Shown in pieces: positions 1-64,000 of a stretch of DNA of 64,000 nt. This stretch comes from the human T2T-CHM13v2.0 reference genome, Homo sapiens: assembly GCF_009914755.1 (NCBI RefSeq), contig NC_060939.1. One strand, given 5' to 3'. The notes beneath the pieces are model-generated. The model searched no databases. It was given only the letters and a program-made list of their open reading frames with translations, and was not told the origin of the DNA. The position numbers were made by a program, and so were the translations under genes. Positions within the stretch are counted from its first letter, which is position 1. Every line of letters starts with the position of its first letter.

Positions 1-451
1 GACATATCTCTGCACTGATCTCCCAGGTGCTGAAACTTTAGTCTAGGCACTGACTACACGGCATTGTGACATATCACTGCACTGAACACCCAGGCGATAT
101 AACTCTTCTCTAGGATCTGACCACAGGGTGCTTTGTGACATATCCCTGCAATGATCACCCAGGTGATATACCACTTGCCATGGCTCTGCGTACAGGGGCA
201 TTGCAATGTATCTCTGCACTGATCACCTAGGTCTTGTAGCTATTTTCTAGGATCTGCCTACAGTGTTCTTTGTGACGTGTCCCAGCAAGGATTACCCAGG
301 TGATGTACCTCTCATCAAGGCTCTGCCTACAGGCACATTGTGATGTATCTCTGCACTGATCACCTCGGTCATGTAACTTTTTTCTAGGCTCTACCTACGA
401 TGGCATTGTGACATATCTCTGCACTAATCATCCAAGTGATGTAACTCTTGT

Positions 452-2288
452 CTAGGATGTGCCTAACTTAACTTTTTGACATAACCCTGTACTGATCATC
501 CAGGTGATGGAGCTTTTGTCTAGGCTCTGCCTAAGGGGGCATTGTGACATATTTCTGCATTGATCACCCAGGTGGCGAACTCTTCTCTCGGATCTGCCTA
601 TGGGGGCATTGTGAGAAATCTCTGCACTGATCACCCAGGTGATGTAACTGTTGTGTAACCTCTGCCTACAGGGGAATTGTGAGAGATCTCGTCACTCATT
701 ACCCAAGTGATGTAACCATTGCCTAGGCTTTGCGTACAGGGGGCTTTGTGACATACCTTTGCACTGATCACCCAGGTGATGTAACACATCTAAGTTCGGC
801 CTAAAGGAGCTTTGTGACATATCTCTGCACTGATCACTTAGGTGATGTAACACTTTTATAATCACTGCCTACAGGGAATTTTGACAAATCTCTGCACTGA
901 TCACCTAGGTGATGTAACTCTTGTCTACCCTCTGTCCAACGGGGCATTGTGAAATATCTCTGCACTGATCACCCAGGTGATTCAACTCTTGACTAGGAAC
1001 TGCCTACAGAGGTTATTGTGAATTATCTCTGCACTGATAAACTAGGTGGTGTAACCCTTGTCCAAGCTCTGCCTACAGGGGCGTTTCCACATATCCCTGA
1101 ACTGATGACAAAGGTGATGTAACTCTTGCCTAGGCTTTGCCTACAGGGAACATTGGACATATATCTGCACTGATCACCCAGGTGATGCAACTCTTGTCTA
1201 GGCTTTGCCTACAGGGGACATTGTGACATATCTCTTCAATGATCACTCATGTGATGCATCTCTTGCCTAGGCTTTGCCTACAGGGGACATTGTGACATAT
1301 CTCTGCACTGATCTCCCAGGTGCTGTAACATTAGTCTAGGCTCTGGCTACACGGCATTGTCACCTACCTCTGCACTGATCACCCAGGTGATATAACTCTT
1401 TTCTAGGATCTGCCTACAGGGTACTTTGTGACATATCCCTGCACTGATCACCCAGGTGATCTAACTCTGGTCTAAGCTCTGCCTAAAGGGGCATTGTGAC
1501 AGATCTCTGCACTGATCACTCTGGTGATGTAAGTATTGTCTAGGCTCTGCTTCAAGGGGCCTTGTCACATATCTCTGCACTGATCACCCAGGTGATGTAA
1601 CTCTTGTCTAGGCTCTGCTTCCAGGGCATATTGTGACATATCTATGCACTGATCACCTTAGTGATGTAACCCTTTGGTAGGCTCGGCCTACAGGGGAATC
1701 TTGACATATCTCTGCACTGTTAACCGAGGTGATTTAACTCTTGTCTAGGCTGTGCCCACAGGGGGATTGAGACATTCTCTGCACTGATCCCGAGGTGATA
1801 CAACTCTTGCCTTGTCTCTGCCTACTGTGGAAATTGTGACATATCTCTGCACTGATCTCCCAGGTGCTGTAACTTTACTCTAGGCTCTGGCTACACGGCA
1901 TTGTGACACATCACTGCACTGATCACCCAGGCGATATAACTTTTCTCTAGGATCTGAACACAGGGTGCTTTGTGACATATCCCTGCAATGATCACCCAGG
2001 TGATATACCACTTGCCAAGGCTCTGCCTACAGGGGCATTGCAATGTATCTCTGCACTGATCACCTAGGTCTTGTAGCTATTTTCTAGGATCTGCCTACAG
2101 GGTGCTTTGTGACGTGTCCCAGCAAGGATTACCCAGGTGATGTACCTCTCATCAAGGCTCTGCCTACAGGCACATTGTGATGTATCTCTGCACTGATCAC
2201 CTCGGTCATGTAACTTTTTTCTAGGCTCTACCTACGATGGCATTGTGACATATCTCTGCACTAATCATCCAAGTGATGTAACTCTTGT
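452..2288 (+). repeat. 27-mer HOR variant (M14/M15 fusion), 1837 bp
   Basis: At about 1345-1376, GGCTACACGGCATTGT (M14) runs directly into CACCTACCTCTGCACT (M15 tail). The same structure is in the units at 48032 and 51433. Confidence 0.9.
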
Positions 2289-3852
2289 CTAGGATGTGCC
2301 TAACTTAACTTTTTGACATAACCCTGTACTGATCATCCAGGTGATGGAGCTTTTGTCTAGGCTCTGCCTAAGGGGGCATTGTGACATATTTCTGCATTGA
2401 TCACCCAGGTGGCGAACTCTTCTCTCGGATCTGCCTATGGGGGCATTGTGAGAAATCTCTGCACTGATCACCCAGGTGATGTAACTGTTGTGTAACCTCT
2501 GCCTACAGGGGAATTGTGAGAGATCTCGTCACTGATTACCCAAGTGATGTAACCAATGTCTAGGCTTTGCGTACAGGGGGCTTTGTTACATACCTTTGCA
2601 CTGATCACCCAGGTGATGTAACACATCTAAGTTCGGCCTTAAGGAGCTTTGTGACATATCTCTGCACTGATCACTTAGGTGATGTAACACTTTTATAATC
2701 ACTGCCTACAGGGAATTTTGACAAATCTCTGCACTGATCACCTAGGTGATGTAACTCTTGTCTACCCTCTGTCCAACGGGGCATTGTGAAATATCTCTGC
2801 ACTGCTCACCCAGGTGATTCAACTCTTGACTAGGAACTGCCTAGAGAGGTTATTGTGAAATATCTCTGCACTGATAAACTAGGGGGTGTAACACTGGTCC
2901 AAGCTCTGCCTACAGGGTCGTTTCCACATATCCCTGAGCTGATGACAAAGGTGATGTAACTCTTGCCTAGGCTTTTCCTACAGGGAACATTGGACATATA
3001 TCTGCACTGATCACCCAGGTGATCTTACACTGGTCTAATCTCTGCCTAAAGGGGCATTGTGACAGATCTCTGCACTGATCACTCTGGTGACGTAAGTATT
3101 GTCTAGGCTCTGCTTCAAGGGGCCTTGTCACATATCTCTGCACTGATCACCCAGGTGATGTAACTCTTGTCTAGGCTCTGCTTCCAGGGCATATTGTGAC
3201 ATATCTATGCACTGATCACCTTAGTGATGTAACACTTTGGTAGGCTCGGCCTACAGGGGAATCTTGACATATCTCTGCACTGTTAACCGAGGTGATTTAA
3301 CTCTTGTCTAGGCTGTGCCCACAGGGGGATTGAGACATATTTCTGCACTGATCCCGAGGTGATACAACTCTTGCCTGGTCTCTGCCTACTGTGGACATTG
3401 TGACATATCTCTGCACTGATCTCCCAGGTGCTGAAACTTTAGTCTAGGCTCTGACTACACGGCATTGTGACATATCACTGCACTGAACACCCAGGCGATA
3501 TAACTCTTCTCTAGGATCTGACCACAGGGGGCTTTGTGACATATCCCTGCAATGATCACCCAGGTGATATACCACTTGCCAAGGCTCTGCCTACAGGGGC
3601 ATTGCAATGTATCTCTGCACTGATCACCTAGGTCTTGTAGCTATTTTCTAGGATCTGCCTACAGGGTTCTTTGTGACGTGTCCCAGCAAGGATTACCCAG
3701 GTGATGTACCTCTCATCAAGGCTCTGCCTACAGGCACATTGTGATGTATCTCTGCACTGATCACCTAGGTCATGTAACTTTTTTCTAGGCTCTACCTACG
3801 ATGGCATTGTGACATATCTCTGCACTAATCATCCAAGTGATGTAACTCTTGT
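2289..3852 (+). repeat. 23-mer HOR variant (M12-M16 deleted), 1564 bp
   Basis: M11 (...GGAACATTGGACATATATCTGCACT) is followed at about 3009 directly by an M17-type monomer (GATCACCCAGGTGATCTTACACTGGTCTAA). The same structure is in the units at 49869 and 53270. Confidence 0.9.
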
Positions 3853-5757
3853 CTAGGATGTGCCTAAATTAACTTTTTGACATAACCCTGTACTGATCAT
3901 CCAGGTGATGGAGATTTTGTCTAGGCTCTGCCTAAGGGGGCATTGTGACATATTTCTGCATTGATCACCCAGGTGGCGAACTCTTCTCTCGGATCTGCCT
4001 ATGGGGACATTGTGAGAAATCTCTGCACTGATCACCCAGGTGATGTAACTGTTGTGTAACCTCTGCCTACAGGGGAATTGTGAGAGATCTCGTCACTCAT
4101 TACCCAAGTGATGTAACCATTGCCTAGGCTTTGCGTACAGGGGGCTTTGTGACATACCTTTGCACTGATCACCCAGGTGATGTAACACATCTAAGTTCGG
4201 CCTAAAGGAGCTTTGTGACATATCTCTGCACTGATCACTTAGGTGATGTAACACTTTTATAATCACTGCCTACAGGGAATTTTGACAAATCTCTGCACTG
4301 ATCACCTAGGTGATGTAACTCTTGTCTACCCTCTGTCCAATGGGGCATTGTGAAATATCTCTGCACTGATCACCCAGGTGATTCAACTCTTGACTAGGAA
4401 CTGCCTACAGAGGTTATTGTGAAATATCTCTGCACTGATCAACAAGGTGGTGTAAACCTTGTCCAAGTGCTGCCTACAGGGGCGTTTCCATATATCCCTG
4501 AACTGATGACAAAGGTGATGTAACTCTTTCCTAGGCTATGCCTACAGGGTACATTGGACATATATCTGCACTGATCACCCAGGTGATGCAAATCTTGCCT
4601 AGGGTTTGCCTTCAGGGGACATCGTGACATATCTCTTCAATGATCACTCATGTGATGCATCTCTTGCCTATGCTTTGCCTACAGGGGACATTGTGACATA
4701 TCTCACCACTGATCTCCCAGGTGCTGTAACTTTAGTCTAGGCTCTGGCTACACGGCATTGTGACATATCACTGCACTGATCAACCAGGTGATATAACTCT
4801 TGTATAGGCTCTGCCTACAGGGGGATTGTGACCTACCTCTACACTGATCACCCAGGTGATACAACTCTTCTCTAGTATCTGCCTACAAGTACTTTGTGAC
4901 ATATCCCTGCACTGATCACCCAGGTGATCTAACTCTGGTCTAAGCTCTTCCTAAAGGGGCATTGTGACAGATCTCTGCACTGATCACTCTGGAGATGTAA
5001 GGATTGTCTAGGCTCTGCTTCAAGGGGCCTTGTCACATATCTCTGCACTGATCACCCAGGTGATGTAACTCTTGTTTAGGCTCTGCTTCGAGGGCATATT
5101 GTGACATATCTATGCACTGATCACCTTAGTGATGTAACACTTTGGTAGGCTCGGTCTACAGGGGAATCTTGACATATCTCTGCACTGTTAACCGAGGTGA
5201 TTTAACTCTTGTCTAGGCTGTGCCCACAGGGGGATTGAGACATATCTCTGCAGTAATCCCGAGGTGATACAACTCTTGCCTGGTCTCCGCCTACTGTGGA
5301 CATTGTGACATAACTCTGCACTGATCTCCCAGGTGCTGTAACTTTAGTCTAGGCTCTGGCTACACGGCATTGTGACATATCACTGCACTGATCACCCAGG
5401 CGATATAACTCTTCTCTAGGATCTGACCACAGGGTGCTTTTTGACATATCCCTGCAATGATCACCCAGGTGATATACCACTTGCCAAGGCTCTGCCTACA
5501 GGGGCATTACAATGTATCTCTGCACTGATCACCTAGGTCTTGTAGCTATTTTCTAGGATCTGCCTACAGGGTGCTTTGTGACGTGTCCCAGCAAGGATTA
5601 CCCAGGTGATGTACCTCTCATCAAGTCCCTGCCTACAGGCACATTGTGATGTATCTCTGCACTGATCACCTCGGTCATGTAAATTTTTTCTAGGCTCTAC
5701 CAACGACGGCATTCTGACATATCTCTGCACTAATCATCCAAGTGATGTAACTCTTGT

Positions 5758-7595
5758 CTAGGATGTGCCTAAATTAACTTTTTGACATAACCCTGTACTG
5801 ATCATCCAGGTGTTGGAGCTTTTGTCTGGGCTCTGCCTAAGGGGGCATTGTGACATATTTCTGCATTGATCACCCAGGTGGCGAACTCTACTCTCGGATC
5901 TGCCTATGGGGGCATTTTGAGAAATCTCTGCACTGATCACCAAGGTGATGTAACTGTTGTGTAACCTCTGTCTACAGGGGAATTGTGAGAGATCTCGCCA
6001 CTGATTACCCAAGTGATGTAATCGTTGTCTAGGCTTTGCGTACAGGGGGCTTTGTGACATACCTTTGCACTGATCACCCAGGTGATGTAACACATCTAAG
6101 TTCGGCCTAAAGGAGCTTTGTGACATATCTCTGCACTGATCGCTTAGGTGATGTAACACTTTTATAATCACTGGCTACAGGGAATTTTGACAAACCTCTG
6201 CACTGGTCACCTAGGTGATGTAACTCTTGTCTACCCTCTGTCCAACGGGGCATTGTGAAATATCTCTGCACTGATCACCCAGGTGATTCAACTCTAGACT
6301 AGGGACTGCCTACAGAGGTTATTGTGAAATATCTCTGCACTGATAAACTAGGTGGTGTAACCCTTGTCCAAGCTCTGCCTACAGGGGCGTTTCCACATAT
6401 CCCTGAACTGATGACAGAGGTGATGTAACTCTTGCCTAGGCTTTGCCTACAGGGAACATTGGACATATATCTGCACTGATTACCCAGGTGATGCAACTCT
6501 TTCCTAGGCTTTGCCTACAGGGGACATTGTGACATATCTCTTCAATGATCACTCATGTGATGCATCTCTTGCCTAGGCTTTGCCTACAGGGGACATTGTG
6601 ACATATCTCTGCACTGATGTCCCAGGTTCCGTAACTTTAGTCTAAGCTCTGGCTACACGGCATTGTGACATATCACTGCACTGATCAACCAGGTGATATA
6701 ACTCTTGCATAGGCTCTGCCTACAGGGGGATTGTGACCTACCTCTGCACTGATCACCCAGGTGATATAACTCTTCTCTAGGATCTTCCTACAGGGTACTT
6801 TGTGACATATCCCTGCACTGGTCACCCAGGTGATTTATCTCTGGTCTAAGCTCTGCCTAAAGGGGCCTTGTCACATATCTCTGCACTGATCACCCAGGTG
6901 ATGTAACTCTTGTCTAGGCTCTGCTTCCTGGGCATATTGTGACATATCTATGCACTGATCACCTTAGTGATGTAACACTTTGGTAGGCTAGGCCTACAGG
7001 GGAATCTTGACATATCTCTGCACTGTTAACCGAGGTGATTTAACTCTTGTCTAGGCTGCGCCCACAGGGGGATTGAGACATATCTCTGCACTGATCCCGA
7101 GGTGATACAACTCTTGCCTGGTCTCTGCCTACTGTGGACATTGTGACATATCTCTGCACTGATCTCCCAGGTGCTGTAACTTTAGTCTAGGCTCTGGCTA
7201 CACGGCATTGTGACATATCACTGCACTGATCACCCAGGCGATATAACTCTTCTCTAGGATCTGACCACAGGGTGCTTTGTGACATATCCCTGCAATGATC
7301 ACCCAGGTGATATACCACTTGCCAAGGCTCTGCCTACAGGGGCATTGCAATGTATCTCTGCACTGATCACCTAGGTCTTGTAGCTATTTTCTAGGATCTG
7401 CCTACAGGGTGCTTTGTGAGGTGTCCCAGCAAGGATTACCCAGGTGATGTACCTCTCATCAAGGCTCTGCCTACAGGCACATTGTGATGTATCTCTGCAC
7501 TGATCACCTAGGACATGTAACTTTTTTCTAGGCTCTACCTACGATGGCATTGTGACATATCTCTGCACTAATCATCCAAGTGATGTAACTCTTGT
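5758..7595 (+). repeat. 27-mer HOR variant (M17/M18 fusion), 1838 bp
   Basis: At about 6850-6887, CTCTGCCTAAAGGGG (M17) continues as CCTTGTCACATATC (M18 tail), followed by M19. The same structure is in the unit at 56739. Confidence 0.9.
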
Positions 7596-9437
7596 CTAGG
7601 ATGTGCCTAAATTAACTTTTTGACATAACCCTGTACTGATCATCCAGGTGATGGAGCTTTTGTCTAGGCTCTGCCTAAGGGGGCATTGTGACATATTTCT
7701 GCATTGATCCCCCAGGTGTCGAACTCTTCTCTCATATCTGCCTATGGGGGCATTGTGAGAAATCTCTGTACTGATCACCCAGGTGATGTAACTGTTGTGT
7801 AACCTCTGCCTACAGGGGAATTGTGAGAGATCTCGCAACTGATTACCCAAGTGATGTAACCGTTGTCTAGGCTTTGCGTACAGGGGACTTTGTGACATAC
7901 CTTTGCACTGATCACCCAGGTGATGTAACACATCTAAGTTCGGCCTAAAGGAGCTTTGTGACATATCTCTGCACTGATCACTTAGGTGATGTAACACTTT
8001 TATAATCACTGCCTACAGGGAATTTTGACAAATCTCTGCACTGATCACCTAGGTGATGTAACTCTTGTCTACCCTCTGTCCAACGGGGCATTGTGAAATA
8101 TCTCTGCACTGATCACCCAGGTTATTCATCTTTTCACTAGGAACTGCCTACAGAGGTTATTGTGAAATATCTCTGCACTGATAAACTAGGTGGTGTAACC
8201 CTTCTCCAAGCTCTGCCTACAGGGACGTTTCCACATATCCCTGAACTGATGACAGAGGTGATGTAACTCTTGCCTAGGCTTTGCCTACAGGGAACATTGT
8301 GACATATCTCTTCAATTATCACTCATGTGATGCATCTCTTGCCTATGCTTTGCCTACAGGGGACATTGTGACATATCTCTTCACTGATCTCCAAGGTGCT
8401 GTAACTTTATTCTAGGCTCTGGCTACACGGCATTGTGACATATCACTGCACTGATCAACCAGGTGATATAACCCTTGTATAGGCTCTGCCTACAGGAGGA
8501 TTGTGACCTACCTCTGCACTGATCACCCAGGTGATATAACTCTTCTCTAGGATCTGCCTACAGGGTACTTTGTGACATATCCCTGCACTGATCACCCAGG
8601 TGATCTAACTCTGGTCTAAGCTCTGCCTAAAGGGGCATTGTGACAGATCTCTGCACTGATCACTCTGGTGATGTAAGTATTGTCTAGGCTCTGCTTCAAG
8701 GGGCCTTGTCACATATCTCTGCACTGATCACCCAGGTGTTTTAACTCTTGTCTAAGGCTCTGCTTCCAGAGCATATTGTGACATATCTATGCCCTGATCA
8801 CCTTAGTGATGTAACGCTTTGGTAGGCTCGGCCTACAGGGGAATCTTGACATATCTCTGCACTGTTAACCGAGGTGACTTAACTCTTGTCTAGGCTGTGC
8901 CCACAGGGGTATTGAGACATATCTCTGCACTGATCCCGAGGTGATACAACTCTTGCCTGGTCTCTGCCTACTGTGGACATTGTGACATATCTCTGCAATG
9001 ATCTCCCAGGTGCTGTAACTTTAGTCTAGGCTCTGAATTCACGGGCATTGTGACTTATCACTGCACTGATCACCCAGGCGATATAACTCTTCTCTAGGAT
9101 CTGACCACAGGGTGCTTTGTGACATATCCCTGCAATGATCACCCAGGTGATATACCACTTGCCAAGGCTCTGCCTACAGGGGCATTGCAATGTATCTCTG
9201 CACTGATCACCTAGGTCTTTGTAGCCTATTTTCTAGGATCTGCCTACAGGGTTCTTTGTGACGTGTCCCAGCAAGGATTACCCAGGTGACGTACCTCTCA
9301 TCAAGACTCTGCCTACAGGCACATTGTGATGTATCTCTGCACTGATCACCTAGGTCATGTAACTTTTTTCTAGGCTCTACCTACGATGGCATTGTGACAT
9401 ATCTCTGCACTAATCATCCAAGTGATGTAACTCTTGT
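7596..9437 (+). repeat. 27-mer HOR variant (M11/M12 fusion), 1842 bp here and 1838 bp in the macro-repeat copy at 58577
   Basis: At about 8248-8316, GATGACAGAGG...CAGGGAACATTG (M11) continues as TGACATATCTCTTCAAT (M12 tail). Confidence 0.9.
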
Positions 9438-12400
9438 CTAGGATGTGCCTAAATTAACTTTTTGACATAACCCTGTACTGATCATCCAGGTGATGGAGCT
9501 TTTGTCTAGGCTCTGCCTAAGGGGGCATTGTGACATATTTCTGCATTGATCACCCAGGTGGCGAACTCTTCTCTCGGATCTGCCTATGGGGGCATTGTGA
9601 GAAATATCTGCACTGATCACCCAGGTGATGTAACAGTTGTGTAACCTCTGCCTACAGGGGAATTGTGAGAGATCTCGTCACTGATTACCCAAGTGATGTA
9701 ACCGTTGTCTAGGCTTTGTGTACAAGGGGCTTTGTGACATACATTTGCACTGATCACCCAGGTGATGTAATTCATCTAAGTTCGGCCTAAAGGAGCTTTG
9801 TGACATATCTCTGCACTGATCATTTAGGTGATGTAACACTTTTATAATCACTGCCTACAAGGAATTTTGACAAATCTCTGCACTGATCACCTAGGTGATG
9901 TAACTCTTGTCTACCCTCTGTCCAACGGGGCATTGTGAAATATCTCTGCACTGATCACCCAGGTGATTCAACTCTTGACTAGGAACTGCCTACAGAGGTT
10001 ATTGTGAAATATCTCTGCACTGATAAACTAGGTGGTGTAACCCTTGTCCAAGCTCTGCCTTCAGGGGCGTTTCCACATATCCCTGAACTGATGACAAAAG
10101 TCATGTAACTCTTGCCTAGGCTTTGCCTACAGGGAACATTGGACATATATCTGCACTGATCACCCAGGTGTTGCAACTCTTGCCTTGGCTTTGCCTACAG
10201 GGGACATCGTGACATATCTCTTCAATGATCTCTCATGTGATGCATCTCTTGCCTAGGCTTTGCCTACAGGGGACATTGTGACATATCTCTGCACTGATCT
10301 CCCAGGTGCTGTAACTTTAGTCTAAGCTCTGGCTACAAGGCATTGTGACATATCACTGCACTGATCAACCAGGTGATATAACTCTTGCATAGGCTCTGCC
10401 TACAGGGGGATTGTGACCTACCTCTGCACTGATCACCCAGGTGATATAACTCTTCTCTAGGATCTTCCTACAGGGTACTTTGTGACATATCCCTGCACTG
10501 ATCACCCAGGTGATTTATCTCTGGTCTAAGCTCTGCCTAAAGGGGCCTTGTCACATATCTCTGCACTAATCACTCTGGTGATGTAAGTATTTTCTAGGCT
10601 CTGCTTCAAGGGGCCTTGTCACATACCTCTGCACTGATCACCCAGGTGATGTAACTCTTGTCTAGGCTCTGCTTCCAGGGCATATTGTGACATATCTATG
10701 CACTGATCACCTTAGTGATGTAACACTTTGGTAGGCTCGGCCTACAGGGGAATCTTGACATATCTCTGCACTGTTAACAGAGGTGACTTAACTCTTGTCT
10801 AGGCTGTGCCCACAGGGGGATTGAGACATATCTCTGCACTGATCCCGAGGTGATACAACTCTTGTCTGGTCTCTGCCTTCTGTGGACATTGTGACATATC
10901 TCTGCAATGATCTCCCAGGTGCTGTAACTTTAGTCTAGGCTCTGGCTACACGGCATTGTGACATATCACTGCAATGATCACCCAGGCGATATAACTCTTC
11001 TCTAGGATCTGACCACAGGGTGCTTTGTGATATATCCCTGCAATGATAACCCAGGTGATATACCACTTGCCAAGGCTCTGCCTACAGGGGCATTGCAATG
11101 TATCTCTGCACTGATCACCTAGGTCTTGTAGCTATTTTCTAGGATCTGCCTACAGGGTTCTTTGTGACGTGTCCCAGCAAGGATTACCCAGGTGACGTAC
11201 CTCTCATCAAGACTCTGCCTACAGGCACATTGTGATGTATCTCTGCACTGATCACCCAGGTCATGTAACTTTTTCTAGGCTCTACCTATGATGGCATTGT
11301 GACATATCTCTGCACTAATCATCCAAGTGATGTAACCCTTGTCTAGGATGTGCCTAAATTAACTTTTTGACATAACCCTGTACTGATCATCCAGGTGATG
11401 GAGCTTTTGTCTAGGCTCTGCCTAAGGGGGCATTGTGACATATTTCTGCATTGATCACCCAGGTGGCAAACTCTTCTCTCGGATCTGCCTATGGGGGCAT
11501 TGTGAGAAATCTCTGCACTGATAACCCAGGTGATGTAACTGTTGTGTAACCTCTGCCTACAGGGGAATTGTGAGAGATCTCGTCACTGATTACCCAAGTG
11601 ATGTAACCGATGTCTAGGCATTGCATACAGGGGGCTTTGTGACATACATTTGCACTGATCACCCAGGTGATGTAACACATCTAAGTTCGGCCTAAAGGAG
11701 CTTTGTGACATATCTCTGCACTGATCACTTAGGTGATGTAACACTTTTATAATCACTGCCTACAGGGAATTTTGACAAATCTCTGCACTGATCACCTAGG
11801 TGATGTCACTCTTGTCTACCCTCTGTGCAACGGGGCCTTGTGAAATATCTCTGCACTGATCACCCAGGTGATTCAACTCTTGACTAGGAACTGCCTACAG
11901 AGTTTATTGTGAAATATCTCTGCACTGATAAACTAGGTGGTGTAAACCTTGTCCAAGCTCTGCCTACAGGGGCGTTTCCACATATCCCTGAACTGATGAC
12001 AAAGGTGATGTAACTCTTGCCTAGGCTTTGCCTACAGGGAACATTTGACATATATCTGCACTGATCACCCAGGTGATGCAACTCTTGCCTAGGCTTTGCC
12101 TACAGGGGACATTGTGACATATCTCTTCAATGATCACTCATGTGATGCATCTCTTGCCTAGGCTTTGCCTACAGGTGACATTGTGACATATCTCTGCACT
12201 GATCTCCCAGGTGCTGTAACTTTAGTCTAGGCTCTGGCTACACGGCATTGTGACATATCACTGCACTGATCAACCAGGTGATATAACTCTTGTATAGGCC
12301 TCTGCCTACAGGGGGATTGTGACCTACCACTGCACTGATCACCCAGGTGATATAACTCTTCTCTAGGATCTGCCTACAGGGTACTTTGTGACATATCCCT

Positions 12401-13247
12401 GCACTGATCACCCAGGTGATCTAACTCTGGTCTAAGCTCTGCCTAAAGGGGCATTGTGACAGATCTCTGCACTGATCACTCTGGTGATGTAAGTATTGTC
12501 TAGGCTCTGCTTCAAGGGGCCTTGTCATATACCTCTGCACTGATCACCCAGGTGATGTAACTCTTGTCTAGGCTCTGCTTCCAGGGCATATTGTGACATA
12601 TCTAGGCACTGATCACCTTAGTGATGTAACACTTTGGTAGGCTCGGCCTACAGGGGAATCTTGACATATCTCTGCACTGTTAACCGAGGTGATTTAACTT
12701 TTGTCTAGGCTGTGCCCACAGGGGGATTGAGACATATCTCTGCACTGATCCCGTGGTGATAAAACTCTTGCCTGGTCTCTGCCTACTGTGGACATTGAGA
12801 CATATCTCTGCACTGATCTCCCAGGTGCTGTACTTTAGTCTAGGCTGTGGCTACACGGCATTGTGACATATCACTGCACTGATCACCCAGGCGATACAGC
12901 TCTTCTCTAGGATCTGACCACAGGGTGCTTTGTGACATCTCCCTACAATGATCACCCAGGTGATATACCACTTGCCAAGGCTCTGCCTACAGGGCATTGC
13001 AATGTATCTCTGCACTGATCACCTAGGTCTTGTAGCTATTTTCTAGGATCTGCCTACAGGGTGCTTTGTGACGTGTCCCAGCAAGGATTACCCAGGTGAT
13101 GTACCTCTCATCAAGGCTCTGCCTACAGGCACATTGTGATGTATCTCTGCACTGATCACCTAGGTCATGTAACTTTTTCCTAGGCTCTACCTACGATGGC
13201 ATTGTGACATATCTCTGCACTAATCATCCAAGTGATGTAACTCTTGT

Positions 13248-15153
13248 CTAGGATGTGCCTAAATTAACTTTTTGACATAACCCTGTACTGATCATCCAGG
13301 TGATGGAGCTTTTGTCTAGGCTCTGCCTAAGGGGGCATTGTGACATATTTCTGCATTGATCACCCAGGTGGCGAACTCTTCTCTCGGGTCTGCCTATGGG
13401 GGCATTGTGAGAAATCTCTGCACTGATAACCCAGGTGATGTAACTGTTGTGTAACCTCTGCCTACAGGGGAATTGTGAGAGATCTCGTCACTGATTATCC
13501 AAGTGATGTAACCGTTGTCTAGGCTTTGCAAACAGGGGGCTTTGTGACATATATTTGCACTGATCACCCAGGTGATGTAACACATCTAAGTTCGGCCTAA
13601 AGGAGCTTTGTGACATGTCTCTGCACTGATCACTTAGGTGATGTAACACTTTTATAATCACTGCCTACAGGGAATTTTGACAAATCTCTGCACTGATCAC
13701 CTAGGTGATGTCACTCTTGTCTACCCTCTGTGCAACGGGGCCTTGTGAAATATCTCTGCACTGATCACCCAGGTGATTCAACTCTTGACTAGGAACTGAC
13801 TACAGAGGTTATTGTGAAATATCTCTGCACTTATAAACTAGGTGGTGTAAAACTTGTCCAAGCTCTGCCTACAGGGGCGTTTCCACATATCCCTGAACTG
13901 ATGACAAAGGTGATGTAACTCTTGCCTAGGCTTTGCCTACAGGGAACATTGGACATATATCTGCACTGATCACCCAGGTGATGCAACTCTTGCCTAGGCT
14001 TTGCCTACAGGGGACATTGTGACATATCTCTTCAATGATCACTCCTGTGATGCATCTCTTGCCTAGGCTTTGCCTACAGGTGACATTGTGACATATCTCT
14101 GCACTGATCTCCCAGGTGCTGTAACTTTAGTCTAGGCTCTGGCTACACGGCATTGTGACATATCACTGCACTGATCAACCAGGTGATATAACTCTTGTAT
14201 AGGCTCTGCCTACAGGGGGATTGTGACCTACCACTGCACTGATCACCCAGGTGATATAACTCTTCTCTAGGATCTGCCTACAGGGTACTTTGTGACATAT
14301 CCCTGCACTGATCACCCAGGTGATCTAACTCTGGTCTAAGCTCTGCCTAAAGGGGCATTGTGACAGATCTCTGCACTGATCACTCTGGTGATGTAAGTAT
14401 TGTCTAGGCTCTGCTTCAAGGGGCCTTGTCATATACCTCTGCACTGATCACCCAGGTGATGTAACTCTTGTCTAGGCTCTGCTTCCAGGGCATATTGTGA
14501 CATATCTATGCACTGATCACCTTAGTGATGTAACACTTTGGTAGGCTCGGCCTACAGGGGAATCTTGACATATCTCTGCACTGTTAACCGAGGTGATTTA
14601 ACTCTTGTCTAGGCTGTGCCCACAGGGGGATTGAGACATATCTCTGCACTGATCCCGAGGTGACACAACTCTTGCCTGGTCTCTGCCTACTGTGGACATT
14701 GAGACATATCTCTGCACTGATCTCCCAGGTGCTGTAACTTTAGTCTAGGCTCTGGCTACACGGCATTGTGACATATCACTGCACTGATCACCCAGGCGAT
14801 ACAACTCTTCTCTAGGATCTGACCACAGGGTGCTTTGTGACATCTCCCTACAATGATCACCCAGGTGATCTACCACTTGCCAAGGCTCTGCCTACAGGGG
14901 CATTGCAATGTATCTCTGCACTGATCACCTAGGTCTTGTAGCTATTTTCTAGGATCTGCCTACAGGGTGCTTTGTGACGTGTCCCAGCAACGATTACCCA
15001 GGTGATGTACCTCTCATCAAGGCTCTGCCTACAGGCACATTGTGATGTATCTCTGCACTGATCACCTAGGTCATGTAACTTTTTCCCAGGCTCTACCTAC
15101 GATGGCATTGTGACATATCTCTGCACTAATCATCCAAGTGATGTAACTCTTGT
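13248..15153 (+). repeat. Representative canonical 28-monomer HOR unit (about 1905 bp)
   Basis: 28 monomers were read in fixed order, e.g. M1 ...GGATGTGCCTAAATTAAC, M6 ...ACACATCTAAGTTCGGCC, M7 ...CACTTTTATAATC, M21 GTTAACCGAGG, M26 ...GTCTTGTAGCTATT. Anchor spacing of 1904-1909 bp occurs at units starting 3853, 9438, 11343, 13248, 15154, 17060, 22776, 29038, 30947, 32851, 37275, 39181, 46126, 54834 and 60415. Confidence 0.95.
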
Positions 15154-18100
15154 CTAGGATGTGCCTAAATTAACTTTTTGACATAACCCTGTACTGATCA
15201 TCCAGGTGATGGAGCTTTTGTCTAGGCTCTGCCTAAGGGGGCATTGTGACATATTTCTGCATTGATCACCCAGGTGGCGAACTCTTCTCTCGGATCTGCC
15301 TATGGGGGCATTGTGAGAAATCTCTGCACTGATCACCCAGGTGATGTAACTGTTGTGTAACCTCTGCCTACAGGGGAATTGTGAGAGATCTCGGCAATGA
15401 TTACCCAAGGGATGTAACCGATGTCTAGGCTTTGCATACAGGGGGCTTTGTGACATACCTTTGCACTGATCACCCAGGTGATGTAACACATCTAAGTTCG
15501 GCCTAAAGGAGCTTTGTGACATATCTCTGCACTGATCACTTAGGTGATGTAACACTTTTATAATCACTGCCTACAGGGAATTTTGACAAATCTCTGCACT
15601 GATCACCTAGGTGATGTAACACTTGTCTACCCTCTGTCCAACGGGGCATTGTGAAATATCTCTGCACTGATCACCCAGGTGATTCAACTCTTGACTAGGA
15701 ACTGCCTACAGAGGTTATTGTGAAATATCTCTGCACTGATAAACTAGGTGGTGTAAACCTTGTCCAAACTCTGCCTACAGGGGCGTTTCCACATATCCCT
15801 GAAGTGATGACAAAGGTGATGTAACTCTTGCCTAGGCTTTGCCTACAGGGAACATTGGACATATATCTGCACTGATCACCCAGGTGATGCAACTCTTGCC
15901 TTGGCTTTGCCTACAGGGGACATCGTGACATATCTCTTCAATGATCTCTCATGTGATGCATCTCTTGCCTAGGCTTTGCCTACAGGGGACATTGTGACAT
16001 ATCTCTGCACTGATCTCCCAGGTGCTGTAACTTTAGTCTAGGCTCTGGCTACACGGCATTGTGACATATCACTGCACTGATCAACCAGGTGATATAACTC
16101 TTGTATAGGCTCTGCCTACAGGGGGATTGTGACCTACCTCTGCATTGATCACCCAGGTGATATAACTCTTCTCTAGGATCTGCTTACAGGGTACTTTGTG
16201 ACATATCCCTGCACTGATCACCCAGGTGATCTAACTCTGGTCTAAGCTCTGCCTAAACGGGCATTGTGACAGATCTCTGCACTGATAACTCTGGTGATGT
16301 AAGTATTTTCTAGGCTCTGCTTCAAGGGGCCTTGTCACATATCTCTGCACTGATCACCCAGGTGATGTAACTCTTGTCTAGGCTCTGCTTCCAGGGCATA
16401 TTGTGACATATCTATGCACTGATCACCTTAGTGATGTAACACTTTGGTAGGCTCGGCCTACAGGGGAATCTTGACATATCTCTGCACTGTTAACCGAGGT
16501 GATTTAACTCTTGTCTAGGCTGTGCCCACAGGGGGATTGAGACATATCTCTACACTGATCCCCAGGTGATACAACTCTTGCCTGGTCTCTGCCTACTGTG
16601 GACATTGTGACATATCTCTGCACTGATCTCCCAGGTGCTGTAACTTTAGTCTAGGCTCTGGCTATACGGCATTGTGACATATCACTGCACTGATCACCCA
16701 GGAGATATAACTCTTCTCTAGGATCTGACCACAGGGTGCTTTGTGACATATCCCTGCAATGATCACCCAGGTGATATATCACTTGCCAAGGCTCTGCCTA
16801 CAGGGGCATTGCAATGTATCTCTGCACTGATCACCTAGGTCTTGTAGCTATTTTCTAGGATCTGTCTACAGGGTGCTTTGTGACGTGTCCCAGCAAGGAT
16901 TACCCAGGTGATGTACCTCTCATCAAGGCTCTGCCTACAGGCACATTGTGATGTATCTCTGCACTGATCACCTAGGTCATGTAACTTTTTCCCAGGCTCT
17001 ACCTACGATGGCATTGTGACATATCTCTGCACTAATCATCCAAGTGATGTAACTCTTGTCTAGGATGTGCCTAAATTAACTTTTTGACATAACCCTGTAC
17101 TGATCATCCAGGTGATGGAGCTTTTGTCTAGGCTCTGCCTAAGGGGGCATTGTGACATATTTCTGCATTGATCACCCAGGTGGCGAACTCTTCTCTCGGA
17201 TCTGCCTATGGGGGCATTGTGAGAAATCTCTGCACTGATCACCCAGGTGATGTAACTGTTGTGTAACCTCTGCCTACAGGGGAATTGTGAGAGATCTCGG
17301 CAATGATTACCCAAGGGATGTAACCGATGTCTAGGCTTTGCATACAGGGGGCTTTGTGACATACCTTTGCACTGATCACCCAGGTGATGTAACACATCTA
17401 AGTTCGGCCTAAAGGAGCTTTGTGACATATCTCTGCACTGATCACTTAGGTGATGTAACACTTTTATAATCACTGCCTACAGGGAATTTTGACAAATCTC
17501 TGCACTGATCACCTAGGTGATGTAACACTTGTCTACCCTCTGTCCAACGGGGCATTGTGAAATATCTCTGCACTGATCACCCAGGTGATTCAACTCTTGA
17601 CTAGGAACTGCCTACAGAGGTTATTGTGAAATATCTCTGCACTGATAAACTAGGTGGTGTAAACCTTGTCCAAACTCTGCCTACAGGGGCGTTTCCACAT
17701 ATCCCTGAAGTGATGACAAAGGTGATGTAACTCTTGCCTAGGCTTTGCCTACAGGGAACATTGGACATATATCTGCACTGATCACCCAGGTGATGCAACT
17801 CTTGCCTTGGCTTTGCCTACAGGGGACATCGTGACATATCTCTTCAATGATCTCTCATGTGATGCATCTCTTGCCTAGGCTTTGCCTACAGGGGACATTG
17901 TGACATATCTCTGCACTGATCTCCCAGGTGCTGTAACTTTAGTCTAGGCTCTGGCTACACGGCATTGTGACATATCACTGCACTGATCAACCAGGTGATA
18001 TAACTCTTGTATAGGCTCTGCCTACAGGGGGATTGTGACCTACCTCTGCATTGATCACCCAGGTGATATAACTCTTCTCTAGGATCTGCTTACAGGGTAC

Positions 18101-18965
18101 TTTGTGACATATCCCTGCACTGATCACCCAGGTGATCTAACTCTGGTCTAAGCTCTGCCTAAACGGGCATTGTGACAGATCTCTGCACTGATAACTCTGG
18201 TGATGTAAGTATTTTCTAGGCTCTGCTTCAAGGGGCCTTGTCACATATCTCTGCACTGATCACCCAGGTGATGTAACTCTTGTCTAGGCTCTGCTTCCAG
18301 GGCATATTGTGACATATCTATGCACTGATCACCTTAGTGATGTAACACTTTGGTAGGCTCGGCCTACAGGGGAATCTTGACATATCTCTGCACTGTTAAC
18401 CGAGGTGATTTAACTCTTGTCTAGGCTGTGCCCACAGGGGGATTGAGACATATCTCTGCACTGATCCCCAGGTGATACAACTCTTGCCTGGTCTCTGCCT
18501 ACTGTGGACATTGTGACATATCTCTGCACTGATCTCCCAGGTGCTGTAACTTTAGTCTAGGCTCTGGCTATACGGCATTGTGACATATCACTGCACTGAT
18601 CACCCAGGAGATATAACTCTTCTCTAGGATCTGACCACAGGGTGCTTTGTGACATATCCCTGCAATGATCACCCAGGTGATATATCACTTGCCAAGGCTC
18701 TGCCTACAGGGGCATTGCAATGTATCTCTGCACTGATCACCTAGGTCTTGTAGCTATTTTCTAGGATCTGTCTGCAGGGTGCTTTGTGACGTGTCCCAGC
18801 AAGGATTACCCAGGTGATGTACCTCTCATCAAGGCTCTGCCTACAGGCACATTGTGATGTATCTCTGCACTGATCACCTAGGTCATTTAACTTTTTTCTA
18901 GGCTCTACCTACGATGGCATTGTGACATATCTCTGCACTAATCATCCAAGTGATGTAACTCTTGT

Positions 18966-20939
18966 CTAGGATGTGCCTAAATTAACTTTTTGACATAACC
19001 CTGTACTGATCATCCAGGTGATGGAGCTTTTGTCTAGGCTCTGCCTAAGGGGGCATTGTGACATATTTCTGCATTGATCACCCAGGTGGCGAACTCTTCT
19101 CTCGGATCTGCCTATGGGGGCATTGTGAGAAATCTCTGCACTGATAACCCAGGTGATGTAACTGTTGTGTATCCTCTGCCTACAGGGGAATTGTGAGAGA
19201 TCTCGTAACTGATTACCCAAGTGATGTAACCGTTGTCTAGGCTTTGCATACAGGGGGCTTTGTGACATACCTTTGCACTGATCACCCAGGTGATGTAACA
19301 CATCTAAGTTCGGCCTAAAGGAGCTTTGTGACATATCTCTGCACTGATCACTTAGGTGATGTAACACTTTTATAATCACTGCCTACAGGGAATTTTGAGA
19401 AATCTCTGCACTGATCACCTAGGTGATGTAACTCTTGTCTACCCTCTGTGCAACGGGGCCTTGTGAAATATCTCTGCACTGATCACCCAGGTGATTCAAC
19501 TCTTGACTAGGAACTGCCTACAGAGGTTATTGTGAAATATCTCTGCACTGATAAACTAGGTGGTGTAAACCTTGTCCAAGCTCTGCCTACAGGGGCGTTT
19601 CCACATATCCCTGAACTGATGACAAAGGTGATGTAACTCTTGCCTAGGCTTTGCCTACAGGGAATATTGGACATATAAATGCACTGATCACCCAGGTGAT
19701 GCAACTCTTGCCTAGGCTTTGCCTACAGGGGACATCGTGACATATCTCTTCAATGATCACTCATGTGATGCATCTCTTGCCTAGGCTTTGCCTACAGGGA
19801 ACATTGGACATATATCTGCACTGATCACCCAGGTGATGCAACTGTTGCCTAGGCTTTGCCTACAAGGGACATTGTGACATATCTCTGCACTGATCTCCCA
19901 GTTGCTGTAACTTTAGTCTAGGCTCTGGCTACACGGCATTGTGACATATCACTGCACTGATCAACCAGGTGATATAACTCTTGTATAGGCTCTGCCTACA
20001 GGGGGATTGTGACCTACCTCTGCACTGATCACCCAGGTGATATAACTCTTCTCTAGGATCTGCCTACAGGGTACTTTGTGACATATCCCTGCACTGATCA
20101 CCCAGGTGATCTATCTCTGGTCTAAGCTCTGCCTAAAGGGGCATTGTGACAGATCTCTGCACTGATCACTCAGGTGATGTAAGTATTGTCTAGGCTCTGC
20201 TTCAAGGGGCCTTGTCACATATCTCTGCACTGATCACCCAGGTGATGTAACTCTTGTCTAGGCTCTGCTTCCAGGGCATATTGTGACATATCTATGCACT
20301 GATCACCTTAGTGATGTAACACTTTGGTAGGCTCGGCCTACAGGGGAATCTTGACATATCTCTGCACTGTTAACCGAGGTGATTTAACTCTTGTCTAGGC
20401 TGTGCCCACAGGGGGATTGAGACATATCTCTGCACTGATCCCGAGGTGATACAACTCTTGCCTGGTCTCTGCCTACTGTGGACATTGGGACATATCTCTG
20501 CACTGATCTCCCAGGTGCTGTAACTTTAGTCTAGGCTCTGGCTACACGGCATTGTGACATATCACTGCACTGATCACCCAGGCGATATAACTCTGCTCTA
20601 GGATCTGACCACAGGGTGCTTTGTGACATATCCCTGCAATGATCACCCAGGTTATACACCACTTGCCAAGGCTCTGCCTACAGGGGCATTGCAATGTATC
20701 TCTGCACTGATCACCTAGGTCTTGTAGCTATTTTCTAGGATCTGCCTACAGGGTGCTTTGTGACGTGTCCCAACAACGATTACCCAGGTGATGTACCTCT
20801 CATCAAGGCTCTGCCTACAGGCACATTGTGATGTATCTCTGCACTGATCACCTAGGTCATGTAACTTTTTTCTAGGCTCTACCTACGATGGCATTGTGAC
20901 ATATCTCTGCACTAATCATCCAAGTGATGTAACTCTTGT
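18966..20939 (+). repeat. 29-mer HOR variant (extra monomer in the M11-M13 cluster), 1974 bp
   Basis: The order is M11, M12, an M13-head/M11-tail hybrid (about 19755-19822), an M12-head/M13-tail hybrid (about 19823-19891), then M14. Confidence 0.9.
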
Positions 20940-22775
20940 CTAGGATGTGTCTAAATTAACTTTTTGACATAACCCTGTACTGATCATCCAGGTGATGGAG
21001 CTTTTGTCTAGGCTCTGCCTAAGGGGGCATTGTGACATATTTCTGCATTGATCACCCAGGTGGCGAACTCTTCTCTCGGATCTGCCTATGGGGGCATTGT
21101 GAGAAATCTCTGCACTGATCACCCAGGTGATGTAACTGTTGTGTAACCTCTGCCTACAGGGGAATTGTGAGAGATCTCGTCAATGATTACCCAAGTGATG
21201 TATCCGTTGTCTAGGCTTTGCCTACAGGGGGCTTTGTGACATACCTTTGCACTGATCACCCAGGTGATGTAACACATCTAAGTTCGGCCTAAAGGAGCTT
21301 TGTGACATATCTCTGCACTGATCACTTAGGTGATGTAACACTTTTATAATCACTGCCTACAGGGAATTTTGACAAATCTCTGCACTGATCACCTAGGTGA
21401 TGTAACTCTTGTCTACCCTCTGTCCAACGGGGCATTGTGAAATATCTCTGCACTGATCACACAGGTGATTCAACTCTTGACTAGGAACTGCCTACAGAGG
21501 TTATTGTGAAATATCTCTGCACTGATAAACTAGGTGGTGTAACCCTTGTCCAAGCTCTGCCTACAGGGGCGTTTCCACATATCCATGAACTGATGACAAA
21601 GGTGATGTAACTCTTGCCTAGGCTTTGCCTACAGGGAATATTGGACATATATCTGCACTGATCACCTAGGTGATGCAACTGTTGCCTAGGCTTTGCCTAC
21701 GGGGGACATTGTGACATATCTCTGCCCTGATCTCCCAGTTGCTGTAACTTTAGTCTAGGCTCTGGCTACACGGCATTGTGACATATCACTGCACTGATCA
21801 ACCAGGTGATATAACTCTTGTATAGGCTCTGCCTACAGGGGGATTGTGACCTACCTCTGCACTGATCACGCAGGTGATATAACTCTTCTCTAGGATCCTC
21901 CTACAGGGTACTTTGGACATATCCCTGCACTGATCACCCAGGTGATCTCTCTCTGGTCTAAGCTCTGCCTAAAGGGGCATTGTGACAGATCTCTGCACTG
22001 ATCACTCAGGTGATGTAAGTATTTTCTAGGCTCTGCTTCAAGGGGCCTTGTCACATATCTCTGCACTGATCACCCAGGTGATGTAACTCTTGTCTAGGCT
22101 CTGCTTCCAGGGCATATTGTGACATATCTATGCACTGATCACCTTAGTGATGTAACACTTTGGTAGGCTCGGCCTACAGGGGAATCTTGACATATCTCTG
22201 CACTGTTAACCGAGGTGATTTAACTCTTGTCTAGGCTGTGCCCACAGGGGGATTGAGACATATCTCTGCACTGATCCCGAGGTGATACAACTCTTGCCTG
22301 GTCTCTGCCTACTGTGGACATTGTGACATATCTCTGCACTGATCTCCCAGGTGCTGTAATTTTAGTCTAGGCTCTGGCTACACGGCATTGTGACAAATCA
22401 CTGCACTGATCACCCAGGCGATATAACTCTTCTCTAGGATCTGACCACAGGGTGCTTTGTGACATATCCCTGCAATGATCACCCAGGTGATATACAACTT
22501 GCCAAGGCTCTGCCTACAGGGGCATTGCAATGTATCTCTGCACTGATCACCTAGGTCTTGTAGCTATTTTCTAGGATCTGCCTACAGGGTGCTTTGTGAG
22601 GTGTCCCAGCAAGGATTACCCAGGTGATGTATCTCTCATCAAGGCTCTGCCTACAGGCACATTGTGATGTATCTCTGCACTGATCACCTAGGTCATGTAA
22701 CTTTTTTCTAGGCTCTACCTACGATGGCATTGTGACATATCTCTGCACTAATCATCCAAGTGATGTAACACTTGT
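20940..22775 (+). repeat. 27-mer HOR variant (M12/M13 fusion), 1836 bp
   Basis: M11 is followed by a single GATGCAACTGTTGCC monomer and then M14. The CTCTTCAATGATCACTCATG junction is absent. Confidence 0.88.
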
Positions 22776-24682
22776 CTAGGATGTGCCTAAATTAACTTTT
22801 TGACATAACCCTGTACTGATCATCCAGGTGATGGAGCTTTTGTCTAGGCTCTGCCTAAGGGGGCATTGTGACATATATCTGCATTGATCACCCAGGTGGC
22901 GAACTCTTCCCTCGGATCTGCCTATGGGGGCATTGTGAGAAATCTCTGCACTGATAACCCAGGTGATGTAACTGTTGTGTAACCTCTGCCTACAGGAGAA
23001 TTGTGAGAGATCTCGTCACTGATTACCCAAGTGATGTAACCGTTGTCTAGGCTTTGCATACAGGGGGCTTTGTGACATACCTTTGCACTGATCACCCAGG
23101 TGATGTAACACATCTAAGTTCGGCCTAAAGGAGCTTTCTGACATATCTCTGCACTGATCACTTAGGTGATGTAACACTTTTATAATTACTGCCTACAGGG
23201 AATTTTGACAAATCTCTGCACTGATCACCTAGGTGATGTAACTCTTGTCTACCCTCTGTCCAACGGGGCATTGTGAAATATCTCTGCACTGATCACCCAG
23301 GTGATTCAACTCTTGAATAGGAACTGCCTACAGAGGTTATTGTGAAATATCTCTGCACTGATAAACTAGGTGGTGTAACCCTTGTCCAAGCTCTGCCTAC
23401 AGGGGCGTTTCCACATATACCTGAACTGATGACAAAGGTGAAGTAACTCTTGCCTAGGCTTTGCCTACAGGGAACAGTGGACATATATCTGCACTGATCA
23501 CCCAGGTGATGCAACTCCTGCCTAGGCTTTGCCTACAGGGGACATTGTGACATATCTCTTCAATGATCACTCATGTGATGCATCTCTTGCCTAGGCTTTG
23601 CCTACAGGGGACATTGTGACATATCTCTGCACTGATCTCCCAGGTGCTGTAACTTTAGTCTAGTCTCTGGCTACACGGCATTGTGACATATCACTGCACT
23701 GATCAACCAGGTGATATAACTCTTGTATAGGCTATGCCTACAGGGGGATTGTGACCTACCTCTGCACTGATCACCCAGGTGATATAACTCTTCTCTAGGA
23801 TCTGCCTACAGGGGTACTTTGTGACATATCCCTGCACTGATCACCCAGGTGATCTATCTCTGGTCTAAGCTCTGCCTAAAGGGGCATTGTGACAGATCTC
23901 TGCACTGATCACTCAGGTGATGTAAGTATTGTCTAGGCTCTGCTTCAAGGGGCCTTGTCACATATCTCTGCACTGATCACCCAGGTGATGTAACTCTTGT
24001 CTAGGCTCTGCTTCCAGGGCATATTGTGACATATCTATGCACTGATCACCTTAGTGATGTAACACTTTGGTAGGCTCGGCCTACAGGGGAATCTTGACAT
24101 ATCTCTGCACTGTTAACCGAGGTGATTTAACTCTTGTCTAGGCTGTGCCCACAGGGGGATTGAGACATATCTCTGCACTGATCCCGAGGTGATACAACTC
24201 TTGCCTGGTCTCTGCCTACTGTGGACATTGTGACATATCTCTGCACTGATCTCCCATGTGCTGTAACTTTAGTCTAGACTCTGGCTACACGGCATTGTGA
24301 CATATCACTGCACTGATCACCCAGGCGATATAACTCTGCTCTAGGATCTGACCACAGGGTGCTTTGTGACATATCCCTGCAATGATCACCCAGGTTATAT
24401 ACCACTTGCCAAGGCTCTGCCTACAGGGGCATTGCAATGTATCTCTGCACTGATCACCTAGGTCTTGTAGCTATTTTCTAGGATCTGCCTACAGGGTGCT
24501 TTGTGACGTGTCCCAGCAACGATTACCCAGGTGATGTACCTCTCATCAAGGCTCTGCCTACAGGCACATTGTGATGTATCTCTGCACTGATCACCTAGGT
24601 CATGTAACTTTTTTCTAGGCTCTACCTACGATGGCATTGTGACATATCTCTGCACTAATCATCCAAGTGATGTAACTCTTGT

Positions 24683-26518
24683 CTAGGATGTGTCTAAATT
24701 AACTTTTTGACATAACCCTGTACTGATCATCCAGGTGATGGAGCTTTTGTCTAGGCTCTGCCTAAGGGGGCATTGTGACATATCTGCATTGATCACCAAG
24801 GTGGCGAACTCTTCTCTCGGATCTGCCTATGGGGGCATTGTGAGAAATCTCTGCACTGATCACCCAGGTGATGTAACTGTTGTGTAACCTCTGCCTACAG
24901 GGGAATTGTGAGAGATCTCGTCAATGATTACCCAAGTGATGTATCCGTTGTCTAGGCTTTGCATACAGGGGGCTTTGTGACATACCTTTGCACTGATCAC
25001 CCAGGTGATGTAACACATCTAAGTTCGGCCTAAAGGAGCTTTGTGACATATCTCTGCACTGATCACTTAGGTGATGTAACACTTTTATAATCACTGCCTA
25101 CAGGGAATTTTGACAAATCTCTGCACTGATCACCTAGGTGATGTAACTCTTGTCTACCCTCTGTCCAACGGGGCATTGTGAAATATCTCTGCACTGATCA
25201 CCCAGGTGATTCAACTCTTGACTAGGAACTGCCTACAGAGGTTATTGTGAAATATCACTGCACTGATAAACTAGGTGGTGTAACCCTTGTCCAAGCTCTG
25301 CCTACAGGGGCGTTTCCACATATCCATGAACTGATGACAAAGGTGATGTAACTCTTGCCTAGGCTTTGCCTACAGGGAACATTGGACATATATCTGCACT
25401 GATCACCCAGGTGATGCAACTATTGCCTAGGCTTTGCCTACAGGGGACATTGTGACATATCTCTGCACTGATCTCCCAGGTGCTGTAACTTTAGTCTAGG
25501 CTCTGGCTACACGGCATTGTGACATATCACTGCACTGATCAACCAGGTGATATAACTCTTGTATAGGCTCTGCCTACAGGGGGATTGTGACCTACCACTG
25601 CACTGATCACCCAGGTGATATAACTCTTCTGTAGGATCTGCCTACAGTGTACTTTGTGACATATCCCTGCACTGATCACCCAGGTGATCTAACTCTGGTC
25701 TAAGCTCTGCCTAAAGGGGCATTGTGACAGATCTCTGCACTGATCACTCTGGTGATGGAAAGTTTTGTCTAGGCTCTGCTTCAAGGGGCCTTGTCACATA
25801 TCTCTGCACTGATCACCCAGGTGATGTAACTCTTGTCTAGGCTCTGCTTCCAGGGCATATTGTGACATATCTATGCACTGATCACCTTAGTGATGTAACA
25901 CTTTGGTAGGCTCGGCCTACAGGGGAATCTTGACATATCTCTGCACTGTTAATCGAGGTGATTTAACTCTTGTCTAGGCTGTGCCCACAGGGGGATTGAG
26001 ACATATCTCTGCACTGATCCCGAGGTGATACAATTCTTGCCTGGTCTCTGCCTACTGTGGACATTGGGACATATCGCTGCACTGATCTCCCTGGTGCTGT
26101 AACTTTAGTCTAGGCTCTGGCTACACGGCATTGTGACATATCACTGCACTGATCACCCAGGCGATATAACTCTTCTCTAGGATCTGACCACAGGGTGCTT
26201 TGTGACATATCCCTGCAATGATCACCCAGGTGATATACCACTTGCCAAGGCTCTGCCTACAGGGGCATTGCAATGTATCTCTGCACTGATCACCTAGGTC
26301 TTGTAGCTATTTTCTAGGATCTGCCTACAGGGTGCTTTGTGACGTGTCCCAGCAAGGATTACCCAGGTGATGTACCTCTCATCAAGGCTCTGCCTACAGG
26401 CACATTATGATGTATCTCTGCACTGATCACCTAGGTCATGTAAATTTTGTCTAGGCTCTACCTACGATGGCATTGTGACATATCTCTGCACTAATCATCC
26501 AAGTGATGTAACTCTTGT
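24683..26518 (+). repeat. 27-mer HOR variant (M12/M13 fusion), 1836 bp
   Basis: It has the same fusion as the unit at 20940, located at about 25400-25470, and shares the private variants GGATGTGTCTAA, GATGTATCCGTT and ATCCATGAAC with it. Confidence 0.88.
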
Positions 26519-29037
26519 CTAGGATGTGCCTAAATTAACTTTTTGACATAACCCTGTACTGATCATCCAGGTGATGGAGCTTTTGTCTAGGCTCTGCCTA
26601 AGGGGGCATTGTGACATATTTCTGCATTGATCACCCAGGTGGCGAACTCTTCTCTCGGATCTGCCTATGGGGGCATTGTGAGAAATCTCTGCACTGATCA
26701 CCCAGGTGATGTAACTGTTGTGTAACCTCTGCCTACTGGGGAATTGTGAGAGATCTCGTCACTGATTACCCAAGTGATGTAACCATTGTCTAGGCTTTGC
26801 GTACAGGGGTCTTTGTGACATACCTTTGCACTGATCACCCAGGTGATGTAACACACCTAAGTTCGGCCTAAAGGAGCTTTGTGACATATCTCTGCACTGA
26901 TCACTTAGGTGATGTAACACTTTTATAATCACTGCCTACAGGGAATTTTGACAAATCTCTGCACTGATCACCTAGGTGATGTCACTCTTGTCTACCCTCT
27001 GTCCAACGGGGCATTGTGAAATGTCTCTGCACTGATCACCCAGGTGATTCAACTCTTGACTAGGAACTGCCTACAGAGGTTATTGTGAAATATCTCTGCA
27101 ATGATAAACTAGGTGGTGTAACCATTGTCCAAGCTCTGCCTACAGGGGCGTTTCCACATATCCCTGAACTGATGACAAAGGTGATGTAACTCTTGCCTAG
27201 GCTTTGCCTACAGGGAACATTGGACATATATCTGCACTGATCACCCAGGTGATGCAACTCCTGCCTAGGCTTTGCCTACAGGGGACATTGTGACATATCT
27301 CTTCAATGATCACTCATGTGATGCATCTCTTGCCTAGGCTTTGCCTACAGGGACATTGTGACATATCTCTGCACTGATCTCCCAGGTGCTGTAACTTTAG
27401 TCTAGGCTCTGGCTACACGGCATTGTGACATATCACTGCACTGATCAACCAGGTGATATAACTCTTGTATAGGCTCTGCCTACAGGGGGATTGTGACCTA
27501 CCTCTGCACTGATCACCCAGGTGACATAACTCTTCTCTAGGATCTGCCTACAGGGTACTTTGTGACATATCCCTGCACTGATCACCCAGGTGATCTAACT
27601 CTGGTCTAAGCTCTGCCTAAAGGGGCATTGTGACAGATCTCTGCACTGATCACTCTGGTGATGTAAGTATTGTCTATGCTCTGCTTCAAGGGGCCTTGTC
27701 ACATATCTCTGCACTGATCACCCAGGTGATGTAACTCTTCTCTAGGCTCTGCTTCCAGGGCATATTGTGACATATCTATGCACTGATAACCTTAGTGATG
27801 TAACACTTTGGTAGGCTCGGCCTACAGGGGAATCTTGACATATCTCTGCACTGTTAACCGAGGTGATTTAACTCTTGTCTAGGCTCTGCCCATAGGGGGA
27901 TTGAGACATATCTCTGCACTGATCCCGAGGTGATACAACTCTTGCCTGGTCTCTGCCTACTGTGGACATTGTGACATATCTCTGCACTGATGTCCCTTGT
28001 GCTGTAACTTTAGTCTAGGCTCTGGCTACATGGCATTGTGACATATCACTGCACTGATCAACCAGGTGATATAACTCTTGTATAGACTCTGCCTACAGGG
28101 GGATTGTGACCTACCTCTGCACTGATCACCCAGGTGATATAACTCTTCTCTAGGATCTGCCTACAGGGTACTTTGTGACACATCCCTGCACTGATCACCC
28201 AGGTGATCTAACTCTGGTCTAAGCTCTGCCTAAAGGGGCATTGTGACAGATCTCTGCACTGATCAGTCTGGTGATGTAAGTATTGTCTAGGCTCTGCTTC
28301 AAGGGGCCTTGTCACATATCTCTGCACTGATCACCCAGGTGATGTAACTCTTGTCTAGGCTCTGCTTCCAGGGCATATTGTGATATATCTATGCACTGAT
28401 CACCTTAGTGATGTAACACTTTGGTAAGCTCGGCCTACAGGGGAATCTTGACATATCTCTGCACTGTTAACCGAGGTGATTTAACTCTTGACTAGGCTGT
28501 GCCCACAGGGGGATTGAGACATATCTCTGCACTGATCCCGAGGTGATACAACTCTTGCCTGGTCTCTGCCTATTGTGGACATTGTGACATATCTCTGAAC
28601 TGATCTCCCAGGTGTTGTAACTTTAGTCTGGGCTCCGGCTACACGGCATTGTGACATATCACTGCACTGATCACCCAGGCGATATAACTCTTCTCTAGGA
28701 TCTGACCACAGGGTGCTTTGTGACATATCCCCTGCAATGATCACCCAGGTGATATACCACTTGCCAAGGCTCTGCCTACAGGGGCATTGCAATGTATCTC
28801 TGCACTGATCACCTAGGTCTTGTAGCTCTTTTCTAGGATCTGCCTACAGGGTGCTTTGTGACGTGTCCCAGCAAGGATTACCCAGGTGATGTACCTCTCA
28901 TCAAGGCTCTGCCTACAGGCACATTGTGATGTATCTCTGCACTGATCACCTCGGTCATGTAACTTTTTTCTAGGCTCTACCTATGATGGCATTGTGACAT
29001 ATCTCTGCACTAATCATCCAAGTGATGTAACTCTTGT
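26519..29037 (+). repeat. 37-mer HOR variant (M15-M23 duplicated), 2519 bp
   Basis: M14/M23-type monomers start at 27376, 27989 and 28602 (613-bp spacing), and the M21 marker GTTAACCGAGG occurs twice. Confidence 0.92.
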
Positions 29038-32000
29038 CTAGGATGTGCCTAAATTAACTTTTTGACATAACCCTGTACTGATCATCCAGGTGATGGAGCT
29101 TTTGTCTAGGCTCTGCCTAAAGGGGCATTGTGACATATTTCTGCATTGATCACCCAGGTGGCGAAGTCTTCTCTCGGATCTGTCTATGGGGGGCATTGTG
29201 AGAAATCTCTGCACTGATCACCCAGGTGATGTAACTGTTGTGTAACCTCTGCCTACAGGGGAATTGTGAGAGATCTCGTCACTGATTACCCAAGTGATGT
29301 AACCATTGTCTAGGCTTTTGCGTACAGGGGGCTTTGTGACATACCTTTGCACTGATCACCCAGGTGATGTAACACATCTAAGTTCGGCCTAAAGGAGCTT
29401 TGTGACATATCTCTGCACTGATCACTTAGGTGATGTAACACTTTCATAATCACTGCCTACAGGGAATTTTGACAAATCTCTGCACTGATCACCTAGGTGA
29501 TGTAACTCTTGTCTACCCTCTGTCCAACGGGGCATTGTGAAATGTCTCTGCACTGATCACCCAGGTGATACAACTCTTGACTAGAAACTGCCTGCAGAGG
29601 TTATTGTGAAATATCTCTGCACTGATAAACTAGGTGGTGTAACCCTTGTCCAAGCTCTGCCTACAGGGGCGTTTCCACATATCCCTGAACTGATGACAAA
29701 GGTGATGTAACTCTTGCCTAGGCTTTGCCTACAGGGAACATTGGACATATATCTGCACTGATCACCCAGGTGATGCAACTCTTGCCTAGGCTTTGCCTAC
29801 AGGGGACATTGTGACATAGCTCTTCAATGATCACTCACGTGATGCATCTCTTGCCTAGGCTTTGCCTACAGGGGACATTGTGACATATCTCTGCACTGAT
29901 CTCCCAGGTGCTGTAACTTTAGTCTAGGCTCTGGCTACACGCATTGTGACATATCACTGCACTGATCAACCAGGTGATATAACTCTTGTATAGGCTCTGC
30001 CTACAGGGGGATTGTGACCTACCTCTGCACTGATCACCCAGGTGATATAACTCTTCTCTAGGATCTGCCTACAGGGTACTTTGTGACATATCCCTGCACT
30101 GATCACCCAGGTGATCTAACTCTGATCTAAGCTCTGCCTAAAGGGGCATTGTGACAGATCTCTGCACTGATCCCACTGGTGATGTAAGTATTGTCTAGGC
30201 TCTGCTTCAAGGGGCCTTGTCACATATCTCTGCACTGATCACCCAGGTGATGTAACTATTGTCTAGGCTCTGCTTCCAGGGCATATCGTGACATATGTAT
30301 GCACTGATCACCTTAGTGATGTAACACTTTGGTAGGCTCGGCCTACAGGGGAATCTTGACATATCTCTGCACTGTTAACCGAGGTGATTTAACACTTGTC
30401 TAGGCTGTGACCACAGGGGGATTGAGACATATCTCTGCACTGATCCCGAGGTGATACAACTCTTGCCTGGTCTCTGCCTACTGTGGACGTTGTGACAAAT
30501 CTCTGCACTGATGTCCCAGGAGCTGTAACTTTAGTCTAGGCTCTGGCTACACGGCATTGTGACATATCACTGCACTGATCACCCAGGCGATATAACTCTT
30601 CTCTCTAGGATCTGACCACAGGGTGCTTTGTGACATATCCCTGCAATGATCACCCAGGTGATATACCACTTGCCAAGGCTCTGCCTACAGGGGCATTGCA
30701 ATGTATCTCTGCACTGATCACCTAGGTCTTGTAGCTATTTTCTAGGATCTGCCTACAGGGTGCTTTGTGACGTGTCCCAGCAAGGATTACCCAGGTGATG
30801 TACCTCTCATCAAGGCTCTGCCTACAGGCACATTGTGATGTATCTCTGCACTGATCACCTAGGTCATGTAACTTTTTTCTAGGCTCTACCTACGATGGCA
30901 TTGTGAAATATCTCTGTACTAATTATCCAAGTGATGTAACTCTTGTCTAGGATGTGCCTAAATTAACTTTTTGACATAACCCTGTACTGATCATCCAGGT
31001 GATGGAGCTTTTGTCTAGGCTCTGCCTAAGGGGGCATTGTGACATATTTCTGCATTGATCACCCAGGTGGCGAACTCTTCTCTCGGATCTGCCTTTGGGG
31101 GCATTGTGAGAAATCTCTGCACTGATCACCCAGTTGATGTAACTGTTGTGTAACCTCTGCCTACAGGGGAATTGTGAGAGATCTCGTCACTCATTACCCA
31201 AGTGATGTAACCATTTTCTAGGCTTTGCGTACAGGGGGCTTTGTGACATACCTTTGCACTGATCACCCAGGTGATGTAACACATCTAATTTCGGCCTAAA
31301 GGAGCTTTGTGACATATCTCTGCACTGATCACTTAGGTGATGTAACACTTTTATAATCACTGCCTACAGGGAATTTTGACAAATCTCTGCACTGATCACC
31401 TAGGTGATGTAACTCTTGTCTACCCTCTGTCCAACGGGGCATTGTGAAATGTCTCTGCACTGAACACCCAGGTGATTCAACTCTTGACTAGGAACGGCCT
31501 ACAGAGGTTATTGTGAAATATCTCTGCACTGATAAACTAGGTGGTGTAACCCTTGTCCAAGCTCTGCCTACAGGGGCGTTTCCACATATCCCTGAACTGA
31601 TGACAAAGGTGATGTAACTCTTGCCTAGGCTTTGTCTACAGGGAACATTGGACATATATCTGCACTGATCACCCAGGTGATGCAACTCTTGCCTAGGCTT
31701 TGCCTACAGGGGACATTGTGACATATCTCTTCAATGATCACTCATGTGATGCATCTCTTGCCTAGGCTTTGCCTACAGGGACATTGTGACATATCTCTGC
31801 ACTGATCTCCAGGTGCTGTAACTTTAGTCTAGGCTCTGGCTACACGGCATTGTGACATATCACTGCACTGATCAACCAGGTGATATGACTCTTGTATAGG
31901 CTCTGCCTACAGGGGGATTGTGACCTACCTCTGTACTGATCACCCAGGTGATATAACTCTTCTCTAGGATCTGCCTACAAGGTAATTTGTGACACATCCC

Positions 32001-34755
32001 TGCACTGATCACCCAGGTGATCTAACTCTGGTCTAAGCTCTGCCTAAAGGGGCATTGTGACAGATCTCTGCACTGATCAGTCTGGTGATGTAAGTATTGT
32101 CTAGGCTCTGCTTCAAGGGGCCTTGTCACATATCTCTGCACTGATCACCCAGGTGATGTAACTCTTGTCTAGGCTCTGCTTCCAGGGCATATTGTGATAT
32201 ATCTATGCACTGATCACCTCAGTGATGTAACACTTTGGTAGGCTCGGCTTACAGGGGAATCTTGACATATCTCTGCACTGTTAACCGAGGTGATTTAACT
32301 CTTGTCTAGGCTGTGCCCACAGGGGGATTGAGACATATCTCTGCACTGATCCCGAGGTGATACAACTCTTGCCTGGTCTCTGCCTAGTGTGGACATTGTG
32401 ACATATCTCTGAACTGATCTCCCAGGTGCTGTAACTTTAGTCTGGGCTCCGGCTACACGGCATTGTGTCATATCACTGCACTGATCACCCAGGCGATATA
32501 ACTCTTCTCTAGGATCTGACCACAGGGTGCTTTGTGACATATCCCTGCAATGATCACCCAGGTGATATACCACTTGCCAAGGCTCTGCCTACAGGGGCAT
32601 TGCAATGTATCTCTGCACTGATCACCTAGGTCTTATAGCTCTTTTCTAGGATCTGCATACAGGGTGCTTTGTGACGTGTCCCAGCAAGGATTACCTAGGT
32701 GATGTACCTCTCATCAAGGCTCTGCCTACAGGCACATTGTGATGTATCTCTGCACTGATCACCTCGGTCATGTAACTTTTTTCCAAGCTCTACCTACGAT
32801 GGCATTGTGACATATCTCTGCACTAATCATCCAAGTGATGTAACACTTGTCTAGGATGTGCCTAAATTAACTTTTTGACATAAACCTGTACTGATCATCC
32901 AGGTGATGGAGCTTTTGTCTAGGCTCTGCCTAAGGGGGCATTGTGACATATTTCTGCATTGATCACCCAGGTGGCGAACTCTTCTCTCGGATCTGCCTAT
33001 GGGGGCATTGTGAGAAATCTCTGCACTGATCACCCAGGTGATGTAACTGTTGTGTAACCTCTGCCTACAGGGGAATTGTGAGAGATCTCGTCACTGATTA
33101 TCCAAGTGATGTAACCATTGTCTAGGCTTTGCGTACAGGGGGCTTTGTGACATACCTTTGCACTGATCACCCAGGTGATGTAACACATCTAAGTTCGGCC
33201 TAAAGGAGCTTTGTGACATATCTCTGCACTGATCACTTAGGTGATGTAACACTTTTATAATCACTGCCTACAGGGAATTTTGACAAATCTCTGCACTGAT
33301 CACCTAGGTGATGTCACTCTTGTCTACCCTCTGTCCAACGGGGCATTGTGAAATGTCTCTGCACTGATCACCCAGGTGATTCAACTCTTGACTAGGAACT
33401 GCCTACAGAGGTTATTGTGAAATATCTCTGCAATGATAAACTAGGTGGTGTAACCATTGTCCAAGCTCTGCCTACAGGGGCGTTTCCACATATCCCTGAA
33501 CTGATGACAAAGGTGATGTAACTCTTGCCTAGGCTTTGCCTACAGGGAACATTGGACATATATCTGCACTGATCACCCAGGTGATGCAACTCTTGCCTAG
33601 GCTTTGCCTACAGGGGACATTGTGACATATCTCTTCAATGATCACTCATGTGATGCATCTCTTGCCTAGGCTTTGCCTACAGGGGACATTGTGACATATC
33701 TCTGCACTGATCTCCAGGTGCTGTAACTTTAGTCTAGGCTCTGGCTACATGGCATTGTGACATATCACTGCACTGATCAACCAGGTGATATAACTCTTGT
33801 ATAGGCTCTGCCTACAGGGGGATTGTGACCTGCTTCTGCACTGATCACCCAGGTGACATAACTCTTCTCTAAGATCTGCCTACAGGGTACTTTGTGACAC
33901 ATCCCTGCACTGATCACCCAGGTGATCTAACTCTGGTCTAAGCTCTGCCTAAAGGGGCATTGTGACAGAACTCTGCACTGATCAGTCTGGTGATGTAAGT
34001 ATTTTCTAGGCTCTGCTTCAAGGGGCCTTGTCACATATCTCTGCACTGATCACCCAGGTGATGTAACTCTTGTCTAGGCTCTGCTTCCAGGTCATATCGT
34101 GACATATGTATGCACTGATCACCTTAGTGATGTAACACTTTGGTAGGCTCGGCCTACAGGGGAATCTTGACATATCTCTGCACTGTTAACCGAGGTGATT
34201 TAACACTTGTCTAGGCTGTGACCACAGGGGGATTGAGACATATCTCTGCACTGATCCCGAGGTGATACAACTCTTGCCTGGTCTCTGCCTACTGTGGACG
34301 TTGTGACAAATCTCTGCACTGATGTCCCAGGAGCTGTAACTTTAGTCTAGGCTCTGGCTACACGGCATTGTGACATATCACTGCACTGATCACCCAGGCG
34401 ATATAACTCTTCTCTAGGATCTGACCACAGGGTGCTTTGTGACATATCCCTGCAATGATCACCCAGGTGATATACCACTTGCCAAGGCTCTGCCTACAGG
34501 GGCATTGCAATGTATCTCTGCACTGATCACCTAGGTCTTGTAGCTATTTTCTAGGATCTGCCTACAGGGTGCTTTGTGACGTGTCCCAGCAAGGATTACC
34601 CAGGTGATGTACCTCTCATCAAGGCTCTGCCTACAGGCACATTGTGATGTATCTCTGCACTGATCACCTAGGTCATGTAACTTTTTTCTAGGCTCTACCT
34701 ACGATGGCATTGTGAAATATCTCTGCACTAATTATCCAAGTGATGTAACTCTTGT

Positions 34756-37274
34756 CTAGGATGTGCCTAAATTAACTTTTTGACATAACCCTGTACTGAT
34801 CATCCAGGTGATGGAGCTTTTGTCTAGGCTCTGCCTAAGGGGGCATTGTGACATATTTCTGCATTGATCACCCAGGTGGCGAGCTCTTCTCTCGGATCTG
34901 CCTATGGGGGCATTGTGAGAAATCTCTGCACTGATCACCCAGGTGATGTAACTGTTGTGTAACCTCTGCCTACAGGGGAATTGTGAGAGATCTCGTCACT
35001 CATTACCCAAGTGATGTAACCATTGTCTAGGCTTTGCGTACAGGGGGCTTTGTGACATACCTTTGCACTGATCACCCAGGTGATGTAACACATCTAAGTT
35101 CGGCCTAAAGGAGCTTTGTGACATATCTCTGCACTGATCGCTTAGGTGATGTAACACTTTTATAATCACTGCCTACAGGGAATTTTGACAAATCTCTGCA
35201 CTGATCACCTAGGTGATGTCACTCTTGTCTACCCTCTGTCCAACGGGGCATTGTGAAATGTCTCTGCACTGATCACCCAGGTGATTCAACTCTTGACTAG
35301 GAACTGCCTACAGAGGTTATTGTGAAATATCTCTGCAATGATAAACTACGTGGTGTAACCATTGTCCAAGCTCTGCCTACAGGGGCGTTTCCACATATCC
35401 CTGAACTGATGACAAAGGTGATGTAACTCTTGCCTAGGCTTTGCCTACAGGGAACATTGGACATATATCTGCACTGATCACCCAGGTGATGCAACTCTTG
35501 CCTAGGCTTTGCCTACAGGGGACATTGTGACATATCTCTTCAATGATCACTCATGTGATGCATCTCTTACCTAGGCTTTGCCTACAGGGAACATTGTGAC
35601 ATATCTCTGCACTGATCTCCCAGGTGCTGTAACTTTAGTCTAGGCTCTGGCTACACGGCATTGTGACATATCACTGCACTGATCAACCAGGTGATATAAC
35701 TCTTGTATAGGCTCTGCCTACAGGGGGATTGTGACCTACCTCTGCACTGATCACCCAGGTGACATAACTCTTCTCTAGGATCTGCCTACAGGGTACTTTG
35801 TGACATATCCCTGCACTGATCACCCTGGTGATCTAACTCTGGTCTAAGCTCTGCCTAAAGGGGCATTGTGACAGATCTCTGCTCTGATCACTCTGGTGAT
35901 GTAAGTATTGTCTATGCTCTGCTTCAAGGGGCCTTGTCACATATCTCTGCACTGATCACCCAGGTGATGTAACTCTTCTCTAGGCTCTGCTTCCAGGGCA
36001 TATTGTGACATATCTACGCACTGATCACCTTAGTGATGTAACACTTTGGTAGGCTCGGCCTACAGGGGAATCTTGACATATCTCTGCACTGTTAACCGAG
36101 GTGATTTAACTCTTGTCTAGGCTCTGCCCACAGGGGGATTGAGACATATCTCTGCACTGATCCCGAGGTGATACAACTCTTGCCTGGTCTCTGCCTACTG
36201 TGGACATTGTGACATATCTCTGCACTGATGTCCCATGTGCTGTAACTTTAGTCTAGGCTCTGGCTACATGGCATTGTGACATATCACTGCACTGATCAAC
36301 CAGGTGATATAACTCTTGTATAGACTCTGCCTACAGGGGGATTGTGACCTACCTCTGCACTGATCACCCAGGTGATATAACTCTTCTCTAGGATCTGCCT
36401 ACAGGGTACTTTGTGACACATCCCTGCACTGATCACCCAGGTGATCTAACTCTGGTCTAAGCTCTGCCTAAAGGGGCATTGTGACAGATCTCTGCACTGA
36501 TCAGTCTGGTGATGTAAGTATTGTCTAGGCTCTGCTTCAAGGGGCCTTGTCACATATCTCTGCACTGATCACCCAGGTGATGTAACTCTTGTCTAGGCTC
36601 TGCTTCCAGGGCATATTGTGATATATCTATGCACTGATCACCTTAGTGATGTAACACTTTGGTAAGCTCGGCCTACAGGGGAATCTTGACATATCTCTGC
36701 ACTGTTAACCGAGGTGATTTAACTCTTGACTAGGCTGTGCCCACAGGGGGATTGAGACATATCTCTGCACTGATCCCGAGGTGATACAACTCTTGCCTGG
36801 TCTCTGCCTAGTGTGGACATTGTGACATATCTCTGAACTGATCTCCCAGGTGCTGTAACTTTAGTCTGGGCTCCGGCTACACGGCATTGTGACATATCAC
36901 TGCACTGATCACCCAGGCGATATAACTCTTCTCTAGGATCTGACCACAGGGTGCTTTGTGACATATCCCTGCAATGATCACCCAGGTGATATACCACTTG
37001 CCAAGGCTCTGCCTACAGGGGCATTGCAATGTATCTCTGCACTGATCACCTAGGTCTTGTAGCTCTTTTCTAGGATCTGCCTACAGGGTGCTTTGTGACG
37101 TGTCCCAGCAAGGATTACCCAGGTGATGTACCTCTCATCAAGGCTCTGCCTACAGGCACATTGTGATGTATCTCTGCACTGATCACCTCGGTCATGTAAC
37201 TTTTTTCTAGGCTCTACCTATGATGGCATTGTGACATATCTCTGCACTAATCATCCAAGTGATGTAACTCTTGT
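34756..37274 (+). repeat. 37-mer HOR variant, 2519 bp
   Basis: It carries the same internal 9-monomer duplication, with the junction monomer GATGTCCCATGTGCTG...GGCTACATGGC at about 36227. Confidence 0.92.
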
Positions 37275-40200
37275 CTAGGATGTGCCTAAATTAACTTTTT
37301 GACATAACCCTGTACTGATCATCCAGGTGATGGAGCTTTTGTCTAGGCTCTGCCTAAAGGGGCATTGTGACATATTTCTGCATTGATCACCCAGGTGGCG
37401 AAGTCTTCTCTCGGATCTGTCTATGGGGGCATTGTGAGAAATCTCTGCACTGATCACCCAGGTGATGTAACTGTTGTGTAACCTCTGCCTACAGGGGAAT
37501 TGTGAGAGATCTCGTCACTGATTACCCAAGTGATGTAACCATTGTCTAGGCTTTGCGTACAGGGGGCTTTGTGACATACCTTTGCACTGATCACCCAGGT
37601 GATGTAACACATCTAAGTTCGGCCTAAAGGAGCTTTGTGACATATCTCTGCACTGATCACTTAGGTGATGTAACACTTTCATAATCACTGCCTACAGGGA
37701 ATTTTGACAAATCTCTGCACTGATCACCTAGGTGATGTAACTCTTGTCTACCCTCTGTCCAACGGGGCATTGTGAAATGTCTCTGCACTGATCACCCAGG
37801 TGATACAACTCTTGACTAGAAACTGCCTGCAGAGGTTATTGTGAAATATCTCTGCACTGATAAACTAGGTGGTGTAACCCTTGTCCAAGCTCTGCCTACA
37901 GGGGCGTTTCCACATATCCCTGAACTGATGACAAAGGTGATGTAACTCTTGCCTAGGCTTTGCCTACAGGGAACATTGGACATATATCTGCACTGATCAC
38001 CCAGGTGATGCAACTCTTGCCTAGGCTTTGCCTACAGGGGACATTGTGACATATCTCTTCAATGATCACTCACGTGATGCATCTCTTGCCTAGGCTTTGC
38101 CTACAGGGGACATTGTGACATATCTCTGCACTGATCTCCCACGTGCTGTAACTTTAGTCTAGGCTCTGGCTACACGGCATTGGGACATATCACTGCACTG
38201 ATCAACCAGGTGATATAACTCTTGTATAGGCTCTGCCTACAGGGGTATTGTGACCTACCTCTGCACTGATCACTCAGGTGATATAACTCTTCTCTAGGAT
38301 CTGCCTACAGGGTACTTTGTGACATATCCCTGCACTGATCACCCAGGTGATCTAACTCTGATCTAAGCTCTGCCTAAAGGGGCATTGTGACAGATCTCTG
38401 CACTGATCCCTCTGGTGATGTAAGTATTGTCTAGGCTCTGCTTCAAGGGGCCTTGTCACATATCTCTGCACTGATCACCCAGGTGATGTAACTCTTGTCT
38501 AGGCTCTGCTTCCAGGGCATATCGTGACATATGTATGCACTGATCACCTTAGTGATGTAACACTTTGGTAGGCTCGGCCTACAGGGGAATCTTGACATAT
38601 CTCTGCACTGTTAACCGAGGTGATTTAACACTTGTCTAGGCTGTGACCACAGGGGGATTGAGACATATCTCTGCACTGATCCCGAGGTGATACAACTCTT
38701 GCCTGGTCTCTGCCTACTGTGGACGTTGTGACAAATCTCTGCACTGATGTCCCAGGAGCTGTAACTTTAGTCTAGGCTCTGGCTACACGGCATTGTGACA
38801 TATCACTGCACTGATCACCCAGGCGATATAACTCTTCTCTAGGATCTGACCACAGGGTGCTTTGTGACATATCCCTGCAATGATCACCCAGGTGATATAC
38901 CACTTGCCAAGGCTCTGCCTACAGGGGCATTGCAATGTATCTCTGCACTGATCACCTAGGTCTTGTAGCTATTTTCTAGGATCTGCCTACAGGGTGCTTT
39001 GTGACGTGTCCCAGCAAGGATTACCCAGGTGATGTACCTCTCATCAAGGCTCTGCCTACAGGCACATTGTGATGTATCTCTGCACTGATCACCTAGGTCA
39101 TGTAACTTTTTTCTAGGCTCTACCTACGATGGCATTGTGAAATATCTCTGCACTAATTATCCAAGTGATGTAACTCTTGTCTAGGATGTGCCTAAAGTAA
39201 CTTTTTGACATAACCCTGTACTGATCATCCAGGTGATGGAGCTTTTGTCTAGGCTCTGCCTAAGGGGGCATTGTGACATATTTCTGCATTGATCACCCAG
39301 GTGGCGAGCTCTTCTCTCGGATCTGCCTATGGGGGCATTGTGAGAAATCTCTGCACTGATCACCCAGGTGATGTAACTGTTGTGTAACCTCTGCCTACAG
39401 GGGAATTGTGAGAGATCTCGTCACTCATTACCCAAGTGATGTAACCATTGTCTAGGCTTTGCGTACAGGGGGCTTTGTGACATACCTTTGCACTGATCAC
39501 CCAGGTGATGTAACACATCTAAGTTCGGCCTAAAGGAGCTTTGTGACATATCTCTGCACTGATCACTTAGGTGATGTAACACTTTTATAATCACTGCCTA
39601 CAGGGAATTTTGACAAATCTCTGCACTCATCACCTAGGTGATGTAACTCTTGTCTACCCTCTGTCCAACGGGGCATTGTGAAATGTCTCTGCACTGATCA
39701 CCCAGGTGATTCAACTCTTGACTAGGAACGGCCTACAGAGGTTATTGTGAAATATCTCTGCACTGATAAACTAGGTGGTGTAACCCTTGTCCAAGCTCTG
39801 CCTACAGGGGCGTTTCCACATATCCCTGAACTGATGACAAAGGTGATGTAACTCTTGCCTAGGCTTTGTCTACAGGGAACATTGGACATATATCTGCACT
39901 GATCACCCAGGTGATGCAACTCTTGCCTAGGCTTTGCCTACAGGGGACATTGTGACATATCTCTTCAATGATCACTCATTTGATGCATCTCTTGCCTAGG
40001 CTTTGCCTACAGGGACATTGTGACATATCTCTGCACTGATCTCCCAGGTGCTGTAACTTTAGTCTAGGCTCTGGCTACACGGCATTGTGACATATCACTG
40101 CACTGATCAACCAGGTGATATGACTCTTGTATAGGCTCTGCCTACAGGGGGATTGTGACCTACCTCTGCACTGATCACCCAGGTGATATAACTCTTCTCT

Positions 40201-41085
40201 AGGATCTGCCTACAAGGTAATTTGTGACACATCCCTGCACTGATCACCCAGGTGATCTAACTCTGGTCTAAGCTCTGCCTAAAGGGGCATTGTGACAGAT
40301 CTCTGCACTGATCAGTCTGGTGATGTAAGTATTGTCTAGGCTCTGCTTCAAGGGGCCTTGTCACATATCTCTGCACTGATCACCCAGGTGATGTAACTCT
40401 TGTCTAGGCTCTGCTTCCAGGGCATATTGTGATATATCTATGCACTGATCACCTCAGTGATGTAACACTTTGGTAGGCTCGGCTTACAGGGGAATCTTGA
40501 CATATCTCTGCACTGTTAACCGAGGTGATTTAACTCTTGTCTAGGCTGTGCCCACAGGGGGATTGAGACATATCTCTGCACTGATCCCGAGGTGATACAA
40601 CTCTTGCCTGGTCTCTGCCTAGTGTGGACATTGTGACATATCTCTGAACTGATCTCCCAGGTGCTGTAACTTTAGTCTGGGCTCCGGCTACACGGCATTG
40701 TGACATATCACTGCACTGATCACCCAGGCGATATAACTCTTCTCTGGGATCTGACCACAGGGTGCTTTGTGACATATCCCTGCAATGATCACCCAGGTGA
40801 TATACCACTTGCCAAGGCTCTGCCTACAGGGGCATTGCAATGTATCTCTGCACTGATCACCTAGGTCTTGTAGCTCTTTTCTAGGATCTGCATACAGGGT
40901 GCTTTGTGACGTGTCCCAGCAAGGATTACCCAGGTGATGTACCTCTCATCAAGGCTCTGCCTACAGGCACATTGTGATGTATCTCTGCACTGATCACCTC
41001 GGTCATGTAACTTTTTTCCAAGCTCTACCTACGATGGCATTGTGACATATCTCTGCACTAATCATCCAAGTGATGTAACACTTGT

Positions 41086-44000
41086 CTAGGATGTGCCTAA
41101 ATTAACTTTTTGACATAAACCTGTACTGATCATCCAGGTGATGGAGCTTTTGTCTAGGCTCTGCCTAAGGGGGCATTGTGACATATTTCTGCATTGATCA
41201 CCCAGGTGGCGAACTCTTCTCTCGGATCTGCCTATGGGGGCATTGTGAGAAATCTCTGCACTGATCACCCAGGTGATGTAACTGTTGTGTAACCTCTGCC
41301 TACAGGGGAATTGTGAGAGATCTCGTCACTGATTACCCAAGTGATGTAACCATTGTCTAGGCTTTGCGTACAGGGGGCTTTGTGACATACCTTTGCACTG
41401 ATCACCCAGGTGATGTAACACATCTAAGTTCGGCCTAAAGGAGCTTTGTGACATATCTCTGCACTGATCACTTAGGTGATGTAACACTTTTATAATCACT
41501 GCCTACAGGGAATTTTTGACAAATCTCTGCACTGATCACCTAGGTGATGTCACTCTTGTCTACCCTCTGTCCAACGGGGCATTGTGAAATGTCTCTGCAC
41601 TGATCACCCAGGTGATTCAACTCTTGACTAGGAACTGCCTACAGAGGTTATTGTGAAATATCTCTGCAATGATAAACTAGGTGGTGTAACCATTGTCCAA
41701 GCTCTGCCTACAGGGGCGTTTCCACATATCCCTGAACTGATGACAAAGTTGATGTAACTCTTGCCTAGGCTTTGCCTACAGGGAACATTGGACATATATC
41801 TGCACTGATCACCCAGGTGATGCAACTCTTGCCTAGGCTTTGCCTACAGGGGACATTGTGACATATCTCTTCAATGATCACTCATGTGATGCATCTCTTG
41901 CCTAGGCTTTGCCTACAGGGGACATTGTGACATATCTCTGCACTGATCTCCAGGTGCTGTAACTTTAGTCTAGGCTCTGGCTACATGGCATTGTGACATA
42001 TCACTGCACTGATCAACCAGGTGATATAACTCTTGTATAGGCTCTGCCTACAGGGGGATTGTGACCTGCTTCTGTACTGATCACCCAGGTGACATAACTC
42101 TTCTCTAGGATCTGCCTACAGGGTACTTTGTGACATATCCCTGCACTGATCACCCAGGTGATCTAACTCTGGTCTAAGCTCTGCCTAAAGGGGCATTGTG
42201 ACAGATCTCTGCACTGATCACTCTGGTGATGTAAGTATTGTCTATGCTCTGCTTCAAGGGGCCTTGTCACATATCTCTGCACTGATCACCCAGGTGATGT
42301 AACTCTTCTCTAGGCTCTGCTTCCAGGGCATATTGTGACATATCTATGCACTGATCACCTTAGTGATGTAACACTTTGGTAGGCTCGGCCTACAGTGGAA
42401 TCTTGACATATCTCTGCACTGTTAACCGAGGTGATTTAACTCTTGTCTAGGCTCTGCCCACAGGGGGATTGAGACATATCTCTGCACTGATCCCGAGGTG
42501 ATACAACTCTTGCCTGGTCTCTGCCTACTGTGGACATTGTGACATATCTCTGCACTGATGTCCCATGTGCTGTAACTTTAGTATAGGCTCTGGCTACATG
42601 GCATTGTGACATATCACTGCACTGATCAACCAGGTGATATAACTCTTGTATAGACTCTGCCTACAGGGGGATTGTGACCTACCTCTGCACTGATCACCCA
42701 GGTGATATAACTCTTCTCTAGGATCTGCCTACAGGGTACTTTGTGACACATCCCTGCACTGATCACCCAGGTGATCTAACCTCTGGTCTAAGCTCTGCCT
42801 AAAGGGGCATTGTGACAGATCTCTGCACTGATCAGTCTGGTGATGTAAGTATTGTCTAGGCTCTGCTTCAAGGGGCCTTGTCACATATCTCTGCACTGAT
42901 CACCCAGGTGATGTAACTCTTGTCTAGGCTCTGCTTCCAGGGCATATTGTGATATATCTATGCACTGATCACCTTAGTGATGTAACACTTTGGTAGGCTC
43001 GGCCTACAGGGGAATCTTGACATATCTCTGCACTGTTAACCGAGGTGATTTAACTCTTGACTAGGCTGTGCCCACAGGGGGATTGAGACATATCTCTGCA
43101 CTGATCCCGAGGTGATACAACTCTTGCCTGGTCTCTGCCTAGTGTGGACATTGTGACATATCTCTGAACTGATTTCCCAGGTGCTGTAACTTTAGTCTGG
43201 GCTCCGGCTACACGGCATTGTGACATATCACTGCACTGATCACCCAGGCGATATAACTCTTCTCTAGGATCTGACCACAGGGTGCTTTGTGACATATCCC
43301 TGCAATGATCACCCAGGTGATATACCACTTGCCAAGGCTCTGCCTACAGGGGCATTGCAATGTATCTCTGCACTGATCACCTAGGTCTTGTAGCTCTTTT
43401 CTAGGATCTGCCTACAGGGTGCTTTGTGACGTGTCCCAGCAAGGATTACCCAGGTGATGTACCTCTCATCAAGGCTCTGCCTACAGGCACATTGTGATGT
43501 ATCTCTGCACTGATCACCTCGGTCATGTAACTTTTTTCTAGGCTCTACCTACGATGGCATTGTGACATATCTCTGCACTAATCATCCAAGTGATGTAACT
43601 CTTGTCTAGGATGTGCCTAAATTAACTTTTTGACATAACCCTGTACTGATCATCCAGGTGATGGAGCTTTTGTCTAGGCTCTGCCTAAGGGGGGCATTGT
43701 GACATATTTCTGCATTGATCACCCAGGTGGCGAACTCTTCTCTCGGATCTGCCTATGGGGGCATTGTGAGAAATCTCTGCACTGATCACCCAGGTGATGT
43801 AACTGTTGTGTAACCTCTGCCTACAGGGGAATTGTGAGAGATCTCGTCACTGATTACCCAAGTGATGTAACCATTGTCTAGGCTTTGCGTACAGGGGGCT
43901 TTGTGACATACCTTTGCACTGATCACCCAGGTGATGTAACACATCTAAGTTCGTCCTAAAGGAGCTTTGTGACATATCTCTGCACTGATCACTTAGGTGA

Positions 44001-46125
44001 TGTAACACTTTTATAATCACTGCCTACAGGGAATTTTGACAAATCTCTGCACTGATCACCTAGGTGATGTCACTCTTGTCTACCCTCTGTCCAACGGGGC
44101 ATTGTGAAATGTCTCTGCACTGATCACCCAGGTGATTCAACTCTTGACTAGGAACTGCCTACAGAGGTTATTGTGAAATATCTCTGCACTGATAAACTAG
44201 GTGGTGTAACCATTGTCCAAGCTCTGCCTACAGGGGCGTTTCCACATATCCCTGAACTGATGACAAAGGTGATGTAACTCTTGCCTAGGCTTTGCCTACA
44301 GGGAACATTGGACATATATCTGCACTGATCACCCAGGTGATGCAACTCTTGCCTAGGCTTTGCCTACAGGGGACATTGTGACATATCTCTTCAATGATCA
44401 CTCATGTGATGCATCTCTTACCTAGGCTTTGCCTACAGGGGACATTGTGACATATCTCTGCACTGATCTCCCAGGTGCTGTAACTTTAGTCTAGGCTCTG
44501 GCTACACGGCATTGTGACATATCACTGCACTGATCAACCAGGTGATATAACTCTTGTATAGGCTCTGCCTACAGGGGGATTGTGACCTACCTCTGCACTG
44601 ATCACCCAGGTGACATAACTCTTCTCTAGGATCTGCCTACAGGGTACTTTGTGACATATCCCTGCACTGATCACCCAGGTGATCTAACTCTGGTCTAAGC
44701 TCTGCCTAAAGGGGCATTGTGACAGATCTCTGCACTGATCACTCTGGTGATGTAAGTATTGTCTATGCTCTGCTTCAAGGGGCCTTGTCACATATCTCTG
44801 CACTGATCACCCAGGTGATGTAACTCTTCTCTAGGCTCTGCTTCCAGGGCATATTGTGACATATCTATGCACTGATCACCTTAGTGATGTAACACTTTGG
44901 TAGGCTCGGCCTACAGGGGAATCTTGACATATCTCTGCACTGTTAACCGAGGTGATTTAACTCTTGTCTAGGCTCTGCCCACAGGGGGATTGAGACGTAT
45001 CTCTGCACTGATCCCGAGGTGATACAACTCTTGCCTGGTCTCTGCCTACTGTGGACATTGTGACATATCTCTGCACTGATGTCCCATGTGCTGTAACTTT
45101 AGTCTAGGCTCTGGCTACATGGCATTGTGACATATCACTGCACTGATCAACCAGGTGATATAACTCTTGTATAGACTCTGCCTACAGGGGGATTGTGACC
45201 TACCTCTGCACTGATCACCCAGGTGATATAACTCTTCTCTAGGATCTGCCTACAGGGTACTTTGTGACACATCCCTGCACTGATCACCCAGGTGATCTAA
45301 CTCTGGTCTAAGCTCTGCCTAAAGGGGCATTGTGACAGATCTCTGCACTGATCAGTCTGGTGATGTAAGTATTGTCTAGGCTCTGCTTCAAGGGGCCTTG
45401 TCACATATCTCTGCACTGATCACCCAGGTGATGTAACTCTTGTCTATGCTCTGCTTTCAGGGCATATTGTGATATATCTATGCACTGATCACCTTAGTGA
45501 TGTAACACTTTGGTAAGCTCGGCCTACAGGGGAATCTTGACATATCTCTGCACTGTTAACCGAGGTGATTTAACTCTTGACTAGGCTGTGCCCACAGGGG
45601 GATTGAGACATATCTCTGCACTGATCCCGAGGTGATACAACTCTTGCCTGGTCTCTGCCTAGTGTGGACATTGTGACATATCTCTGAACTGATCTCCCAG
45701 GTGCTGTAACTTTAGTCTGGGCTCCGGCTACACGGCATTGTGACATATCACTGCACTGATCACCCAGGCGATATAACTCTTCTCTAGGATCTGACCACAG
45801 GGTGCTTTGTGACATATCCCTGCAATGATCACCCAGGTGATATACCACTTGCCAAGGCTCTGCCTACAGGGGCATTGCAATGTATCTCTGCACTGATCAC
45901 CTAGGTCTTGTAGCTCTTTTCTAGGATCTGCCTACAGGGTGCTTTGTGACGTGTCCCAGCAAGGATTACCCAGGTGATGTACCTCTCATCAAGGCTCTGC
46001 CTACAGGCACATTGTGATGTATCTCTGCACTGATCACCTCGGTCATGTAACTTTTTTCTAGGCTCTACCTATGATGGCATTGTGACATATCTCTGCACTA
46101 ATCATCCAAGTGATGTAACTCTTGT
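41086..46125 (+). repeat. Two consecutive 37-mer HOR variants (2520 bp each; anchors 41086 and 43606)
   Basis: Anchor spacing is 2520 and 2520, and the junction monomer GATGTCCCATGTGCTG is at about 42557 and 45078. Confidence 0.92.
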
Positions 46126-48031
46126 CTAGGATGTGCCTAAATTAACTTTGTGACATAACCCTGTACTGATCATCCAGGTGATGGAGCTTTTGTCTAGGCT
46201 CTGCCTAAGGGGGCATTGTGACATATTTCTGCATTGATCACCCAGGTGGCGAAGTCTTCTCTCGGATCTGTCTATGGGGGCATTGTGAGAAATCTCTGCA
46301 CTGATCACCCAGGTGATGTAACTGTTGTGTAACCTCTGCCTACAGGGGAATTGTGAGAGATCTCGTCACTGATTACCCAAGTGATGTAACCATTGTCTAG
46401 GCTTTGCGTACAGGGGGCTTTGTGACATACCTTTGCACTGATCACCCAGGTGATGTAACACATCTAAGTTCGGCCTAAAGGAGCTTTGTGACATATCTCT
46501 GCACTGATCAGTTAGGTGATGTAACACTTTCATAATCACTGCCTACAGGGAATTTTGACAAATCTCTGCACTGATCACCTAGGTGATGTAACTCTTGTCT
46601 ACCCTCTGTCCAACGGGGCATTGTGAAATGTCTCTGCACTGATCACCCAGGTGATACAACTCTTGACTAGAAACTGCCTGCAGAGGTTATTGTGAAATAT
46701 CTCTGCACTGATAAACTAGGTGGTGTAACCCTTGTCCAAGCTCTGCCTACAGGGGCGTTTCCACATATCCCTGAACTGATGACAAAGGTGATGTAACTCT
46801 TGCCTAGGCTTTGCCTACAGGGAACATTGGACATATATCTGCACTGATCACCCAGGTGATGCAACTCTTGCCTAGGCTTTGCCTACAGGGGACATTGTGA
46901 CATATCTCTTCAATGATCACTCACGTGATGCATCTCTTGCCTAGGCTTTGCCTACAGGGGACATTGTGACAAATCTCTGCACTGATCTCCCACGTGCTGT
47001 AACTTTAGTCTAGGCTCTGGCTACACGGCATTGTGACATATCACTGCACTGATCAACCAGGTGATATAACTCTTGTATAGGCTCTGCCTACAGGGGGATT
47101 GTGACCTACCTCTGCACTGATCACCCAGGTGATATAACTCTTCTCTAGGATCTGCCTACAGGGTACTTTGTGACATATCCCTGCACTGATCACCCAGGTG
47201 ATCTAACTCTGATCTAAGCTCTGCCTAAAGGGGCATTGTGACAGATCTCTGCACTGATCCCTCTGGTGATGTAAGTATTGTCTAGGCTCTGCTTCAAGGG
47301 GCCTTGTCACATATCTCTGCACTGATCACCCAGGTGATGTAACTCTTGTCTAGGCTCTGCTTCCAGGGCATATCGTGACATATGTATGCACTGATCACCT
47401 TAGTGATGTAACACTTTGGTAGGCTCGGCCTACAGGGGAATCTTGACATATCTCTGCACTGTTAACCGAGGTGATTTAACACTTGTCTAGGCTGTGACCA
47501 CAGGGGGATTGAGACATATCTCTGCACTGATCCCGAGGTGATACAACTCTTGCCTGGTCTCTGCATACTGTGGACGTTGTGACAAATCTCTGCACTGATG
47601 TCCCAGGAGCTGTAACTTTAGTCTAGGCTCTGGCTACACGGCATTGTGACATATCACTGCACTGATCACCCAGGCGATATAACTCTTCTCTAGGATCTGA
47701 CCACAGGGTGCTTTGTGACATATCCCTGCAATGATCACCCAGGTGATATACCACTTGCCAAGGCTCTGCCTACAGGGGCATTGCAATGTATCTCTGCACT
47801 GATCACCTAGGTCTTGTAGCTATTTTCTAGGATCTGCCTACAGGGTGCTTTGTGACGTGTCCCAGCAAGGATTACCCAGGTGATGTACCTCTCATCAAGG
47901 CTCTGCCTACAGGCACATTGTGATGTATCTCTGCACTGATCACCTCGGTCATGTAACTTTTTTCTAGGCTCTACCTACGATGGCATTGTGACATATCTCT
48001 GCACTAATCATCCAAGTGATGTAACTCTTGT

Positions 48032-51000
48032 CTAGGATGTGCCTAACTTAACTTTTTGACATAACCCTGTACTGATCATCCAGGTGATGGAGCTTTTGTC
48101 TAGGCTCTGCCTAAGGGGGCATTGTGACATATTTCTGCATTGATCACCCAGGTGGCGAACTCTTCTCTCGGATCTGCCTATGGGGGCATTGTGAGAAATC
48201 TCTGCACTGATCACCCAGGTGATGTAACTGTTGTGTAACCTCTGCCTACAGGGGAATTGTGAGAGATCTCGTCACTGATTACCCAAGTGATGTAACCAAT
48301 GTCTAGGCTTTGCGTACAGGGGCTTTGTGACATACCTTTGCACTGATCACCCAGGTGATGTAACACATGTAAGTTTGGCCTAAAGGAGCTTTGTGACATA
48401 TCTCTGCACTGATCACTTAGGTGATGTAACACTTTTATAATCACTGCCTACAGGGAATTTTGACAAATCTCTGCACTGATCACCTAGGTGTTGTAACTCT
48501 TGTCTACCCTCTGTCCAACGGGGCATTGTGAAATATCTCTGCACTGATCACCGAGGTGATTCAACTCTTGACTAGGAACTGCCTACAGAGGTTATTGTGA
48601 AATATCTCTGCACTGATAAACTAGGGGGTGTAACCCTTGTCCAAGCTCTGCCTACAGGGTCGTTTCCACATATCCCTGAACTGATGACAAAGGTGATGTA
48701 ACTCTTGCCTAGGCTTTGCCTACAGGGAACATTGGACATATATCTGCACTGATCACCCAGGTGATGCAACTCTTGCTTAGGCTTTGCCTACAGGGGACAT
48801 CGTGACATATCTCTTCAATGATCACTCATGTGATGCATCTCCTGCCTAGGCTTTGCCTACAGGGGACATTGTGACATATCTCTGCACTGATCTCCCAGGT
48901 GCTGTAACTTTAGTCTAGGCTCTGGCTACACGGCATTGTGACCTACCTCTGCACTGATCACCCAGGTGATATAACTCTTCTCTAGGATCTGCCTACAGGG
49001 TACTTTGTGACATATCCCTGCACTGATCACCCAGGTGATCTAACTCTGGTCTAAGCTCTGCCTAAAGGGGCATTGTGACAGATCTCTGCACTGATCACTC
49101 TGGTGATGTAAGTATTGTCTAGGCTCTGCTTCAAGGGGCCTTGTCACATATCTCTGCACTGATCACCCAGGTGATGTAACTCTTGTCTAGGCTCTGCTTC
49201 CAGGGCATATTGTGACATATCTATGCACTGATCACCTTAGTGATGTAACACTTTGGTAGGCTCGGCCTACAGGGGAATCTTGACATATCTCTGCACTGTT
49301 AACCGAGGTGATTTAACTCTTGTCTAGGCTGTGCCCACAGGGGGATTGAGACATATCTCTGCACTGATCCCGAGGTGATACAACTCTTGCCTGGTCTCTG
49401 CCTACTGTGGACATTGGGACATATCTCTGCACTGATCTCCCAGGTGCTGTAACTTTAGTCTAGGCTCTGGCTACACGGCATTGTGACATATCACTGCACT
49501 GATCACCCAGGCGATATAACTATTCTCTAGGATCTGACCACAGGGTGCTTTGTGACATATCCCTGCAATGATCACCCAGGTGATATACCACTTGCCAAGG
49601 CTCTGCCTACAGGGGCATTGCAATGTATCTCTGCACTGATCACCTAGGTCTTGTAGCTATTTTCTAGGATCTGCCTACAGAGTGCTTTGTGACGTGTCCC
49701 AGCAAGGATTACCCAGGTGATGTACCTCTCATCAAGGCTCTGCCTACAGGCACATTGTGATGTATCTCTGCACTGATCACCTCGGTCATGTAACTTTTTT
49801 CTAGGCTCTACCTACGATGGCATTGTGACATATCTCTGCACTAATCATCCAAGTGATGTAACTCTTGTCTAGGATGTGCCTAACTTAACTTTTTGACATA
49901 ACCCTGTACTGATCATCCAGGTGATGGAGCTTTTGTCTAGGCTCTGCCTAAGGGGGCATTGTGACATATTTCTGCATTGATCACCCAGGTGGCGAACTCT
50001 TCTCTCGGATCTGCCTATGGGGGCATTGTGAGAAATCTCTGCACTGATCACCCAGGTGATGTAACTGTTGTGTAACCTCTGCCTACAGGGGAATTGTGAG
50101 AGATCTCGTCACTGATTACCCAAGTGATGTAACCAATGTCTAGGCTTTGCGTACAGGGGGCTTTGTTTCATACCTTTGCACTGATCACCCAGGTGATGTA
50201 ACACATCTAAGTTCGGCCTTAAGGAGCTTTGTGACATATCTCTGCACTGATCACTTAGGTGATGTAACACTTTTATAATCACTGCCTACAGGGAATTTTG
50301 ACAAATCTCTGCACTGATCACCTAGGTGATGTAACTCTTGTCTCCCCTCTGTCCAACGGGGCATTGTGAAATATCTCTGCACTGATCACCCAGGTGATTC
50401 AACTCTTGACTAGGAACTGCCTACAGAGGTTATTGTGAAATATCTCTGCACTGATAAACTAGGGGGTGTAACACTTGTCCAAGCTCTGCCTACAGGGTCG
50501 TTTCCACATATCCCTGAACTGATGACAAAGGTGATGTAACTCTTGCCTAGGCTTTTCCTACAGGGAACATTGGACATATATCTGCACTGATCACCCAGGT
50601 GATCTTACTCTGGTCTAAGCTCTGCCTAAAGGGGCATTGTGACAGATCTCTGCACTGATCACTCTGGTGATGTAAGTATTGTCTAGGCTCTGCTTCAAGG
50701 GGCCTTGTCACATATCTCTGCACTGATCACCCAGGTGATGTAACTCTTGTCTAGGCTCTGCTTCCAGGGCATATTGTGACATATCTATGCACTGATCACC
50801 TTAGTGATGTAACACTTTGGTAGGCTCGGCCTACAGGGGAATCTTGACATATCTCTGCACTGTTAACCGAGGTGATTTAACTCTTGTCTAGGCTGTGCCC
50901 ACAGGGGGATTGAGACATATCTCTGCACTGATCCCGAGGTGATACAACTCTTGCCTGGTCTCTGCCTACTGTGGACATTGTGACATATCTCTGCACTGAT

Positions 51001-54000
51001 CTCCCAGGTGCTGAAACTTTAGTCTAGGCACTGACTACACGGCATTGTGACATATCACTGCACTGAACACCCAGGCGATATAACTCTTCTCTAGGATCTG
51101 ACCACAGGGTGCTTTGTGACATATCCCTGCAATGATCACCCAGGTGATATACCACTTGCCATGGCTCTGCGTACAGGGGCATTGCAATGTATCTCTGCAC
51201 TGATCACCTAGGTCTTGTAGCTATTTTCTAGGATCTGCCTACAGTGTTCTTTGTGACGTGTCCCAGCAAGGATTACCCAGGTGATGTACCTCTCATCAAG
51301 GCTCTGCCTACAGGCACATTGTGATGTATCTCTGCACTGATCACCTCGGTCATGTAACTTTTTTCTAGGCTCTACCTACGATGGCATTGTGACATATCTC
51401 TGCACTAATCATCCAAGTGATGTAACTCTTGTCTAGGATGTGCCTAACTTAACTTTTTGACATAACCCTGTACTGATCATCCAGGTGATGGAGCTTTTGT
51501 CTAGGCTCTGCCTAAGGGGGCATTGTGACATATTTCTGCATTGATCACCCAGGTGGCGAACTCTTCTCTCGGATCTGCCTATGGGGGCATTGTGAGAAAT
51601 CTCTGCACTGATCACCCAGGTGATGTAACTGTTGTGTAACCTCTGCCTACAGGGGAATTGTGAGAGATCTCGTCACTCATTACCCAAGTGATGTAACCAT
51701 TGCCTAGGCTTTGCGTACAGGGGGCTTTGTGACATACCTTTGCACTGATCACCCAGGTGATGTAACACATCTAAGTTCGGCCTAAAGGAGCTTTGTGACA
51801 TATCTCTGCACTGATCACTTAGGTGATGTAACACTTTTATAATCACTGCCTACAGGGAATTTTGACAAATCTCTGCACTGATCACCTAGGTGATGTAACT
51901 CTTGTCTACCCTCTGTCCAACGGGGCATTGTGAAATATCTCTGCACTGATCACCCAGGTGATTCAACTCTTGACTAGGAACTGCCTACAGAGGTTATTGT
52001 GAATTATCTCTGCACTGATAAACTAGGTGGTGTAACCCTTGTCCAAGCTCTGCCTACAGGGGCGTTTCCACATATCCCTGAACTGATGACAAAGGTGATG
52101 TAACTCTTGCCTAGGCTTTGCCTACAGGGAACATTGGACATATATCTGCACTGATCACCCAGGTGATGCAACTCTTGTCTAGGCTTTGCCTACAGGGGAC
52201 ATTGTGACATATCTCTTCAATGATCACTCATGTGATGCATCTCTTGCCTAGGCTTTGCCTACAGGGGACATTGTGACATATCTCTGCACTGATCTCCCAG
52301 GTGCTGTAACATTAGTCTAGGCTCTGGCTACACGGCATTGTCACCTACCTCTGCACTGATCACCCAGGTGATATAACTCTTTTCTAGGATCTGCCTACAG
52401 GGTACTTTGTGACATATCCCTGCACTGATCACCCAGGTGATCTAACTCTGGTCTAAGCTCTGCCTAAAGGGGCATTGTGACAGATCTCTGCACTGATCAC
52501 TCTGGTGATGTAAGTATTGTCTAGGCTCTGCTTCAAGGGGCCTTGTCACATATCTCTGCACTGATCACCCAGGTGATGTAACTCTTGTCTAGGCTCTGCT
52601 TCCAGGGCATATTGTGACATATCTATGCACTGATCACCTTAGTGATGTAACCCTTTGGTAGGCTCGGCCTACAGGGGAATCTTGACATATCTCTGCACTG
52701 TTAACCGAGGTGATTTAACTCTTGTCTAGGCTGTGCCCACAGGGGGATTGAGACATTCTCTGCACTGATCCCGAGGTGATACAACTCTTGCCTTGTCTCT
52801 GCCTACTGTGGAAATTGTGACATATCTCTGCACTGATCTCCCAGGTGCTGTAACTTTACTCTAGGCTCTGGCTACACGGCATTGTGACACATCACTGCAC
52901 TGATCACCCAGGCGATATAACTTTTCTCTAGGATCTGAACACAGGGTGCTTTGTGACATATCCCTGCAATGATCACCCAGGTGATATACCACTTGCCAAG
53001 GCTCTGCCTACAGGGGCATTGCAATGTATCTCTGCACTGATCACCTAGGTCTTGTAGCTATTTTCTAGGATCTGCCTACAGGGTGCTTTGTGACGTGTCC
53101 CAGCAAGGATTACCCAGGTGATGTACCTCTCATCAAGGCTCTGCCTACAGGCACATTGTGATGTATCTCTGCACTGATCACCTCGGTCATGTAACTTTTT
53201 TCTAGGCTCTACCTACGATGGCATTGTGACATATCTCTGCACTAATCATCCAAGTGATGTAACTCTTGTCTAGGATGTGCCTAACTTAACTTTTTGACAT
53301 AACCCTGTACTGATCATCCAGGTGATGGAGCTTTTGTCTAGGCTCTGCCTAAGGGGGCATTGTGACATATTTCTGCATTGATCACCCAGGTGGCGAACTC
53401 TTCTCTCGGATCTGCCTATGGGGGCATTGTGAGAAATCTCTGCACTGATCACCCAGGTGATGTAACTGTTGTGTAACCTCTGCCTACAGGGGAATTGTGA
53501 GAGATCTCGTCACTGATTACCCAAGTGATGTAACCAATGTCTAGGCTTTGCGTACAGGGGGCTTTGTTACATACCTTTGCACTGATCACCCAGGTGATGT
53601 AACACATCTAAGTTCGGCCTTAAGGAGCTTTGTGACATATCTCTGCACTGATCACTTAGGTGATGTAACACTTTTATAATCACTGCCTACAGGGAATTTT
53701 GACAAATCTCTGCACTGATCACCTAGGTGATGTAACTCTTGTCTACCCTCTGTCCAACGGGGCATTGTGAAATATCTCTGCACTGCTCACCCAGGTGATT
53801 CAACTCTTGACTAGGAACTGCCTAGAGAGGTTATTGTGAAATATCTCTGCACTGATAAACTAGGGGGTGTAACACTGGTCCAAGCTCTGCCTACAGGGTC
53901 GTTTCCACATATCCCTGAGCTGATGACAAAGGTGATGTAACTCTTGCCTAGGCTTTTCCTACAGGGAACATTGGACATATATCTGCACTGATCACCCAGG

Positions 54001-54833
54001 TGATCTTACACTGGTCTAATCTCTGCCTAAAGGGGCATTGTGACAGATCTCTGCACTGATCACTCTGGTGACGTAAGTATTGTCTAGGCTCTGCTTCAAG
54101 GGGCCTTGTCACATATCTCTGCACTGATCACCCAGGTGATGTAACTCTTGTCTAGGCTCTGCTTCCAGGGCATATTGTGACATATCTATGCACTGATCAC
54201 CTTAGTGATGTAACACTTTGGTAGGCTCGGCCTACAGGGGAATCTTGACATATCTCTGCACTGTTAACCGAGGTGATTTAACTCTTGTCTAGGCTGTGCC
54301 CACAGGGGGATTGAGACATATTTCTGCACTGATCCCGAGGTGATACAACTCTTGCCTGGTCTCTGCCTACTGTGGACATTGTGACATATCTCTGCACTGA
54401 TCTCCCAGGTGCTGAAACTTTAGTCTAGGCTCTGACTACACGGCATTGTGACATATCACTGCACTGAACACCCAGGCGATATAACTCTTCTCTAGGATCT
54501 GACCACAGGGGGCTTTGTGACATATCCCTGCAATGATCACCCAGGTGATATACCACTTGCCAAGGCTCTGCCTACAGGGGCATTGCAATGTATCTCTGCA
54601 CTGATCACCTAGGTCTTGTAGCTATTTTCTAGGATCTGCCTACAGGGTTCTTTGTGACGTGTCCCAGCAAGGATTACCCAGGTGATGTACCTCTCATCAA
54701 GGCTCTGCCTACAGGCACATTGTGATGTATCTCTGCACTGATCACCTAGGTCATGTAACTTTTTTCTAGGCTCTACCTACGATGGCATTGTGACATATCT
54801 CTGCACTAATCATCCAAGTGATGTAACTCTTGT
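48032..54833 (+). repeat. Two tandem copies of a 3401-bp (27-mer + 23-mer) HOR pair
   Basis: Anchor spacings are 1837, 1564, 1837 and 1564, and all four anchors carry the private variant GCCTAACTTAAC instead of GCCTAAATTAAC. Confidence 0.9.
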
Positions 54834-57800
54834 CTAGGATGTGCCTAAATTAACTTTTTGACATAACCCTGTACTGATCATCCAGGTGATGGAGATTTTG
54901 TCTAGGCTCTGCCTAAGGGGGCATTGTGACATATTTCTGCATTGATCACCCAGGTGGCGAACTCTTCTCTCGGATCTGCCTATGGGGACATTGTGAGAAA
55001 TCTCTGCACTGATCACCCAGGTGATGTAACTGTTGTGTAACCTCTGCCTACAGGGGAATTGTGAGAGATCTCGTCACTCATTACCCAAGTGATGTAACCA
55101 TTGCCTAGGCTTTGCGTACAGGGGGCTTTGTGACATACCTTTGCACTGATCACCCAGGTGATGTAACACATCTAAGTTCGGCCTAAAGGAGCTTTGTGAC
55201 ATATCTCTGCACTGATCACTTAGGTGATGTAACACTTTTATAATCACTGCCTACAGGGAATTTTGACAAATCTCTGCACTGATCACCTAGGTGATGTAAC
55301 TCTTGTCTACCCTCTGTCCAATGGGGCATTGTGAAATATCTCTGCACTGATCACCCAGGTGATTCAACTCTTGACTAGGAACTGCCTACAGAGGTTATTG
55401 TGAAATATCTCTGCACTGATCAACAAGGTGGTGTAAACCTTGTCCAAGTGCTGCCTACAGGGGCGTTTCCATATATCCCTGAACTGATGACAAAGGTGAT
55501 GTAACTCTTTCCTAGGCTATGCCTACAGGGTACATTGGACATATATCTGCACTGATCACCCAGGTGATGCAAATCTTGCCTAGGGTTTGCCTTCAGGGGA
55601 CATCGTGACATATCTCTTCAATGATCACTCATGTGATGCATCTCTTGCCTATGCTTTGCCTACAGGGGACATTGTGACATATCTCACCACTGATCTCCCA
55701 GGTGCTGTAACTTTAGTCTAGGCTCTGGCTACACGGCATTGTGACATATCACTGCACTGATCAACCAGGTGATATAACTCTTGTATAGGCTCTGCCTACA
55801 GGGGGATTGTGACCTACCTCTACACTGATCACCCAGGTGATACAACTCTTCTCTAGTATCTGCCTACAAGTACTTTGTGACATATCCCTGCACTGATCAC
55901 CCAGGTGATCTAACTCTGGTCTAAGCTCTTCCTAAAGGGGCATTGTGACAGATCTCTGCACTGATCACTCTGGAGATGTAAGGATTGTCTAGGCTCTGCT
56001 TCAAGGGGCCTTGTCACATATCTCTGCACTGATCACCCAGGTGATGTAACTCTTGTTTAGGCTCTGCTTCGAGGGCATATTGTGACATATCTATGCACTG
56101 ATCACCTTAGTGATGTAACACTTTGGTAGGCTCGGTCTACAGGGGAATCTTGACATATCTCTGCACTGTTAACCGAGGTGATTTAACTCTTGTCTAGGCT
56201 GTGCCCACAGGGGGATTGAGACATATCTCTGCAGTAATCCCGAGGTGATACAACTCTTGCCTGGTCTCCGCCTACTGTGGACATTGTGACATAACTCTGC
56301 ACTGATCTCCCAGGTGCTGTAACTTTAGTCTAGGCTCTGGCTACACGGCATTGTGACATATCACTGCACTGATCACCCAGGCGATATAACTCTTCTCTAG
56401 GATCTGACCACAGGGTGCTTTTTGACATATCCCTGCAATGATCACCCAGGTGATATACCACTTGCCAAGGCTCTGCCTACAGGGGCATTACAATGTATCT
56501 CTGCACTGATCACCTAGGTCTTGTAGCTATTTTCTAGGATCTGCCTACAGGGTGCTTTGTGACGTGTCCCAGCAAGGATTACCCAGGTGATGTACCTCTC
56601 ATCAAGTCCCTGCCTACAGGCACATTGTGATGTATCTCTGCACTGATCACCTCGGTCATGTAAATTTTTTCTAGGCTCTACCAACGACGGCATTCTGACA
56701 TATCTCTGCACTAATCATCCAAGTGATGTAACTCTTGTCTAGGATGTGCCTAAATTAACTTTTTGACATAACCCTGTACTGATCATCCAGGTGTTGGAGC
56801 TTTTGTCTGGGCTCTGCCTAAGGGGGCATTGTGACATATTTCTGCATTGATCACCCAGGTGGCGAACTCTACTCTCGGATCTGCCTATGGGGGCATTTTG
56901 AGAAATCTCTGCACTGATCACCAAGGTGATGTAACTGTTGTGTAACCTCTGTCTACAGGGGAATTGTGAGAGATCTCGCCACTGATTACCCAAGTGATGT
57001 AATCGTTGTCTAGGCTTTGCGTACAGGGGGCTTTGTGACATACCTTTGCACTGATCACCCAGGTGATGTAACACATCTAAGTTCGGCCTAAAGGAGCTTT
57101 GTGACATATCTCTGCACTGATCGCTTAGGTGATGTAACACTTTTATAATCACTGGCTACAGGGAATTTTGACAAACCTCTGCACTGGTCACCTAGGTGAT
57201 GTAACTCTTGTCTACCCTCTGTCCAACGGGGCATTGTGAAATATCTCTGCACTGATCACCCAGGTGATTCAACTCTAGACTAGGGACTGCCTACAGAGGT
57301 TATTGTGAAATATCTCTGCACTGATAAACTAGGTGGTGTAACCCTTGTCCAAGCTCTGCCTACAGGGGCGTTTCCACATATCCCTGAACTGATGACAGAG
57401 GTGATGTAACTCTTGCCTAGGCTTTGCCTACAGGGAACATTGGACATATATCTGCACTGATTACCCAGGTGATGCAACTCTTTCCTAGGCTTTGCCTACA
57501 GGGGACATTGTGACATATCTCTTCAATGATCACTCATGTGATGCATCTCTTGCCTAGGCTTTGCCTACAGGGGACATTGTGACATATCTCTGCACTGATG
57601 TCCCAGGTTCCGTAACTTTAGTCTAAGCTCTGGCTACACGGCATTGTGACATATCACTGCACTGATCAACCAGGTGATATAACTCTTGCATAGGCTCTGC
57701 CTACAGGGGGATTGTGACCTACCTCTGCACTGATCACCCAGGTGATATAACTCTTCTCTAGGATCTTCCTACAGGGTACTTTGTGACATATCCCTGCACT

Positions 57801-60800
57801 GGTCACCCAGGTGATTTATCTCTGGTCTAAGCTCTGCCTAAAGGGGCCTTGTCACATATCTCTGCACTGATCACCCAGGTGATGTAACTCTTGTCTAGGC
57901 TCTGCTTCCTGGGCATATTGTGACATATCTATGCACTGATCACCTTAGTGATGTAACACTTTGGTAGGCTAGGCCTACAGGGGAATCTTGACATATCTCT
58001 GCACTGTTAACCGAGGTGATTTAACTCTTGTCTAGGCTGCGCCCACAGGGGGATTGAGACATATCTCTGCACTGATCCCGAGGTGATACAACTCTTGCCT
58101 GGTCTCTGCCTACTGTGGACATTGTGACATATCTCTGCACTGATCTCCCAGGTGCTGTAACTTTAGTCTAGGCTCTGGCTACACGGCATTGTGACATATC
58201 ACTGCACTGATCACCCAGGCGATATAACTCTTCTCTAGGATCTGACCACAGGGTGCTTTGTGACATATCCCTGCAATGATCACCCAGGTGATATACCACT
58301 TGCCAAGGCTCTGCCTACAGGGGCATTGCAATGTATCTCTGCACTGATCACCTAGGTCTTGTAGCTATTTTCTAGGATCTGCCTACAGGGTGCTTTGTGA
58401 GGTGTCCCAGCAAGGATTACCCAGGTGATGTACCTCTCATCAAGGCTCTGCCTACAGGCACATTGTGATGTATCTCTGCACTGATCACCTAGGACATGTA
58501 ACTTTTTTCTAGGCTCTACCTACGATGGCATTGTGACATATCTCTGCACTAATCATCCAAGTGATGTAACTCTTGTCTAGGATGTGCCTAAATTAACTTT
58601 TTGACATAACCCTGTACTGATCATCCAGGTGATGGAGCTTTTGTCTAGGCTCTGCCTAAGGGGGCATTGTGACATATTTCTGCATTGATCCCCCAGGTGT
58701 CGAACTCTTCTCTCATATCTGCCTATGGGGGCATTGTGAGAAATCTCTGTACTGATCACCCAGGTGATGTAACTGTTGTGTAACCTCTGCCTACAGGGGA
58801 ATTGTGAGAGATCTCGCAACTGATTACCCAAGTGATGTAACCGTTGTCTAGGCTTTGCGTACAGGGGACTTTGTGACATACCTTTGCACTGATCACCCAG
58901 GTGATGTAACACATCTAAGTTCGGCCTAAAGGAGCTTTGTGACATATCTCTGCACTGATCACTTAGGTGATGTAACACTTTTATAATCACTGCCTACAGG
59001 GAATTTTGACAAATCTCTGCACTGATCACCTAGGTGATGTAACTCTTGTCTACCCTCTGTCCAACGGGGCATTGTGAAATATCTCTGCACTGATCACCCA
59101 GGTTATTCATCTTTTCACTAGGAACTGCCTACAGAGGTTATTGTGAAATATCTCTGCACTGATAAACTAGGTGGTGTAACCCTTCTCCAAGCTCTGCCTA
59201 CAGGGACGTTTCCACATATCCCTGAACTGATGACAGAGGTGATGTAACTCTTGCCTAGGCTTTGCCTACAGGGAACATTGTGACATATCTCTTCAATTAT
59301 CACTCATGTGATGCATCTCTTGCCTATGCTTTGCCTACAGGGGACATTGTGACATATCTCTTCACTGATCTCCAAGGTGCTGTAACTTTATTCTAGGCTC
59401 TGGCTACACGGCATTGTGACATATCACTGCACTGATCAACCAGGTGATATAACCCTTGTATAGGCTCTGCCTACAGGAGGATTGTGACCTACCTCTGCAC
59501 TGATCACCCAGGTGATATAACTCTTCTCTAGGATCTGCCTACAGGGTACTTTGTGACATATCCCTGCACTGATCACCCAGGTGATCTAACTCTGGTCTAA
59601 GCTCTGCCTAAAGGGGCATTGTGACAGATCTCTGCACTGATCACTCTGGTGATGTAAGTATTGTCTAGGCTCTGCTTCAAGGGGCCTTGTCACATATCTC
59701 TGCACTGATCACCCAGGTGTTTTAACTCTTGTCTAGGCTCTGCTTCCAGAGCATATTGTGACATATCTATGCCCTGATCACCTTAGTGATGTAACGCTTT
59801 GGTAGGCTCGGCCTACAGGGGAATCTTGACATATCTCTGCACTGTTAACCGAGGTGACTTAACTCTTGTCTAGGCTGTGCCCACAGGGGTATTGAGACAT
59901 ATCTCTGCACTGATCCCGAGGTGATACAACTCTTGCCTGGTCTCTGCCTACTGTGGACATTGTGACATATCTCTGCAATGATCTCCCAGGTGCTGTAACT
60001 TTAGTCTAGGCTCTGAATTCACGGCATTGTGACTTATCACTGCACTGATCACCCAGGCGATATAACTCTTCTCTAGGATCTGACCACAGGGTGCTTTGTG
60101 ACATATCCCTGCAATGATCACCCAGGTGATATACCACTTGCCAAGGCTCTGCCTACAGGGGCATTGCAATGTATCTCTGCACTGATCACCTAGGTCTTGT
60201 AGCTATTTTCTAGGATCTGCCTACAGGGTTCTTTGTGACGTGTCCCAGCAAGGATTACCCAGGTGACGTACCTCTCATCAAGACTCTGCCTACAGGCACA
60301 TTGTGATGTATCTCTGCACTGATCACCTAGGTCATGTAACTTTTTTCTAGGCTCTACCTACGATGGCATTGTGACATATCTCTGCACTAATCATCCAAGT
60401 GATGTAACTCTTGTCTAGGATGTGCCTAAATTAACTTTTTGACATAACCCTGTACTGATCATCCAGGTGATGGAGCTTTTGTCTAGGCTCTGCCTAAGGG
60501 GGCATTGTGACATATTTCTGCATTGATCACCCAGGTGGCGAACTCTTCTCTCGGATCTGCCTATGGGGGCATTGTGAGAAATATCTGCACTGATCACCCA
60601 GGTGATGTAACAGTTGTGTAACCTCTGCCTACAGGGGAATTGTGAGAGATCTCGTCACTGATTACCCAAGTGATGTAACCGTTGTCTAGGCTTTGTGTAC
60701 AAGGGGCTTTGTGACATACATTTGCACTGATCACCCAGGTGATGTAATTCATCTAAGTTCGGCCTAAAGGAGCTTTGTGACATATCTCTGCACTGATCAT

Positions 60801-63800
60801 TTAGGTGATGTAACACTTTTATAATCACTGCCTACAAGGAATTTTGACAAATCTCTGCACTGATCACCTAGGTGATGTAACTCTTGTCTACCCTCTGTCC
60901 AACGGGGCATTGTGAAATATCTCTGCACTGATCACCCAGGTGATTCAACTCTTGACTAGGAACTGCCTACAGAGGTTATTGTGAAATATCTCTGCACTGA
61001 TAAACTAGGTGGTGTAACCCTTGTCCAAGCTCTGCCTTCAGGGGCGTTTCCACATATCCCTGAACTGATGACAAAAGTCATGTAACTCTTGCCTAGGCTT
61101 TGCCTACAGGGAACATTGGACATATATCTGCACTGATCACCCAGGTGTTGCAACTCTTGCCTTGGCTTTGCCTACAGGGGACATCGTGACATATCTCTTC
61201 AATGATCTCTCATGTGATGCATCTCTTGCCTAGGCTTTGCCTACAGGGGACATTGTGACATATCTCTGCACTGATCTCCCAGGTGCTGTAACTTTAGTCT
61301 AAGCTCTGGCTACAAGGCATTGTGACATATCACTGCACTGATCAACCAGGTGATATAACTCTTGCATAGGCTCTGCCTACAGGGGGATTGTGACCTACCT
61401 CTGCACTGATCACCCAGGTGATATAACTCTTCTCTAGGATCTTCCTACAGGGTACTTTGTGACATATCCCTGCACTGATCACCCAGGTGATTTATCTCTG
61501 GTCTAAGCTCTGCCTAAAGGGGCCTTGTCACATATCTCTGCACTAATCACTCTGGTGATGTAAGTATTTTCTAGGCTCTGCTTCAAGGGGCCTTGTCACA
61601 TACCTCTGCACTGATCACCCAGGTGATGTAACTCTTGTCTAGGCTCTGCTTCCAGGGCATATTGTGACATATCTATGCACTGATCACCTTAGTGATGTAA
61701 CACTTTGGTAGGCTCGGCCTACAGGGGAATCTTGACATATCTCTGCACTGTTAACAGAGGTGACTTAACTCTTGTCTAGGCTGTGCCCACAGGGGGATTG
61801 AGACATATCTCTGCACTGATCCCGAGGTGATACAACTCTTGTCTGGTCTCTGCCTTCTGTGGACATTGTGACATATCTCTGCAATGATCTCCCAGGTGCT
61901 GTAACTTTAGTCTAGGCTCTGGCTACACGGCATTGTGACATATCACTGCAATGATCACCCAGGCGATATAACTCTTCTCTAGGATCTGACCACAGGGTGC
62001 TTTGTGATATATCCCTGCAATGATAACCCAGGTGATATACCACTTGCCAAGGCTCTGCCTACAGGGGCATTGCAATGTATCTCTGCACTGATCACCTAGG
62101 TCTTGTAGCTATTTTCTAGGATCTGCCTACAGGGTTCTTTGTGACGTGTCCCAGCAAGGATTACCCAGGTGACGTACCTCTCATCAAGACTCTGCCTACA
62201 GGCACATTGTGATGTATCTCTGCACTGATCACCCAGGTCATGTAACTTTTTCTAGGCTCTACCTATGATGGCATTGTGACATATCTCTGCACTAATCATC
62301 CAAGTGATGTAACCCTTGTCTAGGATGTGCCTAAATTAACTTTTTGACATAACCCTGTACTGATCATCCAGGTGATGGAGCTTTTGTCTAGGCTCTGCCT
62401 AAGGGGGCATTGTGACATATTTCTGCATTGATCACCCAGGTGGCAAACTCTTCTCTCGGATCTGCCTATGGGGGCATTGTGAGAAATCTCTGCACTGATA
62501 ACCCAGGTGATGTAACTGTTGTGTAACCTCTGCCTACAGGGGAATTGTGAGAGATCTCGTCACTGATTACCCAAGTGATGTAACCGATGTCTAGGCATTG
62601 CATACAGGGGGCTTTGTGACATACATTTGCACTGATCACCCAGGTGATGTAACACATCTAAGTTCGGCCTAAAGGAGCTTTGTGACATATCTCTGCACTG
62701 ATCACTTAGGTGATGTAACACTTTTATAATCACTGCCTACAGGGAATTTTGACAAATCTCTGCACTGATCACCTAGGTGATGTCACTCTTGTCTACCCTC
62801 TGTGCAACGGGGCCTTGTGAAATATCTCTGCACTGATCACCCAGGTGATTCAACTCTTGACTAGGAACTGCCTACAGAGTTTATTGTGAAATATCTCTGC
62901 ACTGATAAACTAGGTGGTGTAAACCTTGTCCAAGCTCTGCCTACAGGGGCGTTTCCACATATCCCTGAACTGATGACAAAGGTGATGTAACTCTTGCCTA
63001 GGCTTTGCCTACAGGGAACATTTGACATATATCTGCACTGATCACCCAGGTGATGCAACTCTTGCCTAGGCTTTGCCTACAGGGGACATTGTGACATATC
63101 TCTTCAATGATCACTCATGTGATGCATCTCTTGCCTAGGCTTTGCCTACAGGTGACATTGTGACATATCTCTGCACTGATCTCCCAGGTGCTGTAACTTT
63201 AGTCTAGGCTCTGGCTACACGGCATTGTGACATATCACTGCACTGATCAACCAGGTGATATAACTCTTGTATAGGCTCTGCCTACAGGGGGATTGTGACC
63301 TACCACTGCACTGATCACCCAGGTGATATAACTCTTCTCTAGGATCTGCCTACAGGGTACTTTGTGACATATCCCTGCACTGATCACCCAGGTGATCTAA
63401 CTCTGGTCTAAGCTCTGCCTAAAGGGGCATTGTGACAGATCTCTGCACTGATCACTCTGGTGATGTAAGTATTGTCTAGGCTCTGCTTCAAGGGGCCTTG
63501 TCATATACCTCTGCACTGATCACCCAGGTGATGTAACTCTTGTCTAGGCTCTGCTTCCAGGGCATATTGTGACATATCTAGGCACTGATCACCTTAGTGA
63601 TGTAACACTTTGGTAGGCTCGGCCTACAGGGGAATCTTGACATATCTCTGCACTGTTAACCGAGGTGATTTAACTTTTGTCTAGGCTGTGCCCACAGGGG
63701 GATTGAGACATATCTCTGCACTGATCCCGTGGTGATAAAACTCTTGCCTGGTCTCTGCCTACTGTGGACATTGAGACATATCTCTGCACTGATCTCCCAG

Positions 63801-64000
63801 GTGCTGTAACTTTAGTCTAGGCTGTGGCTACACGGCATTGTGACATATCACTGCACTGATCACCCAGGCGATACAGCTCTTCTCTAGGATCTGACCACAG
63901 GGTGCTTTGTGACATCTCCCTACAATGATCACCCAGGTGATATACCACTTGCCAAGGCTCTGCCTACAGGGCATTGCAATGTATCTCTGCACTGATCACC
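50982..64000 (+). repeat. Second, partial copy of the 51-kb macro-repeat, near-identical to 1-13023
   Basis: The ORF track repeats with identical rare translations at constant offsets (4439/55420, 5533/56514, 8137/59118, 11884/62861). Private motifs are shared, e.g. CATGGCTCTGCGTAC, ATCTCACCACTG, GGTTATTCATCTTTTCAC and CTCTGAATTCAC. Confidence 0.93.

What the first reader, a model, noticed from the sequence alone, without database searches (positions are those of the whole stretch)
1..64000. Near-perfect 51-kb macro-repeat superimposed on the beta-satellite HOR array
Seen: 1-13023 recurs at 50982-64000 with every private substitution and structural variant I checked preserved, whereas most neighbouring HORs differ at many sites. 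The period holds 26 HORs of 27,23,28,27,27,28,28,28,28,28,29,27,28,27,37,28,28,28,37,28,28,37,37,28,27,23 monomers (sum 749). Known: beta satellite has kb-scale HORs, and large nested duplications occur in human satellite arrays. Inference: this is a very recent amplification of a unit some 27 times larger than the HOR. Only 13 kb of the second copy is visible, so a tandem 51-kb unit, a single dispersed duplication of at least 13 kb, and an assembly false duplication all remain possible. I cannot say whether it has been described before.
Basis: partly seen in the sequence, partly recalled or inferred. Interest (0 to 1): 0.8.

Follow-up and report, generated by a model that had tools for sequence, protein, structure and literature searches.

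The report
Recent 51-kb triplication in beta satellite
A 51-kb block of 26 beta-satellite higher-order repeats on the short arm of human chromosome 15 stands three times in a row, almost letter-perfect, and its edges carry the marks of unequal crossing-over; this is a clean, very young example of a known way in which satellite arrays grow.

Summary
Window 1-13023 and 50982-64000 differ by no substitution, only by six one-base run-length changes.

With 280 kb of flanking sequence from the same assembly, the repeat proves to be a tandem array of exactly three units:
- U1: chr15:420,506-471,474
- U2: chr15:471,475-522,449
- U3: chr15:522,450-573,424

Both outer edges lie at the same phase. The two inner junctions are identical hybrid HORs, with the switch confined to 41 bp (window 26450-26490). 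That is the signature of unequal homologous exchange between two HORs 26 apart.

Only three substitutions separate the units. U2 matches U3 at the first site and U1 at the other two, as expected for the middle unit made by a second unequal crossover.

A rough age is tens of thousands of years. It rests on an assumed mutation rate.

Seventeen run-length differences all lie in one 35-kb stretch (window 8755-43694). They look like consensus noise in the assembly.

Reads could not be checked, so the third copy rests on the assembly.

Macro-repeats of this kind are known in alpha satellite. This is a new member of a known kind, of modest interest.

The parts
1..26449 (+). 3' part of macro-unit U2. 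The whole unit is window -24525..26449, i.e. chr15:471,475-522,449, 50,975 bp.
   Evidence: Pairwise walks of U1/U2/U3. U1 against U2: 1 substitution and 7 small indel events.
26450..64000 (+). 5' part of macro-unit U3. The whole unit is window 26450..77424, i.e. chr15:522,450-573,424, 50,975 bp.
   Evidence: U2 against U3: 2 substitutions and 16 small indel events. The right end was located.
26010..28527 (+). Junction HOR J2, a 37-monomer HOR variant. Its 5' part is Y-like and its 3' part is X-like. It is identical to J1 at the U1/U2 junction.
   Evidence: HOR table and four-way alignment of X, J1, J2 and Y.
26450..26490 (+). 41-bp interval that holds the exchange point of the founding unequal crossover.
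   Evidence: Up to 26449, J1 = J2 = Y and differs from X. From 26491 on, J1 = J2 = X and differs from Y.
8755..43694 (+). One contiguous 34,940-bp stretch with 17 one- or two-base run-length differences (14 longer, 3 shorter). All are private to this stretch against both sister units. It straddles the U2/U3 junction.
   Evidence: Binomial p = 1.3e-11 for all 17 falling in 34.9 of 152.9 kb.
14268..14268 (+). Substitution site s2, unit position about 38.8 kb. T in U1 and U2 (here), C in U3 (window 65245).
19271..19271 (+). Substitution site s3, unit position about 43.8 kb. C in U1 and U2 (here), A in U3 (window 70248).
35349..35349 (+). Substitution site s1, unit position about 8.9 kb. C in U3 (here) and in U2 (window -15629), G in U1.
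26010..47522 (+). Older nested level inside the unit: a repeat of four HORs (8.2-8.9 kb). HORs 14/18/22, 15/19/23, 16/20 and 17/21 differ by 0.4-1.4%.
   Evidence: matrix. Long exact matches at offsets 8235-8238 and 8851.
47523..54324 (+). A 27-mer + 23-mer HOR pair standing twice in tandem (HORs 24-25 and 26-27), 1.2-1.8% apart. This is an older two-HOR duplication inside the unit.

Best explanation
This is a real, very young tandem triplication of a 50.97-kb block (26 HORs, 749 monomers of 68 bp) inside the distal chr15p beta-satellite array. I propose two successive unequal homologous exchanges.

Step 1. Two HORs 26 HORs apart paired out of register: X at chr15:420.5 kb and Y at 573.4 kb in today's coordinates. 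They exchanged within a 41-bp tract. This duplicated the block and left a hybrid Y/X junction HOR. This step is read directly from the sequence.

Step 2. The two-copy array mispaired by one unit and crossed over between unit positions 8.9 and 38.8 kb. The result is a middle unit that is U3-like at its 5' end and U1-like at its 3' end. This step is inferred from three sites.

The structure has no function of its own. It is a record of how the array grows. The 17 run-length differences in window 8755-43694 are most likely consensus noise of the assembly, not mutations. This too is inferred.
For: - Three full units of 50,969, 50,975 and 50,975 bp stand head to tail. Across all three there are only 3 substitution sites.
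- Both outer edges fall at the same phase. In the four-way alignment, J1 = J2 = Y and differs from X at 53 columns up to window 26449. J1 = J2 = X and differs from Y at 22 columns from 26491 on. The four other variable columns (three at the alignment's start and the J2-private run-length site at 25757) are left out of these two counts. No column breaks this pattern. Left of U1, about 1 kb is in HOR register at about 2 differences per monomer. Further left the register is lost.
- Allele pattern at the three sites: U1 is G,T,C; U2 is C,T,C; U3 is C,C,A. U2 has no private substitution. The C at s1 is seen only in U2 and U3, whereas the G context occurs 11 times in the 344 kb. The C at s2 is a singleton.
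- On 167 HORs in 344 kb, divergence under 0.3% in runs of 3 or more HORs occurs on five lags only. These are lag 26 (51 pairs), lag 52 (25), lag 11 (10), lag 13 (3) and lag 2 (3). Adjacent HORs average 2.37%.
- Unit-specific 32-mers lie at 446,671/497,640/548,621, at 442,388/493,357/544,338 and at 420,863/471,832/522,807. None has a fourth copy one period away.
- All 17 run-length differences lie in one stretch that crosses a unit boundary. The assembly graph was built after homopolymer compression and masking of simple repeats (Nurk et al. 2022, PMC9186530, passages read).
Against: - No reads could be inspected. Sites s1 and s2 lie 29.9 kb apart. I recall, from no call, that HiFi reads are about 20 kb long, which would be too short to span them. 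If so, the middle unit (C at s1 followed by T at s2) rests on long nanopore reads or on depth used by the assemblers.
- A spurious extra passage through a graph loop would give the same C,T,C unit.
- The noisy stretch covers just the second passage over s2, s3, the junction and s1. That may mean this part was built differently.
- The two-step order rests on three sites only. If the C at s1 was already in the founding block, a one-step origin fits as well.
- A 41-bp identical tract is short for classical homologous exchange. My recollection of the usual minimum of a few hundred bp comes from no call.
- The 54-mer across the junction is not unique: 186 matches genome-wide. It cannot serve as proof of a novel joint.
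Confidence: 0.8

Rival explanations
1. The duplication is real but the copy number is wrong. The genome has two units (G,T,C and C,C,A), or more than three. The middle unit would then come from one passage too many, or too few, through a loop of the assembly graph.
For: U2 has no private substitution and is an exact mosaic of its neighbours. The two junction passages are identical. The second passage coincides with the 35-kb stretch of 17 run-length differences. Nurk et al. describe nodes that are traversed twice and resolved by depth and nanopore reads (passages).
Against: [quoted passage not shown] Its Table S5 lists chr15:0-23,279,251 among the TandemTools validations. A mosaic middle unit is also exactly what a real second crossover gives.
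Confidence: 0.1
2. The triplication arose in one step by a replication-based route: break-induced replication with repeated template switching at the same homologous spot, or re-replication. The three substitutions arose afterwards.
For: J1 and J2 are identical, with the same 41-bp interval. A short identical tract suits template switching.
Against: An identical second junction also follows from a crossover anywhere inside two units. The derived C at s1 is shared by U2 and U3. That needs either a reversion in U1 or a founding block that already carried C.
Confidence: 0.07
3. This is an old triplication kept uniform by gene conversion, so the near-identity says nothing about age.
For: Concerted evolution is usual in satellite arrays; this is general knowledge, not from a call. 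The A at s3 also occurs in 9 other places in the 344 kb, so it could have been copied from a paralogue.
Against: Identity is uniform over the whole 51 kb, with sharp edges at one phase. Directly outside them, HORs differ by about 3%. Conversion tracts would have to cover every unit completely and stop exactly at the edges.
Confidence: 0.03

Closest known systems
Macro-repeats and large recent tandem duplications in alpha-satellite HOR arrays of CHM13 (chr12, chr6, chrX). Source: Altemose et al., preprint 10.1101/2021.07.12.452052, passages read.
   Same: Blocks of many HORs are duplicated in tandem inside one array. They are seen as long off-diagonal lines in self dot-plots, are nested in older levels, and are taken as recent and polymorphic.
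   Different: Here the satellite is beta satellite on a distal acrocentric short arm, not a centromere. The unit is 51 kb in three copies. Both outer edges and the hybrid junction are resolved to 41 bp. In the passages I read, that paper reports only new HORs for beta satellite, not macro-repeats.
Unequal crossing-over model of tandem-array evolution (Smith 1976). This is recalled; I did not read it here.
   Same: Out-of-register pairing of repeats gives duplications whose joint is a hybrid repeat. A second round gives a mosaic middle copy.
   Different: None in principle. This locus is an instance where both steps can be read from the sequence.
Multi-megabase tandem HSat3 duplication at 9q12 in CHM13. 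Source: Nurk et al. 2022, PMC9186530, figure legend read.
   Same: A recent tandem duplication inside a satellite array. It forms a loop in the assembly graph that must be traversed more than once.
   Different: The scale is megabases against 51 kb, the satellite family differs, and that one matches a visible karyotype variant.
rDNA arrays on the same short arms: 45-kb units. Source: Nurk et al. 2022, passage read.
   Same: Near-identical tandem units of similar size on acrocentric short arms, kept alike by unequal exchange.
   Different: rDNA units are genes in arrays of many copies. This unit is itself a stretch of satellite, has three copies, and no gene is annotated in the window (the hub's note).
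Distal acrocentric beta-satellite subfamily of Greig and Willard 1992. I saw only the title, in a reference list. That its HOR is about 2 kb is recalled.
   Same: 68-bp monomers in a higher-order repeat of about 1.9 kb, distal on an acrocentric short arm.
   Different: That work could not see structure above the HOR.

Membership tests
Beta satellite (68-bp Sau3A family) | Tandem monomers of about 68 bp | tested here: met
   940 monomers in the window: 510 of 68 bp, 253 of 69, 132 of 67, 39 of 66, 4 of 70 and 2 of 71. The array runs without a break from chr15:416,001 to 760,000 in one orientation.
Beta satellite (68-bp Sau3A family) | A Sau3A site (GATC) in most monomers. That this defines the family is recalled, not from a call. 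| tested here: met
   708 of 940 monomers hold GATC.
Beta satellite (68-bp Sau3A family) | Match to a curated beta-satellite consensus | not testable with these tools
   No repeat library is on hand. The name rests on monomer length, the GATC site, the place on chr15p, and Nurk et al.'s description of BSat arrays distal to the rDNA.
Beta satellite (68-bp Sau3A family) | Higher-order repeat organisation | tested here: met
   The canonical HOR has 28 monomers (about 1,906 bp). Its monomers differ by a median of 25% from each other, whereas HOR copies differ by 2-3%.
Multi-HOR tandem duplication by unequal homologous exchange (satellite macro-repeat) | The period is a whole number of HORs and structural variants recur in the same order | tested here: met
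   26 HORs (749 monomers). The same series of lengths appears in all three units.
Multi-HOR tandem duplication by unequal homologous exchange (satellite macro-repeat) | At least two complete units head to tail, with both outer edges at the same phase | tested here: met
   Three units. The edges map to window 26449 and 26491 in J2 coordinates.
Multi-HOR tandem duplication by unequal homologous exchange (satellite macro-repeat) | A hybrid repeat at the inner junctions | tested here: met
   J1 = J2. They are Y-like on the left (53 columns) and X-like on the right (22 columns), with no exception.
Multi-HOR tandem duplication by unequal homologous exchange (satellite macro-repeat) | Copy number supported by reads that span the units, or by depth | not testable with these tools
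   No reads are available. Only the published general validation of BSat arrays bears on this.

The most novel reading that the evidence does not exclude
One or both young events are so recent that they are private to the CHM13 lineage, or even arose mitotically. The events are the third 51-kb unit, which has no private substitution, and the neighbouring 21-kb duplication, which has 19,067 identical bases. If so, distal acrocentric beta-satellite arrays would gain or lose tens of kilobases on a time-scale visible in pedigrees and between close haplotypes, with exchange points that can be mapped to tens of bases.
Probability: 0.15. Interest if true: 0.55.

Novelty: new member of a known kind. 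Interest (0 to 1): 0.3.

Why it matters
- It gives a base-level record of how a satellite array on an acrocentric short arm grows. The block size (26 HORs), the exchange point (41 bp) and a preserved mosaic middle unit are all visible. Such detail is rarely legible in alpha satellite.
- It predicts a copy-number polymorphism of one, two or three units that can be looked for in other complete human genomes. With that, rates of unequal exchange next to the rDNA could be measured.
- It flags a 35-kb stretch of the reference (chr15:504,755-539,694) whose run lengths probably need checking.
- It is a reminder that near-identical macro-units longer than the accurate reads rest on depth and nanopore evidence.
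- None of this changes how satellite evolution is understood.

Tried and rejected
- **Whole-genome DNA search.** A search with 4 kb of the window was not scored because there were too many candidates. I used exact 32-mers instead.
- **A-B-A reading.** After the second copy seemed to leave the first after 14 HORs. I took it for a single dispersed 26.7-kb duplication. Upstream sequence overturned this.
- **Marker at window 35318.** It gave only two places on chr15, which I first read as the left end of the array. The third place is lost because the marker's last base is the U1 substitution s1.
- **54-mer across the junction.** I hoped it would be unique to the hybrid joint, but it has 186 matches genome-wide. 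Among the listed chr15 places, only 471,468 and 522,443 lie in the zone (100 of the 186 places are listed). So it proves nothing about novelty of the joint.
- **Supplementary tables of Nurk et al.** I searched them for chr15, patch and v0.7. They show only that chr15:0-23,279,251 was in the TandemTools validation. The supplementary text (docx) could not be read and may hold the list of patches and known issues.
- **Polishing preprint.** The McCartney et al. preprint does not mention chr15 (passages).
- **Literature searches.** Searches found no paper describing this chr15 beta-satellite macro-repeat. Most subscription papers are not in that library.
Full report
**1. The observation**

- The window is pure 68-bp tandem repeat. 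I find 940 monomers of 66-71 bp, mode 68, of which 350 are distinct. 708 of the 940 hold GATC.
- Window 1-13023 and 50982-64000 align without a single substitution. The first 8,754 bases are identical.
- The rest differs at six places by one base of run length: A/AA, GG/GGG, TT/TTT, C/CC, C/CC and AA/A.
- After homopolymer compression the two copies are the same 10,318 letters.
- The longest other exact repeat in the window is 1,560 bases.
- The lag is 749 monomers at 192 of 192 anchor pairs.

**2. HOR structure**

- I used one clean HOR (window 14645-16550) as reference. Every monomer then falls into one of 28 classes. Classes B and U are identical in the reference.
- The 37-mers carry a nine-monomer repeat (VWXYZabAB). 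The 23-mers lack S to W.
- Adjacent HORs differ by 2.63% on average, range 0.68-4.41. HORs 26 apart differ by 0.04%.
- Inside the period there is an older level. HORs 14-23 form a repeat of four HORs (8.2-8.9 kb) whose members differ by 0.4-1.4%. The 27+23 pair stands twice, 1.2-1.8% apart.

**3. Beyond the window**

- The assembly is held as G000, and the window is C15:496001-560000.
- The satellite runs through all 344 kb in one orientation.
- To the right, the 51-kb diagonal goes on to window 77,465. It then meets clustered substitutions and is lost at 77,696.
- To the left, it runs through 75.5 kb and is lost at window -75,495, which is chr15:420,505.
- The zone is therefore 152,960 bp and holds three units:
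  - U1: chr15:420,506-471,474 (50,969 bp)
  - U2: chr15:471,475-522,449 (50,975 bp)
  - U3: chr15:522,450-573,424 (50,975 bp)
- Exact 32-mers specific for four phases of the unit were searched in the whole genome. Three of them lie three times on chr15 at 50.97-50.98-kb spacing, with no fourth copy one period away. The fourth marker lies twice, because its last base is a substitution in U1.
- The same 32-mers also occur in beta-satellite arrays of chr13, 14, 21 and 22, but there at HOR spacing, not in the order of this unit.
- On 167 HORs, divergence under 0.3% in runs of three or more HORs is found on five lags only: 26 (51 pairs), 52 (25), 11 (10), 13 (3) and 2 (3).

**4. The edges and the joint**

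I aligned four 1.9-kb stretches: the left edge (X), the two inner junctions (J1, J2) and the right edge (Y).

- J1 and J2 are the same, apart from one run-length site and the alignment's edge.
- At 53 columns up to window 26449, J1 = J2 = Y and X differs.
- At 22 columns from 26491 on, J1 = J2 = X and Y differs. No column goes the other way.
- The switch therefore lies in window 26450-26490, and both outer edges of the zone lie at that same phase.
- Left of U1, about 1 kb stays in HOR register with about two differences per monomer. Further left the register is lost.

This is what unequal homologous exchange between two HORs 26 apart must leave: X, block, Y/X hybrid, block, Y.

The 54-mer across the interval is not unique in the genome, with 186 matches. 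So the joint is defined by its flanks, not by a new word.

**5. The differences between units**

There are three substitution sites in all.

| Site | Unit position | U1 | U2 | U3 |
|---|---|---|---|---|
| s1 | 8.9 kb | G | C | C |
| s2 | 38.8 kb | T | T | C |
| s3 | 43.8 kb | C | C | A |

- The C at s1 is seen nowhere else in the 344 kb, while the G context occurs 11 times. The C at s2 is a singleton.
- U2 has no private substitution. It is U3-like before a point between 8.9 and 38.8 kb and U1-like after it.
- A second unequal crossover between the two units of a duplicated array gives just such a middle unit. This step is inferred from three sites and cannot be more than likely.
- I assume 1.25e-8 substitutions per base per generation and 29 years per generation; neither figure was measured here.
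  - Three differences between U1 and U3 then give about 2,350 generations, or about 68,000 years.
  - This pairwise figure is my own arithmetic, not printed by any search. With the Poisson limits of 0.62-8.77 used, it spans roughly 14,000-200,000 years.
  - computed the star-tree version: 1,569 generations, range 324-4,586.
- Gene conversion would make these ages too low.

**6. The run-length differences**

- All 16 small indel events (17 single changes; 14 make the run longer) are private to one contiguous stretch of the chromosome, window 8755-43694. The stretch straddles the U2/U3 junction, with its centre at 26,224.
- Outside it, the remaining 118 kb of the zone has none. The binomial probability is 1.3e-11.
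- Within the stretch there is no private substitution.
- I recall, from general knowledge, that real mutations are mostly substitutions. These changes are also exactly the kind that the assembly method ignores when it builds its graph: runs are compressed and simple repeats masked (Nurk et al.).
- I therefore read them as consensus noise.
- The stretch covers the second passage over s2 = T, s3 = C, the junction and s1 = C. That passage is letter for letter the same path as the first one, from U1 to U2.
- This suggests, but does not show, that the second passage was built or polished in another way.
- Polishing was deliberately cautious in large satellite arrays (McCartney et al. preprint, passages).

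**7. What stays open**

- No reads were available. I recall, from no call, that HiFi reads are about 20 kb long. If so, they cannot join s1 to s2 (29.9 kb apart), and the third unit then rests on depth and nanopore evidence that I cannot see.
- Nurk et al. state that all BSat arrays were checked by secondary-variant ratios. They list chr15:0-23,279,251 among the TandemTools validations.
- Their supplementary text could not be read.
- I put 0.8 on a real triplication by unequal exchange. I put 0.1 on a wrong copy number, 0.07 on a one-step replication-based origin and 0.03 on an old structure kept uniform by conversion.

**8. Comparison with what is known**

- Large macro-repeats and recent nested or tandem duplications of many HORs are described for alpha-satellite arrays of CHM13 on chr12, chr6 and chrX. 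For beta satellite, the same paper reports new HORs found with NTRprism (Altemose et al. preprint, passages).
- A multi-megabase tandem HSat3 duplication needing two passages of a graph loop is described for 9q12 (Nurk et al.).
- Four literature searches and passages of two further papers gave no description of this chr15 beta-satellite triplication.
- It is thus a new member of a known kind. It is notable mainly for how cleanly both steps can be read. Interest is modest.

Noticed in passing
L003:8522 to L007:8554 (chr15:588,522-628,554; window 92,522-132,554): A second young macro-duplication: 11 HORs (20,966 bp) in two tandem copies. 19,067 bases are exactly identical, and the diagonal is lost about 1 kb further on each side.
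   Followed up: partly
window 8755-43694: 17 run-length differences are private to one 35-kb stretch that crosses a unit boundary. This is probably consensus noise in the reference at chr15:504,755-539,694.
   Followed up: partly
window 26010-28527, 34247-36765, 40577-45616: The 37-monomer HOR variants carry a nine-monomer repeat. It is explained by exchange between monomer classes B and U, which are identical in the reference HOR. Downstream there are larger variants of 57-73 monomers (loci L001-L020).
   Followed up: partly
chr21:575-611 kb, chr22:0.5-2.2 Mb, chr14:778-810 kb, chr13:9.64 Mb (places listed): 32- to 54-base words that are rare in this chr15 unit recur at HOR spacing in beta-satellite arrays of other acrocentric chromosomes. 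So HOR variants are shared between chromosomes, while the 26-HOR order is not.
   Followed up: no
window 1-64000: The hub's note says that NCBI's soft mask covers 0 in 100 of the window, although every base of it is 68-bp satellite.
   Followed up: no
L001-L020 (window 84,000-165,000): A long run of uniform 28-monomer HORs follows the triplicated zone. It has a two-HOR (3,812-bp) sub-period, unlike the variant-rich zone in the window.
   Followed up: no
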